Source of the DNA: Candidatus Pacearchaeota archaeon
Lineage (GTDB): Archaea > Nanobdellota > Nanobdellia > UBA10117 > JAFCGA01
DNA length: 64,000 nucleotides
Direction: 5' to 3'
Assembly (NCBI GenBank): GCA_017608345.1
Contig: JAFCGA010000002.1
Coordinates: forward strand, 79,023 to 143,022
Shown here: positions 1-64,000 of the stretch, piece by piece
Layout: each line of letters begins with the position of its first letter
How positions within the stretch are numbered: position 1 is the first letter of the stretch
Made by a program: the position numbers and the translations under genes
Notes under the pieces: model-generated
The model's database searches: none
Told to the model about the DNA's origin: nothing
Seen by the model: the letters and a program-made list of their open reading frames with translations, nothing else

Positions 1-751
1 AAATTTTATTTTCTTTCATTGATTCTATGAGTGCTTTGATGTTGAAATCTGAGTTAGGCAATTGGAGATGGTTCTTTTCTCCTTTAGCGCCATAGTTGAT
101 CCCAGAAACATGCATATGTAAGTTAGACAGTCCCGGAGCTCCGAGATAATCTTTTACAGTATCGAATACTGCGTCGAACTCGCGTTTAGAATTGAACTTG
201 CCATTTGAGCGAGCATGCAGGTGAGCAAAATCAATGCACAGCCAGACTTGTTTGATTTCTTTGGCTAGCTGAAGTAATTCTTTAAGCTCTCCGAACTGAG
301 AAACTTTTCCAGTTGTCTCTGGCGAGACGCGGATCGGATTATTCTCTTTCTTTAACTCTGCAACCATTTCAATCAGCTGAGCTTTAACTATTTCGTAAAC
401 TTCTTTTGGATCTTTTTTCATGTAATACGCTGGATGAAATGTAACTGAAGTTGCGCCAGCAAGATTCCCGATTTTTGCAGACTTTAAAATTCGCTGTACG
501 CTAGCCTTAATTTTCGCTTCTTCTGGAGAATTGAGATTGATATAATATGGCGCGTGAACTGTAAGAGCAATTTTATTCTTTGTAGCTGTTTCTTTGACTT
601 TTTTAGCTAGCTCCGGAGTCATGTAAATGCCGCGCACAAATTCAATTTCTGTAGCTGTTAATCCTAGCTCAGCAACGCGCTTTATTCCTTCTACTGTGCC
701 GGATTTCTTTGTGGAATGTGGTATACCTGCAGTACCGATTAATATTGACAT
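1..751 (-). CDS. Endonuclease IV-like AP endonuclease (xylose-isomerase-like TIM barrel); C-terminus lies beyond the window edge
   Basis: Not in the ORF track because it is open to the window edge. My translation from the ATG at 751 reads MSILIGTAGIPHSTKKSG...LTVHAPYYINL...VTFHPAYY...SPETTGK...IDFAHLHAR, the His/Glu/Asp ligand pattern of the AP endonuclease 2 fold. Confidence 0.65.
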   Translation of the reverse strand, partial: MSILIGTAGIPHSTKKSGTVEGIKRVAELGLTATEIEFVRGIYMTPELAKKVKETATKNKIALTVHAPYYINLNSPEEAKIKASVQRILKSAKIGNLAGATSVTFHPAYYMKKDPKEVYEIVKAQLIEMVAELKKENNPIRVSPETTGKVSQFGELKELLQLAKEIKQVWLCIDFAHLHARSNGKFNSKREFDAVFDTVKDYLGAPGLSNLHMHVSGINYGAKGEKNHLQLPNSDFNIKALIESMKENKI

Positions 752-785
752 GACTGAATTAAGAATTGCTAGGATAAAAGAATTC

Positions 786-938
786 CTATAAAGTGCTTAG
801 AATTATACCAACTATAATTATAGCTATGCAAACTCCGACGACATACCACGGGTTAATCACGAATCTGCTCCTACACTCTTCGTCGTATCTGACTAAGCCA
901 CCTTCAGAAGATGGCATCCGGATTTTGTTTTTGCCCAT
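786..938 (-). CDS. Preprotein translocase subunit Sec61-beta (archaeal SecG), 50 aa
   Basis: Below the ORF-track size cut-off. My translation is MGKNKIRMPSSEGGLVRYDEECRSRFVINPWYVVGVCIAIIIVGIILSTL: a GL-x-RY motif followed by a single C-terminal TM helix. Confidence 0.6.
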   Translation of the reverse strand: MGKNKIRMPSSEGGLVRYDEECRSRFVINPWYVVGVCIAIIIVGIILSTL

Positions 939-984
939 GTTGATGAATAGATTAATTACTTTTTAAAGCTATTGATTAAAAGAG

Positions 985-1310
985 AGTAGCGAGACTATAA
1001 GCCGCCTTATGTTCTGCTCCGTGGTCGGACAGCAGACGCAAGCATTCTACTTAGCGGTCTAGGACCTTGCACTCACTCGAATCGACAAGTTTCACTCACA
1101 ACTCAGCAACCTCACCGAGGATCATCGTGCGCTAAGCATGATTGCTTTCTGTCTATATCGATTTACAGTATTAACCATAGCTAGATTTCCTAGCCGAGCT
1201 GCCTTTTCTTTCACTCCGAGAAGCGAAATCATTAGGGCGTAAGAGGGCGGACTTTCCTCAGTGCTTTGGAGATTAATCCAAGAACTCCGATAGCTTGCCG
1301 TCCCGCTACT
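985..1310 (-). ncRNA. rnpB: RNase P RNA
   Basis: The minus-strand reading contains GAGGAAAGTCCGCCC (CR-I) and GCAGAACATAAGGCGGCTTATAG (CR-IV/V-like). The termini AGTAGCGGGAC and GTCTCGCTACT pair as P1. Confidence 0.85.
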
Positions 1311-1399
1311 GAAAATAAATTTTATTCACCATTTAAAAGCATTATGGTCTGTATTTTAAAGCTAGAAATATACTTAAAAGATCAAACTGAATAAAAATT

Positions 1400-1876
1400 A
1401 TGAAAGATGTTTTTCATAGTTCTGCTATTTTTTCACCCTGTCGAAAATATCGATATACTCTGACTAGGATTTGGAATGGGAATAAACCCTTAGCCTCCTT
1501 TATTGGTCTTAATCCTTCTACAGCAGACGAGATAAAGAATGATCCAACTGTGACTAGATGTATAAATTATGCTAAAAGATGGGGTTATGGTGGAATAATA
1601 ATGCTAAATATATTTGCATTTAGGGCTACAGTACCCAAGATGTTGAAATCTGCTGCTGAGCCGATTGGGAAGGATACTGATGTTTGGATAACGGCTAAAT
1701 CGCAAGAAACTGATTTGACAATTGCTTGTTGGGGTACACACGGGGAATTTATGGATCGGGGCAAAGAAGTTCTAAAATTATTGAATGATTTTAAATGTTT
1801 AGGAATTACAAAGCACGGATATCCTAAGCATCCACTATATCTTAGAAATGATTTAGAACCAATTGATTTTTATTAG
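1400..1876 (+). CDS. DUF1643 domain protein
   Basis: FSPCRKYRYTL...IGLNPSTAD...DPTVTRC...WGYGG...NIFAFRAT...KHPLYL is the typical DUF1643 motif series. Confidence 0.7.
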   Translation: MKDVFHSSAIFSPCRKYRYTLTRIWNGNKPLASFIGLNPSTADEIKNDPTVTRCINYAKRWGYGGIIMLNIFAFRATVPKMLKSAAEPIGKDTDVWITAKSQETDLTIACWGTHGEFMDRGKEVLKLLNDFKCLGITKHGYPKHPLYLRNDLEPIDFY

Positions 1877-1909
1877 AGGTAGGATTGTGCTAGCCCGGAG
1901 GCAGTCGGA

Positions 1910-2104
1910 CTAGCACAGGCGCAGCGATTCCCGGATAAAAAGGTGAGAATTTGAGGCGTTGTCTGTTGAGTATACGTCAGCATTAGACGAAATACCTTGT
2001 AGTTTCTTCATAATCAAGTAGACTGCTTCTTCGAGATTTATTTCGGGATAGAACTGTTTAATTCGTTTGATCTCGTTGGCAAGCATCTTGTATTTGTTCC
2101 TCAT
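1910..2104 (-). CDS. Hypothetical small protein
   Basis: ORF only; convergent with the DUF1643 gene. A 7-bp hairpin (gtgctag...ctagcac, about 1888-1917) lies at the convergence point and overlaps the ORF's last codons and stop. Confidence 0.3.
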   Translation of the reverse strand: MRNKYKMLANEIKRIKQFYPEINLEEAVYLIMKKLQGISSNADVYSTDNASNSHLFIRESLRLC

Positions 2105-2215
2105 ACTAGCATGAAAGAGCTGCCCTTATAAAGCAATTATGAAAAAACAATTAAGAAAAGCAATTAAGAACCGAATTTCATAAAGTACTTAAAGAATATT
2201 TATAAATCGTAATGC

Positions 2216-2902
2216 GTGGAACTGCAAGTACTGATTAACCCGTGGGTTAGTGGAGTTGATTGCGCATTTGATTTAATCGCCATAATCGTGGCTCTGTTAC
2301 TTACTTTATTTGCATATAAGATATATCTATTCTGTAAAATTAGAGAGTACAAATTCTTTAGCTTAGCTTTTCTAGCTATAGCCGGATCATTCTTTTTTAA
2401 GATTTTGACACATATTTCGCTGCATAAGGATCCAGTTTTAGAAGTAGTCACGAATACAGTTAGCTTCGCGGTGCATTCATCTACCAACCTGCGCTTAGCT
2501 TTTATTATATCCATTTTCGCATGGAGAGCATTATTCTTAGCGGGTTTTCTGTTATATTATGTGTTATTAGATAAATCAAGAAATAATCGTCAGCTTTTCC
2601 TTTCACTTTACTTTGCTACCGCAATTGCAGCATTAAGTATCTATCAATCTGTCGTTTTCTATATAACTTCCGCAATCGTATTTGTATTTATCGTATACAT
2701 GTTATATATTAATTCACAGCAAAATAAAGCAAAACACGTTTCAGCGGTTTTTTATGCTTTTACCTTACTTCTCGCTGCACAAGTTACCTTTATATTTGTA
2801 TCGCTCCATAAAAACATATACTTCGTCGGCGAAATCTTGCAGCTAGTAGGGTTTGGTTTGCTTTTAGCGAACTATGTACTGCTAATGAAGCGCAAGTGTT
2901 AG
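2216..2902 (+). CDS. Polytopic membrane protein, unknown function
   Basis: About 7 hydrophobic segments. It overlaps the next ORF by a few nt, suggesting an operon with the wHTH and NUDIX genes. Confidence 0.55.
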   Translation: MELQVLINPWVSGVDCAFDLIAIIVALLLTLFAYKIYLFCKIREYKFFSLAFLAIAGSFFFKILTHISLHKDPVLEVVTNTVSFAVHSSTNLRLAFIISIFAWRALFLAGFLLYYVLLDKSRNNRQLFLSLYFATAIAALSIYQSVVFYITSAIVFVFIVYMLYINSQQNKAKHVSAVFYAFTLLLAAQVTFIFVSLHKNIYFVGEILQLVGFGLLLANYVLLMKRKC

Positions 2903-3180
2903 AAGCGATAATGTCAGTAAGACGAACTAATATAGAAATAATTGGAGATATTCTTAAAGCTATCCGACAGGCTCGAGGTTTGAAGCCGACACATGTTATG
3001 TATAAGGCTAATCTTTCTTATAAGCTGTTGAAGGATTATTTAGATGAATTAAGAGAAAAGGACCTGATAGTTGAAGCAGAGGATAAAGGTCATAAGATGA
3101 TTAATATTACAGATCGGGGATTGAAGTTCTTAGAAAAGTACGAGCAGATGGAGAAGTTTAAGGAGAGCTTTGGGCTATAA
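2896..3180 (+). CDS. Small winged-helix DNA-binding protein
   Basis: About 90 aa; IIGDILKAI...KPTHVMYKANLSYKLLKDYLDEL..KDLI resembles archaeal wHTH regulators. The stop abuts the NUDIX start (TAATG). Confidence 0.5.
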   Translation: MLEAIMSVRRTNIEIIGDILKAIRQARGLKPTHVMYKANLSYKLLKDYLDELREKDLIVEAEDKGHKMINITDRGLKFLEKYEQMEKFKESFGL

Positions 3181-3575
3181 TGGTTAAGGATAGAGTTGCA
3201 GCAATTATTCTAAACAATAAGAAGATGTTGCTGGTTACAGGTTACGATGAATTATATTATTGGACTCCCGGTGGCAAAATAGAAGAAGGAGAGGCCCATG
3301 AAGCATGTTTAAGACGAGAACTAAAATCTGAATTAAATATAGAAATGACTTCTCTGAAACACTACGGCACCTATAAACTCATCAACAAGGTCGAAAACGA
3401 AATGCAGGTAAATAATTACTATTTGGTTCAATACGAAGGAGAATTTAAACCAGGAGATGAGATTACCAAAACAATTTGGTACTCTAAGCAGAATTTTCTA
3501 GATAAGTCACCTAGAATTTCTGAAGGAGTAGAAACAACTCTAATCCCGAAATTAATACAAGATGGATTTTTCTAG
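3180..3575 (+). CDS. NUDIX hydrolase
   Basis: Nudix box GGKIEEGEAHEACLRRELKSELNIE. Confidence 0.8.
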   Translation: MVKDRVAAIILNNKKMLLVTGYDELYYWTPGGKIEEGEAHEACLRRELKSELNIEMTSLKHYGTYKLINKVENEMQVNNYYLVQYEGEFKPGDEITKTIWYSKQNFLDKSPRISEGVETTLIPKLIQDGFF

Positions 3576-3587
3576 TAATTGAACAAT

Positions 3588-3620
3588 GATAGATTCAAAG
3601 ATCTGAATAGCATAATATAA
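3588..3620. repeat. 3'-flank arm of the 23S rRNA processing stem (pairs with 6532-6560)
   Basis: gatagattcaaagatct (3588-3604) is the exact reverse complement of 6544-6560. gcataatataa (3610-3620) is the exact reverse complement of 6532-6542. Confidence 0.8.
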
Positions 3621-3639
3621 TCGAGCTGTTAGTAACTGC

Positions 3640-6525
<2,886 letters not shown>

Positions 6526-6531
6526 CGTGTT

Positions 6532-6560
6532 TTATATTATGCAAGATCTTTGAATCTATC
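6532..6560. repeat. 5'-flank arm of the 23S rRNA processing stem
   Basis: See 3588-3620. Confidence 0.8.
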
Positions 6561-6661
6561 AATTGAATATCAATTATTCAATTACATTGTTCTCGAGCCG
6601 AGAAAATCTCAGTTCGAGTAAACTGTACAAAATCAACGAAGATTCTGAACAGAAAGTAAAG

Positions 6662-6846
6662 TGGACCCGGAGGGATTTTCAAGCTACAAAGTTGCCGAAG
6701 GTATATTCGGAGCGACGAAGTCGCGTAGTAAAATACCTTTTCTTTGGGCTACCTTACACCTTTCTTTTTCTAAAAGAAAGGGGCAGTTTGAACCCCCAGC
6801 CTCCTGCATGCAAAGCAGGCGTTCTACCGGGTTGAACTACAGGCCC
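6662..6846 (-). tRNA. tRNA-Ala(UGC) in the 16S-23S spacer, with an inferred 111-nt insertion (about 6676-6786) in the T-loop
   Basis: The sense strand reads GGGCCTG TA GTTC..GAAC G CCTGC TT TGC AT GCAGG AGGCT GGGGG TTCAAA [111 nt] T CCCTC CGGGTCC A. The acceptor closes with the G3:U70 Ala identity pair. Confidence 0.8.
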
Positions 6847-6964
6847 ATAGTTTTAAGACAGATTGGTCGATTTATAAGGTTTTTCTTTGGGCCACTTATC
6901 GCGAACCGAAGTTCGCGATCTGTTCGTCCGCGTACGCTTGGAATTAGCGTACAAACATGAGTAT

Positions 6965-6981
6965 AAGTAGATGAATAGCTT
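6965..6981. repeat. 3'-flank arm of the 16S processing stem (pairs with 8730-8745)
   Basis: aagtagatgaatagctt versus aagctattcatctact form 16 complementary bp bracketing the 16S gene. Confidence 0.75.
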
Positions 6982-7653
6982 AACCTTCTTTGAGTATTAA
7001 TCAGGATACTTGCAAGCAAGTATCCTGATTTTAAAAGGAGGTGATCCATCTGCAGGTTCCCCTACAGATACCTTGTGTTGACTTCGCCCGCCTCGCTGAA
7101 CCAGGATTCGACTTAACCAAGAAGTTGAGCCTCATCCCAACCCAACTCGGTTGGCGTGACAGGCAGTGTGTGCAAGGGCCAGGGACACATTCACCGCACG
7201 ATGCTAACGCACGATTACTAGGGATTTCGTTTTCACGAGGGTGAGTTGCAACCCTCGATTCGAAAAGATTGAATTTAAGGGATTGGCTTCTCCTTTCGGA
7301 GTTGCAGCCCGTTGTTTCAACCATTGCTTGCCGCGTGTAGCCCAGAGGATTCGAGGCATACTGACCTACCGTAGCCTACACCTTCCTCTCCCTTTCGAGA
7401 GCAGTCCCTTCAGTGTGCTTATTCTCAATGAGAATAGTGGCAACTGAAAGCGTAGGTCTCGCTCGTTGTCTGACTTAACAGAACACCTCACGGCACGAGC
7501 TGACGGCGGCCATGCACCATCTCTCAGCGCGTCGAGTGAGCCATTCAGGCTGACCTTCATTCTGCTGTCGCTTCTGGTAAGGTTCCGGGCGTATAATCCA
7601 ATTGAACCGCAGCACCCACCCCTTGTGGTAGCCCCCCGCCAATTCCTTTAAGT

Positions 7654-7698
7654 ATACTGTAGCTACATTTCTCTAATATTTGTAAGAAAATATAGCAA
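7654..7698 (-). other. 16S insertion 1 (45 nt, putative intron) splitting GGCTGAA | ACTTAAAGGAATTGG
   Basis: The conserved block is contiguous in ordinary archaeal 16S but interrupted here. Boundary is +/-2 nt. Confidence 0.7.
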
Positions 7699-7817
7699 TT
7701 CAGCCTTGCGACCGTACTCCCCAGGTGGCCTGCTTAACGACTTCTCTCCGACACTGCATGCTCACGAAGAACATGCAGCACCTAGCAGGCAGCGTTTACG
7801 GCTAGGACTACGAGGGT

Positions 7818-7882
7818 TATTAGGGCTCTGGAAAATAGTTTTCTTTTTCCAGGGTTTTTCTTTTTAAAAAAAGAAAAAGCCT
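7818..7882 (-). other. 16S insertion 2 (65 nt, putative intron) splitting GGATTAGAT | ACCCTCGTAGTCC
   Basis: The interrupted block is the 785-806 'universal primer' region. The insert folds into two hairpins: TTTTTCTTTTT/AAAAAGAAAAA and CTGGAAAA/TTTTCCAG. Confidence 0.75.
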
Positions 7883-7980
7883 ATCTAATCCTCTTTGATC
7901 CCCTAGCTTTCATCCCTGACCGTCAGACCCGTTCTAGTTAGACGCCTTCGCCGCTGGCGGTCCTCTGGGGATTAAAACAA

Positions 7981-8071
7981 TGTAACTGCACTTTTTCGCT
8001 GCTTTGCAGCAAGTAAAGTAGTTTCTTTTGGGCTACCTTACACCTTTTCTTTCCTAAAGAAAAGGGGCAGT
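7981..8071 (-). other. 16S insertion 3 (about 91 nt, putative intron) splitting GAGCGGTAAAA | TTGTTTTAATCCCCAGAGGACC
   Basis: It interrupts the conserved GGTAAAATCCTGTAATCC-type block and carries a module shared with the tRNA-Ala insertion. Confidence 0.7.
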
Positions 8072-8235
8072 TTTTACCGCTCCCCCCAGAATACCTCTAA
8101 CTCCTCCCGGTCTCAAGCTAAGCAGTATTTTCAGCACGCCTGACAGTTGAGCTGCCAGATTTCACTAAAGACTTACTTAGCCGGCTACGGATGCTTTAGA
8201 CCCAATAAACGTGACCACCACTAAGGGCGCCGGGA

Positions 8236-8266
<31 letters not shown>

Positions 8267-8729
8267 CCCTTTATTCCTGAAGCGTTTTGGACTCCAGAAA
8301 AGCAGACGCAAAAAGCGCCTGCACGTAGGATTCCCCCATCACGCTTGCGCGCATTGTGGAGTATTCAGAACTGCTGCACCCCGTAGGGCTGGGAGCCTTA
8401 TCTCAGTCTCCCTCTCAGGGCTAGGACTCTCATCCCCCTTACAGATCTTAGGTTTGGTGAGCCGTTACCTCACCAACAGCCTAATCTGCCGCCAACTCAT
8501 CCTATGGCGCCGAAGCTTTGGATAAAAGCGCATTCCAGCCTCTTTTATCTATCGGGAATTATCTTCAGTTTCCCGAAGTTATGCCCGACCATAGGGTAGA
8601 TTATTGACGTGTTACTGAGCCTTTCGCCATGATTTCTCATAGACTTGCATGTCTCATGGATCCTACTAGCAGTGGTCTCCCGCAGGATAAACGGGAATTG
8701 TGATCGCATTAAAATAGAATTGGCTATTA

Positions 8730-8745
8730 AAGCTATTCATCTACT
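8730..8745. repeat. 5'-flank arm of the 16S processing stem
   Basis: See 6965-6981. Confidence 0.75.
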
Positions 8746-8835
8746 AATTCATACCAATTTCTAACTGGTATACATAACAAACACAAATCCGACAAAAGTT
8801 GTCTTCACGTGTGCAATTCTATTGTAGAACTAGCC

Positions 8836-8850
8836 TTTAAAAATCTTTCT
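8836..8850 (-). promoter_or_regulatory. Candidate rRNA operon promoter (BRE AGAAAG + TATA ATTTTTAAA on the minus strand)
   Basis: This is the only strong TATA-like element upstream of the 16S processing stem. It is a guess from sequence only. Confidence 0.3.
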
Positions 8851-8891
8851 TATTGAATGCCGCAGATTTAGTAATTTGCAATTTAATTAGG

Positions 8892-8920
8892 GGTCTGACT
8901 GAAGGCGTATTTTGGTTATT
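8892..8920. repeat. 29-nt direct repeat, copy 1 (ggtctgactgaaggcgtattttggttatt)
   Basis: Exact second copy at 9010-9038, 118 bp apart. Confidence 0.9.
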
Positions 8921-9009
8921 GAACGTCGCGGGATTAATACTTTGCATTTTAATGCGGTGTTCAATTCCAAATCGCCGTTGGACCAATAATACCTAGCACT
9001 TTAGTGCTA

Positions 9010-9038
9010 GGTCTGACTGAAGGCGTATTTTGGTTATT
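9010..9038. repeat. 29-nt direct repeat, copy 2; overlaps the stop codon of the antiporter gene
   Basis: Identical to 8892-8920. Confidence 0.9.
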
Positions 9039-10251
9039 TTCTGAGCTTTCGCGGTAGTTTGTTTGCTATTGATGGCAGCATAAATACTGAGAAAGAGGTT
9101 ACTAATATTATTGAGAATACTATCGCGATTATTAATTCTGGGTTTGGAAACTGAGATGAGTAAGACAATGCTAGAACTGCGCAAACTATTCCTCTCGGTC
9201 CGCCGATTAGTTGAAGTTTCCTTACTGCCGGGTCCAGCTTGCTTGAAGTTATTCGAATTGCTAAGAATCTTGCTAGAAGTATGCTTGCTACAAATACTGC
9301 GATTATACCGAAAGTCCAAAGACCGTAACTTAGGAAAACATCGAATCTCAGGATTGCTCCGAGAATTACATACACAAATGTTACTAGCAATAATTCCATC
9401 TCTCCGCCAAATGAGTGAATGATCTTCGGAAGTTGAGGTTTAGCATTACCAAATATTATTCCTACAATTAATGCCGCTGCGATTCCACTAGCTCCGATTA
9501 ATTCTGTTATTGCGTATATTAAGAATACGGCACCGAGCGATAAGATATGTGGTTTTTGATCTGGACTAAGTTTCTGAATTATTTTAAAAATTACATACCC
9601 ACAAACTGCACCCATTCCTATTCCTACGAAGATATTATAGAAGAACGTGCGTGCTGCGAAGGCAACCGAGCCCTTTCCAATTTCCATAACATTTACAACT
9701 ACTATAGCGATAATTACTGCAGGTATGGAGTTCATTGTTGCTTCTAAGTCTAGACTATCTTTGATGAATTTTGAAATTTTCAGATTTTCCAGTGCGGGCG
9801 CTAGAATAGTCAGATCGGTTGATGCAACTAATGCTCCGAGCAGAGCAGATAATAACCAGTCAAATCCGAGCAAGAATCTGGCAGCTAGCATAACTAATCC
9901 AATTGTAATTAATACTCCGACTACTGCTAATCCCGCTGCAGTTTCCAGCTTTTTTTCTAAACCATGTAATTTAATCCCATAACCTACATCGAATAATATG
10001 ACTACTAATGCAAATGTGACAACTGCGTGTATAATTGGTTCAAATTCTGCGGGCGTGAACACCTTAGTTAGTGGTCCGAGGATTATTCCTAGAATTAATA
10101 GCAGAATTATAAGCGGAGACTTTGTTCTTTTTGATAAGATTGTTAAAATTACTCCGAGAATTATAATTGCTCCGACGATGCCAATGGTTGCAGCAGATGA
10201 GATCATAAAGAAGTCTATACTTGAGAATATATAATGGTTTTGGAATCCCAC
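9034..10251 (-). CDS. Cation:proton antiporter (Na+/H+ exchanger family)
   Basis: 405 aa with about 11-12 TM segments and typical CPA-family composition. An 8-bp hairpin cctagcac/gtgctagg at 8992-9011 lies just downstream. Confidence 0.75.
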   Translation of the reverse strand: MGFQNHYIFSSIDFFMISSAATIGIVGAIIILGVILTILSKRTKSPLIILLLILGIILGPLTKVFTPAEFEPIIHAVVTFALVVILFDVGYGIKLHGLEKKLETAAGLAVVGVLITIGLVMLAARFLLGFDWLLSALLGALVASTDLTILAPALENLKISKFIKDSLDLEATMNSIPAVIIAIVVVNVMEIGKGSVAFAARTFFYNIFVGIGMGAVCGYVIFKIIQKLSPDQKPHILSLGAVFLIYAITELIGASGIAAALIVGIIFGNAKPQLPKIIHSFGGEMELLLVTFVYVILGAILRFDVFLSYGLWTFGIIAVFVASILLARFLAIRITSSKLDPAVRKLQLIGGPRGIVCAVLALSYSSQFPNPELIIAIVFSIILVTSFSVFMLPSIANKLPRKLRK

Positions 10252-10268
10252 GTTCTTGATCAGACGGA

Positions 10269-10490
10269 TTATCCCTTAATATATTGAAATGATATTAAAA
10301 AGTATAATATGCTTGTCATCGTAATAAACAGTGCTAAGGTAAGAAGGTTTTCTAAGAGGGTTATCGATATCCCTGCCGAACGCATGATTGTAAGACTGAT
10401 GATAAACGCAACAAATAAGATAATGCTAACTAATAATCCTCTGATTCGGTGTTTTATAATCCACCCCTCATATTTTTTGTTTAAACTCAT
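10269..10490 (-). CDS. Small membrane protein
   Basis: 73 aa with two hydrophobic helices. Confidence 0.35.
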   Translation of the reverse strand: MSLNKKYEGWIIKHRIRGLLVSIILFVAFIISLTIMRSAGISITLLENLLTLALFITMTSILYFLISFQYIKG

Positions 10491-10498
10491 TTAATTAG

Positions 10499-10641
10499 TG
10501 CAGGGGACAGGGTTCGAACCTGCGTAGGCACTAAGCCACTGGGTCCTAAACCCAGCCCGTTCAATCGCAACCAACGCTAAGCTATCTTCTTTCCGCCAGC
10601 GCTTTCTTAAAGGGCTGCTTTGACCACTCCGGCACCCCTGC
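10499..10641 (-). tRNA. tRNA-Leu(UAG) with an inferred 57-nt insertion (about 10561-10617) in the D-loop
   Basis: GCAGGGG TG CCG GAGTGGTCAAAG [57 nt] A CGG G CTGGG TT TAG GA CCCAG, followed by a long variable arm, GCAGG TTCGAAC CCTGT CCCCTGC A. Confidence 0.75.
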
Positions 10642-10679
10642 TTAATAAGATTGAATAGAATTCGGTTTAAAAAGTTAAC

Positions 10680-11024
10680 CTATAAGTATGCATTGATATA
10701 TGGGCCGATTTTTGTTTTTAATATTCTAATTGCGTTATCTATATTCTCAATCTCTACTCTGTTTTCAGTAAGTTGGAGCTGTGATTGAAGCTCTAAGTAT
10801 GCTCTGTTTATGTGTGGGCATGCAGTCTGTATGTATTCGGCAATCGGAGAATCTCCAATGAATGTTTTAAATAGCGCGAACATCAAGTCACGAGTTCTCT
10901 CCTCAAGAAACCCTTCATTTTTTCTAGCGACTTTTAATTTATTAGTTAACGTGAGATTACAGAACTGACCATCTACCATCACTATTCCGAAACCAATTGG
11001 TTTTTCTAAGGGAGTTAAGGGCAT
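10680..11024 (-). CDS. Hypothetical protein
   Basis: ORF only. Confidence 0.4.
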   Translation of the reverse strand: MPLTPLEKPIGFGIVMVDGQFCNLTLTNKLKVARKNEGFLEERTRDLMFALFKTFIGDSPIAEYIQTACPHINRAYLELQSQLQLTENRVEIENIDNAIRILKTKIGPYINAYL

Positions 11025-11081
11025 AACATCGCTAGGGTGTTATAGCTTATAATTATTTAGATAATAAAAGCGATAGTAGAA

Positions 11082-11201
11082 TTATTTCTTCTTCTGTCTA
11101 CGCAGTCTCTTTTTCTTATTAAGCTTCTTTCTGTACCACTTCCAGCGTCCTCGATAGCCAGACTTGTTCTTCTTTTTCCACTTCCGAGAGGATCTTTTCA
11201 T
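11082..11201 (-). CDS. Possible very basic 39-aa protein (MKRSSRKWKKKNKSGYRGRWKWYRKKLNKKKRLRRQKKK)
   Basis: Below the ORF-track cut-off. It fills an otherwise empty 250-nt gap. The composition recalls tiny ribosomal proteins, but I do not recognise the family. Confidence 0.3.
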   Translation of the reverse strand: MKRSSRKWKKKNKSGYRGRWKWYRKKLNKKKRLRRQKKK

Positions 11202-11273
11202 AGTTTTTATTTTGCGTAAGGAACGCTACTTATATCTCCGGCAGAGAGTTTTATAAAGATTTTGCTAAAAATC

Positions 11274-11507
11274 TCAGTCTTCTTCCGCAGCGTCAATAGC
11301 GCGATTTATTTCAGCGACTATCTGATCGGCTTTAAGTCCGTGCATTTTAGCAACATTCGCGAGAGTTCCAAAGTTAACCGAGCCGCATCCACTACATCCG
11401 GCGCAGCCTAGCCCATGCATCATAAGTACTTCTTCTGCAGCAGGAATGTTTAATACTTCTTCTATTGGAGTATCTTTAGTTATTGTCATGGGATAAGCTC
11501 TGAGCAT
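11274..11507 (-). CDS. DUF1858 / hybrid-cluster-protein-associated redox disulfide domain protein
   Basis: TKDTPIEEVL...HGLGCAGCSGC...LANVAKMHGL. The real start is probably the Met at 11489. Confidence 0.65.
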   Translation of the reverse strand: MLRAYPMTITKDTPIEEVLNIPAAEEVLMMHGLGCAGCSGCGSVNFGTLANVAKMHGLKADQIVAEINRAIDAAEED

Positions 11508-11513
11508 CCCTTT

Positions 11514-12191
11514 TTAAAGCTTGCCATTTCTTTCTTTTCGTAAAATAGCTCTTCCCTCTTCGAGTAAATAGATCTCACCAATATTACTTATTTGACCATT
11601 ATTATAAATAAGTGCACTTCTTTCTGGAATAGCATAAATTGTCTTATCCTCTGCTTTAGATAACTTCTGTATTTCTGGCTTCCCCTTACCCGCATGTATT
11701 GGATCTGAGCTACCGTAATGAACCGTAACATAAATATCTGCTAATCCAAGACCTGGGAGAAGAGTTGTTCTCGGTTCCAAATCTTGTCCTTCTACAGCGA
11801 CGTATTTTTTACAAAAAGCAAGTGCTCCAGCACTATTACCAATAATAACTCCCTTGTATTCTTTCAGAATCTGAATTAGTTTATGATCTCTGATTCGATT
11901 AACTAGTAAGCGAGGATTCCCTCCAGGCAAATTAATTATGTTTGAGGTTTTTATCTTCTTTATTAGCTCTTTTTTAGAATCTGAGAGCTCAGCGAAGATG
12001 CTCTTTTTTGCACCTAACTCCCGGAAAAAGTCAGAAGTTATCTTTCGATAAGATTTATCCTCATGTTTTCTCGTCCAAGGGAAAGTCAAAATAATTGGAG
12101 ATTTGCCTGCATCAGAGAATGCTTTTTTGTAAATATCTGCTCCTTCTCGTTTTCTTGTACTTGCTCCGCCAATAAAATAAAGCTTTGGCAT
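11514..12191 (-). CDS. Peptidase S51 (dipeptidase E-like) family protein
   Basis: GGNPRLL and GNSAGA motifs. I moved the start to MPKLYFIGG (12191), 1 nt after the argS stop. Confidence 0.7.
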   Translation of the reverse strand: MPKLYFIGGASTRKREGADIYKKAFSDAGKSPIILTFPWTRKHEDKSYRKITSDFFRELGAKKSIFAELSDSKKELIKKIKTSNIINLPGGNPRLLVNRIRDHKLIQILKEYKGVIIGNSAGALAFCKKYVAVEGQDLEPRTTLLPGLGLADIYVTVHYGSSDPIHAGKGKPEIQKLSKAEDKTIYAIPERSALIYNNGQISNIGEIYLLEEGRAILRKERNGKL

Positions 12192-12192
12192 T

Positions 12193-13896
12193 TTACATCT
12201 CCGCAACTTCTTCAATTCCGAGCAAATTCAAAGCATTTTTTAGCGTATGAGCAAATGCCTTCACAAGAGCTAACCTTGCTCCCTGTAACTTCTTTTCAGC
12301 TCGAATTACTGGACAATTCTCATAAAAGCTAGAAAACAGTTGCGCTAGTTCGTAGGCGTAATTCGCAACCAACTGCGGCGAATAAGAATCAGCTGCTTTT
12401 TCAACAATTTCCGGAAAAAGAGCTATCTTTTTGACTAGCTCAAATTCATAGGGTTTAACTAATAATTCTAAGCTTGCTTTGCTTGGTTTTGCTTCTGATT
12501 TTTGCAAGATTTTGTTAGATCTTACTAATGCATACTGTAAATATGGTCCAGTGTTGCCTTCTAACGAAAGAACTTCGTCCCAATTAAAGCTAATCTGTTT
12601 GGTTGGAGAAACCCGAAGTTCGAAATATCTTATTGCTCCAACAGCGATTTTCTCAGCTAGTTTTAGCGGAGTTTTCTTTTTAGAGATTATTTTTTCTATC
12701 CCTTCATCTAGAATAGCGTCGGCCGGTAGCGTTGTTCCTGATCGAGTTGAGATCTTAACTTTATCGAAATTAACAAAAGATAAGAAAACAACATCGAGGG
12801 TCTTTGATTTTAGTATTCCAAAAATCTCGAGGAGTTTCTTAAGCTCAACAGCTTCGATTTTATGGTCTTCTCCTAGTACGATTATGTTCTTATCAGCAAG
12901 GCTTAGCTTATATTTATGATACGCTAGATCTCTAGTAATATAAACTGATGTTCCATTAGCTCTCAAAAATACAGTTCCTCCGCCCCTACGCTCGAATCCG
13001 TATTTGCTTAGATCCACAGCATGAGCGCCTTCTTCTAATATTTTATATTCGGGTAAGGCCTTTAGTTTATTAGCTATTTTCTTTTGCTCACCTGCTGCTA
13101 CAAGATCGCTTTCAAAGTCGAACTCATCAAAATTTATTCCAAATCGAGCAAGCATCTTTTTCTGTCCTTCCAGGCAAGTTTTGGCAACTTTGTTTAGCTC
13201 TGAAGCGTATTGCTTATTATTTTCTGCTGCGATTAAGAAATCATCAATTTCTTTCATTAGTTTCGGATTTTTCTCAACCAGCTTCATTGCGGTGACATAA
13301 ACGAACATAATTTTGAAGTCTGGGTTGTTCTTATATTTAGAGAATTTCTTAATCAGCGACGCAGAAGTTTTAATTTTATTTTTTATTCCCCAGTTGATTA
13401 TCGCGATTTGCTTGCCCATATCATTGACATAGTAATGCGTTTCTACATTGTAGCCGATTGCTTTGTATAATCTTACTAACGTATCTCCTATGAAAGAATT
13501 TCTTATACGTCCGACATGAGTTGGTCCGGAGGGATTAGTTGAAGTATGCTCGATTATTAATTTCTTGTTCTTCCCCTTATTTGATTTTCCGTAATTCTTG
13601 CTAACTTGTTTGAGTATTTCTGCAGCATATTTGCCTTCATCAACAAAGAAATTCAAATAAGGTCCGGCAATTTCTACTTTTTTAAAAATAGAGCTTTTCG
13701 GAATTGCTAGCTTTTTTCTTATTTGCATAGCAATCTCGCCCGGATTTTTCTTTAGCTTCTTAGATAAAATAAAGCAAGGGAAAGCTAAGTCTCCTAATTT
13801 TGAGTCAGGTGGGATCTCGATTAAATTTATGATCTGATTCTTGTTCAGCGAAATTAGCTTGCTTAGAATGCTAGCTGCTTGGGATTTGATATCCAT
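12193..13896 (-). CDS. argS: Arginine--tRNA ligase
   Basis: HTSTNPSGPTHVGRIRN, DLAYH, and the C-terminal anticodon-binding domain ending ..EVAEM. Confidence 0.9.
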   Translation of the reverse strand: MDIKSQAASILSKLISLNKNQIINLIEIPPDSKLGDLAFPCFILSKKLKKNPGEIAMQIRKKLAIPKSSIFKKVEIAGPYLNFFVDEGKYAAEILKQVSKNYGKSNKGKNKKLIIEHTSTNPSGPTHVGRIRNSFIGDTLVRLYKAIGYNVETHYYVNDMGKQIAIINWGIKNKIKTSASLIKKFSKYKNNPDFKIMFVYVTAMKLVEKNPKLMKEIDDFLIAAENNKQYASELNKVAKTCLEGQKKMLARFGINFDEFDFESDLVAAGEQKKIANKLKALPEYKILEEGAHAVDLSKYGFERRGGGTVFLRANGTSVYITRDLAYHKYKLSLADKNIIVLGEDHKIEAVELKKLLEIFGILKSKTLDVVFLSFVNFDKVKISTRSGTTLPADAILDEGIEKIISKKKTPLKLAEKIAVGAIRYFELRVSPTKQISFNWDEVLSLEGNTGPYLQYALVRSNKILQKSEAKPSKASLELLVKPYEFELVKKIALFPEIVEKAADSYSPQLVANYAYELAQLFSSFYENCPVIRAEKKLQGARLALVKAFAHTLKNALNLLGIEEVAEM

Positions 13897-13934
13897 AAGA
13901 TATAATTCAGCTGCAAGTTTATAATCTTAATTAT

Positions 13935-15083
13935 TTAGAACTTAAATCTCTTAATCTCAGCTCGCTTGATACTATCGCTAATTAGCATTTTCTGGCGCTT
14001 AATATTCTTTTCAATCGTTTCAATTTCGCTAAGCTTAGCTCTAGTTTCAGGATGCTTAGCAATCATAAATGAGCAGCAATCTGGATAGGGTTGAATAGAA
14101 TATTCATAAGTTCCAATTTTCTTTGCGATATCAACAATTTCTTCCTTGTTCATGCCAATCAGAGGAGCAAGAATTGGTAATTCTGCGGCAGAATAAATGC
14201 AGGTTATATTCTCAATTGTCTGTGAAGCGACCTGCCCGATGCTATCTCCCGTAATGATTCCTTTAATCTTTTCAGTCTTAGATATTTCATTGATTATTTT
14301 CATCATGAAGCGCCGATAAATTATCATTCTGAATTTTGCAGGAACATTTGCAATTATTTCTTGCTGGATTTTCTCAAAAGGAACAATGTAAATCTTCGAA
14401 TTTAGTTGGAATTTAGTTAGCTGTTTAACTAGATCATCCAGCTTTGATAAAATCCCTCTGCTAACTGTTGTGTTATGAACGTGCACGAAAACGATTTCGC
14501 AGCCGCGCTTCATTAGCAGAAATGCGCTTACTGGACTGTCTATTCCGCCGGATAGCGAGCAAGCTATTTTGCCGCTAACGCCAACAGGTAATCCGCTAAC
14601 TCCTTGATATTTCTTGCAGAAAAGTAGTGCTTCTTTCTCACCAATTTCAATATAGAGTCTCAGCTCCGGAGTCTTAACGTCCACTTTTTTCTTTAATTTC
14701 GTTATGATATGATCGCCCAGCTCGCAATTTAATTGCTGTGAAGTTAGTTTGAATTTCTTATTAGATCTTTTTGTATCTACCTTGAATGTTTTGAATTTCT
14801 CTTCTTTCAAGAGTTTAATTGAATCAGCTTTAATTGATTTTAGATCTAAAGTTGTCTTAACAGCGAAGGAGAAATTAGCTATCCCTGGCAGTCTTTCTAG
14901 AATTTGTTTTATTTTTTCGAGACCCTCTTTTTTATCTAGCTCACAGATTATTCTTCCATAGCGTCGGTAAGCTTCTTTTTCGATAGCTTTGTTAATATTT
15001 TTAACAAGTCGATTTTCAAAAAAAGCTCTATTCTTACCTTTAGTTCCGATCTCGCTGTAATGAATTACTATACTGTTGTACAT
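13935..15083 (-). CDS. thiI: tRNA 4-thiouridine synthase ThiI (THUMP + PP-loop)
   Basis: SGGIDS PP-loop with an N-terminal ferredoxin-like/THUMP region. Confidence 0.85.
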   Translation of the reverse strand: MYNSIVIHYSEIGTKGKNRAFFENRLVKNINKAIEKEAYRRYGRIICELDKKEGLEKIKQILERLPGIANFSFAVKTTLDLKSIKADSIKLLKEEKFKTFKVDTKRSNKKFKLTSQQLNCELGDHIITKLKKKVDVKTPELRLYIEIGEKEALLFCKKYQGVSGLPVGVSGKIACSLSGGIDSPVSAFLLMKRGCEIVFVHVHNTTVSRGILSKLDDLVKQLTKFQLNSKIYIVPFEKIQQEIIANVPAKFRMIIYRRFMMKIINEISKTEKIKGIITGDSIGQVASQTIENITCIYSAAELPILAPLIGMNKEEIVDIAKKIGTYEYSIQPYPDCCSFMIAKHPETRAKLSEIETIEKNIKRQKMLISDSIKRAEIKRFKF

Positions 15084-15120
15084 GTCTTTTTACTTGTTTT
15101 TTGGTTTAAAAAGCTAGTGC

Positions 15121-15801
15121 TTAGACGGTCCAAGTGAGAAACATAAATATCGCGTAAAGGATTACTCCGGCGAGGAAATATTTCGGATCGCCCTTGCGCC
15201 CAATCGGAAGCATATCTCTTATTGCTATATAAAATAGCGCCCCTACGACGAATCCGAGGAAAATGTGATATACGACTGGAGCAATATTAATATAAATTGC
15301 TAGAAAAACTCCGATAAGTGTCGATGCAGATAATAATACTTTAATAATTGTCTTCTCGCTTATGCTGACGTGAATCTCTTTTAGAGATATTTTACTTAGT
15401 ATTGTGTGGAATGTAATTGGAATAAAGAAAATAGTTCCCATTAGTATGCTGGTTCTGGTGAGCTTTACTAATATAATACCAATAAGTAAATAATATACGA
15501 AAAAGATTATAGCATGGGCTTCAGCTAGTTCGGTTTTAGCTTTTCTTGCCGGATGGTTCCAAATGTGCTTTTCAATTAAATGCAGAACACTAAATCCCAC
15601 TAATACGAATACAAATGCTAGCTTATGGAGATGTTCTACTGTTTCTAATACTTCTGGTAGGAGGAATAAGAAAATGTAAGATATGGTTATGCCTCCTGCG
15701 AAAGACATTAAGCTGACTCTCCCTGCAGTGAATTTTTTGTAAAAGAACTTGTTGAAGTAGTGAATTAGCGCAAGAATTGCACCGAAAATTATTGCTAGCA
15801 T
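15121..15801 (-). CDS. Polytopic membrane protein (possibly a ZIP-like metal permease)
   Basis: 7-8 TM segments with a His-rich loop, HLIEKHIWNH. The functional call is weak. Confidence 0.4.
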   Translation of the reverse strand: MLAIIFGAILALIHYFNKFFYKKFTAGRVSLMSFAGGITISYIFLFLLPEVLETVEHLHKLAFVFVLVGFSVLHLIEKHIWNHPARKAKTELAEAHAIIFFVYYLLIGIILVKLTRTSILMGTIFFIPITFHTILSKISLKEIHVSISEKTIIKVLLSASTLIGVFLAIYINIAPVVYHIFLGFVVGALFYIAIRDMLPIGRKGDPKYFLAGVILYAIFMFLTWTV

Positions 15802-15860
15802 TTAATGAACTTGTAGTTAGAAGTATATAATTCTTTTTGATTATAACACTTACTTAAGCG

Positions 15861-16793
15861 CTATATTTTACTAAGAAACTCTTCCAAAGTTATTTTAGAG
15901 AACAACTGATAATGCTTGATTTGCTCACGCATCCACTTTTTAATACTCTTCTCTAAATTCGGATGCCTTCGGCACTGTTCTATGCACCAGTCCACTGCTC
16001 CGAGAATTCGGAGTTTAATGAAATAATAGATTGCTTTTTTCTCCTCCAAATTTAGTTTAATTCTAGATTGATATGCTTGCAGTAATAGTTTTATTTGGTT
16101 CCAATAAACTAATTTGATTTTAATTAGCATGTGCGCAATGAATATTGCTGATTCCGCAGCATAGAATCCATAATGAGCATCACCCCAATCGATAAGAACT
16201 ATCTTGTTTTCTCTCGACCGAAGCATATTTGATGCTTGAACATCCCCATGTATTACTCCTTCTTTTAGCTTAGATAATTCTAATTTCTTGATCGAAGCTA
16301 TCGTTTTTTTAAACTCGCCCGTAAGATCTATTTCGGGAATTGTTGATGTTATTTCTGTTGCAAACGGACCATAGCCTTCGCGCTTACCGCTTATTTCTGA
16401 AAGTGCTAGATGCATCTTTGCTAAATCTATTCCAAGAGCACTTATTTCTTCATTTGTAAATTTTACCGGATAGTTACCTTCGAAGAAATCTTGTAAGAAC
16501 ATAGTTTTCTTTTTGTAAGTTATATATGTAGTACCGGTCCTAGTTTTAATCAACTTAGGTGTAGCAATTTTCTTATCAGATGCTAGTGCTTGTATTTTAA
16601 TCTCGAATCTCGAATGGTCTCGATACTGTCCTTCGAAGATTTTTAGAACGTATTTTCCTTTCGAAGTTCGGATGAAATACACCGTTGTCTCAAGTGCTTG
16701 AGAACTGTGTCTTGCAGAATGGAATTCACCAATACAATAATTGCTTAATATTTTCTCGAAATCCGCTTTCACTAGTTTTGTTAATATAGTCAT
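15861..16793 (-). CDS. Aminoglycoside phosphotransferase/choline-kinase-fold small-molecule kinase
   Basis: HGDVQASNML catalytic loop and IDWGDA metal-binding motif. Confidence 0.7.
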   Translation of the reverse strand: MTILTKLVKADFEKILSNYCIGEFHSARHSSQALETTVYFIRTSKGKYVLKIFEGQYRDHSRFEIKIQALASDKKIATPKLIKTRTGTTYITYKKKTMFLQDFFEGNYPVKFTNEEISALGIDLAKMHLALSEISGKREGYGPFATEITSTIPEIDLTGEFKKTIASIKKLELSKLKEGVIHGDVQASNMLRSRENKIVLIDWGDAHYGFYAAESAIFIAHMLIKIKLVYWNQIKLLLQAYQSRIKLNLEEKKAIYYFIKLRILGAVDWCIEQCRRHPNLEKSIKKWMREQIKHYQLFSKITLEEFLSKI

Positions 16794-16827
16794 GTTTAGT
16801 TATTCTGAATCGAATATAAAAAAGTAG

Positions 16828-16947
16828 TGCCCCCAGCGGGATTTACCTCGAACGTACCGTTCGTATAAATGCTCGTCACGCTCGCATTTGAACCCACGTC
16901 ACTGGCTTGAAAGGCCAGCATGCTTGGCCGGGCTACACTATGGGGGC
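16828..16947 (-). tRNA. tRNA-Glu(UUC) with an inferred 45-nt insertion in the T-loop
   Basis: GCCCCCA TA GTGT..GCAT G CTGGC CT TTC AA GCCAG TGAC GTGGG TTCAAAT [45 nt ending GGTAAAT] CCCGC TGGGGGC A. Confidence 0.75.
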
Positions 16948-17040
16948 ATGAGTTTTCACAAGTAAAATTGGTTTAAAAAGATTTGGCTTTAAGGCATATT
17001 AAAGTAAGCAAAGGGAAGAGTAAATTATTATAATTCTGAA

Positions 17041-17733
17041 TTAAATTTTTCTGAAGCTTACGATCCAGTGCGCGTTTAACCCTTCTTTTCTGGAATAAAC
17101 GATTTCTTGCATACTTAAAATCATTAAAGAATTTCTTGCTGCTAACTCCTCGAGCTCTTCTCTAGAATAATGATGTAATATTATTCCTGCTTTCTTCCCA
17201 GCTTTTTGTACAAAGGTAATTCCTCTATCTGGGACACGCTCTCCGGGCAACTGTCTCATCTTAGTCGATCTCACGGATAATAGAAATAACCCGTTCTTCT
17301 TTAGAACTCTGCTAACTTCAGAGAATGATTTTTCAGCACCCTTCCAATCGTTATGCTGAAAAACACGCATGCTTAAAATATAATCGAAAGTAGCTTTTTT
17401 ATAAGGTATTTTATAAAAACTTCCTACCCGAACATCTGCTTCGAGCTTATCTTCTTTTAATATTTCCTTAAGTTGTGCTATCGCACTTTTAGAAATATCA
17501 ATTCCGTAAGTTTTGAAGCCTAATTTGGCAACGTATTTAGTATTTCTACCATTTCCGCATCCGATATCTAAAATACTTCCCTTCTTGAATTCATCTCCGT
17601 ATCTGTTTAAGAAATTTCGGACGTGCGGATCTACGTTTCGCTTAAGATAAGGCTTAGTCTTAGTATATCTTGTATCCCATATTTTTTTAGCCGCGTCTTC
17701 GCGGGATTTAAATTTAGCAGTTATATTTATCAT
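17041..17733 (-). CDS. Class I SAM-dependent methyltransferase
   Basis: ILDIGCGNGRN motif I. Confidence 0.8.
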   Translation of the reverse strand: MINITAKFKSREDAAKKIWDTRYTKTKPYLKRNVDPHVRNFLNRYGDEFKKGSILDIGCGNGRNTKYVAKLGFKTYGIDISKSAIAQLKEILKEDKLEADVRVGSFYKIPYKKATFDYILSMRVFQHNDWKGAEKSFSEVSRVLKKNGLFLLSVRSTKMRQLPGERVPDRGITFVQKAGKKAGIILHHYSREELEELAARNSLMILSMQEIVYSRKEGLNAHWIVSFRKI

Positions 17734-17805
17734 TATATGTTCGTAATGTATGTTTATTATATGTCTTATTGGATATTATTCCGCCGTCAGTTTTTAAAAA
17801 GAATA

Positions 17806-17981
17806 TGGCCGAGATGAGATTTGAATTCGTGCACCAATTCCAGTTTAAGGGAAAGGGCGGCTCACGACCTCTGGTTGGCTTAAACGCATCGTAGCCGATG
17901 CGTGTCATATAAGACCAGCGCTCTAACCAGATTACTCACTTTCTCTTTTTCTAAAAGAGAAAAGCTCTAAGCTACTCGGCC
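17806..17981 (-). tRNA. tRNA-Ile(UAU) with three inferred insertions: D-loop 17931-17965, canonical 37/38 site 17877-17907, T-stem/T-loop junction 17826-17860
   Basis: Exons of 16+23+16+20 nt assemble into a 75-nt cloverleaf: GGCCGAG TA GCTT AGACTGGTTA GAGC G CTGGT CTTATAA ACCAG AGGTC GTGAG TTCAAAT CTCAT CTCGGCC A. At the 37/38 insertion, CTTA/TAAG forms the 4-bp helix of a bulge-helix-bulge (BHB) splice motif. Confidence 0.7.
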
Positions 17982-17984
17982 AAG

Positions 17985-18214
17985 CGCCCGTGGTCAGATT
18001 TTCTAAAGCCTGGGAACCAAGGTTCCCTTCTTTCTTCCAGAGAGAAATCCCCGAGATTTCTCTTGGCCACGCGAAACTTAACGAGTTTCGCTTGGTTTCC
18101 CGAGGGTTTTTCTTTCTTCGGGAAGAAAGAAAAAGGCTCTTTGAACTGACGGCCTCACGGTTTCTAACATAAGGCTAACAGCCGTGCGCTATAACCAGAC
18201 TAAGCTACACGGGC
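17985..18214 (-). tRNA. tRNA-Asn(GUU) with an inferred 14-nt anticodon-loop insertion (18162-18175) and a 141-nt T-loop insertion (17999-18139)
   Basis: GCCCGTG TA GCTT..AGC G CACGG CT GTT A [14] A CCGTG AGGCC GTCAG TTCAAA [141] T CTGAC CACGGGC G. It lies only 3 nt upstream of the tRNA-Ile 5' end. Confidence 0.65.
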
Positions 18215-18341
18215 AAGATAATACTCATAGATTCGTTTATAAAATTTGCGCAAGCGAATTTTATTCTCGAAAATCCGCGATTTTTGAGTTGAAAGAGTTT
18301 CTTATCGGAAGAAATATATTATAGTAAAACATTATTTCATT

Positions 18342-18539
18342 ATGCCCTACTCAAAAAACTCTGAATTACCTGCTGCAGTAAAAGATAATCTTCCAGCAAG
18401 AGCACAGACAATCTTTAGAAAAACCTTCAACTCAGCTCATGAGCAGTATAAAGAAGAAGTTCGAGCTTTCAAAGTTGCTTGGGCTGCAGTTAAGAAAGTT
18501 TATATGAAAAATGCTCAAGGTAAGTGGGTTAAGATCTAA
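18342..18539 (+). CDS. ChaB family protein
   Basis: MPYSKNSELPAAVKDNLPARAQTIFRKTFNSA...AFKVAWAAVKK closely follows the ChaB pattern. Confidence 0.7.
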   Translation: MPYSKNSELPAAVKDNLPARAQTIFRKTFNSAHEQYKEEVRAFKVAWAAVKKVYMKNAQGKWVKI

Positions 18540-19102
18540 GTCAGAGAAAGAACTGCTTCTGGATCAACATCGATTCGATCAAAAATATGTTTCTCAATCG
18601 CGTAGACTTTTGGTTTTACTAATTCAAAAAAAGTCATACTTCGCGGGGAGAGACTCCCGTACCGTTTATTAAAGTACTCGAATCGTTCTTCTACTGTGAC
18701 GATTTGATCATTATTTACTCTTTGATCTGCATATAAAGTTATCAGCTCTTCCCAACTCCAAGTGCGGAAATCTTTTTCTTTAAATAGATAAGTTAGAATA
18801 TGTTTGCGAGCGCTTTCACCGATTTCAGGATAACCTTCCTTAGTTAAAGTAGTATATCCAAGCTCTCCATGTCCACTACCGTGTAGCGTTACTCTTATCT
18901 CCTCGGGCTTTCCGATATCGTGGAGCATTGCTATCCTGCTAGCTAGATCTAAATTAACTTCTTCGCCCGCAGCTATTAATTTCTTAGCTAAGAAAACTAC
19001 AATCTTTTCAACCACGAGACTGTGTTTAGTTATGTGTGCAAATTCTTGACCCATGTATTTGTCTAATAATCGCAGACATTCGTCTCGCGTCGGAATTATC
19101 AT
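18536..19102 (-). CDS. HD domain phosphohydrolase
   Basis: H...HDIGK motif. I moved the start to MIIPTRDE (19102) to avoid overlapping top6A. Confidence 0.7.
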   Translation of the reverse strand: MIIPTRDECLRLLDKYMGQEFAHITKHSLVVEKIVVFLAKKLIAAGEEVNLDLASRIAMLHDIGKPEEIRVTLHGSGHGELGYTTLTKEGYPEIGESARKHILTYLFKEKDFRTWSWEELITLYADQRVNNDQIVTVEERFEYFNKRYGSLSPRSMTFFELVKPKVYAIEKHIFDRIDVDPEAVLSLT

Positions 19103-19139
19103 AACGCGCTGTCTAAAGAATATTTTATAAGAGTATTGA

Positions 19140-20249
19140 TTAAACAATAAAGTCTTTATTATCAATAATTGTAGGCAAATAAACCTTAGACGTGAAATCA
19201 ATTGATTTGCTGACCAAAGAATCTGATTCAACTTTATATTTGAAATCTTTCAAAGCTTTTAGCTCAGCCTGCCAAGCCTTATTCTTAAACCAATCATAGT
19301 TCTGGATCTCTTTGATTCTCTTGTAATCAAGATCATTCATCTCAATCCAATTTGTTTTAGGAATATCAAATCGCTTTATATCTTTAGTTTTCAATCCAAT
19401 GTATTTAGCGTCTGGGCAGCCTGCTTTTTCAGAGAAGAAAGCTAGGTTAATTGAGCCTTGCTTGTAAACAGAATAGATGTAATACCCGTAAGCATCCATA
19501 TCTGTGAAGATATAAACTGGAATCTTTAGTTCCTTGCTAATCCTCGCCAGTAATCTCCTTGCAGAACGGGAAGCCTGACCTTTTCCAGTCATAAGCAAGC
19601 AATTATTTTTCTTCCAGTACCGCTCCTGATTTAATAGATTCCAAACCGCGAACTTCTCAACTACGAGAATATAATCTGCGCTGCACTCTTTAAAATTAAC
19701 TACATGATTTTCAGTATTCGGAGGAATAGCCGCTCCGGCAGAGCCTAATTTAGCGCAATTAATAATATCATTAGTTTTCATGTCTTCATATACTAGTGGC
19801 CCAGCTATAACTCCGTCCGGCGTTGCTTCTAATCCGAGTTGTTCTCTAAGGACATCAATCGTAACTTCAACATCTTCAATTACTGGGTCTGTTTCAGTCT
19901 TCTGATCGTCAAAAGTATTTTCTTTTGAGCCTTCTATTGTGTGTTTTAGAATATAGTAGAGCTGTCTAGTTGAGATTGCAGGTTTGTTCTGTTCAAGGAG
20001 CTGTTTAATTCCTGCCGCAACTAAGGAAGTCTGCATGAATTTCTTAGCTTGACCTACGTTGAAAAATGTACGCGTCTGAGTTTTATCACCTAGTTTAATC
20101 AGCCGATCTTTCTCATCAAAGTAAGCATTGCTTAATGTTCTAAGTGGCATAGTCATGCTTGGATTTTTCAGCGCTTCAATAGCTCCATTCATGTCTACAC
20201 CCAAGTTCTTTAATCGTTGAATTATAATATCTCTAGTTAGCTCAGTCAT
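19140..20249 (-). CDS. top6A: DNA topoisomerase VI subunit A (Spo11 family)
   Basis: Winged-helix plus Toprim arrangement (..LVVEKFAVWNLL.., ..IFTDMDAYGYYI..). Confidence 0.9.
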   Translation of the reverse strand: MTELTRDIIIQRLKNLGVDMNGAIEALKNPSMTMPLRTLSNAYFDEKDRLIKLGDKTQTRTFFNVGQAKKFMQTSLVAAGIKQLLEQNKPAISTRQLYYILKHTIEGSKENTFDDQKTETDPVIEDVEVTIDVLREQLGLEATPDGVIAGPLVYEDMKTNDIINCAKLGSAGAAIPPNTENHVVNFKECSADYILVVEKFAVWNLLNQERYWKKNNCLLMTGKGQASRSARRLLARISKELKIPVYIFTDMDAYGYYIYSVYKQGSINLAFFSEKAGCPDAKYIGLKTKDIKRFDIPKTNWIEMNDLDYKRIKEIQNYDWFKNKAWQAELKALKDFKYKVESDSLVSKSIDFTSKVYLPTIIDNKDFIV

Positions 20250-20631
20250 TTTCTTCTCCCTCTACCCAAGCAAATTCAGGTAGCTCTGCTTCTGGCCAGC
20301 CACATTGAAAAGCTAATTCTCTATTATCAAAGGCCGTGATATATGAATCATTTGCGCCAAGATGCTCTCTGATTTGGGCGATAAGCATTGAGCAGTTCCC
20401 ATCTGCGTGCCAATTCTTACAATAAGGGGTTCCGCAAGCCATAGGATGAAGCTTCCCATTTTTTAAAACAATACAGTCGATAGTGGTATCTTGCAAGACG
20501 CTCCGCATGGCGTATTTAGATACTCTAAGCTGGAAGCAGTAGTCTGCATCTTCTGGTTTTCCACCAAAATGCCCTTTTCTTTTATCTAGGATTCTACTTA
20601 AATCTTCTGAGGGAACAATTAACGGTCGCAT
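20242..20631 (-). CDS. Hypothetical 129-aa Cys/His-rich protein between top6B and top6A
   Basis: Start taken at MRPLIV, 7 nt after the top6B stop. The stop overlaps the top6A start (ATGACTGA). Motif HPMACGTPYCKNWHADGNC. Confidence 0.55.
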   Translation of the reverse strand: MRPLIVPSEDLSRILDKRKGHFGGKPEDADYCFQLRVSKYAMRSVLQDTTIDCIVLKNGKLHPMACGTPYCKNWHADGNCSMLIAQIREHLGANDSYITAFDNRELAFQCGWPEAELPEFAWVEGEEND

Positions 20632-20638
20632 TAATAGT

Positions 20639-22429
20639 TTATTCTTCATCCTCTTTAAACTCCGCTTTTTCTTCTTTCCTTTCAGCCTCAAGTTCTTTTT
20701 CTTCAGCTATTTCTTCAGCACCTTCTTTTTCTTCTTTATCGATCTTCTTCTCAGCTTTTTCCAATTTCTTTAATTCTTCAGCTTCTTCTTTTTCTGTCTC
20801 AGCTTCTTCAACTTTAGATAATTCAATTTCGCTCATATACATTGACTCAGCGATTTTTAATAATTGTTCGTGTATCTTCTTAGCTTTCTTTTCTAAATCC
20901 TCAGTTGATAGTTTGAAAGATTCGTCAGTAATTAAATTTGCTACAGATCTAGCAACTTCTCCAGAGTAAGCTTTAAATTTCTCCCGTTTCTTTGCTTCAA
21001 TCTCTGCTCTCTGTCTTCGAGCGACATATCTATACAGACTCCGACCGCATTCTTGTAAAGCTAATTTAGTTTCTTTAATAATTTCAGGATAATTTGCAAT
21101 AGCTTCCTTTCCCTCTGATGTGAATGGAACCCAAACTGAGGCCATGTGGACGAGAACTATCGCTGCGCCAGTTGGCATATTCCCACTGCTTTGACTTAAT
21201 CCGTAGGATTTCCAGCTCATCTTTTTGATAGCTTTTGTTATTGCGCAGGCTCCTTCTTGGTATAGCAGAGGAACTTTATTTGCAAACCTAACCATTTTAA
21301 CTGATCCTTCGGGATCCAAATCTCCGCCATATCCAATTGCAATTTCTATTTGAAAGGGATTTCCGCGATAAACAGATGGCGAACGGGTGATAGCATATGA
21401 GAAATCAATGCTGTATTCGGAATCTAGACTTTTCTTAAGCAATTCCGAGCCAATTGGAGATAAGCAGTCCATTGATGGCTTCATTATCTTTGCTTCTTGC
21501 ATGCCCTTAAGTAACCGCTCGATTTGTTCAGGTTTCAGTAATTTAGGTAAGAACTTCCCGTTGATTTGTGCGTCAACATCTAAAGTATTATTCGCGATCT
21601 TAATAATGTCATTCGCGGAAGTTGAACCTATCTTATCGAATTCTTTCATTAAAAATGACTTTACTGACCGCGCTTTTGTACCATCTATCATCCGTTTAAG
21701 AATTCCTAGCTCAACTCCGTATGGATGTGGTTTTATTTGTTTCGACGGTTTAGGAAGTTTATCTGTAACTCTTGGAAATTCTAGCTTTTCTCCACTCGGA
21801 GCAACATAAACTATTTTAGCGTGCGGGTTAACAATCGCCGTGGCTTTGATATATTCGATAACTGATTGACGATGTTCAATATATTTAGCTTGCATATCCA
21901 CCTCGACTTTAATTCCATGCTCTCTGTCCCATTCGATCCCTGTTGATTCAATTATGTCCGGTTCATTCTTCTTGACGTCGATATGCAGAATATATAATCT
22001 GGCTTTATCATCGTCCTTTGTTTTGGAGATTATTTTAGCTGGCTTTCCAGTAGTTAATTGACCGTACAGAATTACTGCAGAAATCCCAATACCTTGCTGT
22101 CCTCTACCTTGTTTTCCGCCAATGGATTGGAATTTAGAACCGTAAAGTAATTTACCAAATGATTTTGTAAGATGCTTTTTACTGATTCCCGGGCCATTGT
22201 CTTCGACGATCATCTTGAATTTATCCTCGCCGAGATCTATGAGTGATATTTTGATTTCAGGGAGAACTTTAGCAGCCTCGCAAGCGTCTAATGAATTATC
22301 AACTGCTTCTTTTACAGAGGTTAGAAGTGCTTTAGTTGGATTATCAAATCCTAAAAGATGGCGATTCCTCTCGAAAAACTCAGCAATAGAGACAGCCTTA
22401 TGTGTTTCCTTGCTTTTAGAATCAGTCAT
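20639..22429 (-). CDS. top6B: DNA topoisomerase VI subunit B (GHKL ATPase) with an E/K-rich C-terminal tail
   Basis: Bergerat fold motifs EAVDNSLDA and DNGPGI..GSKF..GGKQGRGQQGIG. Confidence 0.9.
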   Translation of the reverse strand: MTDSKSKETHKAVSIAEFFERNRHLLGFDNPTKALLTSVKEAVDNSLDACEAAKVLPEIKISLIDLGEDKFKMIVEDNGPGISKKHLTKSFGKLLYGSKFQSIGGKQGRGQQGIGISAVILYGQLTTGKPAKIISKTKDDDKARLYILHIDVKKNEPDIIESTGIEWDREHGIKVEVDMQAKYIEHRQSVIEYIKATAIVNPHAKIVYVAPSGEKLEFPRVTDKLPKPSKQIKPHPYGVELGILKRMIDGTKARSVKSFLMKEFDKIGSTSANDIIKIANNTLDVDAQINGKFLPKLLKPEQIERLLKGMQEAKIMKPSMDCLSPIGSELLKKSLDSEYSIDFSYAITRSPSVYRGNPFQIEIAIGYGGDLDPEGSVKMVRFANKVPLLYQEGACAITKAIKKMSWKSYGLSQSSGNMPTGAAIVLVHMASVWVPFTSEGKEAIANYPEIIKETKLALQECGRSLYRYVARRQRAEIEAKKREKFKAYSGEVARSVANLITDESFKLSTEDLEKKAKKIHEQLLKIAESMYMSEIELSKVEEAETEKEEAEELKKLEKAEKKIDKEEKEGAEEIAEEKELEAERKEEKAEFKEDEE

Positions 22430-22534
22430 AATATTGATAGTTGATTATCTTAAATTAAAAGGTTTTCTATCGCTATTCTAGAAATGAAGGTTTATGATTT
22501 ATAAAATCGAGCAGATAGCAGAAAGTTAATATCT

Positions 22535-23590
22535 TTAGTTAGCAGTTGTTTTAATATTAGCTAGCTTAACATAGAGTTCTTCTTTTAACTCACCATTCTT
22601 CCAATATAAAACTTTCGCAGATCGTTTAGCAAGATTTACCTTTATTCCGAAATCGATTTCTGGATTTTGCTCAAGTCCGTCTGCAATTGCTACTTCAAGC
22701 TGCATAAAATTCATAGATGGTTTTGATCTTGGCCTCAAGCCCAATTCTTCATCTACTTTTCTTTCTAATTCATAAATCTGAGTATCAATTTCACTCGAGG
22801 AATATGGTTTGAAGAAATCATCTTTAACTGCATCGGTTTCAGCAATACTTTTGCTGCCATTCTTCACTAAAGTTCCAATATTATATCTGTCTTCGTCTGC
22901 GATTGCTTGCAGAACTGCGCGGTCTTTTTCTGAGAAGGTAATCTCTTTTGTTTGAGGGGTATTTGTAGCAACGCTCTCAGTAGAAGGTAAAATTAATAAT
23001 TTTGTTTGTTGTTCTAATGTATATTGTTCATTTAATGTTTGGGTCTGCTCAGTAAGATAAATTACTTGTTGTTCGATAGACTCATATTTTATTTGAAGAT
23101 TATTCCTTAATGTGATTTTAGCACTTATCTTCGGACTATCTTTAACTTTAAGTTTCTGTTTACTTAGGTCTATTGCGTTTATGCTCGACGCTAATGTTCT
23201 AAATCTGGTCTCTTGTTTGTTAGCTAATGCAGCTTTTGCTTGTGCTCGAAGATCTTCTTTGCGAGTATCGTGAGCTTTAAGTTTTTTTCTGTATCCATCT
23301 ATTACTTTAGTTAATGAAGCTATCTCTATGTCTGCTCTATTAAGTTGAGTCTTTGCTTTCTGTAAATCAGTTTTAGTAATGGCGATTTTATATTCCAGTG
23401 TTCCTTCCTCTGGAATGCGTCGATTTGTTGATCTGAGCGACAAAGTAGTTCCATTTTCAGATTGTTGCGCGTCTAATCCCGCCAATCTTTCTGCGCGATA
23501 CTTAGCTACATCTGCTTTCGCTACAGCTTTCTTAGCCTTCCATCTAGCTTTCTCCGCCTTCTGCTGTCTATATTTATCACCATTAAACAT
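22535..23590 (-). CDS. Hypothetical coiled-coil protein
   Basis: 351 aa; the N-terminal two thirds are heptad-like and K/Q/E-rich. No recognisable family. Confidence 0.45.
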   Translation of the reverse strand: MFNGDKYRQQKAEKARWKAKKAVAKADVAKYRAERLAGLDAQQSENGTTLSLRSTNRRIPEEGTLEYKIAITKTDLQKAKTQLNRADIEIASLTKVIDGYRKKLKAHDTRKEDLRAQAKAALANKQETRFRTLASSINAIDLSKQKLKVKDSPKISAKITLRNNLQIKYESIEQQVIYLTEQTQTLNEQYTLEQQTKLLILPSTESVATNTPQTKEITFSEKDRAVLQAIADEDRYNIGTLVKNGSKSIAETDAVKDDFFKPYSSSEIDTQIYELERKVDEELGLRPRSKPSMNFMQLEVAIADGLEQNPEIDFGIKVNLAKRSAKVLYWKNGELKEELYVKLANIKTTAN

Positions 23591-23655
23591 TTTTACTAAT
23601 AAGTGAATAATCTTCTCTTAAAAACCTACCGATAGAAGAGATAATTCATACTTCT

Positions 23656-23677
23656 TCGTATTTTTCCCTAAGAAATC
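23656..23677. repeat. 22-nt direct repeat, copy 1 (tcgtatttttccctaagaaatc)
   Basis: Identical to 23751-23772, which encodes the last codons of the KH gene. Confidence 0.9.
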
Positions 23678-23740
23678 TGCGACTCGCTTTTCCTCGCCAC
23701 CTTATAGGGGTTCGCAAAACCGAGGCCAAAAACCTGTGCT

Positions 23741-24259
23741 TCATTCGAGCTCGTATTTTTCCCTAAGAAATCCGAATGCTGAGCCTTGCTTGGCTCCAGA
23801 TAGAATTCTTTCTACTGCTTGCCGAGCCATAAATGCATCTTCTGTCTTTCCAATTATTCCAATTGTCTTTCCCTGTATTGCTATTTTAACACCCGTGTAT
23901 TTCTGAATGACTCCCTTGACCTTACCTTCTGTTCCAATTATTCTTCCGCGCATCGTCTTTTGCCGATCTTTAGATTTACCACTGAACTCTCGCATGTCAA
24001 TTAATTCAAAAGAATAGTCATCTTTGAAAAGCAGGATTGCATCTTGCGGTGAGAAACCTCTACCAACCGCTTCGATAACTGACTCAGCTATCCATACAGT
24101 GGTTGGATCTTTTGAAATAATCTTAATATTTCCCGTATCTGACTCTATCCAGAGCTTTATTTTTCCAGCTTTTTCAATTAGCTTTCTAGATGCGCCTTTC
24201 TCTCCGATTAGAGCAGCTATTCTAGCTTTTGGAATTAGGATTTCTTGCGTATGGATCAT
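23741..24259 (-). CDS. KH-domain RNA-binding protein (archaeal Dim2/Pno1-like, two KH modules)
   Basis: IGEKGASRKLIE and IGTEGKVKGVIQ GXXG loops. Confidence 0.8.
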   Translation of the reverse strand: MIHTQEILIPKARIAALIGEKGASRKLIEKAGKIKLWIESDTGNIKIISKDPTTVWIAESVIEAVGRGFSPQDAILLFKDDYSFELIDMREFSGKSKDRQKTMRGRIIGTEGKVKGVIQKYTGVKIAIQGKTIGIIGKTEDAFMARQAVERILSGAKQGSAFGFLREKYELE

Positions 24260-24289
24260 AATAGAAATAAGTTTAATTGCTTTAAAAGA

Positions 24290-25885
24290 TTAGCTCTCCG
24301 CTATTTCTTCAAGAGTATATTGAAGTAATTCATCTTTTTTTGAGGATATAGCAGAAGGGAGGTAATTACTTGTATTGTCCATCTGAAACTGTAATCCCAG
24401 TTCATCGAGGATGCTCGTAGTTTCCTGTAAATAATCTCTTTTTTCAGCATCAGATAATTCCTCTCCCGCGTCGATTTTTTCCTCTAGTTGTAATATAATA
24501 TGTTTTTCATCTAAGTTATCGAAATGTTCATACACAACCTCTTCGAATTTGCATTCCCAGTATCTCTGTGGATTAGTAGTTATGCTGATCTTATCGAGCA
24601 CAGGTTTGCAGTATTTTTCGTCTACCTCCTTGGAAGGCATTAAGAAGACCTGCGGCCATTCTTTTTCTAAAGCTTCTTTGTTATCTTGAATAATGATCGA
24701 AGTCTGTTTGTAAGGCTTAGTAGTATCGATGCTTATTCCGAGTTCATCTAGAATTGAATTTGAGTCGTGTGATTTTAGCTCACAAATTGGAGCAACAAAA
24801 GTTTCAATTAAGTCCAGTTTATCTTTCTTGTTTAATTCTCGCCTATATGCAACAGCTGTCGCATGTATAATTTCATTTGCATAGTAAGTTATTATTTTAA
24901 GATTATCCTCAATCCACGTCGCAGCGGAACTGGAGTAAAAAGTTAAGTATGTTAAATGATTAGTTTTTGAGATTGCTTCAAGATTACTTACTATTTTCTG
25001 TAAATTATATTTGATTTTCTGCTGCCCTACTCTTAGAATAATTTCATTTTCGTTGGCTGAATTAACAGTATTTTCTAATCTCGCTCCGAGTTTAATTAAA
25101 TCAGAGTAGACCTGAGAAAAATTATCTAATCCACCTTCATTGAAGAATTCCTGCGCAGTAATTAAGTCTTCAAGAGAATAATGATAATCAGATTTGAGAT
25201 TATCTAATAACTGCGAATACTTGCTGTTTGGTAACATTTCAGAAAGAATAATTGGATTTAGCTCCGCGAAAAATTCTATTAAATATGGTGGTACTATACC
25301 TTCTATTCCTCTTGCTTCTAAATCATCATAAATATCTCCAAATCCGAAATATCCCAACATATTTTCTTCGGTCGGACTCGACTGAATTCTAACTCGATGT
25401 AGTAATTCGTGCGCTAAGGAAGTAAATGCAAGCGTCTCGGGATTGAATCGTGTTTTATTCAACCGAACAATATTTTCAGACTTGTTCGCAGTAGTGGTTC
25501 CTCCGGAATCTCGGCTAATTCGTTCTCTAGTCAAGAAGTGTCTCCGATCAGATACCTCTGCGTCATAATCTGCCAGAAGAAGTTCCAGCTCAGCCTGTGC
25601 GTTATCTGTATCAATCTCACCATTTTCATGACGATCACTCATTTTGCTAATTATTTTTTCTCGAGTTCTATCAATTTTGCGTAGCTCTAGTTCCTCGTCT
25701 CTAGTTCGTGGTTCTACGATTCGAATCTCGGGCATAGCGAAGTTGATATTTGCACCTGTGCGCTCATTAATTTTTGTAGTAGTCTGATCAAAGAAATATT
25801 TACCAAACTCTTGAACCCATCCATCGACAGCTTCCGAGCTAGTAAGATTATATTCTTGCATCTGCGCTTGCGTTAATATTGCCAT
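24290..25885 (-). CDS. Hypothetical acidic 531-aa protein with an HExxH motif
   Basis: LAHELLHRV, and two copies of a SILDELG(I/L) segment in the C-terminal part. Confidence 0.45.
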   Translation of the reverse strand: MAILTQAQMQEYNLTSSEAVDGWVQEFGKYFFDQTTTKINERTGANINFAMPEIRIVEPRTRDEELELRKIDRTREKIISKMSDRHENGEIDTDNAQAELELLLADYDAEVSDRRHFLTRERISRDSGGTTTANKSENIVRLNKTRFNPETLAFTSLAHELLHRVRIQSSPTEENMLGYFGFGDIYDDLEARGIEGIVPPYLIEFFAELNPIILSEMLPNSKYSQLLDNLKSDYHYSLEDLITAQEFFNEGGLDNFSQVYSDLIKLGARLENTVNSANENEIILRVGQQKIKYNLQKIVSNLEAISKTNHLTYLTFYSSSAATWIEDNLKIITYYANEIIHATAVAYRRELNKKDKLDLIETFVAPICELKSHDSNSILDELGISIDTTKPYKQTSIIIQDNKEALEKEWPQVFLMPSKEVDEKYCKPVLDKISITTNPQRYWECKFEEVVYEHFDNLDEKHIILQLEEKIDAGEELSDAEKRDYLQETTSILDELGLQFQMDNTSNYLPSAISSKKDELLQYTLEEIAES

Positions 25886-25923
25886 ACTACTTACAGGTGA
25901 ATTTTACTTAAAAACCTACCTAT

Positions 25924-26268
25924 TTAAAATTCCTCTAGCTCAATCAGCTTCTTCAAAAAGCCTTTTCTTTCTAGCCACTGCCGCTGATTTGGCCGATAAT
26001 TTAGAATAATGTTTCCTTTTCGATCGCCTTCTATTTCCCATGGCTCAATTAGAACAATATCTCCTGGTCGAACCCATAGTCCTCTTTTTAGGTGACCTGG
26101 AACTTTGCAGAGTCTTGTTTTTCCATCTGTGCAATGGACTCTTGACTTTCCGTAGCCGAGCCGAATTTCAACTATGCCGAGGCACTGCCTTCCTTTTGGT
26201 AGCGGCACTCTAATTGCTGCTCCAACTTCTTCTTGTGCACGTTTACGGAATTTCTTCTTCTTAAACAT
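25924..26268 (-). CDS. eif1a: Translation initiation factor aIF-1A
   Basis: S1-like OB fold: ..GIVEIRLGYGKSRVHCTDGKTRLCKVPGHLKRGLWVRPGDIVLIEPWE.. Confidence 0.85.
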   Translation of the reverse strand: MFKKKKFRKRAQEEVGAAIRVPLPKGRQCLGIVEIRLGYGKSRVHCTDGKTRLCKVPGHLKRGLWVRPGDIVLIEPWEIEGDRKGNIILNYRPNQRQWLERKGFLKKLIELEEF

Positions 26269-26315
26269 ACTAAGAAAGCTAAATTAAGGTTTAAAAGGTT
26301 TGTTACGCTTAGAGA

Positions 26316-27026
26316 TTAATCTGTATTAGCTGATCTATCTCCGGCGTCTCCACAGCCCGGATCGATATAGCAGTCCTTATTCAATCCAGAACCATTTATT
26401 CCTCCGGTATCTATCGCACAAGTATAGAAGTTTACTTCTGGAAATTGACTAGCCATTTTCTCAATACCATATTTAGCTGCAAATATGCTTAACGAAACTA
26501 TTTTTTTGTATTTACGTTCTTGCTGTAATCTCTCAATAACATGCCTTAAGGTAGAGCCGCTAGCTAGCATTGGATCAAGCACAAATATTACTGACTCTTC
26601 ATTTGATTGAGGTACTTTCCAAGTAGTATATTGTATATTAACATCAATAATCTTATTATTTAGTATAGCATCTTCTATACAATAATTTTCTCCTTCAAGT
26701 CGCTTGGCATCAACAATCCCCCATGAACGAGATATGTTTTCTAATTCATCTACGCGTTCTCGAGCGCCAGATGCCATCGGCATTGCAGCACGCAGAATCT
26801 CGATTAGAACGAGATTCTCAGCTATTTCTTCACCTTTAGCAGATCCGACTGGAGTCTCCAAATCGACGACTCTACTTGAGGTTTCGTGACGGATAATGTC
26901 ATAGAGCATATCCCTTCCGATGTGCTTTAGTGTCCATGTAAAATAATTGGGTTTAGTATGCTTATTTCTTAATATATTTATGTAGCCATTGATAAATGGA
27001 TTATCTAGAACAACTATATTTCTCAT
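26316..27026 (-). CDS. upp: Uracil phosphoribosyltransferase-like protein
   Basis: PRPP-binding loop VIFVLDPMLASGSTL and C-terminal DPGCGDAGDR. Confidence 0.7.
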   Translation of the reverse strand: MRNIVVLDNPFINGYINILRNKHTKPNYFTWTLKHIGRDMLYDIIRHETSSRVVDLETPVGSAKGEEIAENLVLIEILRAAMPMASGARERVDELENISRSWGIVDAKRLEGENYCIEDAILNNKIIDVNIQYTTWKVPQSNEESVIFVLDPMLASGSTLRHVIERLQQERKYKKIVSLSIFAAKYGIEKMASQFPEVNFYTCAIDTGGINGSGLNKDCYIDPGCGDAGDRSANTD

Positions 27027-27074
27027 CCGAAGACTTCACGAATTATTTGCTATATAAGTTCTTGTATTATATAC

Positions 27075-27752
27075 TTATCTTTCCCGTAACAAAATAGTTA
27101 GCTTAGTCAGCGGCTTGCTTCTTATTTTATCCCAACCGTGTTGTTTAGATGAGAGCGTCATCTTGCAGTTAAGTCTTTTCCTGGCTTCCATAGCTACTGA
27201 TTTTGCAATATCTTTTCGGTCTAAATAAAGGTCTATTCCTTGCTTTCGCTCTTCAGCTTTGATTAGTTTAGCTTTTTTTGTGAACATTCGCGAGGCCTTC
27301 TTGACAAATGCTTCGACGTCTTTGTCGGTTCTTATTTGTACAATGGCTAGATAAGAAGTGCTATTTTCCCGTGAACACTCTGGACAGCAGAATTTTTCAA
27401 TTGTCAATTGGGTTATGTATTCTTTCTCGATCTCTGAATTACCTATTCTGAGCAAGAGTTTAAGTTTTCCTTTTGCTCCGAGCTTTTTGATTTCAGCGTC
27501 GGTAATTGTAGTATTTCGAGGGAGCTTTATTCTTTCAATAACTCTCCGCATAAGATAAGTTTCCAGTGGTTCTTCAGCCTTAATCCAAATACCTCCGAGC
27601 CAGACAGAATTGCATATTGTGCAATGTCTAATTGAAGTTTTTTTTGGAATAGTGATTACATGATTAGCTAAAAAGCATTCTGCGCAGAGACCATCAGCTA
27701 GCTTATCTGTTGAAACTCCGCATTTAGCGCAAAATCTTGACTTTAAGGTCAT
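27075..27752 (-). CDS. NMD3-family protein (short archaeal form)
   Basis: N-terminal CAKCG..CAEC and CTICNS Cys clusters typical of NMD3. Confidence 0.6.
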   Translation of the reverse strand: MTLKSRFCAKCGVSTDKLADGLCAECFLANHVITIPKKTSIRHCTICNSVWLGGIWIKAEEPLETYLMRRVIERIKLPRNTTITDAEIKKLGAKGKLKLLLRIGNSEIEKEYITQLTIEKFCCPECSRENSTSYLAIVQIRTDKDVEAFVKKASRMFTKKAKLIKAEERKQGIDLYLDRKDIAKSVAMEARKRLNCKMTLSSKQHGWDKIRSKPLTKLTILLRER

Positions 27753-27787
27753 GTAGAAATAGAAAAAAAGAGAATTAAAAGGGTTTG

Positions 27788-27970
27788 CTATTTGATTACT
27801 TTGAAGTATTTAGCAAACATTACTAGCGCGATTATTAATGTAACAAAGGTAGCTACAAGTGAAACACCTGATCCAACTGCAACGCTATAACCTGTAATCC
27901 CTGAGTAACTGCCGAAACTTATAACTGCAACTACTAGCGCAATGAAACCTGCCAAAAGTTTTGAATCCAT
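27788..27970 (-). CDS. Small membrane protein
   Basis: 60 aa with two hydrophobic helices. Confidence 0.35.
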   Translation of the reverse strand: MDSKLLAGFIALVVAVISFGSYSGITGYSVAVGSGVSLVATFVTLIIALVMFAKYFKVIK

Positions 27971-28096
27971 ATTTTATTACCTCCTTAGGAATTTAATATA
28001 GAAATGACCCAGAAATATAAAAGTATTTTGTTACTTCTCTCAGTGATTATCCTTGGCTTGATAAATTCTTTTAAAGTTTGAGCTAATTATATTTCT

Positions 28097-28483
28097 ATGG
28101 CGGACTGTGAAATCTGTGGCAAGTCTTCGATAGTGCTAAATGAAATAATTATCGATTCTGCTCATTTTAGCGTTTGTAGCGCTTGCAGAAACTTAGGACC
28201 AGTAGTACAAAAAGCTGCGATCGCTTCGCGACCGAAGATTGCGCCCTCGACACCTTATATTATAAGTCCTGAGCCAGAATTTGACATAACAATTGAATAT
28301 CCGAATCTAATTAGAAATTCTAGAGTTAAGCATAATATGTCTCAGAAAGACTTAGCTAAGATGCTAGCTGAGAAAGAATCTGTAATTCACCGTTTGGAGA
28401 CTGGCAAGTTAAATCCTTCCTTGAGTTTAGCTAGGAAGATGGAGCGGTTTTTAGGGATTAAGTTGGTTGAGAAGGAAGAGTAA
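28097..28483 (+). CDS. Archaeal MBF1 (N-terminal zinc ribbon + C-terminal HTH)
   Basis: CEICGK...CSACRN followed by a cro/C1-type HTH, SQKDLAKMLAEKESVIHRLETGK. Confidence 0.8.
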   Translation: MADCEICGKSSIVLNEIIIDSAHFSVCSACRNLGPVVQKAAIASRPKIAPSTPYIISPEPEFDITIEYPNLIRNSRVKHNMSQKDLAKMLAEKESVIHRLETGKLNPSLSLARKMERFLGIKLVEKEE

Positions 28484-28514
28484 GCTCTTTAAACCCCCCA
28501 AGTTCTTTATTTTT

Positions 28515-29735
28515 ATGGAAAAATATATATTTGTCTTTGCCTGGAATCCATTATTATCGCTAGCTGAAGCTGTTTCTTATTTCCGAACTAGAAATATTAA
28601 ATTCAAGCTAGAAGAATACATCTCGAATACAGCGATATTTTCATTTGAGAAATCAATCAATCAATCAGAAGTTATTTCTTGGCTGGGCGGAACTCTGAAG
28701 ATTGGAGAATTAATCCTTACCGCTAAGCAAGCGGATTTGGTCGAAGAGCTGGATAAGATTACAGCGTATAGCGATGCAGATAAATTCAAGTATGGAATAA
28801 GTATGTTTGGAGCTCACGGAGATGTAGCAGTTTTTGAGCTATTGAGACAGTTCTTTAAGAAGCGATTTAAAGAAGAGCGGACTAAGGCTCAGTATAAGGG
28901 TTTTTCAGCGGCTAGGAAGAAATTGCAGCACGCTCTCGCGGAGCAGCAGAAGCTGGATTTAGAATTTCTAGCGGTTCTTGATGGCGAAGACGTGCACTTT
29001 GGAAAGGTTTTGGCAGCTTCGGAGTTAGATGAAAGAAGGAAGCGAGACAAAAAAAGACCAGTACAGCGACCGAGTTTGAGTATATCTCCGCGTTTGTCAG
29101 AGATTTTGATTAATTTATCTGGAGCTCAAAAAGGCCAGCATTTGCTAGATCCCTTCTGCGGCATTGGAACTATTCTCAGCGAGGCTTTAGTAAAACGAAT
29201 AAACATAACTGGAGTTGACATAGATCGCAATGTAGTCTCTGGCGCAAAGGGCAATTTGAAATGGCTAGTTAAGCAATACAATCTTAGTCCTAAGCTGATT
29301 AAGCAGCTAGTTCAAGGAGATACCAAGCAGCTAGGCAAGCTAGTTGCTGAAAATTCAATTGACGCAGTCGCTACAGAGCCAGATCTCGGACCTGTTCTGC
29401 GTAAGCTACCTATGATAAGAGAAGCGCAGAGGACAATTTCATATGTTGAAGATCTCTACCTAAAGACATTAAAAGAGGTTAAGAAAGCGCTACGCTGCGG
29501 AGGAAAGATTGCTATAACTGCTCCGCGGATCAAAGCGCAAGGCGGAAAGCTGTCAATAGATATGAAAAAGATTGCGCGGAGAGCTGGTTTGGTGGTGGTT
29601 CATCCTCTTGAAGGTGTTTTAGAAGCTAAGATGCCTTTTGTTGATGCACGGAGAAGGCACAAGGTTGAGCGGGAGATTTGGATTCTGGAGAAACTCTTAC
29701 AACCCAGAACTAGTTCCGGGAATAAAACTCGCTAG
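28515..29735 (+). CDS. Trm11/Trm-G10-like RNA methyltransferase
   Basis: LLDPFCGIGTILSEA SAM motif. I moved the start to MEKYIF (28515), downstream of the MBF1 stop. Confidence 0.6.
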   Translation: MEKYIFVFAWNPLLSLAEAVSYFRTRNIKFKLEEYISNTAIFSFEKSINQSEVISWLGGTLKIGELILTAKQADLVEELDKITAYSDADKFKYGISMFGAHGDVAVFELLRQFFKKRFKEERTKAQYKGFSAARKKLQHALAEQQKLDLEFLAVLDGEDVHFGKVLAASELDERRKRDKKRPVQRPSLSISPRLSEILINLSGAQKGQHLLDPFCGIGTILSEALVKRINITGVDIDRNVVSGAKGNLKWLVKQYNLSPKLIKQLVQGDTKQLGKLVAENSIDAVATEPDLGPVLRKLPMIREAQRTISYVEDLYLKTLKEVKKALRCGGKIAITAPRIKAQGGKLSIDMKKIARRAGLVVVHPLEGVLEAKMPFVDARRRHKVEREIWILEKLLQPRTSSGNKTR

Positions 29736-29837
29736 CGTAAGTTTTATAAATCCTCCCCCCGTCTCTCAAATTACCCCTTATAGAATTCTGTCGTCATTAG
29801 ATTTGAGAATAAAAACAGCGTACATAATAGCAGCAAC

Positions 29838-29846
29838 CTTTAAAAA
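29838..29846 (+). promoter_or_regulatory. Candidate TATA box (ctttaaaaa) for the ribosomal protein supercluster
   Basis: It lies about 31 nt upstream of the 29877 ATG, which has a GAGGT Shine-Dalgarno at -9. Confidence 0.4.
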
Positions 29847-29876
29847 CTCATACTCAAACCCTAGAAAGAGGTAGTA

Positions 29877-29942
29877 ATGGGACACAACAAAAGACAGCGA
29901 CCAAAAAGAGGAGCAAATAGTTCTGCAGCCTCGAGCTCTTAA
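29877..29942 (+). CDS. 21-codon upstream ORF whose first 13 residues equal the L3 N-terminus (MGHNKRQRPKRGA)
   Basis: My translation is MGHNKRQRPKRGANSSAASSS*. Compared with rpl3 codons 1-13 there are 8 nucleotide differences, all synonymous. Confidence 0.5.
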   Translation: MGHNKRQRPKRGANSSAASSS

Positions 29943-29978
29943 AAAGAGTTCGTGCAGAAATCACTAATTGAGGCAAAA

Positions 29979-30018
29979 ACACGTCGGAAAACCACGATGT
30001 TGGTTACTTTCCTCGTGT
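29979..30018 (+). ncRNA. 40-nt conserved hairpin ACACGTCGGAAAACCACGATGTTGGTTACTTTCCTCGTGT in the L3 leader
   Basis: Nested stems ACACG/CGTGT, GGAAA/TTTCC and ACCA/TGGT. A near-identical copy sits at 56132-56171. Confidence 0.55.
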
Positions 30019-30055
30019 ATTTATCGCTATTGAAGCGATAAGGAACGCGATAAAC

Positions 30056-31045
30056 ATGGGACACAATAAACGACAAAGACCAAAGCGAGGCGCGAAGCAA
30101 TTCTGGCCGAGAGTCAGAGCTAAACGTATGTATCCGCGGATTCGCTCTTGGCAGAAGCATTCTCAAACTAAGTTATTGGGATTTGCTGGCTATAAGGCCG
30201 GTATGACACATATTCATTTCGTGGATAACCGTGCTAATTCTCCGACAAAGGGCGAGGAGATACGGATGCCCGTTACGGTTCTCGAAACCCCGTCGATTCA
30301 TATTCTTTCTGTTCGTTTATACCAAAAATCTGGTTATGGTCTTTCTTTAATTTCTGAAGCTTGGGCGGATACTCTAACTCAAGATCTCAAACGAAGGCTA
30401 AAATTACCTAAGAAGCGATCAAATAAACTTCAAGAGCTTGAAAAGCAGTTAGAAAAAGCAGCCGAAGTAAGAGTTTTAATTTATACACAACCGAAGTACA
30501 CTGGTTTTGGAAAGAAAAAACCAGACGTATTTGAGTTAGGGATCGGTGGAAGCGATCCAAAGGCTAAGTTTGATTTCGCAAAATCTATTCTGGGAACGGA
30601 TGTTCCACTGTCTCAAGTTTTCAAGGAAGGAGAAATCTTAGATGTCCACGCAATAACCAAAGGAAAAGGATTCCAAGGAGTAGTAAAGCGGTTTGGAGTA
30701 AAAATTCAGCCAAGAAAGGCAGAAACCAGAAGAAAGATCGGAACCCTTGGTCCATGGACGCCAAAGAACGTACCTTACTGGGTTCCAATGGCCGGTCAGA
30801 TGGGTTTCCACCCGCGGACAGAGTACAATAAGCATCTTCTAAAAATTGCAAACGCTAAAGATCAAGAAGTAACTCCGAATGGCGGATTTGTAAGATACGG
30901 GCAAGTCAAAGGAGATTATATCTTGGTTGCAGGATCCGTTCCTGGTCCGAAGAAGCGATTAATCACACTCACACATGCAACACGAGCGTACAAAACAATT
31001 CCCGCTCCAGAGAATGTAGAAATTAGTCGGAGGAGTCAGCAATGA
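30056..31045 (+). CDS. rpl3: 50S ribosomal protein L3 (uL3)
   Basis: N-terminus MGHNKRQRPKRG..FWPRVRA plus cluster position. Confidence 0.95.
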   Translation: MGHNKRQRPKRGAKQFWPRVRAKRMYPRIRSWQKHSQTKLLGFAGYKAGMTHIHFVDNRANSPTKGEEIRMPVTVLETPSIHILSVRLYQKSGYGLSLISEAWADTLTQDLKRRLKLPKKRSNKLQELEKQLEKAAEVRVLIYTQPKYTGFGKKKPDVFELGIGGSDPKAKFDFAKSILGTDVPLSQVFKEGEILDVHAITKGKGFQGVVKRFGVKIQPRKAETRRKIGTLGPWTPKNVPYWVPMAGQMGFHPRTEYNKHLLKIANAKDQEVTPNGGFVRYGQVKGDYILVAGSVPGPKKRLITLTHATRAYKTIPAPENVEISRRSQQ

Positions 31046-31791
31046 AAGCTGATATATATTCGCTAGCTAATACAAAAACAGCAAGCATAGATCTACCTCC
31101 GCAATTCCTAGAGCCAGTCAGAAAAGATCTGATTAAGCGAGCAGTGCTAGCAATTCAATCTCATAATCGACAGCCATATGGTGCTGATCCAAAAGCAGGA
31201 ACAAGGCAAGGTAAGGCAACTTCAAAGCGAAGAAATAGTTTTGGTACAGTTTATGGTCGCGGAGTTTCAAGAGTTAGAAGAAAGGCGATGTGGCATCGTG
31301 GTTCTCAGTTTGGCTGGGTAGCAGCTTTCATCGCAAACGCAACAAAAGGTAGAAAAGCATTCCCCCCAAAAGTAGAGAAAGTAATCAAAGAAAAAATTAA
31401 CAAAAAAGAACGAAGGAAGGCTATTCGATCAGCAATTGCAGCAGCAGACTCAAAAATAGTAGAAGATAAGTTAGAATCAATTGATAAAACTAAGAACTTT
31501 TTAAGCTCACTTAATCGACTTGGCTATGAGAAAGATCTTGGAGAAAGGAAAATCCGAGCCGGAAAAGGAACGCGGCGCGGAAGGAAATATCGAACTAGCA
31601 AAGGTCCGCTAATTGTAGTTTCTCAGGAATGCAAAGCAATGACTGCTGGAAGAAATATTCTCGGAGTAGACCTAGTCGAAGTTAAGAATCTGAATGCTGA
31701 ACTATTAGCTCCCGGAACAAACCCTGGAAGAAAAACAATTTGGACAAAGTCAGCAATTGAAAAATTAAGCAAGGAGAGTTTATTCATATAA
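31042..31791 (+). CDS. rpl4: 50S ribosomal protein L4 (uL4)
   Basis: Position after L3 with ATGA overlap; ..HNRQPYG..AGTRQG.. Confidence 0.9.
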   Translation: MKADIYSLANTKTASIDLPPQFLEPVRKDLIKRAVLAIQSHNRQPYGADPKAGTRQGKATSKRRNSFGTVYGRGVSRVRRKAMWHRGSQFGWVAAFIANATKGRKAFPPKVEKVIKEKINKKERRKAIRSAIAAADSKIVEDKLESIDKTKNFLSSLNRLGYEKDLGERKIRAGKGTRRGRKYRTSKGPLIVVSQECKAMTAGRNILGVDLVEVKNLNAELLAPGTNPGRKTIWTKSAIEKLSKESLFI

Positions 31792-31792
31792 A

Positions 31793-32053
31793 ATGGATCC
31801 ATATAAAATACTTCAATATCCACTAAGCACAGAAAAAGCAGTTAGGGAGATGGAATCAAGCAATTCTCTGCTTTTCGTAGTGTTCAGAAACGCGAAAAAG
31901 CAAGAGATTAAAAAGGCTACCGAAGAAGCTTTTGGTGTCAAAGTACTTAAAGTCAGAACATTGGTAGATCGAGAAAACAAGAAGCGAGCTTATATTCAGC
32001 TCTCGCCAGACACACCAGCTATTGATGTGACGACTAAATTAGGATTAATCTAA
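31793..32053 (+). CDS. rpl23: 50S ribosomal protein L23 (uL23)
   Basis: Size, position, and ..PLSTEKAVREME.. Confidence 0.9.
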   Translation: MDPYKILQYPLSTEKAVREMESSNSLLFVVFRNAKKQEIKKATEEAFGVKVLKVRTLVDRENKKRAYIQLSPDTPAIDVTTKLGLI

Positions 32054-32769
32054 TGGGAAAGAGAATTATATCACAACGTAGAGGAAGAGGATCACCTACT
32101 TACAAGTCTCCGAAGCATAGATTTGTTGGTGCAGTGGGCTTTACAGACTTCGCAACAGAAAAAATCGATGGCGAGGTAATCGAGTTGGTTAACTGCCCAG
32201 GACATTCAGCACCTTTAATGATCGTAGAATACGCGAACGGAAACGCTAGCTTACTTCCTGCACCAATCGGAATCCGGAAAGGCCAGTTTGTTCAGGCAGG
32301 TATGGGCTCAGGAGTTGCAGCTGGTAATGTGCTTTCGTTATCTGAGATTCCCACCGGTACAAAAATATCAAACATCGAAAGAGTACCTTTTGATAAAGGT
32401 CAGCTAGCAAGAACAGGTGGCTCGTCGGCATTAGTAGTTGGAAAGGAAGGAAAAAAAGTGCTAGTTAAAATGCCTTCAAAAAAGATTGTGAAATTTGATT
32501 CAAAATGCAGAGCTATGATTGGAAAAATAGCTGGCGGAGGAAGGCGCGAAAAACCATTCCTGAGAGCAGGAAGTAAATATCATGCTATGCGAGCTAAGAA
32601 TAAGCTATATCCGCGCGTTAGCGGAAATGCAATGAATGCGGTAGATCATCCGCATGGTTGTACTCACACACGTAATACTAAAAGATCAACGACTGTTTCA
32701 AGAAACACGCCACCTGGAGCAAAAGTTGGTTTAATCGCAGCTAGGAGAACTGGGAGGAAGAAGAAGTAA
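32053..32769 (+). CDS. rpl2: 50S ribosomal protein L2 (uL2)
   Basis: MGKRIISQRRGRGSPTY...NAVDHPHG. Confidence 0.95.
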   Translation: MGKRIISQRRGRGSPTYKSPKHRFVGAVGFTDFATEKIDGEVIELVNCPGHSAPLMIVEYANGNASLLPAPIGIRKGQFVQAGMGSGVAAGNVLSLSEIPTGTKISNIERVPFDKGQLARTGGSSALVVGKEGKKVLVKMPSKKIVKFDSKCRAMIGKIAGGGRREKPFLRAGSKYHAMRAKNKLYPRVSGNAMNAVDHPHGCTHTRNTKRSTTVSRNTPPGAKVGLIAARRTGRKKK

Positions 32770-32774
32770 TTACT

Positions 32775-33164
32775 ATGGCTAAAGAATTTTTCTACAGAGG
32801 CAGGAAAGCAGAAGAAATTGCTAGCATGAACCATAAAGAGTTCGCTCCACTGCTAAAAGCTCGTGCTCGGAGAAAGATCACTCGTGGACTAACTGATGTC
32901 GAAAAGAAACTACTTCTGCGAGTAAAAAAATTCAAAGACACTAAAAAGAAGATTAAGACGCAGTCAAGAGCAATGATTGTTCTTCCAGAGATGATCGGAG
33001 CAACAATTCACATCTACAACGGTAAGGATTATTTACCCGTTATTATCACTGTAGAAATGCTAGGTCATAGACTTGGCGAATTTGCATTAACTAGAAGGGA
33101 GGTTAAGCATAAAGCACCGGGTATCGGAGCTACTCGATCCAGTAAAGCGGTATCTGTTAAGTAA
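32775..33164 (+). CDS. rps19: 30S ribosomal protein S19 (uS19)
   Basis: ..IHIYNGKDYLPV...GHRLGEFALTR.. Confidence 0.95.
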   Translation: MAKEFFYRGRKAEEIASMNHKEFAPLLKARARRKITRGLTDVEKKLLLRVKKFKDTKKKIKTQSRAMIVLPEMIGATIHIYNGKDYLPVIITVEMLGHRLGEFALTRREVKHKAPGIGATRSSKAVSVK

Positions 33165-33796
33165 TGGCGTTTAAGGGAAGTTTCCAAGCATATGATAGCA
33201 AAACAATGGCAAAAGTAGTTGGGACTCACCTTCCGATTTCCTCAAAAAACTCACGCGAAATAGCTAGAGTGATTGCAGGCATGAATCTAGATGCTGCGAT
33301 TAAATACCTCGAGGATGTAATGGACAAGAAGCGTGCAGTTCCATACAAGCGATATAATCGAGATACTCCGCATCGAAAAGGAAATGGTTTCGGAGCAGGC
33401 AGATTTCCAAATAAGTCAAGCATGTTCATCATTAATTTACTAAAATCCTTAAAGGCAAACGCTTCAGATAAATCGCTTGATTCAGATAATCTGCAAATCG
33501 TTCACGTTGCAGCACAGCGAGGATCAGTTTTATGGCACTATGGGCGATTGAGAGGTCGGAGAAGAAAATGTACTCACTTCGAAGCCATTGCTAAAGCAAT
33601 AGATAAACCAAAAAAAGACGTAAAGACGATGGATAAGAAAGCAATTCCGAAAGAGATAAAGGAAAAGGTTAGTCCGGAAGTTAAAGTGGAAAAACCAGCA
33701 CAGAAAAAAGAAGAAATTAAGGTTGCGGCACCGAAAGTTGAGAATAAACCAGCGCTAAAGAAAAAAGAAAACGCTACAGTGGAGAATAAAAAATGA
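33164..33796 (+). CDS. rpl22: 50S ribosomal protein L22 (uL22) with a K/E-rich C-terminal tail
   Basis: Core matches archaeal L22 (..SSKNSREIARVIAGM..); about 65 extra low-complexity residues. Confidence 0.9.
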   Translation: MAFKGSFQAYDSKTMAKVVGTHLPISSKNSREIARVIAGMNLDAAIKYLEDVMDKKRAVPYKRYNRDTPHRKGNGFGAGRFPNKSSMFIINLLKSLKANASDKSLDSDNLQIVHVAAQRGSVLWHYGRLRGRRRKCTHFEAIAKAIDKPKKDVKTMDKKAIPKEIKEKVSPEVKVEKPAQKKEEIKVAAPKVENKPALKKKENATVENKK

Positions 33797-34623
33797 TTGA
33801 GCGAGAATTTATCAAAAACAAAGTCCGGGATCTTAATATACAGAAGGAAATCGGATTCATCGTCAAGAAGAATGCAAGTATAGGTAGTATTATTGTTGAA
33901 AAAACACCATTGAGCGAGACTATAACTATTGATGCAGTTAGACCCGGAATAATAATCGGTAGACGCGGAGAAGTAATAAAGAGGATAACTTCGGAGATTA
34001 AGCGTAAATATAAGTTAGATAATCCTCAGATTAAAGTTCGAGAAATCGCACAGCCATTCTTAAACGCACGAGCAGTAGCAGAGAGAATTGCATCGACTCT
34101 GGAACGATTCGGGTCAGCTAGATTCAAGTCAACAGGACACAGATCTGTTTCCTCGATCTTGTCTGCAGGTGCGTTGGGTGCAGAAATCATACTTTCAGGT
34201 AAATTGCCAGGTAAGCGAGCAAGATCTTGGCGATTTTATGATGGGTACATGAAGAAATGCGGTGAGATTTCAGATGTTTATGTTGATAAGGCAATAGAAT
34301 ATGCTACCCTCCCTTCAGGAGTTATCGGGATAAAGGTTAGCATAATGCGAGAAGATGTTCCGCTTCCAGATAAAATTACTATTTTCGAGCCGAAAGAAAG
34401 CGTAGAAGAAATACCTAAAATCGCTATCAAGGCTGCTGAAAAAACCGAAACTAAGCTAGCGGCCGCTGAACAAATAAAAAAATCAGAAGCGGCGACAGTA
34501 AATGCGGAACCCGCTAAAAAAGCAGTAGTTGTCAAGAAAACTGTAGCTAAGAAAGAAAGTAGTTCGAAATTAAAAGTAATTATCAGTAAAGCAACTACGG
34601 AAAAGGAAACCAAAAAGAAGTAA
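33793..34623 (+). CDS. rps3: 30S ribosomal protein S3 (uS3) with a K/A-rich C-terminal tail
   Basis: KH domain ..GIIIGRRGEVIKRI..; position. Confidence 0.95.
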   Translation: MIEREFIKNKVRDLNIQKEIGFIVKKNASIGSIIVEKTPLSETITIDAVRPGIIIGRRGEVIKRITSEIKRKYKLDNPQIKVREIAQPFLNARAVAERIASTLERFGSARFKSTGHRSVSSILSAGALGAEIILSGKLPGKRARSWRFYDGYMKKCGEISDVYVDKAIEYATLPSGVIGIKVSIMREDVPLPDKITIFEPKESVEEIPKIAIKAAEKTETKLAAAEQIKKSEAATVNAEPAKKAVVVKKTVAKKESSSKLKVIISKATTEKETKKK

Positions 34624-34832
34624 TGGCAATACTTAGATATAAAGAAATAGTTAAAATGGGAGAAAAAGAGCTAGATAATAAGTCAACTGAGCTCAAGAAA
34701 GAGCTAATGAAAGTTCGATCTCAAGTAGCTACTGGAACTCCACCAGAGAACCCCGGTAGAATACGGGAAATTCGAAGAACCATGGCTAGAATTAATACTC
34801 TAAGAACAATTAGGGAGGTACAAAACAAATAA
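34623..34832 (+). CDS. rpl29: 50S ribosomal protein L29 (uL29)
   Basis: Size, position, and ..ELKKELMKVRSQ.. Confidence 0.9.
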   Translation: MAILRYKEIVKMGEKELDNKSTELKKELMKVRSQVATGTPPENPGRIREIRRTMARINTLRTIREVQNK

Positions 34833-35141
34833 ATGAGTGATATATGTCCTGTTTGCGGTTTACCAAAGGACCTCTGCATGTGCTCTGCGGTTGCTAAGGA
34901 AAAACAGAAAGTCCTAATAAAGCTTGACAAGCGTCGATACGGTAAGCTTTTGACGCTTATCGAAGGGATCGATAAAAAACAAGTTAACATCAAGGATCTT
35001 GCAAAGCAACTCAAGGGAAAACTTGCATGTGGCGGAACAGTTAAGGATAGCACGATTGAGCTTCAAGGAAGTCATAAAAACGCTGTGAAGAGAATCTTGC
35101 TGACGCTTGGTTTCACCGAAGATTCAATTGAAATAAGGTAA
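34833..35141 (+). CDS. Translation factor SUI1/aIF-1
   Basis: N-terminal CPVCGLPKDLCMC knuckle plus SUI1 fold ..KLACGGTVKD..IELQG.. Confidence 0.9.
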   Translation: MSDICPVCGLPKDLCMCSAVAKEKQKVLIKLDKRRYGKLLTLIEGIDKKQVNIKDLAKQLKGKLACGGTVKDSTIELQGSHKNAVKRILLTLGFTEDSIEIR

Positions 35142-35158
35142 GCTGCGAGGAGAAAAAT

Positions 35159-35422
35159 ATGATAACACCACAAACTATAATTCGACACGAGCTAATCGGA
35201 TTGCGGGCTGAAGTCAAGCAAGCAAAAAACAAAGCCGCGATCGGAATTCGAGGCGTGATCACCGATGAAACTCAGAATACGCTTGAGGTCGAAGGTAAGA
35301 AAGTGTTCAAGGCAGGCTCTGAATTCCAAGTAGAGCTGCCAAATAAAGTGAAAGTATTGGTCGCTGGAGATAACCTCAAAATGCGACCTTGGGAACGGAT
35401 TAAAAAACGGAGAAATGGTTGA
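35159..35422 (+). CDS. rnp1: RNase P protein component 1 (Rpp29/Pop4)
   Basis: HELIGLRAEV..IGIRGVITDETQNTLEV; canonical position before S17. Confidence 0.85.
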   Translation: MITPQTIIRHELIGLRAEVKQAKNKAAIGIRGVITDETQNTLEVEGKKVFKAGSEFQVELPNKVKVLVAGDNLKMRPWERIKKRRNG

Positions 35423-35879
35423 AGCAAAGAAAACAAAATCAAAAGTCGAGAAGAAAACAGCTAGCCCTGCTAAGCCAAAGGTACAAAAGAAACCTGCTGA
35501 AGCGAAACCAAACGCAGTAGCTAAGAAAGCTACGGTGCCGAAAGTGGCTAAAAAATCAGCAAAAGTAGTAATTCCAAAAGCTCCTGAGACGGAAGGAGTA
35601 TGCGAAGATAGGCACTGCGCAGTTCACAAGCATATGAGCGTACGCGGTAGAGTGTTCATTGGAACTGTAATTAAAGATAAAATGAATAAATCAATTGTTG
35701 TTGAGTGGCCACGAAGGGTCTTAATTAGAAAATATGAGCGGTATGCGAAAAAGCGCTCTCGAGTTTCAGCTCACAATCCTAAATGTATTACTGCTAAGGT
35801 CGGCGACCGAGTAAAAATCGCTGAATGTAGACCAATTTCAAAGACTAAGAAATTTGTAGTTGTGGAGGTGCTGAAATGA
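35415..35879 (+). CDS. rps17: 30S ribosomal protein S17 (uS17) with a roughly 55-aa K/A/P-rich N-terminal extension
   Basis: Core ..VRGRVFIGTVIKDKMNKSIVVEW... Confidence 0.9.
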   Translation: MVEAKKTKSKVEKKTASPAKPKVQKKPAEAKPNAVAKKATVPKVAKKSAKVVIPKAPETEGVCEDRHCAVHKHMSVRGRVFIGTVIKDKMNKSIVVEWPRRVLIRKYERYAKKRSRVSAHNPKCITAKVGDRVKIAECRPISKTKKFVVVEVLK

Positions 35880-36232
35880 GCCCGTTCAAATATGATCCTG
35901 TTGAAGTAGCAAGATTAGACGCAGAACGCTGGAAAGCGATAGATGATAAGAATATAGAAAATATTATAGCGGTTGCTACTAAGTTTTACACGGCTCGTTA
36001 TGGTATTTCTGAGAAATCTGCATCAGAACTAACTAATATTCGAACTGAAGCAGCAATGTGCAGAAGAAATGAAAATTATGATGGCGCAGCAGAGCATCTG
36101 ATTCGATTTTATACTCAATTACAAGAGATAATGAGAAAATCAGGAGAAGAAAATGCTACAGGCGTACGAGCTACAGAGTTAGTTGGTAGGATGAATCAAG
36201 CTGAGAAACATTACAGAGATCTTGAAAGATGA
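35876..36232 (+). CDS. Hypothetical 118-aa non-basic protein inserted between S17 and L14
   Basis: ATGA overlaps at both ends. Predicted all-helical, with no ribosomal protein signature. Confidence 0.6.
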   Translation: MSPFKYDPVEVARLDAERWKAIDDKNIENIIAVATKFYTARYGISEKSASELTNIRTEAAMCRRNENYDGAAEHLIRFYTQLQEIMRKSGEENATGVRATELVGRMNQAEKHYRDLER

Positions 36233-36633
36233 AAGCAATAAAATCAAAAGTATCCAAAGGGCTCCCAATAGGAGCTTACGTGAATGTTGTAGATAATTCT
36301 GGAGCTAGAATTATGCAAGTAGTTAGCGTAAGAGGATACAAGACAAGAACAAGAAAGCTAGCTGAGGCAGGTGTTGGAGATAGAATTACTGCAGCTGTAA
36401 CTTCAGGGAAGCCAGATATTAAGCACAAAGTTGTGCACGCAGTAATTGTTCGGCAGAGAAAGCCGTACCATCGCCCAGACGGCACGCGAGTAAAGTTCGA
36501 AGATAATGCAGGAATCATACTCAAAGATATCAAATTAGGTATGCCCAAAGGAACAGTAATAAAGGGTCCAATAGCAAAGGAGGTAGCAGTCCGCTGGGCT
36601 AATGTAGCTAAGATTGCTAGTATGGTATTATGA
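36229..36633 (+). CDS. rpl14: 50S ribosomal protein L14 (uL14)
   Basis: ..VVDNSGARIMQVVSV... Confidence 0.95.
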   Translation: MKAIKSKVSKGLPIGAYVNVVDNSGARIMQVVSVRGYKTRTRKLAEAGVGDRITAAVTSGKPDIKHKVVHAVIVRQRKPYHRPDGTRVKFEDNAGIILKDIKLGMPKGTVIKGPIAKEVAVRWANVAKIASMVL

Positions 36634-36944
36634 CAGAGATGAGACTAACTGCTGACGACTTTCCTGGAAAGAAGAGGAGTGAGCCAATTAACACAGATGA
36701 ACTAATGAGTGAAATTGGTCGTAAATGCGAATTATTGTTTAACAATGACGAATTAGAGCAAGTCAAAGCAGGCAACAGCGGAAAGATCGGGATCTATGGT
36801 ATGAATCGGCATACCTTAGAGATTGCAAGAATAGCTATTGTCGATACGGATATAGATTGCCTTGATTTCAAGACCGCTGAACCATGGGAAAGAGTATATT
36901 GCCAAACATTTGGTGACCGAAGATATGGGGGCACAGTAAATTAG
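36630..36944 (+). CDS. Hypothetical 104-aa acidic protein inserted between L14 and L24
   Basis: ATGA overlap with the L14 stop. Its own stop abuts the L24 ATG directly. Confidence 0.6.
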   Translation: MTEMRLTADDFPGKKRSEPINTDELMSEIGRKCELLFNNDELEQVKAGNSGKIGIYGMNRHTLEIARIAIVDTDIDCLDFKTAEPWERVYCQTFGDRRYGGTVN

Positions 36945-37346
36945 ATGAGAAAGAAATTCAGTCTGAGCTGGAATAGCTCAAAACAGCCCAGGAAACAACG
37001 CAAATACAAATTCAACGCTCCGCTGCACATCAGACACAAGCTAATGGCAGCTCATTTATCAGAAGAGCTAAGGAAAAAGCACAAGAAGAGAAGCTTTCCA
37101 GTTAGAAAAAAGGACAAAGTCAAGATCCTACGGGGTCAATTCAAGGGAATCATGGGAGAAATCGAAGAAGTTAACCTTAAAAAGTACAAAGTTTACGTAA
37201 AAGGAGCTGAAATCGATAGAGGCGAAGGAAGAAAGATAAGATATCCAATATCCCCTTCAAATTTAATCATACTCACATTGAATTTAGACGATAAGCGTAG
37301 AAAAGCTGCACTTGAGCGAAGTAATTCGAAGGAGGAAAAGAAATGA
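36945..37346 (+). CDS. rpl24: 50S ribosomal protein L24 (uL24)
   Basis: KOW motif ..VRKKDKVKILRGQFKG.. Confidence 0.9.
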   Translation: MRKKFSLSWNSSKQPRKQRKYKFNAPLHIRHKLMAAHLSEELRKKHKKRSFPVRKKDKVKILRGQFKGIMGEIEEVNLKKYKVYVKGAEIDRGEGRKIRYPISPSNLIILTLNLDDKRRKAALERSNSKEEKK

Positions 37347-38056
37347 GCAAAAAGCAACACCTAAGTAGGCTAGCAGCGCCGAAAAGCTGGCCAATAAAGC
37401 GAAAAGGAATCAAGTGGGTAGCGAAGCCTACTCCCGGCCCGCATAAATTGCAAGACTCAATGCCGCTTGTCGTAGTACTGCGAGAAATATTAAAAGTAAC
37501 TAAGGATTCAAAAGAAGTAAAATATCTTGTGAGAAATAAGGAAATATTAGTTAATAGTCGGGTTGTTAGAGATATAAAATTAAGTGTTGGATTATTCGAT
37601 ATAATTTCGCTATCTAAGTTAAAACTGCATTACCGAATGGTATTGAGCAAGAATGGTAAGTTTAGATTAATTGAAATCCCTGAGAAAGAATCCGCTTCAG
37701 TGCCGCTTAAAGTAGATAATAAAGTAAGTCTCGGAAAAGATAAGATTCAGATTAATTTTACTAACGGCTGGAACCTTATATCTAAAGAAAAAATTAAGGT
37801 TGGCGATTCAGTTTTGTTTAATGCTAGCACAAACAAGATCGATGCTAAATTACCTTCGGATAAAGGTGTTACAGCATATGTTACTGGCGGTAGACACAGC
37901 GGAGTCGTTGGTAATATTGCAGATGTTCAAAGTATTGGCGAATTCAAGAAGCGAAAGATTGTTTCGATTGCCGTATCTAAAGATGAGACAATAGCTACTG
38001 ATTCTTCACATATATTTATTGTTGGAGGCGCTAAGGCTGCGATTAAAGTAGAATGA
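37343..38056 (+). CDS. rps4e: 30S ribosomal protein S4e
   Basis: MSKKQHLSRLAAPKSWPIKRKG.. Confidence 0.95.
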   Translation: MSKKQHLSRLAAPKSWPIKRKGIKWVAKPTPGPHKLQDSMPLVVVLREILKVTKDSKEVKYLVRNKEILVNSRVVRDIKLSVGLFDIISLSKLKLHYRMVLSKNGKFRLIEIPEKESASVPLKVDNKVSLGKDKIQINFTNGWNLISKEKIKVGDSVLFNASTNKIDAKLPSDKGVTAYVTGGRHSGVVGNIADVQSIGEFKKRKIVSIAVSKDETIATDSSHIFIVGGAKAAIKVE

Positions 38057-38089
38057 AGCGAATTAATTTAAGCGAGGAGATAATTCGCT
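38057..38089 (+). promoter_or_regulatory. Hairpin AGCGAATTA...TAATTCGCT directly after the S4e stop
   Basis: 9-bp stem. One of the few non-coding gaps inside the cluster; the stem sequence recurs at 41529-41550. Confidence 0.4.
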
Positions 38090-38134
38090 ACCTCTCAATT
38101 GTTCTTTTAGAGCGTAAATCCCCGCGTAATTAAG

Positions 38135-38686
38135 ATGACTGCAGATAAGAAACCAGAGATAAAGAAGAAAGCAACTAGCTCGGGCAATAAAATGCGAGAG
38201 ATAAAGGTGGCTAAAGTTACAATTAATATGGGAATTGGTGCAGATCAAGATAAAATAGAGGTTGCAGCTAAGCTGCTGGAAAATATTGCGGGTAAGAAAC
38301 CGGTAAAGACCTTGTCTAAGAAGCGGATTGCTACTTGGAAGATTCGACCAGGTCTGCCGTTAGGGTGGAAAGTTACAGTAAGAAATAAGCAAGCTCTTCA
38401 GCTCCTTTTACGATTACTTAAGGCTATCGATTTTAAGATTAAAAAATCAAGTTTCAATACAAATGGATTTTCATTCGGAATAAAAGAGTATATCGACATT
38501 CCTAATGCGAAATATGATCCAAAAGTAGGAATTATCGGAATGGATGTTTGTGTTACATTAGAACGTCCGGGATTTAGAATAGCAAGAAGAAAATTATTGC
38601 AGAAAAAGATTCCGGCGAAGCACATAATAAATAAAGATGATGCTCGGAAATTTGCTGAGGAAAAATTAGGAGTAATTGTGGAATGA
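38135..38686 (+). CDS. rpl5: 50S ribosomal protein L5 (uL5)
   Basis: ..MREIKVAKVTINMGIG... Confidence 0.95.
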   Translation: MTADKKPEIKKKATSSGNKMREIKVAKVTINMGIGADQDKIEVAAKLLENIAGKKPVKTLSKKRIATWKIRPGLPLGWKVTVRNKQALQLLLRLLKAIDFKIKKSSFNTNGFSFGIKEYIDIPNAKYDPKVGIIGMDVCVTLERPGFRIARRKLLQKKIPAKHIINKDDARKFAEEKLGVIVE

Positions 38687-38901
38687 GACGAATTGGTATA
38701 GAGAAAATAACTGTTGGAAAAACAAAGCTAAAGCGTTTTCTAAGGCACAACTCAAAAAAGGAGCGTAAATTCGGTTCAGATCTAGTTCGCTGTAATCTCT
38801 GCGGTACTTCACGTGCGGTGATTCATAAATACAAATTAGATATTTGTAGGCGCTGTTTTAAGGAAGTAGCGCTGAAGATCGGATTTAGGAAGTTAAAATG
38901 A
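38683..38901 (+). CDS. rps14: 30S ribosomal protein S14 (uS14, zinc type)
   Basis: CNLCG..CRRCF zinc knuckle; position. Confidence 0.85.
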   Translation: MRRIGIEKITVGKTKLKRFLRHNSKKERKFGSDLVRCNLCGTSRAVIHKYKLDICRRCFKEVALKIGFRKLK

Positions 38902-38938
38902 TTCAAATTAAAATTAAAAGTTCAGAGGAGAAAGTAAA

Positions 38939-39331
38939 ATGAGTATGAATGATCCAATGGCCAATGCATTGTCTAAGGTCGACAATGCTGAGCGTGCTGA
39001 AAAAACAGAGGTAGTAGTATCTCCGATATCTAAGCAGATGGTCGCGGTTTTCAACATCCTAAAGAAAGGGGGCTGGATAAAAGATTTCGAAGCAGTTCTT
39101 GACGCAAGGGGTGGACAGATTAAAATTACCTTAGCTAAGAGTATGAATCGAATCGGAGCAATAAAGCCACGTTTTCCAGTTAAGTTCGAAGATTTAGAGA
39201 AGTTCGAGAAGAGTTACCTCCCTGCTAAAGATTTCGGGCGGCTGATAATCTCTACACCGCAAGGAATGATGACTCATATTGAAGCAAGGAAGAAGAAAAT
39301 TGGAGGAATATTAATAGCATATGTCTACTGA
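38939..39331 (+). CDS. rps8: 30S ribosomal protein S8 (uS8)
   Basis: MNDPMANALSKVDNAE.. Confidence 0.95.
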   Translation: MSMNDPMANALSKVDNAERAEKTEVVVSPISKQMVAVFNILKKGGWIKDFEAVLDARGGQIKITLAKSMNRIGAIKPRFPVKFEDLEKFEKSYLPAKDFGRLIISTPQGMMTHIEARKKKIGGILIAYVY

Positions 39332-39854
39332 GCTCGAATTACCTGAAGGATATGAAGCAAAGGTTGAAGCTAGCCAGATATCTATCAAAAAGGAGAATAG
39401 CGAGTTAGTAAGGCGATTTCCAGCTCAGAAAATGGCTATTCGAGTTGAAAACAAAAAGATAATTATCGACTTAAAATTTAAAGATGCTAAGACCCGCGCG
39501 CTTCTTGGCACGTTTAAAGCACATATTAAAAATATGCTTGCGGGATTAAAGGAAGAATTTGTGTACAAGCTAAAGATTTGTTCAGTTCACTTCCCGATGA
39601 ATGTGCAGGTTAAAGGTAATGAACTGTCAATTAATAATTTCATTGGTGGTAAGAAAGCGCGCAATATTAAGATACCTCCTAGTGTAGATATTAGTGTTAA
39701 GGGTAATGATATTTTAGTAAAATCAAGAGACATTGAGCTAGCAGGAATGGCAGCCGCCAGGATTGAACAAATTACAAGGTTATCTAAGAAGGATCGGAGA
39801 GTCTTTCAAGATGGAATATTTATGGTAGAAAAAGCTGGGAAGGTAATTCGATGA
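39321..39854 (+). CDS. rpl6: 50S ribosomal protein L6 (uL6)
   Basis: Position and two-domain L6 pattern. Confidence 0.9.
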   Translation: MSTELELPEGYEAKVEASQISIKKENSELVRRFPAQKMAIRVENKKIIIDLKFKDAKTRALLGTFKAHIKNMLAGLKEEFVYKLKICSVHFPMNVQVKGNELSINNFIGGKKARNIKIPPSVDISVKGNDILVKSRDIELAGMAAARIEQITRLSKKDRRVFQDGIFMVEKAGKVIR

Positions 39855-40609
39855 CTGACTTAAAACAAAAGCTCGCTGAGCGCAAGAAATTGAAGAAAAA
39901 GACACCAACTTTCGCTAGACAGGAAGCTCATGTTAGAAAAAGATTGCCTAGCTCTTGGAGAAAACCACGAGGAGTTCACTCGAAAATGCGCAGAGGGAGA
40001 GCAGGAAAGCACGCAGTAGTTAAAATTGGATATGGTGGCCCCACTGAAGTCAGAGGGCTAACAAAAGAAGGTTTAGTGTCAATAACAGTTAGCACAGCAA
40101 AGGATCTTGCGATGATTACTGGAAAAGCAGCGATTTTATCTAGCACTATTGGGCGCAGGAAGAAATTGCAGATATTAGAAGCTGCAAAGAAGTCAAATAT
40201 ATCTTTTCAGAATGTCAAAGACGTAGCTGCCGAGATAATTAAACTCAAAACCGCTGTTGATAAGCAGAAGCTCGAAAAGAAAAAGCGATTCGAATCTAAG
40301 AAGAAAAAGAGGAAGCTATTCGCGAAGAAAGAAAAGAAAGACGACAAGAAACTTGAGAAAGAAGAGACGAAAGCAGAAGAGAAATCGCCTGAAAGTAAAG
40401 AGCAGAAACCCGCGGAGAAAAAGCAGGAAGCTAAACCTTTAGATGCCGTAAAGAAGACAGAGAGTAAGGAAAAGAGACCTGTAGAAAAGAAGCCGGAACC
40501 AAAAGTTGAGGCACCGAAAGTCGAGAAGAAGCAGCAAAAGCCTGCTGGAAAAGTATTAGAATCAAAACCAAAGAAGGTAGTTCCAAAAGTCGAGGAGAAA
40601 CGCCAGTGA
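39851..40609 (+). CDS. rpl32e: 50S ribosomal protein L32e with a roughly 125-aa K/E-rich C-terminal tail
   Basis: ..FARQEAHVRKRLPSSWRKPRG.HSKMR.. core. Confidence 0.9.
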   Translation: MTDLKQKLAERKKLKKKTPTFARQEAHVRKRLPSSWRKPRGVHSKMRRGRAGKHAVVKIGYGGPTEVRGLTKEGLVSITVSTAKDLAMITGKAAILSSTIGRRKKLQILEAAKKSNISFQNVKDVAAEIIKLKTAVDKQKLEKKKRFESKKKKRKLFAKKEKKDDKKLEKEETKAEEKSPESKEQKPAEKKQEAKPLDAVKKTESKEKRPVEKKPEPKVEAPKVEKKQQKPAGKVLESKPKKVVPKVEEKRQ

Positions 40610-41064
40610 AATTAAAATTACAAAAGAAACTTGCAGCAGATGTTGCTGGAGTGGGAAAAGGAAGAGTAAAATTAGGTAGCGAGAGCCTTGATGATATTAA
40701 ATCTGCGATTACTAAAGCAGATATTCGCGATTTGATTAGAGAAGGTGCAATAACGATTTCAGCGCTTACTGGTACTTCAAGACACCGAGCGCGAAAAAGA
40801 CAGATAAAGCGGAGCAAGGGACGTCAGCGCGGTATGGGTCGGAGAAAAGGAAAAGTCGGCGCTAGAACTCCGAAGAAGCGGACGTGGATGAATAAGATCC
40901 GCTTGCAAAGAAGCATACTCAAACGGCTTAGAGATAATAAAACGCTAGAGACAGCAACTTATCGTAAATTATACTTGCGAGCAAAAGGTGGCTTTTTCAG
41001 AAGCCGCAAGCATTTGTTGTTGTATATGGATCAGCAAGGTTATCTAAAAGGAGCACAAAAATAA
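40606..41064 (+). CDS. rpl19e: 50S ribosomal protein L19e
   Basis: MKLKLQKKLAADV...SRHRARKR.. Confidence 0.95.
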   Translation: MKLKLQKKLAADVAGVGKGRVKLGSESLDDIKSAITKADIRDLIREGAITISALTGTSRHRARKRQIKRSKGRQRGMGRRKGKVGARTPKKRTWMNKIRLQRSILKRLRDNKTLETATYRKLYLRAKGGFFRSRKHLLLYMDQQGYLKGAQK

Positions 41065-41526
41065 GTGGCAACCGGACCAAGATACGCAGTCAGGTTTAGA
41101 AGAAGACGTATGGGTAAAACTAACTATACAAAACGATTAGCTTTACTAAAATCAAAGTTACCGAGAATAGTTATTAGAAAATCTAATAGATATATAATTG
41201 CTCAAATACTCGAGACGACAAGCAAAGGCGATAAGGTTCTAGCCTCCACTCACTCGAAAGCACTTAAAAAATTAGGTTGGAAGCATGATTGCAAGAATAA
41301 ATATGCTGCTTATCTAACTGGATATATGCTTGGAAAATCAGCTAAAGTAGAAAAAGCTATAGCAGACCTTGGGCTAACAACTTTGACTAAAAATTGCAGG
41401 ATTTATGCCGCTCTGACCGGAGCAATAGATTCTGGTCTTGAAGTTCCGCATAGCGATAGTATGCGAGTAGAGATAAAAGGCAAGCTTGAAAAAGACTTCG
41501 AGGAGATTAAAAAGAAGATAAAATGA
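41065..41526 (+). CDS. rpl18: 50S ribosomal protein L18 (uL18), GTG start
   Basis: ..RFRRRRMGKTNYTKRL.. Confidence 0.9.
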   Translation: MATGPRYAVRFRRRRMGKTNYTKRLALLKSKLPRIVIRKSNRYIIAQILETTSKGDKVLASTHSKALKKLGWKHDCKNKYAAYLTGYMLGKSAKVEKAIADLGLTTLTKNCRIYAALTGAIDSGLEVPHSDSMRVEIKGKLEKDFEEIKKKIK

Positions 41527-41528
41527 TA

Positions 41529-41554
41529 AAGCGAATTTGATTATTCGCTTTTTC
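41529..41554 (+). terminator. Hairpin AAGCGAAT/ATTCGCTT followed by a T5 run, between L18 and S5
   Basis: 8-bp stem, 6-nt loop and oligo-T. It resembles an archaeal terminator or attenuator inside the cluster. Confidence 0.4.
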
Positions 41555-41565
41555 TCAATCACATC

Positions 41566-42366
41566 GTGATCAAGATGGTAACAGAAAACAAACCAGAAAC
41601 AGCAAAGCCGGAGAACGTAGAGACAAAGCTAGAAAAAGGAATAGCAATGGTTCCGCAAGAGAAGAAGGTCGAGATAGTTCGGGAACCTACGGCAATGGAT
41701 TTGTGGGAACCTCGGACTGAACTAGGAAAACGAGTAAAAAGCGGAGAAATTAATGATATATCTCAAGTAATTGAATATGGAACTAGAATTATGGAGCCGG
41801 AAATAGTTGATTTCCTAGTCTCGGAGTTAGGTTCAGAGTTCTTATTAATCGGTCAAGCTAAAGGTAAATTCGGTGGCGGCCGAAGAAGAATATTCAAGCA
41901 GACTCAGAAAAAGACTAAGGCAGGTAACAAGCCGCATTTCACTGCCATGGCAGTAGTTGGAAATGATAATGGCTACGTCGGTGTCGGAACAGGAAGTTCC
42001 AAGGAAACCCTCCCAGCAAGGCAAAAAGCTCTACGTATGGCTAAATTAAACATATCTCAAATTAGCCGTGGCTGCGGAGCATGGGAATGTGGCTGCGGAG
42101 AACCTCATTCGCTTCCATTTAAAGTCAAAGGTAGATGCGGAAGTGTTAGGGTGGAATTGCTTCCAGCACCAAAAGGAGTTGGTCTTTGTGTGGATAAAGA
42201 CATTAAGAAGCTAATGAAGCTCGCGGGAATAAAGGACGTATGGTCGAAGACCTACGGTCAGACTAAAAGTAAGATTAATTTTGTAAACGCATGCAAGAAT
42301 GCATTGGAAAAAACAATCAGCACCCGTACGAATAAGGACCAGGAGAAGCAAATTAAGTTTGGATAA
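41566..42366 (+). CDS. rps5: 30S ribosomal protein S5 (uS5) with an N-terminal extension (GTG at 41566 or ATG at 41575)
   Basis: ..AMAVVGNDNGYVGVGTGSSKE.. Confidence 0.9.
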   Translation: MIKMVTENKPETAKPENVETKLEKGIAMVPQEKKVEIVREPTAMDLWEPRTELGKRVKSGEINDISQVIEYGTRIMEPEIVDFLVSELGSEFLLIGQAKGKFGGGRRRIFKQTQKKTKAGNKPHFTAMAVVGNDNGYVGVGTGSSKETLPARQKALRMAKLNISQISRGCGAWECGCGEPHSLPFKVKGRCGSVRVELLPAPKGVGLCVDKDIKKLMKLAGIKDVWSKTYGQTKSKINFVNACKNALEKTISTRTNKDQEKQIKFG

Positions 42367-42834
42367 ATGAAATTAGCAGTAGTTAGAGTAAGAGGCATAG
42401 TTGGAGTAAATCAGCGGATAGAGGATACTATGAAACTTCTTCGGCTGTATAAAAAGAATCACTGTGTTGTTGTCGAAGATTCCAAAGCTGTTCGAGGCAT
42501 GCTAAATAAGATTAAAGATTATAGCACTTTTGGAGAGGTCGACGAAAAGACCGTTAACGAGCTCCTAGAAAAGCGCGGGCGAGTAGTTGGTAATAAACCA
42601 CTCACTGAAGCTTGGACTAGAAAGCAAGCTAAGATGGATATCAAACAGTTAGCTGCTAAGTTCTTCAAAGGAGATATTAAGTTAAAGGACGTTCCAGGAT
42701 TAAAGCCTTGGTTTAAACTAGCTCCTCCGCGAGGCGGTTTCGAGCGAGAGGGTATAAAGAAGGCTTTCTCAGTCGGCGGGGTTTTGGGTTATCGGAAAGA
42801 TAAGATTAGTGCTTTGATTCGGAGGATGATTTAG
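42367..42834 (+). CDS. rpl30: 50S ribosomal protein L30 (uL30)
   Basis: MKLAVVRVRG....TMKLLRL.. Confidence 0.9.
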   Translation: MKLAVVRVRGIVGVNQRIEDTMKLLRLYKKNHCVVVEDSKAVRGMLNKIKDYSTFGEVDEKTVNELLEKRGRVVGNKPLTEAWTRKQAKMDIKQLAAKFFKGDIKLKDVPGLKPWFKLAPPRGGFEREGIKKAFSVGGVLGYRKDKISALIRRMI

Positions 42835-42835
42835 A

Positions 42836-43231
42836 ATGGCAGATATAATTGCAGAGGTAATAGTCTCAAATATAGATACGGATTATCTTAGGATGTGTAT
42901 ATTAAGTGGAGAATCTAGCTCCGCAACGCTAGCTGATAAGAAGCAGACAGAGTTAGAAGGAATACGAAGATTTGTCCCCGCACTAGAGTCTCTCAGAGAT
43001 AAATTGGATCTAGATTTTGATATCTTTGCGCATAAGCGGAGCTGGGATGGCCAGATTTTTTTGTATTTAGGAGAACGTACATATTCAGATAGACCTTATA
43101 TGAATAGCCGATGGCATACAGCGATCACCACAGCTAGTCCGCTTTCTGAGCAAATATCTCTAGATGTTCAATCTACAATTGCTCAACAATTTGTTGACGC
43201 AGTAGAGAACTATAAAGCAGAGAATAATTAA
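42836..43231 (+). CDS. Hypothetical 131-aa acidic protein inserted between L30 and L15
   Basis: 1-nt spacers on both sides. No ribosomal protein signature. Confidence 0.6.
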   Translation: MADIIAEVIVSNIDTDYLRMCILSGESSSATLADKKQTELEGIRRFVPALESLRDKLDLDFDIFAHKRSWDGQIFLYLGERTYSDRPYMNSRWHTAITTASPLSEQISLDVQSTIAQQFVDAVENYKAENN

Positions 43232-43232
43232 C

Positions 43233-43622
43233 ATGTCAATAACTCACAAAACCACAAAAACTCGGAAAAAGCGAGCTAGTCGTACTTATGGCTGGGGCGG
43301 AGGTAAAAAACACCGCGGAGCTGGCTCTAGAGGTGGAAGAGGTAAGGCTGGTTCTGGAAAGCGAGGTCAGCAGAGAGAAACCAAGTATCTTGCTAAACAT
43401 ATAAAAATGGTTGGGAAGCACGGTTTTAAATCACATATAAAGCGATTGAAGATAATTAATGTCTCAGAGATTTCTAAATTAGCAAAAAACAACGAAGTCG
43501 ATATAACTAATTACAAACTCCTTGGCAGCGGAAATATCAGCGAAAAGCTTAAAGTTAAAGTTAAACAATACACTAAGAAAGCTGAAGAAAAAATCAAAGC
43601 TGCTGGTGGAGAGATTGTGTAA
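43233..43622 (+). CDS. rpl15: 50S ribosomal protein L15 (uL15)
   Basis: ..GGGKKHRGAGSRGGRGKAG.. Confidence 0.95.
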   Translation: MSITHKTTKTRKKRASRTYGWGGGKKHRGAGSRGGRGKAGSGKRGQQRETKYLAKHIKMVGKHGFKSHIKRLKIINVSEISKLAKNNEVDITNYKLLGSGNISEKLKVKVKQYTKKAEEKIKAAGGEIV

Positions 43623-45016
43623 TGGTCGACTGGAAAAAGATAGTAGAGTCTTTTCCTGAAGTAGATAGGCCTAAAACAAAGAAACTTGGCTTTAACGCAA
43701 AACTCAAGTGGACAGGTATTGTCCTTTTATTATATTTTCTCTTACTTCATATTCCCTTGCATGGTTTGGGGGCTAATGCTCTTGAGCAATTCGAGTATCT
43801 TTCTATTATTCTTGGAGCGAGTTTTGGTTCAATAATCTCTTTAGGTATTGGACCTATCGTAACAGCGTCTATTGTTCTGCAATTATTAATGGGCTCGGGC
43901 ATGCTTAATCTCGATATGAACACGCACGAAGGCAAAATCAAGTTCCAAGCTCTGCAAAAAATCGCAACCATCGCGTTCATAATTTTCGAAGCAATAGTTT
44001 ACGTTTTCATGGGTGGTCTCGCACCAGCACCGGAACTGGCAGGAACATCTGTTTTCTTGTATATTCAGATTGGATTAGTGATTCAGCTAGCTATTGGCGG
44101 TTATATGCTCGTGCTTATGGATGAAATTATAACTAAATGGGGCTTTGGTTCAGGAGTTTCACTATTTATTGCGGGTGGAGTTTCAAGACAAATATTTATT
44201 TCTGCGCTGAATTGGCTACCTTCGCCGACAAATCCAAATGTACCGGTCGGTAGAATTCCTTTTTTAATTCAAGCTTTAGGGCAAGGAGATCCGTTAGGTG
44301 CATTGATTGCGATTATAGCCATAGTTGCTACTATCGTCGTTTTCTTGCTCTGCGTATATGGGCAGGCTATGAAAGTAGAGATACCGCTCTCCTTTGGTAG
44401 AGTGAGAGGGTATGGTATGCGATGGCCGCTTAAATTCATGTACACTTCTAATATTCCCGTTATACTTATTGCTGCACTGATGGCGAATATCCAGCTATGG
44501 GCTAGACTGTTGCAGAACTGGGGGCACCCGATATTAGGCACTTTTTCAGGTAATGCTCCTGCTACCGGGCTTGTAAAATGGATAGCATCTCCAGATATTG
44601 TAAGATCTTTAGTTGTAGGTGCTGCTACCGGAGAAATGGTCATCCAAGCTGTTGTTTATACTGCGCTGATGGTCGGTGGAGCAATCTTATTCTCGGTTCT
44701 GTGGGTAAAAACCGCTAACATGGACGCTAAGGCTCAAGCTAAGCAGATTCTAGCTTCGGGATTGCAAGTTCCGGGATTTAGAAGAGATCCTAGAATTTTA
44801 GAGTCGGTACTTAATCGATATATTCCTGGTTTAACGATTATGGGTGGAGCACTAGTTGGTTTGCTAGCAGCAGTGGCAGATCTATCTGGCGCATTAAGCC
44901 GAGGTACAGGTATTTTACTTACAGTTATGATTGTGTATAAGCTATTCGAGGATATTTCTAGACAGCATGCGTATGATATGCATCCTGCATTACGTAAGTT
45001 CATGAGTCCCGAATAG
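43622..45016 (+). CDS. secY: Preprotein translocase subunit SecY
   Basis: 10-TM SecY pattern and its position after L15. Confidence 0.95.
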   Translation: MVDWKKIVESFPEVDRPKTKKLGFNAKLKWTGIVLLLYFLLLHIPLHGLGANALEQFEYLSIILGASFGSIISLGIGPIVTASIVLQLLMGSGMLNLDMNTHEGKIKFQALQKIATIAFIIFEAIVYVFMGGLAPAPELAGTSVFLYIQIGLVIQLAIGGYMLVLMDEIITKWGFGSGVSLFIAGGVSRQIFISALNWLPSPTNPNVPVGRIPFLIQALGQGDPLGALIAIIAIVATIVVFLLCVYGQAMKVEIPLSFGRVRGYGMRWPLKFMYTSNIPVILIAALMANIQLWARLLQNWGHPILGTFSGNAPATGLVKWIASPDIVRSLVVGAATGEMVIQAVVYTALMVGGAILFSVLWVKTANMDAKAQAKQILASGLQVPGFRRDPRILESVLNRYIPGLTIMGGALVGLLAAVADLSGALSRGTGILLTVMIVYKLFEDISRQHAYDMHPALRKFMSPE

Positions 45017-46006
45017 TTAGAATTCTTTATTTGGTATTTCTTTCATAAATTCAGAAATAGCGTCTGCTGGCGGTCTATTTTCAAATAAAATAGAATAAAT
45101 CATTTCTATTAATGGTAGCTTTAAATCATGCGTTTTGGCTAGATCCTTAGCAATCTTAGTAGCAGAAACGCCTTCTGTAACTTGAGTCATTTCTGATTGA
45201 CCATCGCTCAAGGATAGTCCTTTTCCGATTTTCTCGCCAAGAGTTCGATTTCTGCTATGCTTGCTAGTCGAAGTTACAAATAAATCCCCCAGTCCACCTA
45301 AGCCAGTCATCGTTAGTGGCTGCGCACCTAATTTAACTGCTAGTTGAGAGATTTCAGCTAGCCCACGAGTTACTAGCGCAGATTTTGTGTTTGGGCCGAA
45401 TCCAAGGCCGTCGCAAATGCCGGCAAGTAGTGCGATTATGTTCTTGAAAGCTCCACCTAGCTCAACGCCTTTGACGTCGTTACTTAGGTAAATTTTGTAA
45501 TAAGGTGCTGAAAAAGTAGCTTGCGCAGTCTTTAGAGCTTCATCGTCTTCGGAAGCAAAAACTACGACTGTTGGAATCTCCGCTGCAAGCTCGTTAGCAA
45601 TAGATGGACCGCCTATAGCAATTATTGGGTTATTCGGAAGCTCTTCTCGGATGACTTCGGACATTAATTTATTTGTGTTTTGTTCTAATCCTTTGGCTAC
45701 GTCCACAATGATCTGATTCTCTTTTATGAATTGTGCAGCTTGTTTTGCAACCACTCTGACAATGTGTGAAGGGACTGCGAGGAGAATTATTTCTGCTTCA
45801 GAAATTGCTTCTTCGATATTTAGCGTCACGATTAATGCTTTTTCTAGCTTTATTCCTGAAAGATATTTCTTATTTTCATTATCCTTGTTTATGCTTTCAA
45901 AGACTTCCTTTTCGATAGTCCAAGTGACTACTTCATGCTTGTTTTTAGTAAGAAGATTAGCTAAAGTAGTGCCCATGTTGCCAGCACCGAGAACTGCTAT
46001 TTTCAT
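45017..46006 (-). CDS. gpsA: NAD(P)H-dependent glycerol-3-phosphate dehydrogenase (bacterial GpsA type)
   Basis: MKIAVLGAGNMGT.., GGAFKNIIALLAGICDGLGFG.N, LVTRGLAEI, GLGDL.VT..S..SRNR. Its stop codon abuts the secY stop with 0 nt between them. Confidence 0.85.
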   Translation of the reverse strand: MKIAVLGAGNMGTTLANLLTKNKHEVVTWTIEKEVFESINKDNENKKYLSGIKLEKALIVTLNIEEAISEAEIILLAVPSHIVRVVAKQAAQFIKENQIIVDVAKGLEQNTNKLMSEVIREELPNNPIIAIGGPSIANELAAEIPTVVVFASEDDEALKTAQATFSAPYYKIYLSNDVKGVELGGAFKNIIALLAGICDGLGFGPNTKSALVTRGLAEISQLAVKLGAQPLTMTGLGGLGDLFVTSTSKHSRNRTLGEKIGKGLSLSDGQSEMTQVTEGVSATKIAKDLAKTHDLKLPLIEMIYSILFENRPPADAISEFMKEIPNKEF

Positions 46007-46092
46007 AATTAGTTATTAAGACAAACTCTTAAAAGAATAGTTGGTGCCACTCTATCCAAAAACCTTAAGAATACTTAGTAAATAGTAGAAGC

Positions 46093-46533
46093 ATGACATT
46101 TTTAGCAGCCGAGCCAGTGGTATTAGGGCTTAGTCCATTTTGGTTTTTATTACTTATTTCGATAGCGTTGTCTGTATTTGTCTCTCTTGTCTATAAATTT
46201 ATGACCGATCAGACGCTTATGAAGGAGCTAAAGAAGGATCTTAAAAAATATCAGGCAGGTATGAAAGACGCAAAGGACGATACTGCTAAAGTTAGCGAGC
46301 TGTCTAAAAAAGCAATGTCTGCGAATATGAAATACATGAAGCAGACTATGCGGCCGATGCTGATAACTATGCTGCCATTTATGCTTATATTTTGGTGGCT
46401 TCGAAAAATATTCGGAGAAGTTATTGTAGTTCCCCTATCTTTCTGGCCAGGTCATTTAGGATGGGTTGGGACATATATAATATTCTCGATGATCTTTACA
46501 ACTCTATTTAGGAAATTACTTAAAGTTTCTTAA
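46093..46533 (+). CDS. DUF106 / EMC3-Oxa1-superfamily membrane insertase-like protein
   Basis: A TM helix, then a K-rich coiled loop (KELKKDLKKYQ), then TM helices. This is the usual position in the archaeal secY-adk-DUF106-cmk neighbourhood. Confidence 0.7.
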   Translation: MTFLAAEPVVLGLSPFWFLLLISIALSVFVSLVYKFMTDQTLMKELKKDLKKYQAGMKDAKDDTAKVSELSKKAMSANMKYMKQTMRPMLITMLPFMLIFWWLRKIFGEVIVVPLSFWPGHLGWVGTYIIFSMIFTTLFRKLLKVS

Positions 46534-46668
46534 CGTCTCAAAAAGAGAAAAAGGATTTTCCGCCTCCGCTTTGCGAGTCGGTTTGTAGACCCACGGGGAA
46601 AGGGGAGTTGTGGAAGTTGCTGAAGGTGTCTTAGAAAGTTTTTTAAGTTTTAGTTTGGCCTCTCAACT

Positions 46669-47337
46669 ATGGCTAAAACTGTGATCAAGCTCGGTGGATC
46701 GTTAATTGTACCGGATCGGATCGATACTAACTTTTTAGTGGGATTTAAGACGGTTGTAGCGGATTATATTCATGCAGATAATCAAGTCGGTCTTGTAATT
46801 GGTGGCGGCGCAACGGCACGTAATTATCAGATAGCGGCGGAGCAATTTAATTCTTATGAACACAGCTTAGACGAAATAGGCATACAGGCTACGCGTTTAA
46901 ATGCCTTGCTTGTAAAATCTGCGTTTGGAGAGCTAGCTTATCCTCAGATTTATGTTGATTACTCTCAGCAAATCTCTGATTTCAAGCTCTTGATCGCAGC
47001 AGGGGATGAACCGGGTCACTCTACAGATTATGGTATGGTACGCCTTGCTCGAAATATCGGAGCTACAAAAGCGATAGTTATGACAAATGTTGATTGTATT
47101 TATTCTTCTGATCCTCGCAAGGATTCTGCTGCTAGTCCAATATTCAATATGCGTTGGGCACAATATCGAGATATGGTGGGAAGCTGGCAGCCAGGAATGC
47201 ATGTTCCAATTGATCCCGTTGCAGCTCAGGTCGCAGAGTCGATTGAGCTAGAAATAATTGTAGCTGGCTCGGACCTCGGAAATCTGGAGAATATCTTGCA
47301 GGGAAAAGTATTCCGCGGCACGACTATCCGACCGTAA
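46669..47337 (+). CDS. pyrH: UMP kinase (amino-acid-kinase fold)
   Basis: VIKLGGS..., VIGGGATARNY. Confidence 0.7.
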   Translation: MAKTVIKLGGSLIVPDRIDTNFLVGFKTVVADYIHADNQVGLVIGGGATARNYQIAAEQFNSYEHSLDEIGIQATRLNALLVKSAFGELAYPQIYVDYSQQISDFKLLIAAGDEPGHSTDYGMVRLARNIGATKAIVMTNVDCIYSSDPRKDSAASPIFNMRWAQYRDMVGSWQPGMHVPIDPVAAQVAESIELEIIVAGSDLGNLENILQGKVFRGTTIRP

Positions 47338-47376
47338 CTTATATAAACCCACTTTTCAAGCTTAGTTTATATGTTC

Positions 47377-47440
47377 ACACGTCGGAAACTCGCTTTTCAG
47401 AAAAGCGAGGCCAAAACCGATAGCCCAAATTTCCTTGTGT
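47377..47440 (+). ncRNA. 64-nt variant of the ACACGTCGGAAA...TTTCCTTGTGT hairpin element, in the L34e leader
   Basis: It has the same outer stems as 29979-30018. The inner part is replaced by CTCGCTTTT CAG AAAAGCGAG plus GCCAAAACC. Confidence 0.45.
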
Positions 47441-47474
47441 GTTTATTCCTGTGCAGTTGAGTAAGTTAATAAAA

Positions 47475-47825
47475 ATGGCATTAAAAACAATCAAAAAGCG
47501 TACGCCCGGTGGAAAAACCGTCATTCATCGAAAGAAGAAAATGACTTCTAAGCATAAGTGCGCTATCTGTCATGATCTCTTGCATGGAACGCCAAGAGGG
47601 CCAAGAGTTGAAATTAGACGATTATCTAAGACTCAGCGGCGTCCGAGCAGGCCGTTCGGAGGTCAATTATGTTCAAAATGCTCACGAAAGATCATTAGTT
47701 TTAAAGCAAGAGTTAATAGCAAGCTAATCGAGCCAAGTGCGGTTCCAATTAGCTTAAGGAAGTATGTAAATAACGCGAATAAATTCGCGAATTTTATTCG
47801 CAAAACGAAAGAAGAAGGCAAATAA
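47475..47825 (+). CDS. rpl34e: 50S ribosomal protein L34e
   Basis: MALKTIKKRTPGGKTVIHRKKK...CAIC...CSKC. I moved the start to the second Met. Confidence 0.9.
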   Translation: MALKTIKKRTPGGKTVIHRKKKMTSKHKCAICHDLLHGTPRGPRVEIRRLSKTQRRPSRPFGGQLCSKCSRKIISFKARVNSKLIEPSAVPISLRKYVNNANKFANFIRKTKEEGK

Positions 47826-47826
47826 A

Positions 47827-48204
47827 ATGGTAGTTGAAATAGGTAGATTATGTATAAAGATCGCTGGCAGAGACGCTGGCAAGGAATGTTTAATTATAGA
47901 TAAAGTTAAGGAAAATTTTGTTCTCATTGACGGAAACACTAGACGCAGAACGTGTAATATTCGTCATTTAGAATTCTTGCCGCAGATAGCTAAGATCAAG
48001 AAAGGAGCTTCGCATGATGAAGTTATGAAAGCTCTCGCGGATTTAGGAATAAAAGCTAAGGCTCGATCTGAATATAAGAAGAAAGAGAAATCTCCTAAAG
48101 CGCAAAAAACCGAGAAAAAGAAAGTATTCTCTCTTAAGAAGAACAAGCCTGAAGCTAAGAAAGAAGACGCTCCTAAGGCGGAAAAGAAGGTTGCTAAAAA
48201 GTAG
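47827..48204 (+). CDS. rpl14e: 50S ribosomal protein L14e with a K-rich tail
   Basis: MVVEIGRLCIKIAGRDAGKECLIID.. Confidence 0.9.
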   Translation: MVVEIGRLCIKIAGRDAGKECLIIDKVKENFVLIDGNTRRRTCNIRHLEFLPQIAKIKKGASHDEVMKALADLGIKAKARSEYKKKEKSPKAQKTEKKKVFSLKKNKPEAKKEDAPKAEKKVAKK

Positions 48205-48243
48205 CCCTAAAAACTTAAATACCAGCAGCAGTTTTATTCTTGC

Positions 48244-51200
48244 ATGAGTACTCACATTAGCCAGCTACAAGTAAAACGATTCAAATCTTTTAATAAACCC
48301 GTAAGACTCACTTTTAATCCAGGATTATCAGTAATTGTTGGACCAAATGGTTCTGGGAAATCTAACTTGCTTGACGCACTCTGTTTTTCTTTAGGCAGAT
48401 TATCAACAAAGAGCATCCGAGCAGATAATTATTCTGATCTGTTACACCGAAATAAGAAGAATGAGATTCTTGGAGAAGGTTACGTAGCGTTCTCTCTAGA
48501 TAATTCATCGAAAATATTCCCGGTAAACACGCCGAAATTAGATATAATCCGGGAGATTAACAAATCCGGGCAGATTGTATATCGAATAAATAGAAAGCGA
48601 GCAACTAGACAGCAAGTCTTAGAGATTCTCTCAATGTCAAAAGTGACGCCGGAGGGGCATAATATAATCTTGCAGGGAGATGTATCTCGCTTTATTACTA
48701 TGTCTCCGATGGAGAAGCGAAAGATAATTGAGGAGATTGCTGGAATTGGTGCATATGAATCTAAAAAAGACGCAGCGCTTAAGCACCTCGAAAAAGTCGA
48801 CAAACGGCTAAACGATGCTCAAATAGTTCTTACTGAGAAGCGCACGTATTTAGAGGGACTAGAAGCTGAGAAAAAGCAGGCGGAAAGATTCAAGTCTTAT
48901 CAGACAGAACAGCTTAGTTCAAAAGCTACTGAACTACGAATGAAGCTAGCTTCAGTTAATCAGCGCAAGGATACGCTAGAAACTAAATTTAGACGGATAC
49001 AAGATGCTGATAAGAAAGCAGAGAAGATTCTTAAGATATCTGAAAAAAAGATCGAGACAATTAGATCGAGGATGTCTATAATTGAGAAGCAAATCGAAAA
49101 GAAAGGCGGAGAAGATCAGCTAGCACTGCAGAAGACAGTAGAGAATCTAAGAATAACTCTTGAGAATAGTAAAAACTTAGTTCAGAGCTCTAATAATGAG
49201 ATACGGAGAATTGAGAATCGAAAAGCTCAGCTTCAGGATAGTCTGAAAGATATTGAGATAAAGATTGCAGAAAAGACTAGAGAGAAGCAGAAATTAGCTA
49301 GCGAAGTAGCTGAGATTAAATCGAGAGAATCTGAGCTGAAGAAAGTATCTCTTGGGGCTGTTAAAAACATTCGGGATTTTGAAATTAAAGCAGAAAAGGC
49401 AGAAATCGCAGTTCTGGAATTAAATAGTCAGAGGGAGGCAGTAAAAGGGTTGCTCCAAAAGACCGAGAGCGATTTGCAAATTGTAGAGTATCGGCTTAAT
49501 GAATTTGGAAATAAGTTCGCAGAGGCTAAGGAAGTACAATCTAAGATTTTTAAAATAAGCAAGGATAAAGAGCAATATAAGAAATTAATACAGCAAGTCA
49601 ATGAGTTTTCTACTAAAAGTTCAGAAATCGGAGCAGAGATCGATGAATTATATAATCAGCAAGTTAATCTAAAGGAAGAGCTAGCTAGAATTCGGATAGC
49701 TGCGACAGCTACTCAAGATATTTTGCAGAGAGACCGAGCAATTAGTACAATTATCAAGTCTAATACTGTAGGAGTTTCCGGAACTGTAGCAGAACTAGGA
49801 AAGGTTGATTCTAAGTATTCAAAAGCACTTCAGGTAGCTGCTGGAGGTAGAATGAAGAATATCGTAGTCAGAGATCCGAATGTTGCTATTCGATGTTTAA
49901 GTTTACTGAAAGAAAGCAGGGCAGGAACAGCAACCTTCTTACCACTTTCTAATCTGAATGTGTCTCCAGTGTCTCAATTTGTGCGAAGTGCAGTTAGTGC
50001 TAAGGGAGTTATAGGTCTAGCAAAGAATTTGGTTTCCTGCGATGCGCGGTTTAGGAAAATATTTGATTATGTTTTTAGAAATACGCTAATTATCGAGGAC
50101 ACAAATACTGCTAAGCGACTTGGTATCAGTAAATTCAGTATGGTTACTCTGGACGGAGATGTTTTTAGCACATCTGGAGCAATTACTGGCGGATATAGGC
50201 GGAGTTTTGGTTTAAGTTTCGGTGAAAAAGCAGCACATAGAAAGCTAGATAATAAGATTGACGAACTTTCTAAGTTGAAGAAAGAAATAGCTGCTAGAGA
50301 AAAAGAGCGTGCGGAGATTGAGAAAAATTTAATGCAGTTCAGTAGAGCAAAAGCAGAGCTCGAGGGAACGATTGCTGCTACAAAAGATCTTTCTGTAGAT
50401 GTTGGTGCACTAACAAAGGAGCAGCGAACGCTATTGCAACAGAAGCGGGATCTAGATTCTCAAAAAAAGAAACTTGAGAAAGAGTTGACGTCGCTAGAAG
50501 ATAAAATAACTAAAACAAAAATAGAAAAGAATGCACTGAAATCCAAAGTTCAGTCCATAAAGTTTGGAAAGCAAAAGCAAGAATTGAGTACATTAGAATC
50601 TAAGCGAAGTTTGCTAGAGAGCCAGAACGCCGCAGTTAAAGCTACTCTTGAAAATGCCTTGCTGCCCGAACAGAGGAATATTCTGAAAGTTCTGATGAGT
50701 TTGGAAAAAGAAAAGAGAGAATTTAATGTACAGATAAAATCTGAGGAAACCAATGCGACCCGGCTTCAGCGAGACCTAGCCAAACAAGAAAAAGCTGAAA
50801 AAGACTTTTTTGGAGCGCTAAAGGAGTTGTTTAGCAAGAAGAATCAGTTCTTCGAAATTGTCAAGCAAGAGGAAGATGTTCTTGCCAGATTAAGACAAAG
50901 TCAGATTGAAGAAAATGAAGAGCGCAACAGTATTTCTATTGCCACAGCTCGTCTGGAAGCAGAACATGCTGCGCTAAAAGAAGAATTAGAGCCAGTTAAG
51001 AAAGCAAATGTCTTGCCTTATTTAAAGACTATAACTGCTGCTAGAGCTAAGCAAGAGGAATTGAGTCGAAAGATTGAAGAAATGGGCAATGTAAACATGC
51101 GAGCGCTGGAAGTCTATAATGAAATTAAGGTTGAATTCGATAAGCTGACTTCTAGAGTTTCTATATTAAGCCGAGAAAAAGAAGACATTCACTCAGTTAT

Positions 51201-51672
51201 CAACAAGATCGAGTACAAGAAGAGATCATCTTTCTTAGAGACGTTTAATGGAATAGCAAAGAATTTCCAAGGGATCTTTGAAAAAGTTTCAGATAAAATG
51301 AATGGCGAAATATTACTTGAGAAACCTCAGACTCCGTTGGAAGGTGGAGTGATAGTTAAGATCACAAACGATAAGGGTCGGCATATGTCTCTAGCGTCTT
51401 TGTCTGGTGGAGAGAAAGTTTTAGTTGCTCTGGCGTTTATATTCTCGATTCAAGAGCATGAGCCAGCACCGTTTTATCTTTTAGACGAAATCGATGCTGC
51501 ATTAGACGGAGTTAATTCAGAAAAGGTTGCGGCATTATTGCAGGAGTATTCCCAAAAAGCACAGGTTATTATAGTTAGCCATAATGATGCAATTATTTCC
51601 GCGGCAGATCAAATTTATGGTGTTTGGAGAGATAAGGAAGGAGAGAGCTATATTAATTCGCTTAAGATATAA
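48244..51672 (+). CDS. smc: Chromosome segregation protein SMC
   Basis: Walker A GPNGSGKSN, a hinge, long coiled coils, signature LSGGEK and Walker B FYLLDEIDAALD. Confidence 0.95.
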   Translation: MSTHISQLQVKRFKSFNKPVRLTFNPGLSVIVGPNGSGKSNLLDALCFSLGRLSTKSIRADNYSDLLHRNKKNEILGEGYVAFSLDNSSKIFPVNTPKLDIIREINKSGQIVYRINRKRATRQQVLEILSMSKVTPEGHNIILQGDVSRFITMSPMEKRKIIEEIAGIGAYESKKDAALKHLEKVDKRLNDAQIVLTEKRTYLEGLEAEKKQAERFKSYQTEQLSSKATELRMKLASVNQRKDTLETKFRRIQDADKKAEKILKISEKKIETIRSRMSIIEKQIEKKGGEDQLALQKTVENLRITLENSKNLVQSSNNEIRRIENRKAQLQDSLKDIEIKIAEKTREKQKLASEVAEIKSRESELKKVSLGAVKNIRDFEIKAEKAEIAVLELNSQREAVKGLLQKTESDLQIVEYRLNEFGNKFAEAKEVQSKIFKISKDKEQYKKLIQQVNEFSTKSSEIGAEIDELYNQQVNLKEELARIRIAATATQDILQRDRAISTIIKSNTVGVSGTVAELGKVDSKYSKALQVAAGGRMKNIVVRDPNVAIRCLSLLKESRAGTATFLPLSNLNVSPVSQFVRSAVSAKGVIGLAKNLVSCDARFRKIFDYVFRNTLIIEDTNTAKRLGISKFSMVTLDGDVFSTSGAITGGYRRSFGLSFGEKAAHRKLDNKIDELSKLKKEIAAREKERAEIEKNLMQFSRAKAELEGTIAATKDLSVDVGALTKEQRTLLQQKRDLDSQKKKLEKELTSLEDKITKTKIEKNALKSKVQSIKFGKQKQELSTLESKRSLLESQNAAVKATLENALLPEQRNILKVLMSLEKEKREFNVQIKSEETNATRLQRDLAKQEKAEKDFFGALKELFSKKNQFFEIVKQEEDVLARLRQSQIEENEERNSISIATARLEAEHAALKEELEPVKKANVLPYLKTITAARAKQEELSRKIEEMGNVNMRALEVYNEIKVEFDKLTSRVSILSREKEDIHSVINKIEYKKRSSFLETFNGIAKNFQGIFEKVSDKMNGEILLEKPQTPLEGGVIVKITNDKGRHMSLASLSGGEKVLVALAFIFSIQEHEPAPFYLLDEIDAALDGVNSEKVAALLQEYSQKAQVIIVSHNDAIISAADQIYGVWRDKEGESYINSLKI

Positions 51673-52577
51673 TGAAAGTTATTGTTAGTAGATACGCAGA
51701 ACATGTTGGATTAAAACTTGCAAGTGCACCGTATAATTTAGAAATCTTGCTTACAGGTAGGAATAAAGAGAAAAAAAGAGATTTTCCAGATGGAGACCCG
51801 TTTATTCAATTATTACCTCAAAATGTAGACTTAAGAGATAATTCAGCAATAGATAAGGCATTAACACAGCAATTAGAAGATGAAGATATAAAGATTTTGA
51901 CCTCTGGGCAGCCAAGAGGTATGTTTTGCATATATGAATCCGAAGCGCTAGTCGATCTTGCTGAAAGATATAATGCTCGGAGCGTTGAAATATTCTTTAT
52001 GTATTTTCCAATGAGTATGGCAGATGCTGAATTCAAACCCGGTATAAGCAATCTTGCGAGAAAGAATTGCGAGAGATTTAAAGATTATCAAATGTATACT
52101 ATCGCTCCGCATTTTGGTAATAAATCATGGGTTTCAGAGTATCGTTTAGAAGCGATATCTGCTGAGCAATTAATTATTAACGAGATAAATAAGCACTTTG
52201 ATTATTCGCAGTATGTTCCTGTTGCTTGTGATGTTGGAGAAGAAGAACGAACGGGAATTCCGGGCTTTTATAAAAAACGCATAGATTCTAATAATGTAAT
52301 AGTTGAAGCAAGCCCTGAGCTCATCAAGAGAATGAGCGGTAATCGTGTCGCGTTAAGGGATGATATAATTGAAACGGGCAATACTGCTTATACTTGTGGT
52401 AAAGTTGCTAAAGAATATGCTTCTGAAGTGATATTTATAGCAACACATGCAGTTATGTCTGAGGGAGTTAGTTTAGTGAGGTCTATTTTTGATGAGGTTT
52501 ACTTTACAAATACAATTGCTAGACGAGATGCGAATGTGGATATAACTCCCGTAGTGTATGAAGTGTTTACAAGATGA
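51672..52577 (+). CDS. Divergent ribose-phosphate pyrophosphokinase-like (PRTase fold) protein
   Basis: FPDGDPFIQL and LRDDIIETGNTAYTCG..FIATHAV. The start overlaps the smc stop (TAATG). Confidence 0.55.
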   Translation: MKVIVSRYAEHVGLKLASAPYNLEILLTGRNKEKKRDFPDGDPFIQLLPQNVDLRDNSAIDKALTQQLEDEDIKILTSGQPRGMFCIYESEALVDLAERYNARSVEIFFMYFPMSMADAEFKPGISNLARKNCERFKDYQMYTIAPHFGNKSWVSEYRLEAISAEQLIINEINKHFDYSQYVPVACDVGEEERTGIPGFYKKRIDSNNVIVEASPELIKRMSGNRVALRDDIIETGNTAYTCGKVAKEYASEVIFIATHAVMSEGVSLVRSIFDEVYFTNTIARRDANVDITPVVYEVFTR

Positions 52578-52669
52578 TAATATGAAAATACAACGGCTCA
52601 AATGAAACAAGAATTATATTTAACGCATCTGGAGTCAGGGCTAAATGCCTTTCTCTTTTGGATGCCTAG

Positions 52670-52693
52670 TTTTCTCTTTCGCGAAAGAGAAAA
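52670..52693 (+). promoter_or_regulatory. Perfect 24-nt palindrome TTTTCTCTTTCGCGAAAGAGAAAA abutting the scpA ATG
   Basis: 12-bp stem. It has the same arm sequence type as the tRNA/rRNA insertion hairpins. Confidence 0.5.
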
Positions 52694-53458
52694 ATGGCGA
52701 TGACAAAACAACTATACGAAGCAATCTTTGATGAGAACAATATCAAATGGCGGTCTCTAATTTATGAGATGGTTAGATCTGGGAAGATAGACCCGTGGGA
52801 TATTGATCTGACGCACTTTACTAAAGAGTATATGAATATGATCCATAAACTAAAAGAGCTGAACTTTAGAGTTTCTGGAAAAGTTGTGCTTGCTGCAGCT
52901 ATTCTTCTTAAGTTAAAGACTAACGGTCTCCGACTAAACGAATTTTTGTCTATGACTGAAGAAGAGCCAGACTATGCAATTGATGTCGAAGAAGATGAGG
53001 AACAATTTATGGACGAAGATGAGCAAAAGCTGGTGAAGCTAGCTAAACATATTGAACATAACAAAAAGAAAGAGTACAAGCTCGAGCCGAACATTTACGG
53101 AGAGCGAACTCGGAAGGTTACTGTTTTTGAATTAGTTGGCGCGCTTAAGAAAGCTCTTGAGGTTGACGAGCGAAGAAAAACTCGAGAAATTGAGCAGGTC
53201 GAAGCGCCAAAACTTATGCAATACAAAGTCAAGATGGTCGATATTGTTGAGAAGATGATTGAAGTTTTTGAAAGGTTAAGTAATCACCTATTAAAGCACC
53301 GCAGGAACAGGGTCCATTTTAGTAAAATAGTTCCTAGTGAAGAAAAGAAGGATCGGATTTGGACCTTTGTTCCGCTTTTACATTTAGCTAATGATGGTAA
53401 AGTCTTCTTACATCAAGATAAACCTTTTGGAGATTTGTTTGTGGAGGTGAAGACGTGA
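52694..53458 (+). CDS. scpA: Segregation and condensation protein A (kleisin)
   Basis: ..KIDPWDIDL...; position after smc and overlap with scpB. Confidence 0.8.
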   Translation: MAMTKQLYEAIFDENNIKWRSLIYEMVRSGKIDPWDIDLTHFTKEYMNMIHKLKELNFRVSGKVVLAAAILLKLKTNGLRLNEFLSMTEEEPDYAIDVEEDEEQFMDEDEQKLVKLAKHIEHNKKKEYKLEPNIYGERTRKVTVFELVGALKKALEVDERRKTREIEQVEAPKLMQYKVKMVDIVEKMIEVFERLSNHLLKHRRNRVHFSKIVPSEEKKDRIWTFVPLLHLANDGKVFLHQDKPFGDLFVEVKT

Positions 53459-53937
53459 GAGAACTAAAATCCAAACTCGAAGCAATCCTTTTCTGCTCTC
53501 CGCAGGGAGTGGAGCTAGCCAAGCTAGCCAAGCTCTGCGGGATTGGAGCAAAGGGGCACGTTAAGGCAGTTCTTAATTCAATTAAAGAAGATCTAGAAAA
53601 ACGCGAAGCTGGAATTAAGCTAATTCGAAACGAAAACGTTTGGAGATTTAGAGTTAGGGATGAGCACGTCGGATTAGTTACAGAATCTGCAAAGCCAGAA
53701 ATTGACAAGGCGATTCTGCAAACTTTAGCATTTATAGCTCATAAGGGATCTGCTCGTCAGTCAGATGTGGTTAAGCTTAGAAGCAATAAGGCATATGATC
53801 ATATTAAACAACTAGTTGACCTCGGTTTTGTCGAAGCTAAGAAAAAAGGAACTACTAAGCTGATTGCTCCGACGAAGAAGTTTTATAAATACTTTAATCT
53901 TAATGAGAATGAAGTTCTCGAAGTTGAAGGAGCATAA
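53455..53937 (+). CDS. scpB: Segregation and condensation protein B
   Basis: LEAILFCSPQGV..; tandem winged-helix pattern. Confidence 0.8.
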   Translation: MRELKSKLEAILFCSPQGVELAKLAKLCGIGAKGHVKAVLNSIKEDLEKREAGIKLIRNENVWRFRVRDEHVGLVTESAKPEIDKAILQTLAFIAHKGSARQSDVVKLRSNKAYDHIKQLVDLGFVEAKKKGTTKLIAPTKKFYKYFNLNENEVLEVEGA

Positions 53938-53973
53938 CCAAAGAAATAAATACTGTAAATCTATTAGTCTTTT

Positions 53974-56091
53974 ATGACAAACTTGCAACGCAGTCATATT
54001 CTTACTTTTGTTCTAATTAGCGTAATTGCTATAATTTCTTTTTCTCTTATTTATCATATTGCTAATCCTCCGATTGTAGTTTATCCAAGAGTAACTGGCA
54101 TGTCAACCGGACAAAGATTTCGAGTAATGGCTGCCGGAACCTTTACAGATACGTCTACAGCGGACTTTGATGCCGGGAATAAGACGGATAATAGTGATGG
54201 GAATTATCAGATTGAGACAAATACGGATAATCCAACTAAGGCAGTAGATAGTTTGTCTTTGTGCGATCGTTATGGATATAATTTTAACAAGCCACACGTT
54301 GATTCGGATATTTGGAAGTTCAACTATCGAACGGTAACTGGAGCACCGACCACAGATGACATTGATACTACTGCTAATGATGAATTATACTTTCTTGGTG
54401 GTGGAGGAGATCAAACTGCGTTTTGGTTCGGAACAACCGATGGCACGGATTATTTGTTTGGTGGAGACTTTTCGATTACAACCAAATTCAAACATCAGGT
54501 CGGTGCAGCAGCGGGAGATAGTATAATTGTTGGAGTATACGCTAATAGTGCAAGCAATCCAGGGTCAAACTACGTTAATCACCCGAAGCGAAGATTGGCT
54601 GAACCGGAACGATTTAGACCGCAATATTCAATAAACGGTGTTGTGACAGGTCATGCAATATCTAATAGTGTTGATACTGATTTTACAATGCGTATAAATC
54701 GCGTTGGTGTATCTACGACCGCAGACATCGATTTAGCTGGTGGTGAAACTTGGACTGCGTTAGGTGGAGCATTTAACTGGCAGGGCGCTGATGTCAACGT
54801 TAGATTTAATTTAAGAAAGGGTCTTGCTGGCGATCATTTTCGATCTGTAGAATATTATAAAATAACTTGTGATTCAGTAGACTCGTCGATTGATATGTAT
54901 CGAACAACCGGAAACTTCACCTCCCAAACCCACAACATCTCCCAAGCAATCTCAATCTCCGAGCTAAGATTCAACTCAACAATCCCAAAAGCTACAGACA
55001 ATATCTCAAAAATAGAACTCTACGGCAGCGATACCAATGACACAAGCGCTGCCGCACTAGTAGACGCCTTCGTAAACGGTACCGATTTCACCATAACGTC
55101 GGGAGAATCCCAAACACTCCATACTATAACAGATTCCAACATAGCCAACGACGCATATCAATTCTGGTGGTACAAATTCACACTCGCAGGAGCAGGAAAC
55201 AGCAGCCCAATTATCTACGACGTAGCGATGGACTATGACACCAACGACGCAACAGCACCAGCAATAATATTACTAAGCCCAACGAACAACTCAATCTTAA
55301 CCACTTCAATCCTAAACATCACCGGCACAGCCAGCGACACAAAGCCAGACTCAATCACAACAAATTCCCCATACTTCGCAACAAACTCCGGAAATTTCAC
55401 CAACTGGAACTTCACAAACACATCGCTAGCAGACGGAACCTACACAATAATAATCTCAGCTAATGACTCTTTCGGAAATACCAACTCAACAAGCATAACT
55501 TTCACAATAAACACCTCCGCACCAACAATCACTCTCTCAGAACCAGTAGACCTAACAATCGGCACATCTTCAACAGCAGTATTCACTTACACCCCAAACT
55601 CCGCAGGAACAATCAGCGATTGCTCCCTAATAATCGATAATAATATCGAGCAAACAGACGCATCTATTACCAAAGGAACTGAACAATCTTTCACACAAAC
55701 AGGTCTATTCGACGCTAAGACTTACATCTGGAGCATCAATTGCACTGACGCAACCGGCGCTACAACTGCCTCCAGCTCAAGAACTCTAAGGATTAGCATA
55801 CCTTCTGAAGCAACCACCGTCCGCCGAACTGGAGGAGCCCCAGCAACTACACCAACCGAAGCACCAACCCAAAAGCCAACAACTTCCTTTAGGCAGCCAG
55901 CTCCAACAAGAAGCGAACCAGCAAAGGAACAGCTAGAAGGTCAAGCAGGGGAAGCAGTATTTGGTACCGTCAGCCGCTCTGAAAAATCAAGTCCAAGCTC
56001 AACGCAAATAGCTATTCTTACTGGAATAATAGCAGTATTTACTCTTGTGTGTCTACAAGGAATCAAACCACTTCTATTAAACACCAAATAA
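53974..56091 (+). CDS. Large surface (S-layer/adhesin-like) protein: N-terminal signal anchor, Thr/Pro-rich stalk, C-terminal TM anchor
   Basis: 705 aa with many N-x-S/T sequons, a PTEAPTQKPTT linker and the terminal helix IAILTGIIAVFTLVCL. Confidence 0.7.
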   Translation: MTNLQRSHILTFVLISVIAIISFSLIYHIANPPIVVYPRVTGMSTGQRFRVMAAGTFTDTSTADFDAGNKTDNSDGNYQIETNTDNPTKAVDSLSLCDRYGYNFNKPHVDSDIWKFNYRTVTGAPTTDDIDTTANDELYFLGGGGDQTAFWFGTTDGTDYLFGGDFSITTKFKHQVGAAAGDSIIVGVYANSASNPGSNYVNHPKRRLAEPERFRPQYSINGVVTGHAISNSVDTDFTMRINRVGVSTTADIDLAGGETWTALGGAFNWQGADVNVRFNLRKGLAGDHFRSVEYYKITCDSVDSSIDMYRTTGNFTSQTHNISQAISISELRFNSTIPKATDNISKIELYGSDTNDTSAAALVDAFVNGTDFTITSGESQTLHTITDSNIANDAYQFWWYKFTLAGAGNSSPIIYDVAMDYDTNDATAPAIILLSPTNNSILTTSILNITGTASDTKPDSITTNSPYFATNSGNFTNWNFTNTSLADGTYTIIISANDSFGNTNSTSITFTINTSAPTITLSEPVDLTIGTSSTAVFTYTPNSAGTISDCSLIIDNNIEQTDASITKGTEQSFTQTGLFDAKTYIWSINCTDATGATTASSSRTLRISIPSEATTVRRTGGAPATTPTEAPTQKPTTSFRQPAPTRSEPAKEQLEGQAGEAVFGTVSRSEKSSPSSTQIAILTGIIAVFTLVCLQGIKPLLLNTK

Positions 56092-56131
56092 AACATCTTA
56101 AATATTTTAGCTGCTTTCTATTTATTGTGTT

Positions 56132-56171
56132 ACACGTCAGAAAGCCACGAAATTGGTTACTTTCCTCGTGT
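56132..56171 (+). ncRNA. Second copy of the 40-nt hairpin (ACACGTCAGAAAGCCACGAAATTGGTTACTTTCCTCGTGT)
   Basis: It aligns without gaps to 29979-30018. Differences keep or wobble the pairing (ACCA/TGGT becomes GCCA/TGGT). Confidence 0.55.
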
Positions 56172-56254
56172 TTCACCAGAGAAAACTCAGAGAGTTTTCT
56201 TGGCCAAGAGAATTTCAATGAAATTCTCTCTGGTTTCACCCAAGGTGAAACGAA

Positions 56255-58222
56255 ATGACTAAAATACTAACTAGCCTGGAACTTCTAGCTGTTGTTAATG
56301 AGCTGAAGGCTTTGCGAGGCGCTAGAATTAATAAAATATATCTCCCTGAGACGAGACTTCTTTTATTAGTATTACACAAACCCGGTGCGAACTATCAGCT
56401 TAAGATTGATTCAGGTGTAGGCGCATATTTAACTTCATATAAATTCGAGATGCCGCAAGCGCCACAAGGTTTCTGCCTCTTCCTCCGAAAGCATCTAAAC
56501 AATGCTATTCTAGATAATATTATACAAAAAGATATCGAGCGAATAATTGAATTTCATTTCCAAACCACGCAAGGTCCGCGCATTTTAATTTGCGAGTTGT
56601 TTTCAAAAGGAAATTTTATTCTGACAGATAGCAAATATGAGATAATAAATGTAGCTTCGATCCAAACCTGGAAAGATCGAATAATCAAGAAGGGCGAGAT
56701 CTATCAATACCCTCCACAACGATTTAACCCACTAAGATTAGATCGGCCTCAATTTATGCAGGCCTTGCAGAATTGGAAATCAAATGAGATTGTTAAGCTA
56801 ATTGCGTCAGGAATTGGATTAGGCGGAATATATGCAGAAGAAGTTTGTCTTAAGGCGGGTGTTGATAAAAATAAGCCGGGTGATAAATTAGATGACCCAG
56901 AAGTTGAGAAAGTTTACTTAGAAATTCAGGCAGCGATTTATGCTGTCCAAAAAAATCCAGATGCACAAGTTATCTATGAAGATTCTCAAATAGTAGATGC
57001 TACTCCGTTTAAATTGGAATTGTACAAGAACGAGATTAACAAACCTGCTGGAAGTTTCAACCAAGCACTAGATGTATTATATTCTCAAGAAGCCATCGCG
57101 CGGTTTAAGGCGGAGAAGTCAACAGTGTTTGACCAAAAACGCCAGCAGTTACAAACCATTTTAGATACTCAGAAACGATCGCTGGAACAATATAAAGTAG
57201 AATATATTCATAACCAAAAGCTAGCCGAGAGCATATATAATAATTATCAATTAATCTCAAACATTTTCAATAAGATAAAAAGTGCTAGAGATGCGGGCTA
57301 CAAATTGGAAGAGATTCATCAAGTTCTTGAAAATGAGAAGGCTCAAGGAGTATACGAAGCTCGAATGGTGCGGGACATAATTCCCGAGACAAATGCAATT
57401 ATTTTGAATATTGATAAAGAACTTAGTCTAGATCTAGCAAAATCAATAGAGCAGAATGCTGGGGATTATTACGAAAATGCTAAGCATTTAAAATCAAAGA
57501 TCGAGGGAGCGCAAAATACTGTTAAGCGAACTGAAAAAGAGATTGAAGAATTAACTGCGGGGAGATCTGAATTTGAACAGAAGCTAGAAAAGCAGCTACC
57601 AAAACCAATAAAGAAAGTTGAAAAAAAATGGTACGAGAATTTCAGGTGGTTCTTCACATCTTCTGGTTTGCTAGCTGTCGGCGGAAGAGATGCGACTAGC
57701 AATGATATTCTGGTTAAGAAATATTTGGAAGTGGGAGATATTATATTTCATACTGAGTTACCCGGATCACCTTTTTTTATTATCAAAGGCGGAAGAGAAA
57801 AGTCAACAGACAAAGATCGAGAAGAGGTTGCAAATGCTACAGCTTCGTTTTCGAGAGCATGGCGTACGGGTGTTGGAACTGCAGAAGTTTATTGGATTCT
57901 TCCAGAGCAAGTTACTAAAGAATACGGCTTGCAAAGAGGCTCATTTATGATCCGAGGCAAGAGAAACTACAACAGAAATGCTATACTTGAAGTGTCTGTG
58001 GGTGTTGATTCAGAAAGCAAGATTATGAGCGGACCAAAATCAGCAATTTCAAAACGCTGTCAGAAATCAGCAACCGTTAGACCGGGGCAAGAAAAGACTT
58101 CGGATGTTGCTAAAAAAATTGCTCAAAAACTAGAACTAAAAGATCAGCTAAACGAGATTATTGCTTCACTTCCTGCGGGCGGAAGTTATATTCAGAAACC
58201 AACGCATCCAGCAAGGTTGTAA
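56255..58222 (+). CDS. NFACT-family protein (FbpA/Rqc2/RqcH homologue, ribosome quality control)
   Basis: N-terminal NFACT-N, a coiled coil and a C-terminal DUF814-like ..FHTELPGSPFFIIKG.. Confidence 0.8.
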   Translation: MTKILTSLELLAVVNELKALRGARINKIYLPETRLLLLVLHKPGANYQLKIDSGVGAYLTSYKFEMPQAPQGFCLFLRKHLNNAILDNIIQKDIERIIEFHFQTTQGPRILICELFSKGNFILTDSKYEIINVASIQTWKDRIIKKGEIYQYPPQRFNPLRLDRPQFMQALQNWKSNEIVKLIASGIGLGGIYAEEVCLKAGVDKNKPGDKLDDPEVEKVYLEIQAAIYAVQKNPDAQVIYEDSQIVDATPFKLELYKNEINKPAGSFNQALDVLYSQEAIARFKAEKSTVFDQKRQQLQTILDTQKRSLEQYKVEYIHNQKLAESIYNNYQLISNIFNKIKSARDAGYKLEEIHQVLENEKAQGVYEARMVRDIIPETNAIILNIDKELSLDLAKSIEQNAGDYYENAKHLKSKIEGAQNTVKRTEKEIEELTAGRSEFEQKLEKQLPKPIKKVEKKWYENFRWFFTSSGLLAVGGRDATSNDILVKKYLEVGDIIFHTELPGSPFFIIKGGREKSTDKDREEVANATASFSRAWRTGVGTAEVYWILPEQVTKEYGLQRGSFMIRGKRNYNRNAILEVSVGVDSESKIMSGPKSAISKRCQKSATVRPGQEKTSDVAKKIAQKLELKDQLNEIIASLPAGGSYIQKPTHPARL

Positions 58223-58255
58223 GTGCGGAGGTGTCGGAACCCCTGGTTCTGACCT

Positions 58256-58657
58256 TTATTTCTTGCAGGAGGTTCTTCGCTTTTTTCTTCGACGGGTTCT
58301 GACTCCCGGTTGTTCTAATAACGCTATTGCGATTAGCATAATTGCTGCAGATGCGGTGAATACCATCCATATTGCGCCAGTGTGAAATGCTCTTTGCTCT
58401 ATCTTTACATTGCGAGCGTCCTTACAGTCTATAACGCAAGTGTATCTCTCGTGCGCTTCGCAAATATGATCTCCGCAGGTAGCTACACAATCCGTTGGAC
58501 AGGTGGCGACGCTTTCTTCGGTCTCGCAAACATAATTTCCGCATTTTGACGAAGATACATAGCCCGTGATATTATCTAATCCGAAAAGAACCATGACTGT
58601 TAAATAGACTACCACAAGAGCTAATCCAATTAACTGCTTCTTCATTTGCTTTTGCAT
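58256..58657 (-). CDS. Small Cys-rich membrane-anchored protein
   Basis: Signal anchor, two CG(N/D)xxCExxE..C..DC repeats, a TM helix and a basic tail. Confidence 0.5.
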   Translation of the reverse strand: MQKQMKKQLIGLALVVVYLTVMVLFGLDNITGYVSSSKCGNYVCETEESVATCPTDCVATCGDHICEAHERYTCVIDCKDARNVKIEQRAFHTGAIWMVFTASAAIMLIAIALLEQPGVRTRRRKKRRTSCKK

Positions 58658-58755
58658 ATTTTAATATATGTTTGATTATATTTAAGTATTTTGAATTATA
58701 GCAAACTTTTAATACTATTATTTATACTAATCTTAAGAATACTTAAATTAATAGT

Positions 58756-58935
58756 ATGGTTAAAGTACAGAAATTGCCTAGCGGACAGTTAGTTATCACT
58801 ATTCCTAAACTTCTTGCTGATTATGAAGGTATAAAGAAAGGTACGAACTTGGTTTTCAAGAAGTATAAGGGGGGAGCTTTCATTTTAGAAGTTGTGAAAG
58901 AGAAATCTAATAATGCGAATAAGAAGAGTAAGTAG
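58756..58935 (+). CDS. AbrB/SpoVT-type DNA-binding protein, 59 aa
   Basis: Below the ORF-track cut-off. My translation is MVKVQKLPSGQLVITIPKLLADYEGIKKGTNLVFKKYKGGAFILEVVKEK.., a swapped-hairpin barrel pattern. Confidence 0.6.
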   Translation: MVKVQKLPSGQLVITIPKLLADYEGIKKGTNLVFKKYKGGAFILEVVKEKSNNANKKSK

Positions 58936-59158
58936 GCTAACTCTGAGAGCAGGTAATGCGCTCTTGCTAGCTGGAATTATCACAGTAATAATTTCATTTT
59001 TAGCAGTAATTGATAGCTCTTCAAATGTGACTGGGATGAGTGTTAGCACTTTGTTATTAGCTATAAAGCCATATCAGATTGTAATACTCATATCTGTGAA
59101 GATAATTGTAATTTCAATATATTTTACGCTACGTAAGTTTAGATTAAGCTATAAATGA
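58913..59158 (+). CDS. Small membrane protein overlapping the AbrB-like gene by 23 nt
   Basis: 81 aa with 2-3 hydrophobic helices. Confidence 0.4.
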   Translation: MRIRRVSRLTLRAGNALLLAGIITVIISFLAVIDSSSNVTGMSVSTLLLAIKPYQIVILISVKIIVISIYFTLRKFRLSYK

Positions 59159-59192
59159 GTCTATCAGCGAGATCAAATAGGTTGTTGTAGCG

Positions 59193-59840
59193 TTATTTAC
59201 TAAACCTGCTTAGAATATTCTTGAACTTAGTCTGCAAGAAGCTTTCTGGTTTCTCAATAATTTTTTTAATGTCTTCGAAAACTTCTGCTCGAGTTCGGTT
59301 TCCATTTATAACATTGAAACCCTTGTCTTCGCTTATTAGTTTTTTATAAGAATCATATACTTTTTGCTGTATTTCTAGCGTCTCGAAGCGAGTCTTAGCT
59401 TCTCCTAATCGCTCTAAACATTCTTCTGGCGGCGTATCTATGAAAATCTTAATGTGCGGCTTAAGTGCATGCGCGTGCACGTTTTTCATCCATTGGAGAT
59501 CTGTTTTAAACAAAGCGCCTTCATACGCGAGGGTAGAGGGAATATAACGATCACAAATAACTATCTTGCCAGCTTCCAGCGCAGGTACTATTGTTTCAGA
59601 TAAGTGCTCATACCGATCAGCAATATATAGAAGAGTAATTGCTTCATCTGACTTTAATTCGAATTTGCTATCCAACCATTCCCGAATTAATTTGCTTATA
59701 GGGTTATCTGATGTTGGCTCGGAAGTAGATATAACTTCTTTATTTTTTGCCTCAAGATATTCCTTAAGCAAGTTCGCTTGAGTTTTCTTGCCAGCTCCGT
59801 CTAAGCCTTCGAAGATTATGAACTTTCCTTTAGTTGCCAT
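59193..59840 (-). CDS. tmk: Thymidylate kinase
   Basis: P-loop FEGLDGAGKKTQ and DRY motif. Confidence 0.85.
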   Translation of the reverse strand: MATKGKFIIFEGLDGAGKKTQANLLKEYLEAKNKEVISTSEPTSDNPISKLIREWLDSKFELKSDEAITLLYIADRYEHLSETIVPALEAGKIVICDRYIPSTLAYEGALFKTDLQWMKNVHAHALKPHIKIFIDTPPEECLERLGEAKTRFETLEIQQKVYDSYKKLISEDKGFNVINGNRTRAEVFEDIKKIIEKPESFLQTKFKNILSRFSK

Positions 59841-59885
59841 CCTTAAATAAGGGATGTTTAGAAATAAAAGGATTTCGGGGGTTGA

Positions 59886-60575
59886 CTAGTTAACTTCTGC
59901 TCTGATTAAGTTAATATTGAATTCCCGCTCAACTAATTCACATATGCTATTATGCACTACCTCTCGCGGAAGAATCTCTGATTTAGAAGTACCCGGAACT
60001 TTACTCCAGCCTTCGGAATCTGCAAGTTCACTATATAATTTAACGCATTCACGTAAATACTCAATTTTAGATTCGTGTATATCTTTTGTACGAGTAATAT
60101 CTCGCTCTGCTCTTTCGTCGATTAATTTTTGAGATATATCTGCATCCATCTGTATGTAAATTACTAGATCTTCTTCTGGCTCTCTTCGCTCGACGTCTTT
60201 AATAAACTGGATAAGGTTTTCTCTTGCTTTTCCGTGGTACTTTGCGCCTTGATGCACTAGATTCGATTGTCGATACCGGTCTAACACAAACCAGTGTCCG
60301 TTTTTTATCCCTTGTGTTATATACGGCACGGCTTGGTATCGATCTACAGCATACAATAAGATCGGTATCTCGGGGAGGACATCTTCAAGTTTACCGAATT
60401 CTCCATGCAAATACTTTGCGGTTAATCCACCTAGTAATGTGTGATATTGTGGAAAACTTAGGAGTTCTGATTTAATTCCGCTTAGAATTAATGAGTTTTT
60501 TAATAAGCTTGCCTGCGTGTTTTTCCCAGAACCATCTGAGCCTTCTATTACTATTAGTTTCCCTTGCATTATCAC
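59886..60575 (-). CDS. Thymidylate kinase paralogue
   Basis: P-loop IEGSDGSGKNTQ and LDRY. Confidence 0.75.
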   Translation of the reverse strand: MIMQGKLIVIEGSDGSGKNTQASLLKNSLILSGIKSELLSFPQYHTLLGGLTAKYLHGEFGKLEDVLPEIPILLYAVDRYQAVPYITQGIKNGHWFVLDRYRQSNLVHQGAKYHGKARENLIQFIKDVERREPEEDLVIYIQMDADISQKLIDERAERDITRTKDIHESKIEYLRECVKLYSELADSEGWSKVPGTSKSEILPREVVHNSICELVEREFNINLIRAEVN

Positions 60576-60606
60576 ATATTTCGCTTAAAATAAGCTATAA
60601 AAATAT

Positions 60607-61455
60607 TTATATGCTTAACAGCTTAACAACTTCAGAAGGCAATCTAGCAACTTTTATTCCCGCTTTCTCTAATGATTTTATCTTGGATTCTGCAGTTCCG
60701 GCCGAGCCCTCAATTATTGCGCCCGCATGACCCATTTGTTTTCCTTCTGGCGCAGTTCTGCCAGCAATATAAGCCACTATTTTTTTAGGAAACTTTGTTT
60801 TAATTATATACTCTGCAGCGCGCTCTTCTAAATTTCCTCCGATTTCTCCAAGTAGAATAATCGATTCGGTATTAGTATCTTTTCTTAATATTTTGAGAAT
60901 ATCAACAAAGTCAGTTCCAATTAGCTGATCGCCCCCAACCCCAACAACTAAACTCTGTCCGATTCCAGCTTTATTCATCTGACTTACAATTTCATAAGTT
61001 AGCGTTCCTGAGCGGGAAATAACTGCAACTGATCCTTTTTTGAAAATATGTGCCGGCATTATACCTATCTTGCTTTTCCCTGGCGCGATTATACCCGGAC
61101 AGTTTGGTCCGATGACAGTCCGCTTTTTTTTCTTAGCTAGCTTAAGTATTTCTAGCGTATCGAGTACTGGAATTCCTTCAGTTATAATTATAATATTCAG
61201 ATTATGTTCTAGCGCGTCTATTGCTGCTTCTTTGGCAAACTTCGCGGGAATGAAGAGGATAGAGTAATCTGCTCTGTGTTTTGCTAATGCATCAGCTAAA
61301 GTAGGATATATTGGAACACCTTCTAGCTCGCCAGTCTGCGATCTCGATACAGCTGCAACAATCTTAGTTCCGTATTCGCGCATTAATTTGAGATGGAACC
61401 TACCCTGCTTACCTATTCCCTGTACTATTACGTGAGTGTTCTTATTTATTAGCAT
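60607..61455 (-). CDS. sucD: Succinyl-CoA synthetase (ADP-forming) alpha subunit
   Basis: GPNCPGII, SRSGTLTYE and the phospho-His loop GHAGA. Confidence 0.85.
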   Translation of the reverse strand: MLINKNTHVIVQGIGKQGRFHLKLMREYGTKIVAAVSRSQTGELEGVPIYPTLADALAKHRADYSILFIPAKFAKEAAIDALEHNLNIIIITEGIPVLDTLEILKLAKKKKRTVIGPNCPGIIAPGKSKIGIMPAHIFKKGSVAVISRSGTLTYEIVSQMNKAGIGQSLVVGVGGDQLIGTDFVDILKILRKDTNTESIILLGEIGGNLEERAAEYIIKTKFPKKIVAYIAGRTAPEGKQMGHAGAIIEGSAGTAESKIKSLEKAGIKVARLPSEVVKLLSI

Positions 61456-62413
61456 CTTTAACTGCTATTCTTGCGCAGTCCTCCATAGAATCATATGATT
61501 TTATATTATTCTTATCCAATATTTCCTTAGCTTTTTCTTCACTAGTTCCTATCATCCTTATAACTAACGGTATTGAAAGTTTTTGATTAACAATTCCTCT
61601 GGCGATGTCGTCGCAGCGAGTTATTCCTCCGAATATATTGATGAAAATAACTTTTGGTTTTGTTTTTGCAACAATCTCGAGCGCTTTTTGCATCTTATTA
61701 ACTGCTGCTCCGCCGCCAAGATCTAAGAAATTAGCAACTTTCCCCCCGAAGTGCGAAATTACATCTAATGTGGCCATAACTAACCCCGCTCCGTTTCCGA
61801 TTAGTCCGATGTTTCCATCTAGCTCTACGTAGCTTAATCCGCTCCTTTCTGCCTCAAGTTCTAAAATAGTTTTATCTTGTTTGAAGTCTGGATGCATTAT
61901 ATTATCATCTAAAATTATCTTTGAGTCAGCTGCAATTAATTTTCCGTTCGATAGAACTAGCGGATTTATTTCTACTAGCAGGGCATTATACTCAATCATC
62001 AATTTGTGCATAGCACGGATTATTTGTATAATTTCTTTGTTCTGGAATTTATTAATATTCGAGTAAGCTAGATTCTGAATGTTCTTGCTATCCTCCACAT
62101 CTATCCCGCCAGATTCAGAAAACAAAATTACGATTTCTTTTTCAGTCTTATCAATTGTTAATGCTAGATAGTATTCTTTCTCGATTGTTAATTTTTCTTC
62201 TACGAGAATTTCTTTGCAGTGTTCAAATAAAGCCGTCAGATTTTCTTTTGTTGCAGGTTTTATTAGCCCCCGCTTTCCGCGCTTGCCTTCTAAGACTTGA
62301 GCTTTAGCAATCTTATCTGAGTTCGGTTTTATTGAAGTTATTAGTTCTCCGTGCGGAATAAGAATTCCGTACTTGTTGAATAGCTGTTTTCCTTGATATT
62401 CTTTAAGTCGCAT
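61442..62413 (-). CDS. sucC: Succinyl-CoA synthetase beta subunit, short form (323 aa)
   Basis: ATP-grasp N-terminus MRLKEYQGKQLF..; C-terminal ..NIFGGITRCD.. Confidence 0.75.
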   Translation of the reverse strand: MRLKEYQGKQLFNKYGILIPHGELITSIKPNSDKIAKAQVLEGKRGKRGLIKPATKENLTALFEHCKEILVEEKLTIEKEYYLALTIDKTEKEIVILFSESGGIDVEDSKNIQNLAYSNINKFQNKEIIQIIRAMHKLMIEYNALLVEINPLVLSNGKLIAADSKIILDDNIMHPDFKQDKTILELEAERSGLSYVELDGNIGLIGNGAGLVMATLDVISHFGGKVANFLDLGGGAAVNKMQKALEIVAKTKPKVIFINIFGGITRCDDIARGIVNQKLSIPLVIRMIGTSEEKAKEILDKNNIKSYDSMEDCARIAVKDANK

Positions 62414-62416
62414 TAT

Positions 62417-62824
62417 TTACTCAAAATTAGCACTAATAGCTGAGAGATTTTCACTTGAGAATTTCTTACCTAAGTAGATCTTAATATCTTTCTCAGTTAG
62501 CTGAAAGTTCAATTTATTTAATATTTTTCCCAATAAGCTCATGTTCATTACTTTTCGATTATCGTATTTACTGAGTAATTCTTGCTGCAGGGTTTTATCT
62601 CGTAAGTCATATTTAATATCTGGCTTATCGATTAAGGGGGTCGTTATTTTGTTTTTAGAAAATACAATGAATGCATTGCTATCTCCTGCCCTAACAAACG
62701 GAGAGTAATCTGTAGTTAGAGCAATATTGTATCCTTTGTTCATTAGAATTTTAGTTAAAATCTTACTGACTAGCTTGATCCCTTGTCCTGCGTTCCCCTT
62801 TAATGTTATTTTGCTTATTTTCAT
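62417..62824 (-). CDS. 2-oxoacid:ferredoxin oxidoreductase gamma subunit
   Basis: GNAGQGIK motif, size and position. Confidence 0.7.
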   Translation of the reverse strand: MKISKITLKGNAGQGIKLVSKILTKILMNKGYNIALTTDYSPFVRAGDSNAFIVFSKNKITTPLIDKPDIKYDLRDKTLQQELLSKYDNRKVMNMSLLGKILNKLNFQLTEKDIKIYLGKKFSSENLSAISANFE

Positions 62825-63543
62825 CGTGTTACAATTCCTAATTCATTGTCCTTTAATTTCCGATTTTTGTTGCTTATTTTATACCTTTGTTTGAGTTCGA
62901 TCATCATATCGCCCGCATTCTTGCCAGTCTGACGCGCATAATTAATCAAGCAAGGAGATCTTAATTCTACAAAAGAGAAACCCTTGTGTTTAATTGCTGC
63001 GGTTATGCATTCTTTGAGGTGATTTTGAAATGGTGTGCTAGTACGCGCGTAGAAATATTTCTCGTTTGTTAATAATAATTTCTGAGCATCAATTGGTGCA
63101 ATTGTATTTCCGTAAGGTGTATTCTTCGTTATGCTACCTTTTTCTGTTGTAGGAGAAGCTTGCCCTCCAGTCATAGCAAGAACATTATTATTATTGCATA
63201 TTACAGTAATATCATCGTTCCTCCTCGCAGCGTGAATTAAGTGATTTAATCCAATCCCCAAGAGATCTCCGTCTCCTGAGAAAACCATAACATTAAGCTT
63301 TGGATTGCCAGCTTTTATTCCAACTGCTAGCGGAATAGCTCGCCCATGTAGCCCATGAACTGAGTCTAGATTAAAGTATGCAGCTCCCCTACCGGTGCAG
63401 CCAATTCCCGAGACTACAACTGTGTTGGTCTTATTCAGCTTGTCAAGAACATTATGTGTTGCAGCGAATAGAATATGTAAGCCGCATCCTGGGCACCATT
63501 TTGAAGGCAGCATTTCCTTCCTAACGAATCTTTGAGAGCTCAT
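62821..63543 (-). CDS. 2-oxoacid:ferredoxin oxidoreductase beta subunit (TPP-binding)
   Basis: WCPGCG.., GIGC, GDGD..IG.NH. Confidence 0.85.
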   Translation of the reverse strand: MSSQRFVRKEMLPSKWCPGCGLHILFAATHNVLDKLNKTNTVVVSGIGCTGRGAAYFNLDSVHGLHGRAIPLAVGIKAGNPKLNVMVFSGDGDLLGIGLNHLIHAARRNDDITVICNNNNVLAMTGGQASPTTEKGSITKNTPYGNTIAPIDAQKLLLTNEKYFYARTSTPFQNHLKECITAAIKHKGFSFVELRSPCLINYARQTGKNAGDMMIELKQRYKISNKNRKLKDNELGIVTR

Positions 63544-64000
63544 TGTTAATTTCTTTTAATGAAATCTTACCTCCTAACAAACTAATTAATTTGACTTCCC
63601 GCTTAAGGAAAGCTTGAATTTCTTTCCGGTATTGCCCATCGTTCATTTCAATAACTATCACTTTTTTGTATTTGCTAGCTATTTTCTCTAGCCCTTTGAG
63701 TATAGGATATATTCGAATCGGGCGAAAGATAGAGTATTTGTCTTTAAGGTCAAGTATAACTCTAGAAGTTATTCCGTAGGCGATTAGAAGTGTATCTGAC
63801 TTCTTATTTTCCAAGTATTCGTAGAAATTGTACTTTTTTGCTACGTTAAGAATCTCACTTTTTCGTTTTGAGTACCATTTTTTATATACTTCTGGACTCT
63901 TCGAGCGAGGTATCGAGTCACTAGTTAATCCGGTTAAGTGCCGCTTTTCATCGCCTAATTTGGCCTGCTTCCGGGTTTTAACTCTCACTTTTACTTTGCT
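63521..64000 (-). CDS. 2-oxoacid:ferredoxin oxidoreductase alpha subunit, C-terminal part (N-terminus beyond the window)
   Basis: ..IAYGITSRV...IRIYPIL...VIVIEMNDGQY... The reading frame stays open to the window edge. Confidence 0.7.
   Translation of the reverse strand, partial: SKVKVRVKTRKQAKLGDEKRHLTGLTSDSIPRSKSPEVYKKWYSKRKSEILNVAKKYNFYEYLENKKSDTLLIAYGITSRVILDLKDKYSIFRPIRIYPILKGLEKIASKYKKVIVIEMNDGQYRKEIQAFLKREVKLISLLGGKISLKEINNELSKIR

Follow-up and report, generated by a model that had tools for sequence, protein, structure and literature searches.

Many tRNA genes of the Thermoproteales harbour between one and three introns, found at non-canonical sites including positions 53/54, 56/57 and 59/60 (PMC4090602, PMC4033280), the last of which is catalogued among the non-canonical tRNA intron positions (PMC4090602). 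Similar introns are present in unrelated tRNAs of one genome, and 'large-scale intron transposition' is the description attached to the findings of Sugahara (2008) and Fujishima (2010) in the summaries given by PMC4090602 and PMC4033280. Interruption is also extensive in the Asgard archaea Atabeyarchaeia and Freyarchaeia, where introns are found in 92-95% of tRNA genes (PMC11291895). Likewise, members of the DPANN archaea, including Woese- and Pacearchaeota, have been reported to exhibit increased tRNA disruption in association with an L3-loop form of the splicing endonuclease EndA, as well as incomplete predicted tRNA sets (PMC5829648). The pre-tRNA-Cys of ARMAN-2, another DPANN archaeon, carries an intron at position 59/60 with an hBH motif, which is cleaved in vitro by the endonuclease of the host (PMC3239211).

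The tRNA-Asn(GUU) gene described here, found on the minus strand of a 64-kb stretch of a contig of at least 150 kb (the window, from the first nucleotide of which all positions are counted), belongs to this known kind of archaeal tRNA gene with non-canonical introns. It differs from the described cases in the 141 nt length of its T-loop intron, in the apparent mosaic make-up of this intron and in having paralogues inside a 16S rRNA gene. The closest known case is the 59/60 hBH intron of ARMAN-2, and the closest known phenomenon is seen in the Thermoproteales, with their multi-intron tRNAs and families of introns. In common with ARMAN-2, there is a DPANN host, insertion at T-loop position 59/60, a relaxed hBH motif with the T stem as outer helix and a complement of multi-intron tRNAs; the ARMAN-2 endonuclease is of the epsilon2 type. 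By contrast, ARMAN introns are short, whereas the one studied here is 141 nt long and folds into multiple hairpins, with its splicing predicted from sequence. This length also stands against a stated norm of < 100 nt (PMC4033280).

As in the Thermoproteales, similar introns are shared between unrelated tRNAs of one genome, the D-loop intron of tRNA-Ile resembling the T-loop intron of tRNA-Ala, but the host is of another phylum, with an AT-rich (the G+C content of the window being 39%) and probably mesophilic genome, and copies extend into the 16S rRNA gene and intergenic DNA. A limited search of the literature found no description of paralogy between tRNA introns and either 16S insertions or intergenic DNA. 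The near-universal interruption, non-canonical positions, presence of several introns per gene and invisibility to standard gene finders are all features of the Atabeyarchaeia and Freyarchaeia as well; these belong to another superphylum, however, and paralogy with rRNA insertions is not reported there. In the window, ARAGORN and Rfam missed the genes for tRNA-Asn, tRNA-Ile and tRNA-Glu and mis-parsed that for tRNA-Ala, and it is through such failures on interrupted genes that the tRNA sets of these genomes come to look incomplete.

Structure and conservation of the tRNA-Asn(GUU) gene

The gene occupies 230 nt (18214..17985, minus strand, as are all parts of it) and comprises three exons and two introns. 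Exon 1 (18214..18176, 39 nt) consists of the acceptor 5' strand, the D arm and the anticodon stem 5' strand and loop as far as A37, and is followed by a 14 nt intron, GCCTTATGTTAGAA, at position 37/38 (18175..18162). Exon 2 (18161..18140, 22 nt) encodes A38, the anticodon stem 3' strand, the variable loop, the T stem 5' strand and the TTCAAA of the T-loop. It is separated by the 141 nt intron at T-loop position 59/60 (18139..17999), which is closed by a GAGCC:GGCTT helix and includes four perfect hairpins, from exon 3 (17998..17985, 14 nt), made up of T60, the T stem 3' strand, the acceptor 3' strand and the discriminator G73, with CCA not being encoded. When the exons are joined (39 + 22 + 14 = 75 nt), ARAGORN draws a full cloverleaf for tRNA-Asn(gtt); the unspliced 230 nt locus elicits no tRNA call from either ARAGORN or Rfam, the latter even at E ≤ 10. 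A preliminary description of the locus had placed 75 nt of exon within a 230 nt span, and every one of its exon and intron coordinates holds on the minus strand.

With both inserts removed, the tRNA has stems of 7, 4, 5 and 5 bp and an anticodon loop and T-loop of 7 nt each. It carries U8, A14, G18G19, U33, T54-T55-C56, A58 and G73, all of which fall in invariant alignment columns, and its T-loop, TTCAAAT, has the same residues as those of the tRNA-Asn of nine relatives. A splice register generating the anticodon GUA (Tyr) was ruled out by the G1-C72 pair, G73 and synteny with the relatives' tRNA-Asn genes. A mechanically defined 60 aa open reading frame on the plus strand (17990-18172) was discarded as a gene, as it lies antisense to tRNA-Asn.

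The exons bear signs of selection. In an alignment of 10 sequences, the spliced tRNA-Asn and nine of its counterparts at related loci, the cloverleaf is 99% paired and compensatory changes are found at 13 of 21 pairs, a combination matched by none of 500 shuffles; pairing collapses in all of the alignment registers obtained by sliding. The T stem of the gene studied here (GUCAG/CUGAC) has two lineage-specific double substitutions, at columns 53/65 and 54/64. The halves of this stem are separated by 141 nt in the gene, such that the substituted pairs span the insert, which argues that their pairing is still under selection.

The genomic position of the gene is conserved as well. The order top6A - tRNA-Asn - tRNA-Ile, often followed by tRNA-Glu, recurs in six related loci (L002, L020, L094, L025, L030 and L049). 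The topoisomerase VI A gene of the window (19140-20249, minus strand) has its best matches, of 73-76% identity, in genome bins of Woesearchaeota, Pacearchaeota and Nanoarchaeota and in metagenome contigs. Further Top6A matches reach 86%: the three contigs examined, of 80-81% identity, have no tRNA cluster downstream, and those with a closer Top6A (82-86%) span only 1.6-1.9 kb. Among the neighbouring proteins, identity in the protein collection extends no higher than 56% for a methyltransferase and 42% for an HD protein, and the host is a DPANN archaeon, Woesearchaeota/Pacearchaeota-like, without a close sampled relative. Anticodon-loop introns are present in the tRNA-Asn of two relatives (14 nt in L094 and 32 nt in L024); the T-loop intron is absent from the tRNA-Asn of every relative examined, and hence provides no cross-species covariation.

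These observations bear on whether the gene might be a decaying pseudogene, its T-loop broken by a small palindromic mobile element while another copy reads Asn codons. The modules of the insert are also found in intergenic DNA, and the bulge-helix-bulge motif at its ends is a relaxed one, as such decay would allow. Nevertheless, no exon is damaged and covariation with relatives extends across the insert, the gene holds the conserved syntenic Asn slot, and the other four tRNA genes of the window, among them the only tRNA-Ala of the rRNA operon, are likewise interrupted, so that interruption is the norm in this genome and does not point to decay. The small genomes of DPANN archaea usually contain one gene per tRNA, which also counts against a second copy. 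The pseudogene explanation is consequently considered very unlikely, and the locus is most probably a functional tRNA-Asn(GUU) gene with two EndA-type introns, co-transcribed with tRNA-Ile(UAU).

Archaeal splicing endonucleases cut after the second base of each of the bulges flanking a 4 bp helix (PMC4090602, PMC3239211). In a fold of the T arm constrained to keep all four helices of the cloverleaf, the T stem was succeeded by a 3 nt AAU bulge on the 3' strand, pairing of U54-U55-C56 with GAA, an internal loop and a 7 bp helix formed by the two ends of the intron. The 5' splice site falls within this 2x1/3x2 internal loop, and the central helix consists of three Watson-Crick pairs and an A.A mismatch. 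If A57.A is counted as the fourth position of the central helix, symmetric application of the cleavage rule gives AA↓U60 and A58A59↓G (arrows marking junctions), corresponding to an intron at 59/60. Owing to a run of A residues, the sequence permits registers from 56/57 to 59/60, between which the symmetry of the bulge-helix-bulge selects 59/60, thereby landing on the boundaries (17999-18139) originally proposed for the insertion. Of 200,000 shuffled versions of the T-loop intron, 0.2% produced both a central helix and a closing helix of 6 bp or more. The strict hBHBh' motif, with two 3 nt bulges and a 4 bp helix, is not formed by the T-loop intron, in which only the 3' AAU bulge is correct; the relaxed hBH / HBh' motif with symmetric splice sites is.

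Splicing would then probably proceed through the excision of both introns by EndA and the joining of the exons by an RtcB-type ligase. In the case of the long intron, the outer helix would be the T stem and the 3' splice site would be carried by the AA↓U60 bulge; U54-U55-C56(-A57), paired to (A)GAA near the intron 3' end, would form the central helix, and the small internal loop closed by 6-7 bp between the intron ends would house the 5' splice site, A58 A59↓G. A relaxed motif of the hBH type would need an endonuclease of broad specificity. No EndA was detected within the 64 kb by tblastn with an M. jannaschii sequence as query, which is a weak test.

The 14 nt intron lies at 37/38, the canonical archaeal tRNA intron position, with a bulge-helix-loop motif weaker than that of the T-loop intron. 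In its predicted fold, the central helix comprises only C32-G, U33-A and G34.U alongside a U.U mismatch, and the strict hBHBh' motif is again lacking; with two Watson-Crick pairs, one G.U and one mismatch, the initial hesitation over whether a bulge-helix-bulge could be drawn here was justified. The 14 nt intron at the same site in the tRNA-Asn of L094 has a perfect CTGT:ACAG central helix.

The tandem with tRNA-Ile(UAU)

Immediately downstream is a 176 nt gene for tRNA-Ile(UAU) (17981..17806, minus strand), which is interrupted by three introns: one of 35 nt in the D-loop (17966..17932), one of 31 nt in the anticodon region (17907..17877) and one of 35 nt in the T arm (17860..17826), at position 53/54. 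The spliced 75 nt product is that called tRNA-Ile(tat) by ARAGORN. The two genes are separated by the trinucleotide CTT (17984..17982), bounded by the discriminator G of tRNA-Asn (17985) and G1 of tRNA-Ile (17981). The 3 nt spacing is as originally described, and the wider comparison supports the dicistronic precursor that it was taken to imply: the equivalent spacers are 1-8 nt long in six of eight clusters from relatives, namely those in which the same gene order was found; they are longer in L001 (~50 nt) and L024 (~100 nt). The tandem design is conserved among most relatives.

The distribution of putative signals is consistent with a shared transcript. A TATA-like box, TTTTATAAA (18244..18236, minus strand), precedes G1 of tRNA-Asn by 21 nt and is presumed to be the promoter of the Asn-Ile pair. 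The genes for tRNA-Glu, tRNA-Leu and tRNA-Ala each have a TTTWTAAA box 24 nt upstream, giving a range of 21-24 nt when tRNA-Asn is included, and no TATA-like box precedes tRNA-Ile. An element at the 3' end of the long Asn intron, TTTAGAAAA, was considered as a promoter for tRNA-Ile and rejected, its spacing being unlike the 21-24 nt of the four other tRNA promoters. Directly 3' of tRNA-Ile is a T-rich tract, TTCTTTTT (17803..17796, minus strand), presumably an archaeal terminator. Elsewhere in the window is an archaeal RNase P RNA (1310..985, minus strand; Rfam RF00373, 69.7 bits, E = 1.6e-18), the match to which extends over the full length of the model with a score below the gathering score of 84. 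Taken together, the boxes ahead of the Asn, Glu, Leu and Ala genes, the lack of one at Ile, the T tract after Ile and the RNase P RNA make it plausible that the pair is processed from a single precursor. Transcription would be driven by the one TATA-box promoter, RNase P would cut at G1 of tRNA-Ile, and the CUU trailer left on tRNA-Asn would be removed by RNase Z or by trimming before the addition of CCA.

The same region has features that might be expected if tRNA-Asn were instead expressed as two pieces, with transcription restarting inside the intron and the halves being joined in trans, like the split tRNAs of Nanoarchaeum. Intron nt 6-10 are a T5 run and might serve as a premature archaeal terminator, the TTTAGAAAA element at the intron 3' end is TATA-like, and the complementary ends of the intron could pair in trans. 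However, this element ends at the splice site, so that a spacing of 21-24 nt would direct initiation to a point inside tRNA-Ile rather than before exon 3; T-runs are present in the tRNA-Ala and tRNA-Ile introns too; and the two halves are contiguous on one strand, for which splicing in cis is the simpler explanation. Trans-splicing is accordingly regarded as improbable in the extreme, with processing of one continuous Asn-Ile transcript being the preferred reading.

Make-up of the 141 nt intron

The long intron is dominated by four hairpins, all of which had been recognised in the preliminary description and all of which consist of perfect Watson-Crick pairs (36 of 36, with no G.U). From the 5' end, these are a 13 bp hairpin with pyrimidine-run and purine-run arms, TTTTTCTTTCTTC-CC-GAAGAAAGAAAAA (18134..18107, minus strand, as are the others), which with its flanks forms the 5' module of the intron; hairpins of 7 bp (18091..18071) and 9 bp (18063..18041); and a second 7 bp hairpin, GGGAACC-TT-GGTTCCC (18027..18012). 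The second and third are part of a core module spanning intron nt 32-99 (18108..18041), in which GAAACCA, hairpin 2, TGGCCA and hairpin 3 follow in that order. The predicted fold has a free energy of -57.5 kcal/mol, compared to -39.9 ± 3.8 kcal/mol for 200 dinucleotide shuffles, none of which was as stable (z = -4.7). Folding of the antisense strand is stronger still (z = -6.3), and long-range alternative pairings within the intron compete with the local hairpins. Across the window, perfect hairpins with stems of 9 bp or more number 17, compared to 0-4 in shuffled sequences.

Two parts of the intron have counterparts elsewhere. The first is paralogous to a 65 nt insertion in the 16S rRNA gene (insertion 2; 7882..7818, minus strand), located inside GGATTAGAT↓ACCC, the universally conserved sequence of the 16S '790-loop'. 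Alignment of intron nt 2-37, a segment that includes the closing strand and the hairpin of pyrimidine and purine runs, with nt 1-32 of this insertion gave a score of 35, compared to 9.7 ± 2.1 for shuffled sequences (0 of 2,000), so that the paralogy covers the 5' third of the intron; the 3' parts of the two align weakly (p about 0.002). Insertion 2 is absent from the 16S genes of three relatives (L004, L006 and L020). The second counterpart, homologous to the core module, is an intergenic hairpin array (56150..56260), against which intron nt 32-99 scored 44, compared to 14.4 ± 2.3 for shuffles (0 of 1,000). Both share a GAAACCA-hairpin-TGGCCA-hairpin scaffold, the arms of which differ in sequence between the copies and yet stay complementary. 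The intergenic copy with the best match runs counter to the genes on either side of it. No homologue of the intron was found by BLAST in a set of 160 related loci drawn from collections of genomes and metagenomes or by an exact-pattern scan of viral contigs, and TGGCCAAGAR, a candidate marker for the family, is no commoner than chance in the window.

A different view of the intron is that it is also a dedicated structured non-coding RNA, which persists after excision, for example as a circle with the predicted junction ...TTTAGAAAA↓GAGCCTTTTT, and acts in trans. The stability of the predicted fold and the maintenance of complementarity between diverged arms would both be in keeping with this, as would the known circularisation of excised archaeal introns (PMC3326292) and the precedent of the guide RNA encoded by the haloarchaeal tRNA-Trp intron (PMC4090602). 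The latter is similarly long (about 100 nt), has a bulge-helix-bulge and encloses an independently folding RNA (PMC4090602), but is inserted at 37/38 and encodes a C/D box guide that can be recognised as such and whose targets are known, whereas the tRNA-Asn intron, at 59/60, has no C, D or ACA box and matches no Rfam family at E < 0.2.

A function as a guide RNA was ruled out on the grounds that neither TGATGA nor ACA occurs in the 141 nt and that the sole snoRNA match is antisense (E = 0.27); likewise, a group I intron was excluded by the lack of an Rfam group I match at E ≤ 10 and by the length, 141 nt being too short. In a search of the locus at E ≤ 10, Rfam returned only noise (sX8, antisense SNORA64 and miRNA hairpins). 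Further points against a dedicated RNA are the exclusively Watson-Crick pairing of the hairpins combined with the superior fold of the antisense strand, the orientation of the best intergenic copy, the lack of the intron from the tRNA-Asn of every relative and the competition from long-range pairings. On balance, an additional role of this kind is unlikely. Of the original proposal that the insertion is a structured RNA, the strong fold therefore stands, while its dedication to that purpose is opposed by the antisense fold and the recurrence of its modules.

Instead, the intron looks like a mosaic of palindromic modules existing at the level of DNA, as argued by their recurrence in the 16S insertion and the intergenic array and by their capacity to fold on both strands. 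Its ancestor may have been an intron of ~65-80 nt resembling 16S insertion 2, which would later have taken up a hairpin array of ~65 nt; such a nested insertion would account for the unusual length. The Asn intron would on this basis illustrate one route by which such introns can grow, through the nesting of palindromic modules.

Interrupted genes and paralogous insertions elsewhere in the window

All five tRNA genes of the window (Asn, Ile, Glu, Leu and Ala) are interrupted, and three of the five have T-loop inserts at 59/60. The tRNA-Ala(UGC) gene (6846..6662, minus strand) lies in the spacer between the 16S and 23S rRNA genes (7036-8698 and 3609-6543, respectively, both archaeal by Rfam and on the minus strand) and contains a 111 nt intron at T-loop position 59/60 (6786..6676), the removal of which leaves 74 nt called as tRNA-Ala(tgc). 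Its junction is of the same design as that of tRNA-Asn, with TTCAAA↓...TGAAAA↓T, and the ARAGORN call of tRNA-Ala at 6754-6847 is a mis-parse of this longer span. A T-loop insert is likewise present in the spacer tRNA-Ala of the Pacearchaeota bin L020. On the same strand, tRNA-Glu (16947..16828) has a 45 nt insert in the T-loop and tRNA-Leu (10641..10499) one of ~58 nt in the D-loop.

As with tRNA-Asn, the tRNA-Ala intron has a paralogue in the 16S rRNA gene. Nucleotides 1-60 of the Ala intron align with a 92 nt insertion (insertion 1; 8071..7980, minus strand), found in the GGTAAAA↓TG of the '690-loop' sequence, with a score of 69, compared to 14.1 ± 2.3 for shuffles. The D-loop intron of tRNA-Ile and the T-loop intron of tRNA-Ala likewise resemble each other (score of 32 compared to 12.2) and have a hairpin in common, an identical 25 nt copy of which is present in an intergenic array of L002. 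Each of the two 16S insertions hence has its paralogue in a T-loop intron, insertion 1 in that of tRNA-Ala and insertion 2 in that of tRNA-Asn, and the hallmark of an intron family, similar introns in different host genes with the likeness running from the splice junction, is observed here.

Insertions into conserved 16S loops have been described previously, both as bulge-helix-bulge introns in the Thermoproteales (PMC4496867) and as rRNA insertions in DPANN archaea (PMC6125680). Those introns are usually hundreds of nucleotides long and often contain homing endonuclease genes, whereas the insertions found here are of 65 and 92 nt and have no open reading frame. The bulge-helix-bulge motifs that can be drawn for the two 16S insertions are poor.

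It is possible, although we regard it as doubtful, that the T-loop introns of tRNA-Asn and tRNA-Ala are, like the pair of 16S insertions, copies from one mobile family of small introns lacking an endonuclease gene. Such elements would settle in hairpin loops within stable RNAs, namely tRNA T-loops and the 16S '690' and '790' loops, with the flanking exon stem serving as the outer helix of a bulge-helix-bulge and the splicing endonuclease of the host rendering the insertions harmless; growth through the capture of palindromic hairpins would then have led to the 141 nt size of the Asn intron. If this were true and the 16S copies were spliced, these loci would provide direct sequence evidence that introns of a DPANN archaeon pass between its tRNA and rRNA genes. 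Splicing of the 16S insertions would also allow ideas on how endonuclease-dependent introns arose and spread to be tested in a lineage so far unstudied in this respect.

Hairpins similar to the 25 nt element are found directly 3' of tRNA-Glu and tRNA-Leu in L002. A separate motif, GCTGGCGGAAA, is common to the tRNA-Leu intron and L002, with just two relevant copies.

T-loop insertions and their rRNA paralogues

The gene for tRNA-Ala(UGC), found in the 16S-23S spacer on the minus strand (6662-6846), is interrupted at position 59/60 by a 111 nt T-loop intron (6786..6676). When spliced, the 74 nt tRNA retains the G3.U70 pair, and the gene is mis-parsed by standard searches, with ARAGORN calling 6754-6847 and Rfam making a partial match at 6779-6839. 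The Rfam match to the spacer tRNA-Ala of L020, a Pacearchaeota bin, is limited to its 5' part; this gene (20675-20780) harbours a T-loop insert of approximately 30 nt, and T-loop introns therefore also occur outside the organism represented by the window. A further T-loop insert, 45 nt in length (16886..16842), is present in tRNA-Glu(UUC) (16828-16947, minus strand), for which neither ARAGORN nor Rfam made a call, and the junction of which fails the relaxed bulge-helix-bulge test.

Paralogues of such introns are found in the 16S rRNA gene, which contains two insertions on the minus strand: one of 65 nt (7818-7882), related to the T-loop intron of tRNA-Asn, and one of 92 nt (7980-8071), related to that of tRNA-Ala. 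These split conserved sequences, between GGATTAGAT and ACCC and between GGTAAAA and TG, and both are missing from the 16S genes of relatives. The bulge-helix-bulge motifs that can be drawn at the two sites are poor.

The window contains 17 hairpins with perfectly paired stems of 9 bp or more, compared with 0-4 in shuffled sequences. Hairpins that lie neither in a tRNA intron nor in an rRNA insertion (56150-56260, 52670-52693, 47389-47409, 41528-41551, 6898-6919 and 6999-7030) are mostly located in short intergenic spacers between genes on the same strand, or around the rRNA operon, and may serve as terminators or as signals for processing, or may be small palindromic repeats.

Other tRNA introns and putative promoters

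The tRNA-Ile with the rare UAU anticodon (17806-17981, minus strand) contains three introns, in the D-loop, anticodon loop and T arm. An anticodon intron of 31-38 nt is retained in every relative's tRNA-Ile(UAU) (L001, L002, L016, L020, L024 and L094), but is absent from tRNA-Ile(GAU) of L025, L030 and L054, a distribution that hints at an intron-dependent step for the UAU isoacceptor. The 14 nt anticodon intron of tRNA-Asn includes ATGTTAGAAA, a near copy of the anticodon loop CTGTTAG that lies just upstream (18162-18190, minus strand), which may be the trace of an origin through local duplication. The D-loop intron of tRNA-Leu(UAG) (10560-10617, minus strand) shares the 30 nt stretch CAGCCCTTT..AAAGCGCTGGCGGAAA, at 90% identity, with positions 13185-13214 of L002, another genome, where it adjoins the 3' end of tRNA-Ile.

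Four tRNA genes are preceded by a TTTWTAAA box; one occupies 18236-18244, and the others lie upstream of 16947, 10641 and 6846. As the box ends 21-24 nt from the mature 5' end in each case, the predicted transcription start would coincide with the mature tRNA terminus or lie only a few bases away, and these pre-tRNAs would consequently be near-leaderless.

RNase P RNA and topoisomerase VI A

An archaeal RNase P RNA (985-1310, minus strand) matches the full length of the model (E = 1.6e-18), with a score of 69.7 bits that falls below the Rfam gathering score of 84, such that a default scan misses the gene.

Among genome-contig matches (L014-L079), topoisomerase VI A homologues with 43-50% identity frequently come from Phycisphaerae/Planctomycetota bins, and some Myxococcota bins contain them as well; both groups are bacterial carriers of this archaea-typical enzyme.

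Follow-up and report, generated by a model that had tools for sequence, protein, structure and literature searches.

Free-standing homing endonuclease genes sit between conserved genes of the T-even phages, and mobA lies between the T4 topoisomerase genes 39 and 60. Among proteins that bear on topoisomerases themselves, YacG of E. coli is a zinc-finger inhibitor of DNA gyrase (PMC2490753, PMC4083091), and RHL1 and BIN4 are accessory proteins of plant Topo VI (PMC9665070, PMC11302465) that co-occur strictly with the enzyme across eukaryotes and are reported to be absent from archaea and bacteria (PMC11302465).

Here we describe an archaeal top6B-orfX-top6A locus, in which the small gene orfX is the middle cistron, within a 64,000-nucleotide stretch of DNA (hereafter, the window). 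A sequence-only reading of this stretch had taken the wedged position of the open reading frame to mark a candidate third subunit or regulator of Topo VI. We favour, with about even confidence, a different view: that orfX is an operon passenger, an accessory gene peculiar to its lineage and not integral to Topo VI catalysis.

Results

Gene order and translation signals at the top6B-top6A junction

The open reading frame reported between top6B and top6A is present on the minus strand, and its flanks are identified by PRK04184 and PRK04342 (Table 1). The top6B product carries a long Glu/Lys-rich C-terminal tail. As the sequence-only reading had it, the stop codon of orfX lies inside the top6A start: the TGA at 20244-20242 falls within ATGACTGA, and the same ATGACTGA contains the top6A start at 20249.

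The other end of the frame required revision. The start had been placed 7 nt after the top6B stop, and at that distance from the TAA of top6B (20641-20639) an ATG is indeed found, at 20631; its methionine, however, aligns with isoleucine in P0002, the homologue described below, whose product begins MKNKKIIRAL, and the conserved start is instead the in-frame ATG at 20649, 18 nt further upstream. No Shine-Dalgarno site is suitably spaced from ATG 20631, the GAGGA in front of it lying 18 nt upstream. Because the MKNK start is conserved, a GGAG lies upstream and ATG 20631 is devoid of a workable Shine-Dalgarno site, orfX probably starts at ATG 20649, giving a product of 135 aa. Counted from this conserved ATG, the gene shares 11 nt with top6B; at its other end the overlap with the top6A start is 8 nt.

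The signals around the gene recur in L001, the contig that encodes P0002. There the site upstream of the homologue is AAGGAGGA, 9 nt before the ATG, and the position of the top6A Shine-Dalgarno site reads GGAGGAG. In the window the last orfX codons, GTA GAG GGA GAA GAA AAT GAC TGA, include the GAGGGAG of top6A, and the 3' end of the 16S rRNA reads ...GATCACCTCCT, written out as ...CACCUCCU. The earlier proposal that orfX is co-transcribed and probably translationally coupled agrees with this arrangement: the sequence is consistent with co-transcription, and coupling is plausible given the overlaps with both neighbours.

Table 1. Features of the top6B-orfX-top6A locus. Positions are those of the window; Cys and His residues are numbered on the 129-aa model.
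Feature	Positions	Strand	Basis or remark
top6B (DNA topoisomerase VI subunit B, 596 aa)	20639..22429	-	NCBIfam PRK04184 E=1.8e-201; Pfam Topo-VIb_trans + HATPase_c
GGAG, Shine-Dalgarno-like site of orfX	20660..20663	-	10 nt upstream of ATG 20649
orfX, preferred model, 135 aa, MKNKLLMRPL...	20242..20649	-	ATG 20649; MKNK start conserved in homologue
orfX, model of the sequence-only reading, 129 aa, second in-frame ATG	20242..20631	-	open reading frame list and raw sequence
Cys cluster C32, C53, H62, C66, C71, C80, putative metal site	20392..20538	-	
H62-C80 motif of the sequence-only reading	20392-20448	-	HPMACGTPYCKNWHADGNC
top6A Shine-Dalgarno site GAGGGAG	20256..20262	-	6 nt before top6A ATG; within the last orfX codons (..VEGEEND)
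top6A (DNA topoisomerase VI subunit A, 369 aa)	19140..20249	-	NCBIfam PRK04342.1-2 E=6.8e-151; Pfam TOP6A-Spo11_Toprim + TP6A_N

A single homologue and purifying selection on the protein sequence

Among 5.8 billion protein clusters orfX has one relative, P0002 (135 aa, 66% identity). Its contig, L001 (1,689 bp), carries the end of top6B, then P0002, then the start of top6A, arranged as in the window; the two genes share 75% nucleotide identity, and their frame and overlaps are identical. A codon comparison between the window and P0002 gave pN = 0.17 (0.14-0.22) and pS = 0.55 (0.42-0.67), with the strongest constraint in the central 45 codons (pN 0.10), and for this one pair, window against L001, dN/dS is ~0.2 at a dS of ~1. 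The orfX protein sequence is under purifying selection. Its G+C content is native-like. Together, the syntenic homologue and the dN/dS of ~0.2 confirm, at the level of sequence, that orfX is a real protein-coding gene and not a chance open reading frame.

Beyond this pair the gene stands apart from described families. Searches of Pfam, NCBIfam, PHROGs, PADLOC and PDB sequences with whole orfX, with P0002, with a two-sequence profile and with the isolated core were empty or non-significant, and Pfam and NCBIfam, the YacG family profile included, gave no match at E<=1. The two-sequence profile added zero new members from the 5.8 billion clusters, and among 1.84 billion representatives scanned by HMMER without filters, P0002 was the only credible homologue. 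Three further hits in that scan, P0003-P0005, were rejected as giant or tandem-repeat Ig-like surface proteins, the scores of which are many near-identical weak repeat matches added up; a single repeat gives 16/43 identities and is non-significant at database scale. No homology to the beta-rich core of RHL1/BIN4 was detected in the 1.84 billion representatives or in Pfam. Likewise, no copy of orfX was found in scans of JGI metagenomes or IMG/VR, by tblastn of phage and plasmid collections, or as a paralogue within the window. Two resemblances considered from the sequence, an RHH-like N-terminus and a CCCH-like C-x12-C-x4-C-x3-H pattern, found no profile support, and the histidine of the latter is not conserved.

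Distribution of orfX across Topo VI loci

Probing GTDB species genomes and JGI metagenomes with Top6A yielded 160 loci, and both genes were found, top6B then top6A, in 140 of them. The two overlap or abut in 62/140, typically as ATGA, and are separated by a spacer of <=130 nt in another 63/140, so that these classes together make up 125/140; more than 250 nt intervene in 11/140 (~8 distinct), and the remaining 4/140 are misdetected junctions. An apparent Top6B-Top6A fusion in L134, L136 and L149 proved to be an artefact of tail extension, the genes simply abutting. Counting the window, orfX is present in 2 of the ~140 top6B-top6A loci, with L001 giving the only tblastn match; it is absent from six sister-clade loci (73-76% Top6A identity) and from ~130 further ones.

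The window belongs to a DPANN archaeon, the nearest records of which bear the label Woesearchaeota or Pacearchaeota. In a neighbour-joining Top6A tree the window and L001 form one clade, the sister clade of which holds L003, L004/L085, L082 and L083, all with no insert, and L002/L084, with a different one. The L083 junction reads GAGGATGAAGAATAATGCC, its stop and start sharing one base. Most parsimoniously, orfX would have been gained once, on the window and L001 branch, into an ancestrally overlapping junction, and it is best described as a young, taxonomically restricted orphan gene with two known members, whose family is undescribed.

The subunits themselves offer no vacancy for the newcomer to fill: Top6A and Top6B have equal extents in orfX-bearing and orfX-free relatives, and orfX therefore replaces no lost domain. 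We also considered orfX as a split-off C-terminal domain of Top6B and rejected this origin, since phmmer against PDB sequences, among which the M. mazei Top6B structure should presumably be, came back empty, and no orfX-like sequence occurs in Top6B tails, which in 69 loci are low-complexity charged segments.

Other genes at the top6B/top6A junction

The different insert in the sister clade (L002/L084, 74% Top6A identity) is a 97-aa open reading frame, here called orfY, whose ATG overlaps the top6B TGA, whose 3' end, stop included, shares 11 nt with the start of top6A, and whose last codons contain the GGAGGA site of top6A. Its product has a hydrophobic segment at the N-terminus and is a singleton among the 5.8 billion clusters. 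Like orfX, then, it overlaps both neighbours, but its sequence is unrelated, with no BLASTP alignment between the two at E<=100.

Inserts at the same junction in Planctomycetota comprise HicB+HicA (L037/L110/L113), a nucleotidyltransferase (NTP_transf_2) with HepT (L071), DUF6932 with a small open reading frame (L070, L122), PIN+PhdYeFM on the opposite strand (L045) and a PDDEXK_3 protein (L070). A type II toxin-antitoxin module was weighed for orfX as well and rejected, the gene being a single open reading frame with no Pfam or PADLOC match.

Unrelated small genes have entered the top6B/top6A boundary on several independent occasions, in DPANN as two distinct orphans and in Planctomycetota as a number of toxin-antitoxin modules. 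Because unrelated genes recur at this junction, the wedged position of orfX is no specific evidence of a function in Topo VI.

Cysteines, acidic tail and predicted product

Cysteine makes up 4.4% of orfX residues, as against 0.75% in the window's long open reading frames, a ~6-fold enrichment. The compact putative metal site that had been read from the sequence is partly conserved in the homologue: the motif is present, and five of the six cysteines (C32, C53, C66, C71 and C80) together with H62 are invariant between orfX and P0002, but the second putative histidine, H75, is glutamine in P0002, which leaves H62 as the only conserved His, and C110 is replaced by tryptophan. The spacing, C-x20-C-x12-C-x4-C-x8-C, contains no CxxC knuckles. 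The conserved cluster could bind metal, and the conservation of the cysteines, taken alone, suggests that the five of them and the one histidine would hold a structural metal, most likely Zn.

The acidic C-terminus noted at the same time, EFAWVEGEEND, is likewise there in the window, but the corresponding end of P0002 is VEEKKNE, so that the acidity is not conserved, and the tail overlaps the top6A Shine-Dalgarno site. We suggest that its composition is explained mainly by the top6A ribosome-binding site that it encodes.

The product would be a soluble, mildly acidic protein of ~15 kDa with a pI of ~5.5. Two AlphaFold2 runs gave pLDDT values of 40.7 and 36.9, both unreliable; the element order common to these low-confidence models is helix, strand, hairpin, two helices, strand. 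A Foldseek search of the PDB with the first model had a best E-value of 1.2, which is meaningless.

Discussion

The proposal that the position of orfX marks a third subunit or regulator of Topo VI is not borne out by the survey, in which the open reading frame occurs in one close relative only and unrelated genes occupy the junction elsewhere. The sequence-only reading had itself named a lack of conservation in relatives as the outcome that would speak against it, and this is largely what the six sister-clade and ~130 further loci without orfX display. Since nearly all relatives do without it, orfX does not qualify as a conserved or general third Topo VI subunit. As a general claim the functional proposal thus fails, and what survives is a clade-specific possibility. 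The wider lesson is that a gene lying between two subunit genes gives, by position alone, no evidence of partnership.

In the passenger account that we favour, a junction that repeatedly accepts small insertions would have received orfX once, in an ancestor shared by the window organism and a single related Woesearchaeota/Pacearchaeota-like DPANN lineage, and the gene would have been kept for a lineage-specific function. Coupling to top6B would let orfX be translated as part of the Topo VI mRNA, and ribosomes ending on orfX, together with the embedded Shine-Dalgarno site, would keep top6A translated. Against this account it can be observed that a stoichiometric partner would look alike, operon-embedded and overlapping both subunit genes. 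Purifying selection over a dS of ~1, moreover, implies a function at the level of the host, for which Topo VI is the only contextual clue.

The main rival takes up that clue and sees in orfX a clade-specific modulator or third subunit of Topo VI, a Cys-rich and possibly zinc-binding protein that would tune the enzyme by binding either the enzyme or its DNA substrate; we regard it as unlikely, though it deserves to be kept in mind. In its favour are the place of orfX as a middle cistron overlapping both neighbours, the conservation of that place in the one homologue, the purifying selection, and the precedent of small zinc-finger regulators of type II topoisomerases (YacG: PMC2490753, PMC4083091). 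Against it, all other Topo VI-bearing relatives examined, the six sister-clade loci included, are without orfX; no Top6A or Top6B domain is missing in relatives for orfX to replace; clearly unrelated genes lie at the same junction elsewhere; and neither YacG, RHL1 and BIN4 nor any known partner is homologous to orfX. The most specific form of the proposal makes orfX the first accessory factor known for Topo VI in archaea: a metal-binding protein of ~15 kDa, restricted to its clade and made in fixed proportion from within the operon, that would bind Top6A2B2 or its DNA and modulate decatenation or relaxation in a genome-reduced DPANN lineage. This form seems to us a little more doubtful still. 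Should orfX act on Topo VI, the archaeal enzyme would have its first accessory factor, and the study of type IIB topoisomerase and Spo11-like regulation a simple handle.

An origin from a mobile element is improbable. Here orfX would descend from a free-standing homing endonuclease of His-Me finger or His-Cys-box-like type, as its remnant or domesticated form, or would be some other mobile open reading frame targeting the junction. Insertion exactly where two highly conserved genes meet and sporadic occurrence among close relatives fit such a history, as does the H-x3-C-x4-C-x3-H...N pattern, which we take to resemble the His-Cys box of I-PpoI. The second histidine of that pattern is, however, the H75 that is Gln in P0002, and no HNH, His-Cys, GIY-YIG, LAGLIDADG or PD-(D/E)XK signature was detected at E<=10, the isolated core included, nor was orfX found in any other context or on a phage, plasmid or viral contig. 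Synonymous divergence has been weighed on both sides: the pS of orfX lies below that of top6A (0.55 versus 0.71, permutation p=0.025), but the difference was judged to be within the range of top6A sub-windows (0.57-0.84) and marginal, and as a sign of recent transfer it is not decisive. A dS of ~1 with a dN/dS of ~0.2 speaks instead for long vertical descent under selection and not for recent homing. The flanks of the insert were also examined for terminal repeats or a target-site duplication, and the idea was rejected: the only candidate was a purine-rich similarity between GAGGATGAAGAA and GAGGGAGAAGAA that arises from the composition of the Shine-Dalgarno site and the acidic tail.

Finally, that orfX is a translated spacer, in which translation across the insert keeps ribosomes coupled to top6A and the peptide itself is functionless, is suggested by orfX and orfY each spanning its insert from end to end, overlapping the stop codon before it and the start codon after it, and carrying the top6A Shine-Dalgarno site, but it is very hard to reconcile with the amino-acid constraint (dN/dS ~0.2, pN 0.10 in the central 45 codons, 5/6 Cys invariant).

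Comparison with known systems

Set beside the described regulators of topoisomerases, orfX shares with YacG the character of a small Cys-rich protein that could in principle, by analogy, regulate a type II topoisomerase through direct binding. It differs in being twice as long, in having no sequence similarity to YacG and no CxxC knuckles like those of the YacG C4 finger, and in gene context, the YacG gene not lying inside the gyrase operon, whereas orfX lies inside that of Topo VI. With RHL1 and BIN4 it shares the idea of an extra small protein, an analogy drawn by the sequence-only reading, but whereas they co-occur strictly with the enzyme, almost all relatives that have Topo VI lack orfX.

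The comparison with inserted genes is closer in position. Like mobA of T4, orfX is a small Cys/His open reading frame found precisely between topoisomerase subunit genes and sporadic among relatives; unlike genes of the mobA type, it carries no endonuclease family signature, and its divergence fits vertical inheritance. The Planctomycetota inserts belong to recognisable toxin-antitoxin families, to none of which orfX has a match. The analogy of orfX as a passenger with these bacterial inserts is a loose one, in that they are selfish two-gene modules, and orfX stands alone and bears neither a toxin nor an antitoxin signature. A lineage-restricted orphan inserted in an operon is an already known kind of phenomenon, of which orfX documents a young and selected example, one that would have taken over translational coupling in an essential operon.

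Insertions at the top6B-top6A boundary

The boundary between the two topoisomerase VI subunit genes is a recurrent insertion site. Among the comparison loci (L-numbers) collected with a Top6A probe, the planctomycetotal gap is occupied by toxin-antitoxin or other small accessory genes (L037, L071, L045, L070 and L122), and in a sister Woesearchaeota lineage (L002 and L084) an orphan ORF with a hydrophobic N-terminal segment lies at the exact junction, overlapping both neighbours. The latter is unrelated to orfX, the small Cys-rich gene at the window's own junction, and stands as a singleton in a 5.8-billion-cluster database. No recognisable gene was found in the L039 spacer, which contains a short tandem-like repeat reading ARARTVARA when translated.

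Features of the window and of comparison loci
Feature	Location	Strand	Remarks
rRNA operon	window 3609-8698	-	archaeal
tRNA-Ala(TGC), 94 nt	window 6754-6847		within 16S-23S spacer
tRNA, 143-nt span	window 10499-10641	-	Rfam
ORF directly downstream of top6A	window 18536-19231	-	HD-type motif (LHDIGK)
Top6B Glu/Lys-rich low-complexity tail	window 20639-20950	-	residues ~500-596
97-aa orphan ORF	L002:472-765	+	identical copy at L084:2706-2996
HicB+HicA	L037:3506-3936		between top6B and top6A, Planctomycetota
Nucleotidyltransferase (NTP_transf_2)+HepT	L071:3271-3950		as above
PIN+PhdYeFM	L045:3068-3687	-	as above
DUF6932 and PDDEXK_3	L070:1616-3829		as above
DUF6932	L122:2284-2882		as above
Top6B-top6A spacer, 481 nt	L039:3399-3881		GC-rich

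Genomic surroundings and relatives

The long C-terminal tail of the window Top6B, whose coding stretch carries short direct DNA repeats, is resembled by those of sister lineages, and planctomycete Top6B proteins bear long charged, disordered-looking tails in place of a folded C-terminal domain. The ORF following top6A, which may share its transcription unit, probably starts further downstream than the listed TTG, from which it would overlap the top6A end by 92 nt. Elsewhere in the window, the 16S match is 1,663 nt long against a model of 1,478 positions, an excess that suggests an insertion or intron, and the 143-nt tRNA, probably intron-containing, is absent from the ARAGORN output.

The nearest non-DPANN relatives of the window Top6A are bacterial, at 43-50% identity (many loci, within L015-L081 and L097-L161); Phycisphaerae/Planctomycetota predominate, with some Myxococcota and Elusimicrobiota, and this affinity is consistent with archaea-to-bacteria transfer near DPANN, for which evidence has been published (PMC11302465).

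Follow-up and report, generated by a model that had tools for sequence, protein, structure and literature searches.

The DNA analysed here (the window, 64,000 nucleotides) belongs to a metagenome-assembled contig of an uncultivated, Woesearchaeota-like DPANN archaeon. It contains a ribosomal-protein cluster of about 15 kb that is headed by rpl3, the gene of ribosomal protein L3, and ends at secY (43622-45016). A short open reading frame, referred to here as the uORF, lies upstream of rpl3. Its ATG precedes the L3 ATG by 179 nt in a different frame, and its stop codon is separated from the L3 ATG by a gap of 113 nt. The features of the region are as follows.

29743-29750, plus strand: distal TATA-like box TTTATAAA, a putative promoter element about 25 nt upstream of the conserved leader motif
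29774-29800, plus strand: conserved leader motif CCCCTTATAGAATTCTGTCGTCATTAG, with a single occurrence in the window
29838-29846, plus strand: proximal promoter-like motif CTTTAAAAA, with its centre 35 nt before the uORF ATG
29868-29872, plus strand: Shine-Dalgarno (SD) sequence GAGGT of the uORF, 4 nt before its ATG and complementary to CACCUCC at the 16S rRNA 3' end
29877-29942, plus strand: uORF, 21 codons and a TAA stop, encoding MGHNKRQRPKRGANSSAASSS
29877-29915, plus strand: uORF head, whose 13 codons specify the same residues as the start of L3 (8 synonymous and 0 non-synonymous differences)
29921-29959, plus strand: strong hairpin (-18.7 kcal/mol, z = -5.2) over the final codons of the uORF, whose stop lies at the apex
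29936-29948, plus strand: second promoter-like motif CTCTTAAAAAGAG, in the apex of the preceding hairpin and 115 nt before the L3 ATG
29970-30014, plus strand: weak predicted stem-loop (z = -1.3, not significant), present as a single copy in the window
30013-30050, plus strand: strong hairpin directly upstream of L3 (-17.6 kcal/mol, z = -4.9), containing AAGGA (30040-30044)
30056-31045, plus strand: rpl3 (uL3), 329 aa, PF00297, with the L3 head at 30056-30094

The 3' end of the 16S rRNA encoded in the window is GGATCACCTCCTTTT, which contains CACCUCC. SD sites of the GGAGG type can be found in many internal genes of the L3 cluster, and the other first genes in the window are of a leaderless style, with CTTTTAA or CTTAAAAG about 30-35 nt before the ATG and no SD. 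The 16S rRNA and one tRNA of the window carry extra sequence.

Codons 1-13 of both the uORF and L3 encode MGHNKRQRPKRGA (13/13 residues the same), and the two heads differ at 8 nucleotides, located at head positions 12, 16, 21, 22, 30, 31, 36 and 39. Five of these differences are at third positions and three are first-position exchanges between AGA and CGA. The original prediction of a 21-codon uORF that shares 13 residues with L3, with 8/8 differences silent, was thus confirmed from the sequence. The heads comprise 8.67 synonymous sites, 8 of which differ, and 27.3 non-synonymous sites, none of which differs (Fisher p = 3e-7). An all-synonymous outcome was not obtained in any of 60,000 simulations of 8 random substitutions, and the analytic estimate of its probability is about 1e-5. 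This selection test is a paralogue comparison inside one genome, the uORF head against the L3 head, and not a comparison of orthologous uORFs. Eight codons differ between the heads, as against 7.45 expected for random draws from the codon usage of the genome; the silent sites of the two heads are saturated, that is, fully randomised, and the conservation is restricted to the peptide. Because of this saturation, the 8 changes could not be polarised by outgroup L3 genes. The first 11 nt are the same in both heads and, given the saturated silent sites and flanks without residual similarity, the overall identity of 31/39 nt is fully explained by the identity of the proteins.

The similarity of the heads has a sharp boundary at codon 13/14. 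Nucleotide similarity had been proposed to continue, with indels, past codon 13, but local (gapped) alignments past this codon and upstream of the ATG were no better than dinucleotide shuffles (p = 0.70-0.90). An extended duplication or a simple 179-nt tandem repeat was likewise undetectable, since the tails and upstream regions were indistinguishable from shuffles within the window, within the related contig L036 described below, and between the two. When 183 candidate starts of the window were compared, no other gene proved to have an upstream ATG with more than 4 shared N-terminal residues. The head has therefore been kept as protein while its silent sites and flanks diverged, which suggests that the uORF peptide, or its decoding, is under purifying selection. 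A functionless, neutral relic of a partial tandem duplication, with the all-synonymous pattern arising by chance, appears extremely improbable to us. Partial duplications do occur, most relatives lack the uORF, and no regulatory switch was found in the window; however, the probability of 8/8 silent changes is about 1e-5, and 0 of the approximately 27 non-synonymous head sites has changed next to fully randomised flanks. The count of 0 non-synonymous against 8 synonymous differences, at randomised silent sites, also agrees with the earlier arguments against neutral decay of a pseudogene fragment and for a constraint on the peptide or its translation.

We examined about 80 related L3 loci for an upstream copy of the L3 start. 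The closest relatives were three Logan contigs, L035, L036 and L037, whose L3 proteins are 71%, 72% and 67% identical to that of the window, respectively. An exact-protein look-up with the window L3 gave no match, the N-terminal part of L3 as a query retrieved only distant partial proteins, and the best match in a GTDB scan was 61% identical. A metagenome scan with an L3-start pattern yielded 44 L3 loci and 11 chance matches, none of which had two copies and none of which was closer than L035-L037. In the clade of the window, pairs of L3 orthologues with 3-6 silent codon differences differ at 3-7 of 12 head residues, whereas the uORF/L3 pair differs at none; the two heads are thus closer in protein than true L3 orthologues of like silent-site divergence. 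Moreover, N4 and Q7 are lineage-specific residues present in both copies, and MGHNKRQRPKRGA was found in no other protein among the best homologues listed.

These comparisons are relevant to the possibility that the head is a recently acquired fragment of a foreign L3 gene from a related lineage, comprising leader, promoter and the first 13 codons, which became fused by illegitimate joining in front of the resident gene. The 8 silent differences would then have arisen while both copies were real L3 genes, and no selection on the uORF would be needed. We found 42 pairs of true L3 orthologues that have identical 13-residue heads and 8 silent codon differences, and the abrupt end of the similarity at codon 13/14, with none upstream, is what would be observed at a recombination junction. 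Additionally, the window seems to have two successive proximal leaders, a short canonical one in front of the uORF and a long one in front of L3, which resembles that of locus L081 in its CTTTCC and its TATCGC hairpin. However, the 42 pairs are only about 56% identical elsewhere and come from a clade with an invariant head, while the head evolves fast in the clade of the window, with 3-7 of 12 residues changed between proteins that are 67-76% identical overall. Since MGHNKRQRPKRGA was absent from the other best homologues listed, a donor distant enough for its silent sites to be saturated should not share N4, Q7, K10, R11 and A13 with the resident gene. The arrangement in L036 would, moreover, require a second independent event, and we consider a foreign origin of the head unlikely.

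In L036, which is an independent assembly with its reads in SRR22388041, there is an upstream ORF whose first 7 codons equal the start of its own L3 (21/21 nt identical) and whose stop lies 4 nt before an L3 ATG that lacks an SD. The contig starts exactly at the ATG of this uORF, so the sequence upstream lies outside it. The 21/21 nt identity could come from a recent duplication or gene conversion rather than from selection. No uORF was found in L035, L037 or about 75 more distant L3 loci, L036 being the sole other case. The expectation that close relatives would share the uORF was therefore borne out in part, with an analogous arrangement in one of the three and absence from the other two, a comparison that is weakly informative at only 67-72% L3 identity. 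L035, which has no uORF, is nearer to L036 than the window is, and the feature was therefore either lost or gained twice. Locus L060, with MGH-S-IKRK against MGHIKRK and 3 silent differences, provides weak evidence for recurrence. The exact arrangement of the window was found in one genome only, and the evidence for a functional peptide or its translation rests on essentially one genome.

We also considered whether the assembly had erroneously joined two strain versions of the L3 start end to end, given that the window is part of a metagenome-assembled contig and that the first base of the L036 contig is that of its uORF ATG. Such an artefact is very improbable, since the upstream head is followed by 140 nt unrelated to L3, so that it is not a flattened strain bubble, and a 39-nt repeat with 8 mismatches is neither long enough nor similar enough to mislead an assembler. 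The analogous arrangement in L036, moreover, comes from an independent data set, in which the 21-nt repeat is shorter than typical assembly k-mers.

The upstream region was compared with those of the related L3 loci. The order of CTTTATAAA or CTTTTAAA, about 25 nt and the leader motif is the same in about 30 of them. The leader motif itself is located upstream of L3 in at least 25 related loci, and its CCC, T and ATTCTG are invariant. It leads directly into the L3 ATG, 50-60 nt away, in L035, L050 and L054, and therefore constitutes the 5'UTR there. The motif probably either marks where a long operon transcript begins or serves as a protein-binding site, and its presence upstream suggests that a long transcript exists. 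No consensus RNA structure of the motif was obtained with RNAalifold, and Rfam gave no match at the gathering score or at E <= 5. A role of the leader as an rRNA mimic was rejected, as no similarity to the 16S or 23S rRNA of the window was detected. An AATTCTG heptamer common to the leader motif and the L3 QFW codons was judged a coincidence, being unconserved in L3 across the family.

The uORF ATG occupies the position of the L3 ATG in the relatives. The distance from the proximal motif to the L3 ATG in relatives has a median of 37 nt (mostly 32-41), and the 103 nt between the leader motif and the uORF ATG lie inside the family range for the distance from leader to L3 ATG. The only SD of L3 itself is AAGGA, which lies 11 nt before the ATG and of which a part is engaged in a hairpin. 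The better promoter and SD context that had been attributed to the uORF on account of CTTTAAAAA and GAGGT was thus verified, and it is strengthened by the family and genome comparisons. Because of this position, of the promoter and leader spacing and of the good SD, the uORF is likely to be the first translated cistron. Beyond the uORF head there is also a TATTTAT, its centre 35 nt upstream of the L3 ATG. The 29936-29948 motif could be a promoter that fires downstream of the uORF head, and either it or TATTTAT could yield L3 transcripts without the uORF.

Start-like sequences are common in the leaders of this family. Of 184 upstream ATGs, 24 have Gly as the next codon (ATGGG), and many of these are located between -49 and -75. 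A subclade with L060, L064, L073 and L087 has AAAUGGG decoys whose pairing partners, CCCAUU segments, can equally pair with the true start of L3. The uORF head in the window could be a decoy of the L3 start region that works as RNA or DNA, with its nucleic acid frozen, all 8 changes on the L3 side and the peptide irrelevant. The abundance of start-site mimics and the AAAUGGG/CCCAUU pairing agree with such a decoy, as do the first 11 nt shared by the heads of the window and the 21/21 nt shared in L036. On the other hand, the differences show codon periodicity across 28 nt, being at third positions and Arg first positions, and it would be unusual for a nucleic-acid signal to be a frozen element of 39 nt that stops where a codon ends. 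The variable residues of the L3 head should also have changed during the silent saturation, and they did not. A start-site decoy hairpin of the type present in L060, L064 and L073 was not found in the window, whose leader has no CCCAT, and no significant pairing of the head with leader or spacer was detected. In the light of these data, a nucleic-acid decoy also seems unlikely.

The region between the uORF and L3 had been described as containing a conserved 40-nt hairpin at 29980-30017. This element corresponds to the weak stem-loop listed above (29970-30014), so the description could not be upheld, and the significant structures are instead the hairpins at 29921-29959 and 30013-30050. The core of the latter is TATCGC-N7-GCGATA (30022-30040), and the TATCGC palindrome is also located 13 nt before the L3 ATG in L081 and in no other of 93 loci. 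There was no significant complementarity among the uORF hairpin, the spacer and the L3 hairpin, and the L3 hairpin remained intact when the end of the uORF was masked. Attenuator-like, alternative-hairpin and anti-start pairings were searched for in the window and none was found.

Protein-level selection on the upstream head would also be accounted for by recoding or splicing, either by bypassing from uORF codon 13 to L3 codon 14 or by removal of a 179-nt intron of the BHB type. Many unusual introns are present in DPANN archaea, and the extra sequence in the 16S rRNA and the tRNA of the window could be regarded as consistent with the latter. The take-off and landing codons are, however, non-identical (GGA/GGC, GCA/GCG), and no in-frame stop follows codon 13. 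Moreover, the 179-nt gap is far above that of T4 gene 60, where the bypass gap is 50 nt. The predicted structures contain no pairing between the two junctions, and nothing would be gained, as L3 has its own ATG. Both the bypassing and the intron readings were ruled out on sequence grounds, and we regard a recoded or spliced product as scarcely credible.

The explanation that we tentatively favour, and consider quite possible, is that an old partial duplication left a first cistron, probably translated, in which purifying selection acts on the L3-like head at the level of the protein and which probably modulates expression of L3 or of the operon. The duplication would have involved the start of L3 or, equivalently, the L3 body would have been displaced 179 nt downstream of its ancestral start. 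The supercluster of ribosomal-protein genes would most likely have the uORF as its first transcribed and translated cistron. Its head would have been kept at the protein level, with silent sites free to change, while the surroundings lost all similarity. The most likely role is a cis-regulatory one. Ribosomes would load on the uORF and make a short basic peptide resembling the L3 tail, and this translation would set the level of L3 or operon translation from the weak, hairpin-embedded L3 start. Two mechanisms can be proposed, namely reinitiation or coupling, as the 4-nt spacing of stop and start in L036 suggests, and mimicry of the L3 N-terminal tail by the released peptide.

In termination-reinitiation coupling, the stop overlaps the next start or lies within a few nt of it. 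L036 resembles classic coupling, with its uORF stop 4 nt before an SD-less ATG, whereas the window has no stop within a few nt of the start, its 113 nt from stop to ATG, with two hairpins between, being too far for classical coupling. Coupling does not, moreover, explain why the peptide must match L3. As regards mimicry, the peptide may be a mini-protein that functionally mimics the N-terminal tail of L3 and, by monitoring or titration, tunes translation of the supercluster to the demand of ribosome assembly. It would compete with, or report on, the binder of the tail, which would be the 23S rRNA assembly site or a putative chaperone. This more specific proposal we regard as distinctly unlikely. 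Regulation of the supercluster by a leader peptide and titration of a factor that recognises nascent L3 had originally been put forward as possible roles. A nascent chain of 21 residues is too short to leave the ribosome exit tunnel; co-translational recognition by an external factor is therefore unlikely, and titration could occur only through the released peptide.

The leader peptides SecM, MifM and VemP act as monitoring substrates. As proposed here for the uORF, they are encoded by a short ORF in the 5' leader of the regulated gene and their amino-acid sequence is under selection, and they resemble real substrates of the regulated machinery. In contrast to what can be observed here, these peptides reach outside the ribosome, arrest translation and remodel a downstream hairpin; the uORF has 21 codons and no known arrest motif, no alternative pairing between uORF and L3 was found, and the predicted pairings in the window showed no uORF-dependent change of downstream structure. 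We know of no leader peptide that copies the N-terminus of the downstream protein itself. In autogenous leaders, such as the E. coli S10 leader with L4 or the Methanococcus L1 operon, a ribosomal protein binds an rRNA-like structure in the mRNA. The window shares with them a long, conserved and partly structured leader before the first gene of the operon, but it shows no rRNA mimicry, Rfam family or consensus structure, and the conserved unit of its head is a peptide and not a fold.

In yeast, Rrb1 binds a 15-residue N-terminal site of Rpl3, and short N-terminal Rpl3 fragments cause slow growth, presumably, according to the authors, by titration of Rrb1 (PMC8970588, PMC4491177). In our own alignment, MGHNKRQRPKRGA aligns with residues 1-13 of yeast Rpl3, inside the Rrb1-binding site. 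The yeast control differs in being eukaryotic, in using Rrb1, NAC and Caf130/Ccr4-Not, and in acting, with no uORF, on the nascent full-length protein. We know of no archaeal counterpart of this system.

Little is known about how archaea balance ribosomal-protein synthesis, and almost nothing for unculturable DPANN lineages. If the proposed role is correct, a first cistron whose peptide is held by selection to the sequence of the N-terminal tail of the essential protein encoded next would represent a new leader-peptide logic, based on mimicry of the regulated product, and would connect with the finding in eukaryotes that Rpl3 can be regulated through its N-terminus. Were the peptide indeed a monitoring or titrating mimic, archaea would have a uORF-encoded equivalent of that eukaryotic control. 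The leader motif and the promoter architecture before the L3 operon across the Woesearchaeota clade stand even if the uORF is an oddity of its lineage, and the start-site decoy hairpins of the sister subclade also stand independently of it. Both are concrete candidates for elements that control archaeal ribosomal-protein operons.

In this archaeal window, a plus-strand ribosomal-protein gene cluster of about 15 kb begins with rpl3 (30056) and ends with secY (43622-45016); the annotation of the closest public L3 genes places them in Woesearchaeota or Nanoarchaeia MAGs. The rRNA operon is located at 3609-8698 on the minus strand; its 16S rRNA match (7036-8698, minus) covers 1663 nt against a 1478-position model, about 185 nt extra, and the 16S-23S spacer holds a partial tRNA match (6779-6839, minus). 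Another tRNA match (10499-10641, minus) spans 143 nt, probably owing to an intron. A 320-nt non-coding region precedes L3 and contains an upstream ORF (uORF):

29774-29800: conserved leader motif
29877-29942, plus strand: uORF of 21 codons, encoding MGHNKRQRPKRGANSSAASSS and a stop
29921-29959: hairpin (-18.7 kcal/mol, z = -5.2) covering the uORF end, its apex holding the stop codon
30013-30050: hairpin (-17.6 kcal/mol, z = -4.9) holding part of the L3 Shine-Dalgarno (SD) sequence
30056, plus strand: L3 start, 179 nt after the uORF start and in a different frame, encoding MGHNKRQRPKRGAKQFWPR...

Codons 1-13 of the uORF (29877-29915) and of L3 (30056-30094) encode the same peptide, and the 8 nucleotide differences between these heads (five at third positions, three AGA/CGA changes at first positions) are all silent, as the original prediction had stated. 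The counts of 8 differences at 8.67 silent sites and 0 at 27.3 replacement sites give a Fisher p of 3e-7; when 8 substitutions were placed at random, 0 of 60,000 simulations gave an all-silent outcome (analytic estimate, about 1e-5). The observation is real and statistically robust, and a comparable upstream copy precedes none of the other gene starts in the window. If synonymous codons were drawn twice, independently, according to the codon usage of the cluster, the two sets would be expected to differ in 7.45 of 12 codons, compared to the 8 observed, so that the identity of 31/39 nt is no more than protein identity demands. The proposed continuation of the similarity with indels was not confirmed, as the copies resemble shuffled sequence both after codon 13 and 5' of the ATG (p = 0.7-0.9).

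Neutral decay is excluded by these statistics, which agrees with the earlier rejection of a decaying pseudogene fragment and supports the suggestion that the peptide or its translation is under selection. The best-supported reading is that protein-level purifying selection keeps uORF codons 1-13 equal to the L3 N-terminal tail. Silent-only differences could also arise without selection on the uORF if it were a foreign L3 fragment, and there are indeed true orthologue pairs whose identical heads are separated by 8 silent differences. This origin is less likely, because such pairs are only about 56% identical outside the head and belong to a clade with invariant heads, whereas in the window's clade 3-6 silent codon differences are accompanied by changes at 3-7 of 12 head residues; moreover, the window head is absent from other homologues among the matches listed.

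The uORF was also sought in relatives. The GTDB species representatives provided 33 L3 loci, every one at most 61% identical, none of which has an upstream N-terminal L3 copy. The three closest proteins, with their contigs, came from a 5.8-billion-protein set (L035, 71%; L036, 72%; L037, 67%), and L038 was added as a separate related locus. A degenerate L3-start pattern retrieved 44 L3 loci from metagenomes, besides 11 chance matches without a nearby L3. When the initial 75 nt of each L3 were aligned locally to the 600 nt upstream of it, scores above those of shuffled sequences were obtained only in the window and in L036. In the latter, ATGGGACATACAAAACGTAAG is present twice, and the upstream copy begins a 24-codon ORF (MGHTKRK followed by QRRKSGFKFISASFRLI and a stop) whose tail is related neither to L3 nor to the window uORF tail, and whose TGA lies 4 nt before an L3 ATG without SD. 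L035 and L037 have no upstream copy of the L3 start, and L035 is closer to L036 (76% identity) than the window is; therefore, the uORF was either ancestral and then lost, or arose twice. Among 184 upstream ATGs in 44 leaders, the residues shared with L3 were 13 in the window, 7 in L036 and 3 in L060, where MGH-S-IKRK versus MGHIKRK, with 3 silent differences, is weak evidence. Phylogenetic support is thin, consisting of a single genome, a partial analogue and a weak case. The public L3 calls in L036 (80-151) and L037 (308-379), P0003 and P0004, begin at an internal MYPR methionine, so that the initial 24 residues, among them the conserved FWPRKRA motif, are missing. In L035, a response-regulator receiver domain gene (PF00072; 1608-1946) directly follows L3 instead of L4, which is an unusual departure from the L3-L4-L23-L2 arrangement conserved elsewhere.

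The uORF head could alternatively act as an RNA or DNA decoy mimicking the start site. This has precedent in a sister subclade (L060, 150 nt upstream of L3; L064; L073; L087/L089/L090; L045/L046; L067/L076). The L3 leaders of this subclade carry an AAAUGGG "start-site decoy", or two of them, at positions -49 to -75, and CCCAUU segments able to pair either with a decoy or with the authentic start of L3. Such leaders look like a start-codon sequestration switch. The window, however, has no such pairing partners, and its uORF/L3 differences track codon periodicity. A Gly codon follows the ATG (ATGGG) in 24 of the 184 upstream ATGs of the family.

About 30 related loci share a common layout. A TATA-like box (CTTTATAAA) is followed, some 25 nt on, by a conserved linear motif (CCCCTT..AATTCTGTCG) and, beyond a segment that varies, by a second TATA-like motif (CCTTAAAAAGG), whose centre has a median distance of 37 nt to the L3 ATG. 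The leader motif, with the consensus CCCCTT(A/G)YAG..AGAATTCTG(T/C)CG, occurs once per locus across a Woesearchaeota clade, which includes L035:594-623, L037:83-111, L038:1893-1920, L001:52-80 and about 20 metagenome loci, such as L063, L070 and L082. No consensus RNA structure, Rfam match or rRNA similarity was found for it. In L035, L050 and L054 it runs straight into L3 and is thus 5'UTR there. For the ribosomal-protein cluster, the motif may serve as an operator or as a site in the 5'UTR to which a protein binds.

First genes of transcription units in the window (for example 1400; 20639-22429, 22535-23590, 27075-27752 and 45017-46006, minus; 28097; 46093; 46669) typically carry CTTTTAA or CTTAAAAG about 30-35 nt 5' of the ATG and no SD. 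By contrast, GGAGG-type sites precede many internal genes of the cluster, and the difference suggests leaderless initiation at first cistrons and SD-led initiation at internal genes. The 16S rRNA 3' end is ...GGAUCACCUCCUUUU. The better promoter and SD context claimed for the uORF was borne out: the start codon found 35 nt after the canonical motif (29838-29846) is that of the uORF rather than that of L3, and GAGGT, 4 nt 5' of the uORF ATG, compares with only AAGGA, 11 nt 5' of the L3 ATG and half-buried in the 30013-30050 hairpin. Since the uORF ATG also lies 103 nt after the leader motif, within the family range, the uORF seems to occupy the ancestral L3 start site, the L3 body being shifted by 179 nt. 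This picture is complicated by a second motif copy (CTCTTAAAAAGAG, 29936-29948), which makes up the apex of the hairpin at the uORF end and lies 115 nt before L3. The palindromic core TATCGC-N-GCGATA (30022-30040) recurs in a distant relative (L081:5364-5378), in both cases 13-15 nt before the L3 ATG, and is absent from the rest of the 93 loci and of the window. Given this motif copy and shared hairpin, the part next to L3 resembles a second, complete "long"-type leader, which may have its own promoter. The "conserved 40-nt hairpin" described earlier (29980-30017) proved to be single-copy and not significantly stable, and no alternative pairing was found among the hairpins and leader elements or with either head.

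The uORF would probably be the first translated cistron, and initiation at the weak, structured L3 site would depend on, or be tuned by, its translation or product. A 21-residue chain is too short to leave the exit tunnel before release, so any factor-titration model must work via the released peptide. By analogy only, the copied head is the counterpart of residues 1-13 of yeast Rpl3, whose N-terminal 15 residues are bound by the chaperone Rrb1. In yeast, short fragments from this region conferred slow growth, presumably, according to the authors, by Rrb1 titration (PMC8970588). The uORF is a variant form of a putative leader-ORF control that lies outside every described family.

Follow-up and report, generated by a model that had tools for sequence, protein, structure and literature searches.

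A 40-nt hairpin upstream of rpl3 in a DPANN archaeon belongs to a lineage-specific family of structured repeats

The 40-nt hairpin that precedes rpl3 in the analysed DNA, here called HP1, represents one subfamily within a larger set of short, structured and lineage-specific repeats, of which the covariance model R1 found 27 copies in a 1.05-Mb Woesearchaeota-type DPANN genome. We read HP1 as a spreading hairpin module, akin to bacterial REPs and Rickettsia palindromic elements (RPEs), that its host tolerates, or has co-opted, as a 5′ leader, and assign this reading a probability of roughly 0.6.

Results

The window, that is, the whole analysed stretch of 64,000 nucleotides, carries HP1 at the three plus-strand positions originally reported (Table 1). 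With all filters off, the covariance model returned exactly these three copies, and the reverse strand of the window scored only 12.8 bits. The 12-mer ACACGTCRGAAA occurs three times in the window against 0.40 expected, a count that none of 100 shuffles reached. RNAfold reproduced the nested fold that had been proposed (ACACG/CGUGU, GGAAA/UUUCC, a UAC bulge, ACCA/UGGU and a 6-nt loop) and placed a UC/U internal loop between the two outer helices; the fold also indicated that the 64-nt variant upstream of rpl34e keeps the outer frame. The substitution at A8 of the NFACT copy, which had been taken for a change from A-U to G-U, is instead an A.C mismatch at pair 8-34.

Table 1. Features of the three window loci; bit scores are from the covariance model.
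Feature	Position	Strand	Evidence
Orphan copy of rpl3 5′ end	29877..29942	+	flank-duplication score 42 vs null 95th percentile 28
TATA-like box TTAAAAAG, 40 nt 5′ of rpl3 HP1	29939..29946	+	genome-wide hexamer peak
HP1, 40-nt subfamily, upstream of rpl3	29979..30018	+	42.7 bits, fold
HP2-type second hairpin, rpl3 leader (UUUAUCGC...GCGAUAAG)	30019..30055	+	fold
rpl3 (ribosomal protein L3)	30056..31045	+	Pfam PF00297, E-value 1.7e-81
TATA-like box TTATATAAA, 38 nt 5′ of rpl34e HP1	47339..47347	+	
HP1, long subfamily, upstream of rpl34e	47377..47440	+	31.6 bits, fold
Weak HP2-type stem UUUAUU...AAUAAA	47441..47474	+	fold
rpl34e	47475..47825	+	Pfam PF01199, E-value 1.2e-21
TATA-like box TTAAATAT, 34 nt 5′ of NFACT HP1	56098..56105	+	
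HP1, 40-nt subfamily, upstream of NFACT gene	56132..56171	+	39.0 bits, fold
Twin-hairpin module CCAGAG..CTTGGCCAAG..CTCTGG	56176..56233	+	fold, ~20 genome loci
Short HP2-type hairpin GUUUCACC-CAA-GGUGAAAC	56233..56251	+	fold
NFACT/RqcH-family gene	56255..58222	+	Pfam PF05833 (E-value 2.2e-62), PF05670

Single-sequence z-scores are modest (−1.8 to −2.1), and the main support for the structure is its recurrence and covariation across 22 aligned copies, not the z-scores. Structural covariation, to which the original prediction had looked in further copies, is present: pair 12-30 is AU in 10, GC in 6 and CG in 5 of the 22 copies, pair 11-31 is AU in 20 and GC in 2, and the observed covariation score was equalled by none of 500 shuffles. 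The invariant base reads ACACG / UC / GGAAn ... nUUCC / U / CGUGY, whereas the tip may be anything between a loop of 3 nt and a branched insert of 45 nt. Subfamilies are discrete (25, 28, 40 and 64–69 nt) and correlate with context, and the boundaries are sharp, with a mean identity of 93% within the 40-nt subfamily, 57% in both flanks and 52% for random 40-mers. Neither target-site duplications nor a conserved target sequence was found at the ends of the 27 copies. Tests of HP1 as a bulge-helix-bulge, a K-turn or a MITE and against Rfam all failed; no K-turn is present.

The 27 copies come from the genome-wide covariance search advised with the original prediction. HP1 was absent from 38 other genomes of the order and from viral contigs when these were searched with R1, and from 400 other genomes of the class in a covariance-model search; a reversed-pattern control gave 0 matches against 19. 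Relatives with an L3 protein of 68–72% identity lack it before rpl3, and no site matching it was found in the organism's own 16S or 23S rRNA. The genome, which is 88% complete, contains none of the mobilising enzymes that were sought (Y1 transposase, TnpB and reverse transcriptase). Random location and orientation had been named as the mark of a generic miniature repeat; the varied locations described below do fit one, but the orientation is nonrandom (24 sense, 3 antisense).

Eighteen of the 27 copies precede a gene and are in sense to it, and 14 of these leader copies have a TATA-like box 26–44 nt 5′ of the first base of HP1; none of the copies is itself 5′ of a TATA box. Across the genome, the distribution of TATA-like hexamers has its maximum 30 nt before the ATG (705 ORFs, with 316 hexamers starting in the −30 to −28 bin), and since this is the normal spacing, mRNAs in this genome would normally be leaderless. 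Because the TATA spacing in the leader copies puts the first base of HP1 at or near the transcription start, HP1 probably begins the transcript. The leader position originally proposed is therefore probable for the copies that precede genes, but other copies lie outside leaders. In 13 canonical leader copies HP1 is followed by a second covarying stem, HP2, whose end coincides with the start codon or lies no more than a few nucleotides from it; its end is the AUG itself in 10 of the 13, and AAG-AUA stands there in one further copy. HP2 carries a purine-rich Shine-Dalgarno-like run, and its outer helix has double changes in 6 of 10 pairs, which none of 500 shuffles matched. HP1 is conserved far better than the adjoining HP2. 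Eleven of the 18 downstream genes have roles in translation or transcription (L3, L34e, S15, L35Ae, L37ae, aIF5A, NFACT, archease, tRNA-His, Spt4 and a NusA-type KH protein). The claimed link to translation stands for the window copies, which Pfam assignments place before L3, L34e and NFACT, but the family is not translation-specific, as HP1 also lies upstream of genes for CDC48, a DUF2304 membrane protein, a Cys-rich secreted protein and a wHTH regulator.

At the three window loci the hairpin ends 37 nt (L3), 34 nt (L34e) and 83 nt (NFACT) before the ATG, close to the 35–85 nt first given, and the HP2-type elements are divergent and end 1–4 nt before the AUG. In the leader of rpl3, the first gene of the ribosomal-protein cluster, a second GCGAUAAA adjoins the AUG, the HP2-type hairpin ends 1 nt before the ATG at 30056, and the whole-leader z-score is −3.6. 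The orphan copy of the rpl3 5′ end further upstream encodes MGHNKRQRPKRGA in its first 13 codons, the same peptide as the real start, with 8 codons that differ, all synonymously; it stops at a TAA (29940–29942) and has its own TATA box (29839–29846) and a GAGGT Shine-Dalgarno-like motif. The same duplication surrounds unrelated inserts without HP1 in relatives, so gene-end duplication and HP1 are separable. Upstream of rpl34e, the standard basal frame of HP1 encloses a 45-nt interior made of a hairpin and a tail, an architecture matching the long copies at C1:175284 and C3:7091, where it is inverted; the HP2-type stem ends 3–4 nt before the L34e ATG and, with a whole-leader z-score of only −0.95, is weak. 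The TATA-like box there closely follows the stop codon (47335–47337) of an amino-acid-kinase gene. The NFACT leader additionally contains the twin hairpin, a second, palindromic repeat family that is common to this leader and to tRNA introns, including the T-loop intron of tRNA-Gly, and its HP2-type hairpin, which includes an AGGUGA Shine-Dalgarno-like motif, ends 3 nt before the ATG.

Outside leaders, HP1 occurs in frame in disordered Lys/Glu-rich tails of five proteins (L7Ae, DnaK, HIT, FtsY and RadA). All five copies use one common reading frame, four are intact 42-nt units and the RadA copy is degenerate; the units encode DTSEQVPRASSKAEG-like peptides. The frame used is benign and hydrophilic, and its sharing by all five despite a second open frame suggests that the insert is translated. 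Another unit lies within the D-loop intron of the tRNA-Gly(UCC) gene, from which removal of two inserts in silico gave a canonical tRNA, and a related intron of another tRNA gene lacks HP1. Filled and empty versions of one site are likewise seen on C5, where a sequence occurs twice and a 45-nt HP1+HP2 unit interrupts only one of the two occurrences, and at C1:242242 a short unit is nested within a 40-nt HP1. Further copies lie in gaps between cistrons and in antisense intergenic scars. A duplication of the neighbouring gene end flanks five copies (rpl3 5′, L24e 3′, two C5 sites and one on C14), and the other 22 of the 27 have none.

Discussion

What we infer about the copying route of HP1 and its effects on stability and translation is as follows. 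HP1 would settle, nearly always in sense, in sequence that is transcribed but tolerates insertion: the first nucleotides of otherwise leaderless mRNAs, intercistronic gaps, a tRNA intron and disordered protein tails. A leader copy would become the 5′-terminal stem-loop of the mRNA, with HP2 behind it, and the pair would turn a leaderless message into one with a structured leader, most likely resulting in 5′-end protection and structure-gated, Shine-Dalgarno-dependent initiation; a putative protein would recognise the invariant helix-loop-helix base. Several observations weigh against spreading. The much stronger conservation of HP1 than of HP2 looks like sequence selection and not like a selfish insert decaying neutrally, no mobilising enzyme or target-site duplication was found, copies cluster just 3′ of promoters, where an organism with leaderless mRNAs should least tolerate insertion, and the downstream genes lean towards translation and transcription.

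Some of these features could also point to a dedicated cis-regulatory leader, which we consider rather unlikely, in which one RNA-binding protein reads the helix-UC/U-helix base at the 5′ ends of a set of information-processing mRNAs with high expression and controls their stability or translation, much as ribosomal proteins regulate their own synthesis, the other copies being decayed by-products. Such a regulon would account for the gene roles, for an HP1 conserved in sequence next to an HP2 conserved in structure only, for the fixed position relative to the TATA box, for HP2 ending exactly at the AUG in 10 copies and for the sense orientation of all 18 leader copies; a variable tip on a constant base is, moreover, typical of protein-binding hairpins. 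However, HP1 also occurs in antisense intergenic scars, its downstream genes include those for a membrane protein and a Cys-rich secreted protein and small unknown ORFs, it is missing before rpl3 in relatives and throughout the 400 class genomes, the rRNAs offer no matching site, and no candidate binding protein was identified. The original idea of a protein-binding site for autogenous regulation accordingly survives in part: binding at the invariant base is still plausible, but a dedicated ribosomal-protein leader is ruled out, because copies lie in ORFs, in the tRNA-Gly intron, within another HP1 and beside duplicated gene ends.

HP1 had also been likened to a relaxed splicing-endonuclease substrate. 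This geometry fails, as the 25-nt and 28-nt subfamilies lack the 3-nt bulge and a conserved 2×1 internal loop adjoins the 5-bp helix, and there is no canonical bulge-helix-bulge. We therefore doubt, in spite of the 4-bp helix adjoining the bulge in the 40-nt subfamily, that HP1 and HP2 are substrates of a nuclease that recognises structure, be it the tRNA-splicing endonuclease or a different one. Such cleavage would strip the leader to leave a leaderless mRNA from the AUG or splice out the copies in ORFs and introns, and the modules might then spread via RNA among introns, leaders and coding regions. EndA is encoded in the genome, the archease gene, whose product is the RtcB ligase cofactor, itself has an HP1 leader, and the exact HP2 ends in a host with normally leaderless mRNAs, the modules shared with tRNA introns and the almost uniform sense orientation would all fit processing. 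The in-ORF copies, in contrast, suggest a translated insert, and the 88%-complete genome has no reverse transcriptase for spread via RNA. Highly improbable, in our judgement, is a DNA-level recombination site or scar, whether a palindrome folding in single-stranded DNA for attC- or att-like use by a recombinase, or a mere marker of illegitimate-recombination junctions that replaced gene ends. The genome encodes two tyrosine recombinases, the layout, with an unpaired spacer between outer and inner boxes and a tip that varies, is reminiscent of attC sites in integrons, and the purely synonymous differences between the rpl3 5′ copies imply that one derives from a diverged but functional allele. 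The significant flanking duplications, however, accompany only five copies, and the one at rpl3 surrounds inserts without HP1 in relatives; cassette arrays, the attC core (GTTRRRY) and an adjacent integrase were not found. Sense-strand A.C mismatches in HP2 would pair as G.U in the complementary strand, whose folding is slightly more favourable (sum −191.7 vs −172.7 kcal/mol), but these A.C cells go back to only about two ancestral events and sense-strand G.U pairs occur in HP1 as well (pair 5-36).

Stem-loops at the 5′ terminus, as in the ompA leader, stabilise bacterial mRNAs, but are gene-specific and not a conserved repeated sequence. Their position is that predicted for HP1, which alone is a repeated conserved sequence, and we know of no archaeal equivalent with a shared sequence. 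The mobile tRNA introns of Thermoproteales, reportedly described by Fujishima and colleagues in 2010, have a defining bulge-helix-bulge at each junction. Like HP1, they are related short structured inserts that recur across the transcribed genes of a single archaeal lineage, in many places, and both HP1 and the twin hairpin have tRNA-intron copies; HP1, by contrast, has no bulge-helix-bulge and lies mostly in mRNA leaders. Modular intergenic repeats such as pneumococcal BOX/RUP and the Correia elements of Neisseria, and the G+C-rich hairpin clusters in mitochondrial genomes of yeast (PMC4478555), resemble the situation here in that several families of small hairpin modules spread in compact A+T-rich genomes, are variously combined near genes and can change the stability of transcripts and either of their ends. 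Those elements are marked by known target motifs or by terminal inverted repeats with target duplications, whereas HP1 showed neither, and they are not reported to lie systematically between promoters and start codons where mRNAs are leaderless.

The spreading-module reading draws its parallels from REPs and RPEs. Bacterial REPs, including CGTC-tagged ones (Di Nocera et al. 2013, PMC3733652), share with HP1 the form of short imperfect palindromes of 25–40 nt, multicopy and species- or lineage-specific, in discrete sequence subfamilies, plausibly transcribed and active as RNA hairpins, with some within genes. HP1 even carries a CGTC beside its stem, half paired, and lacks an associated transposase, as CGTC-tagged REPs do; but it has neither their consensus stem (8–9 bp, A/T start) nor their CCA tail, and all described CGTC REPs are bacterial (PMC3733652). 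REPs lie mostly 3′ of ORFs, often as head-to-head dimers, whereas HP1 occurs as single sense units at what is probably the transcript start. RPEs (PMC10969869) have no sequence in common with HP1, belong to a different domain of life, measure about 100–150 bp against 42 nt for the in-ORF HP1 unit and, unlike HP1, are not concentrated at transcription starts. Both are nevertheless palindromic, occur in small reduced genomes of host-dependent organisms, stand in frame in unrelated housekeeping genes, where they add a conserved peptide, and have non-coding copies too.

The HP1 hairpin is a covarying family in the host genome

All three hairpin sequences named in the original prediction were recovered on the forward strand of the window (see the table), and the genes downstream of them were confirmed as those of L3, L34e and NFACT. 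RNAfold reproduced the nested fold of both 40-mers and the outer frame kept in the 64-nt variant. Three occurrences of the 5′ arm, ACACGTCRGAAA, were counted in the window where 0.40 were expected, and none of 100 shuffles reached this number. When the window was searched with R1, the covariance model of this hairpin repeat (HP1), with all filters off, exactly three copies were returned, at 42.7, 39.0 and 31.6 bits, and the reverse strand scored only 12.8 bits. A regular-expression scan followed by R1 then identified 27 copies in the host assembly (1.05 Mb, 15 contigs, 38% G+C), 24 in sense orientation and three, on contigs C5 and C14, antisense to neighbouring genes. In this assembly the window corresponds to C2:79023-143022.

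All copies share a common frame, ACACG, unpaired UC and GGAAn on the 5′ side and nUUCC, unpaired U and CGUGY on the 3′ side, and the subfamilies differ in the interior: a loop AG/AAA in the 25 nt subfamily, GC-AWA-GC in that of 28 nt, the originally described form, which alone has the UAC bulge, in that of 40 nt, and a hairpin plus tail, inverted in one copy, in that of 64-69 nt. In an alignment of 22 copies the frame was 92% paired; pair 12-30 was AU in 10, GC in six and CG in five copies, and both AU and GC were found at pair 11-31. The covariation score of HP1 was matched by none of 500 shuffles and by no slid register. The mean identity of the 40-nt HP1 was 93%, compared with 57% for both flanks and 52% for random 40-mers.

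Covariance-model searches returned no HP1 match in 38 other genomes of the order or in 400 genomes from 235 genera of the class, and viral contigs gave no match either. Upstream of rpl3, HP1 was found neither in the three closest available relatives (L3 68-72% identical) nor in a further relative's genome, G006 (L3 60% identical). An exact-pattern scan of genome and metagenome contigs gave, among the matches listed, only single chance ones in unrelated bacteria, and none of those listed carried the AC prefix or the CTT suffix. By the names on the homologues of its L3, the host belongs among the Woesearchaeota/Nanoarchaeia.

Promoters, second stem and downstream genes of the leader copies

Eighteen of the copies are positioned upstream of genes, in sense orientation. 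The downstream genes confirmed by Pfam encode L3, L34e, S15, L35Ae, L37ae, aIF5A, NFACT, archease, Spt4, a NusA-type KH protein, a DUF2304 protein and a wHTH protein; CDC48, a Cys-rich secreted protein, three small ORFs and tRNA-His were named by sequence reading only. Genome-wide, the starts of TATA-like hexamers form a sharp peak 30 nt before the ATG (316 starts over 705 ORFs in the -30 to -28 bin), and this spacing indicates that most mRNAs of this DPANN archaeon are leaderless. Operon-internal genes carry GGAGG/GGUGA motifs at -15 to -9 that match the CCUCC of the 16S 3′ end. A TATA-like hexamer was found 26-44 nt before HP1 base 1, most commonly at -30, in 14 of the 18 leader copies, which should place HP1 at, or within about 10 nt of, the RNA 5′ end. 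The other four have no TATA-like hexamer in this range, and three of them sit 1-12 nt beyond the preceding gene's stop codon and thus lie between cistrons. No copy was found upstream of a TATA box.

HP1 is followed on its 3′ side, before the start codon, by a second stem, HP2, typically CUUAGUUUCC ... GGAAACCAAG. In 10 copies the HP2 outer helix reaches exactly to the AUG, and one more has AAG-AUA at this place. Of the 10 pairs of this helix, 6 show double compensatory changes, a result that no shuffle out of 500 matched. The 3′ strand of HP2 is rich in purines and Shine-Dalgarno-like. The HP2 stems of the three window copies are more divergent and end 1, 3-4 and 3 nt before the ATG. The leader would form a two-state switch with an alternative, 'proximal' HP2 helix; this helix was 70% paired and was equalled by 205 of 500 shuffles in an alignment whose interior is poor. 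The antisense strand folds slightly better for HP2, a difference that rests on about two ancestral changes.

With a covarying helix-loop-helix base, sense orientation, a position compatible with the RNA 5′ end and a second stem ending at the AUG, a leader copy would give an RNA that begins with a stable hairpin, which is expected to shield the 5′ end. Since the start codon would no longer be 5′-terminal, initiation would have to use the Shine-Dalgarno-like purine run of HP2, and would be gated by pairing within the HP2 outer helix. The invariant HP1 base with its free tip may offer a surface for a sequence-specific protein.

Copies outside leaders and a second repeat family

In-frame copies were found in the Lys/Glu-rich tails of five proteins, L7Ae, DnaK, a HIT protein, FtsY and RadA; all five use one common reading frame, four hold an intact 42-nt unit and the RadA copy is degenerate, and the predicted peptides are DTSEQVPRASSKAEG-like. 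The C-terminal tail of the L7Ae-family protein is unusual; it comprises some 110 residues, with Lys, Glu, Pro and Ala abundant, and holds one HP1 unit.

A further HP1 unit is found in the intron that interrupts the D-loop of a tRNA-Gly(UCC) gene, and a related intron in another tRNA gene is without the unit. One short unit is nested within a 40-nt HP1, and on contig C5 a 45-nt HP1+HP2 unit splits one of two copies of the same sequence, with no target duplication at the insertion. Of the features that characterise a mobile repeat, multiple copies are given by the 27 found, and filled and empty versions of a site are seen at C5, in the related tRNA introns and in the nested insertion.

The genome also carries a second, palindromic family, the twin hairpin, which is a nearly perfect palindrome of the form CCAGAG..TTGGCCAAG..CTCTGG with a hairpin on either side of TTGGCCAAG. 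It is present at about 20 loci, in tRNA introns, intergenic spacers and three HP1 leaders.

Coordinates of the window HP1 copies and of associated features (C1, C2 and so on are contigs of the host genome, G000)
Feature	Location	Strand	Remarks
HP1, rpl3	window 29979-30018	+	
HP1, rpl34e	window 47377-47440	+	64-nt variant
HP1, NFACT	window 56132-56171	+	
Twin hairpin	window 56176-56233		NFACT leader
Twin hairpin, other loci (examples)	C2:42280-42340; C4:54150-54210		
tRNA-Gly(UCC)	C7:11200-11545	minus	introns of ~150 nt (D-loop) and ~115 nt (T-loop)
rpl3 first 13 codons, both copies	window 29877-29915; 30056-30094		
Orphan rpl3 5′ copy	window 29877-29942		upstream of HP1 leader; own TATA box 29839-29846, GAGGT motif
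rpl3 5′-end duplications in relatives	L272:1404-1503; L286:1-101		
3′-end duplications either side of HP1/HP2 units	C1:25900-26100; C5:24500-24960; C14:66480-66720		
L7Ae-family protein	C1:24650-25330		
20-codon ORF region before aIF5A	C1:81543-81660		
16S rRNA gene	window 7036-8698		1663 nt; model 1478 positions
Rfam tRNA match	window 10499-10641		143 nt

Comparison with known elements and weighing of the readings

The original prediction had likened the hairpin geometry to a relaxed splicing-endonuclease substrate or to a protein-binding site for autogenous regulation; its view of a structured element in 5′ leaders was borne out, whereas neither a splicing substrate nor a dedicated ribosomal-protein regulator agrees with the family. 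The conserved internal loop is 2x1 (UC/U) beside a 5-bp helix and is not a BHB, which has two 3-nt bulges on opposite strands with a 4-bp helix between them and helices on either side, and the 25-nt and 28-nt subfamilies lack the UAC bulge. The host's gene for EndA lies at C6:49291-49551. A K-turn or L7Ae site, in which tandem sheared G.A and A.G pairs come after a 3-nt bulge, was rejected because the UAC bulge is followed by UUUCC in Watson-Crick pairing with GGAAA and G.A pairs are lacking. An autoregulatory ribosomal-protein leader was rejected on the absence of HP1 upstream of rpl3 in the relatives named above and from the 400 genomes of the class. An rRNA mimic was likewise set aside, as judged only by a string search with mismatches, in which no HP1-like helix-loop-helix was found in the host 16S or 23S. 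Rfam gave no match to the elements at gathering threshold in the window, and none at E<=1 or E<=0.1 at 15 loci with copies.

Among mobile repeats, a MITE would have only the 5-bp ACACG/CGTGT ends to act as inverted repeats, and there are no direct repeats at the junctions; a Y1 transposase, TnpB or reverse transcriptase was not found in the genome, whose completeness of 88% leaves their absence unproven. CGTC-tagged REPs combine an unpaired CGTC tag with a stem of 8-9 bp whose first base is A/T, a loop of 4-5 nt and a CCA tail, and lie downstream of ORFs, frequently as head-to-head dimers (PMC3733652). HP1 is like them in carrying CGTC beside the stem (positions 4-7) and in having no linked transposase, but its CG is paired and it occurs as single units near transcription starts, so that it departs from the class in stem, loop, tail, genomic position and dimer organisation. 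With RPEs it shares the in-frame behaviour, namely insertion in five unrelated ORFs with a conserved predicted peptide, whereas size and sequence differ. Integron attC sites are defined by the R''/R' core sites RYYYAAC / GTTRRRY, cassette arrays and an adjacent IntI integrase. HP1 is similar to attC only in the general box-spacer-box-variable-tip layout; its ends are without the core motifs, no arrays are formed, and the two tyrosine recombinases of the genome are adjacent to no copy.

The reading we prefer, with a probability of roughly 0.6, is that HP1 represents a REP/RPE-like hairpin repeat, specific to its lineage, which has spread into transcription start regions and may have been co-opted in them. 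Spreading is favoured by the restriction to one lineage, the discrete subfamilies and sharp boundaries, by the filled and empty sites, the nested copy, the intron copy and the in-frame coding copies, and by the twin hairpin as a second repeat family in the same genome. Function is favoured by the conservation of HP1, which is far better than that of HP2, where only pairing is kept, by the concentration of copies just after the promoters of highly expressed information-processing genes, and by their absence upstream of TATA boxes, where insertion should be harmless. Spreading and function can be compatible, with the module either retained where it is helpful or aimed at transcription start regions.

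A more far-reaching proposal, which we consider improbable, is that HP1, the twin hairpin and the intron modules are small RNA-structured elements that move among tRNA introns, the 5′ ends of leaderless mRNAs and coding regions, with movement tied to transcription or RNA processing. A tie to transcription would account for the sense-strand targeting at transcription start sites; EndA/RtcB-type cutting and rejoining would be an alternative route. On this proposal, a leader with its end exactly at the AUG would serve as a target signature, or else as a removable 'leader intron' whose loss restores a leaderless mRNA. If true, the proposal would add a novel mechanism of element movement and a further, new layer to the maturation of archaeal mRNAs.

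Bacteria are well known to carry small structured repeats, among them REP, RPE, BOX and MITEs; from archaea, to our knowledge, such repeats have been described in only a few cultured lineages. A 2024 review gives no DPANN example (PMC10969869). HP1 lies mostly after the promoters of highly expressed genes and before their start codons, where a leaderless organism should tolerate it least. If the leaders are functional, capture of a portable hairpin cassette would be a way in which leaderless mRNAs become leadered and regulated; if the repeat is purely selfish, even 1-Mb symbiont-type archaeal genomes would carry spreading micro-elements without a recognisable transposase. On either reading, the 27 copies provide natural test cases for mRNA 5′-end biology in DPANN archaea.

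Duplicated gene ends and interrupted RNA genes

Duplicated gene ends flank 5 of the 27 HP1 copies at significance in the flank-duplication test, and duplication is therefore not a general property of HP1. In the window, the initial 13 codons of rpl3 occur in two copies, and all eight differing codons are synonymous, so that one copy must derive from a diverged but functional allele. In a genome from another family of the order and in a relative whose L3 is 72% identical, a duplicated rpl3 5′ end likewise surrounds unrelated inserts, either two-hairpin or plain; such duplication thus extends beyond HP1 and can be separated from it. At the 3′ end, the duplicated genes are the L24e gene and two genes of about 520 aa, and the duplicate on C5 still encodes the same C-terminal peptide. 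A 20-codon ORF (MAETKQLE start) lies between an HP1/HP2 leader and aIF5A (start MAEIKSEE) and, by its weak similarity, may be another orphaned gene start.

ARAGORN recognised the tRNA-Gly(UCC) gene only after both inserts had been removed in silico. Only 13 tRNA genes were detected by ARAGORN across the genome, so comparable interruptions probably affect most of the tRNA genes. In the window, the 16S rRNA gene and one Rfam tRNA match are oversize, and thus both likely carry inserts or introns.
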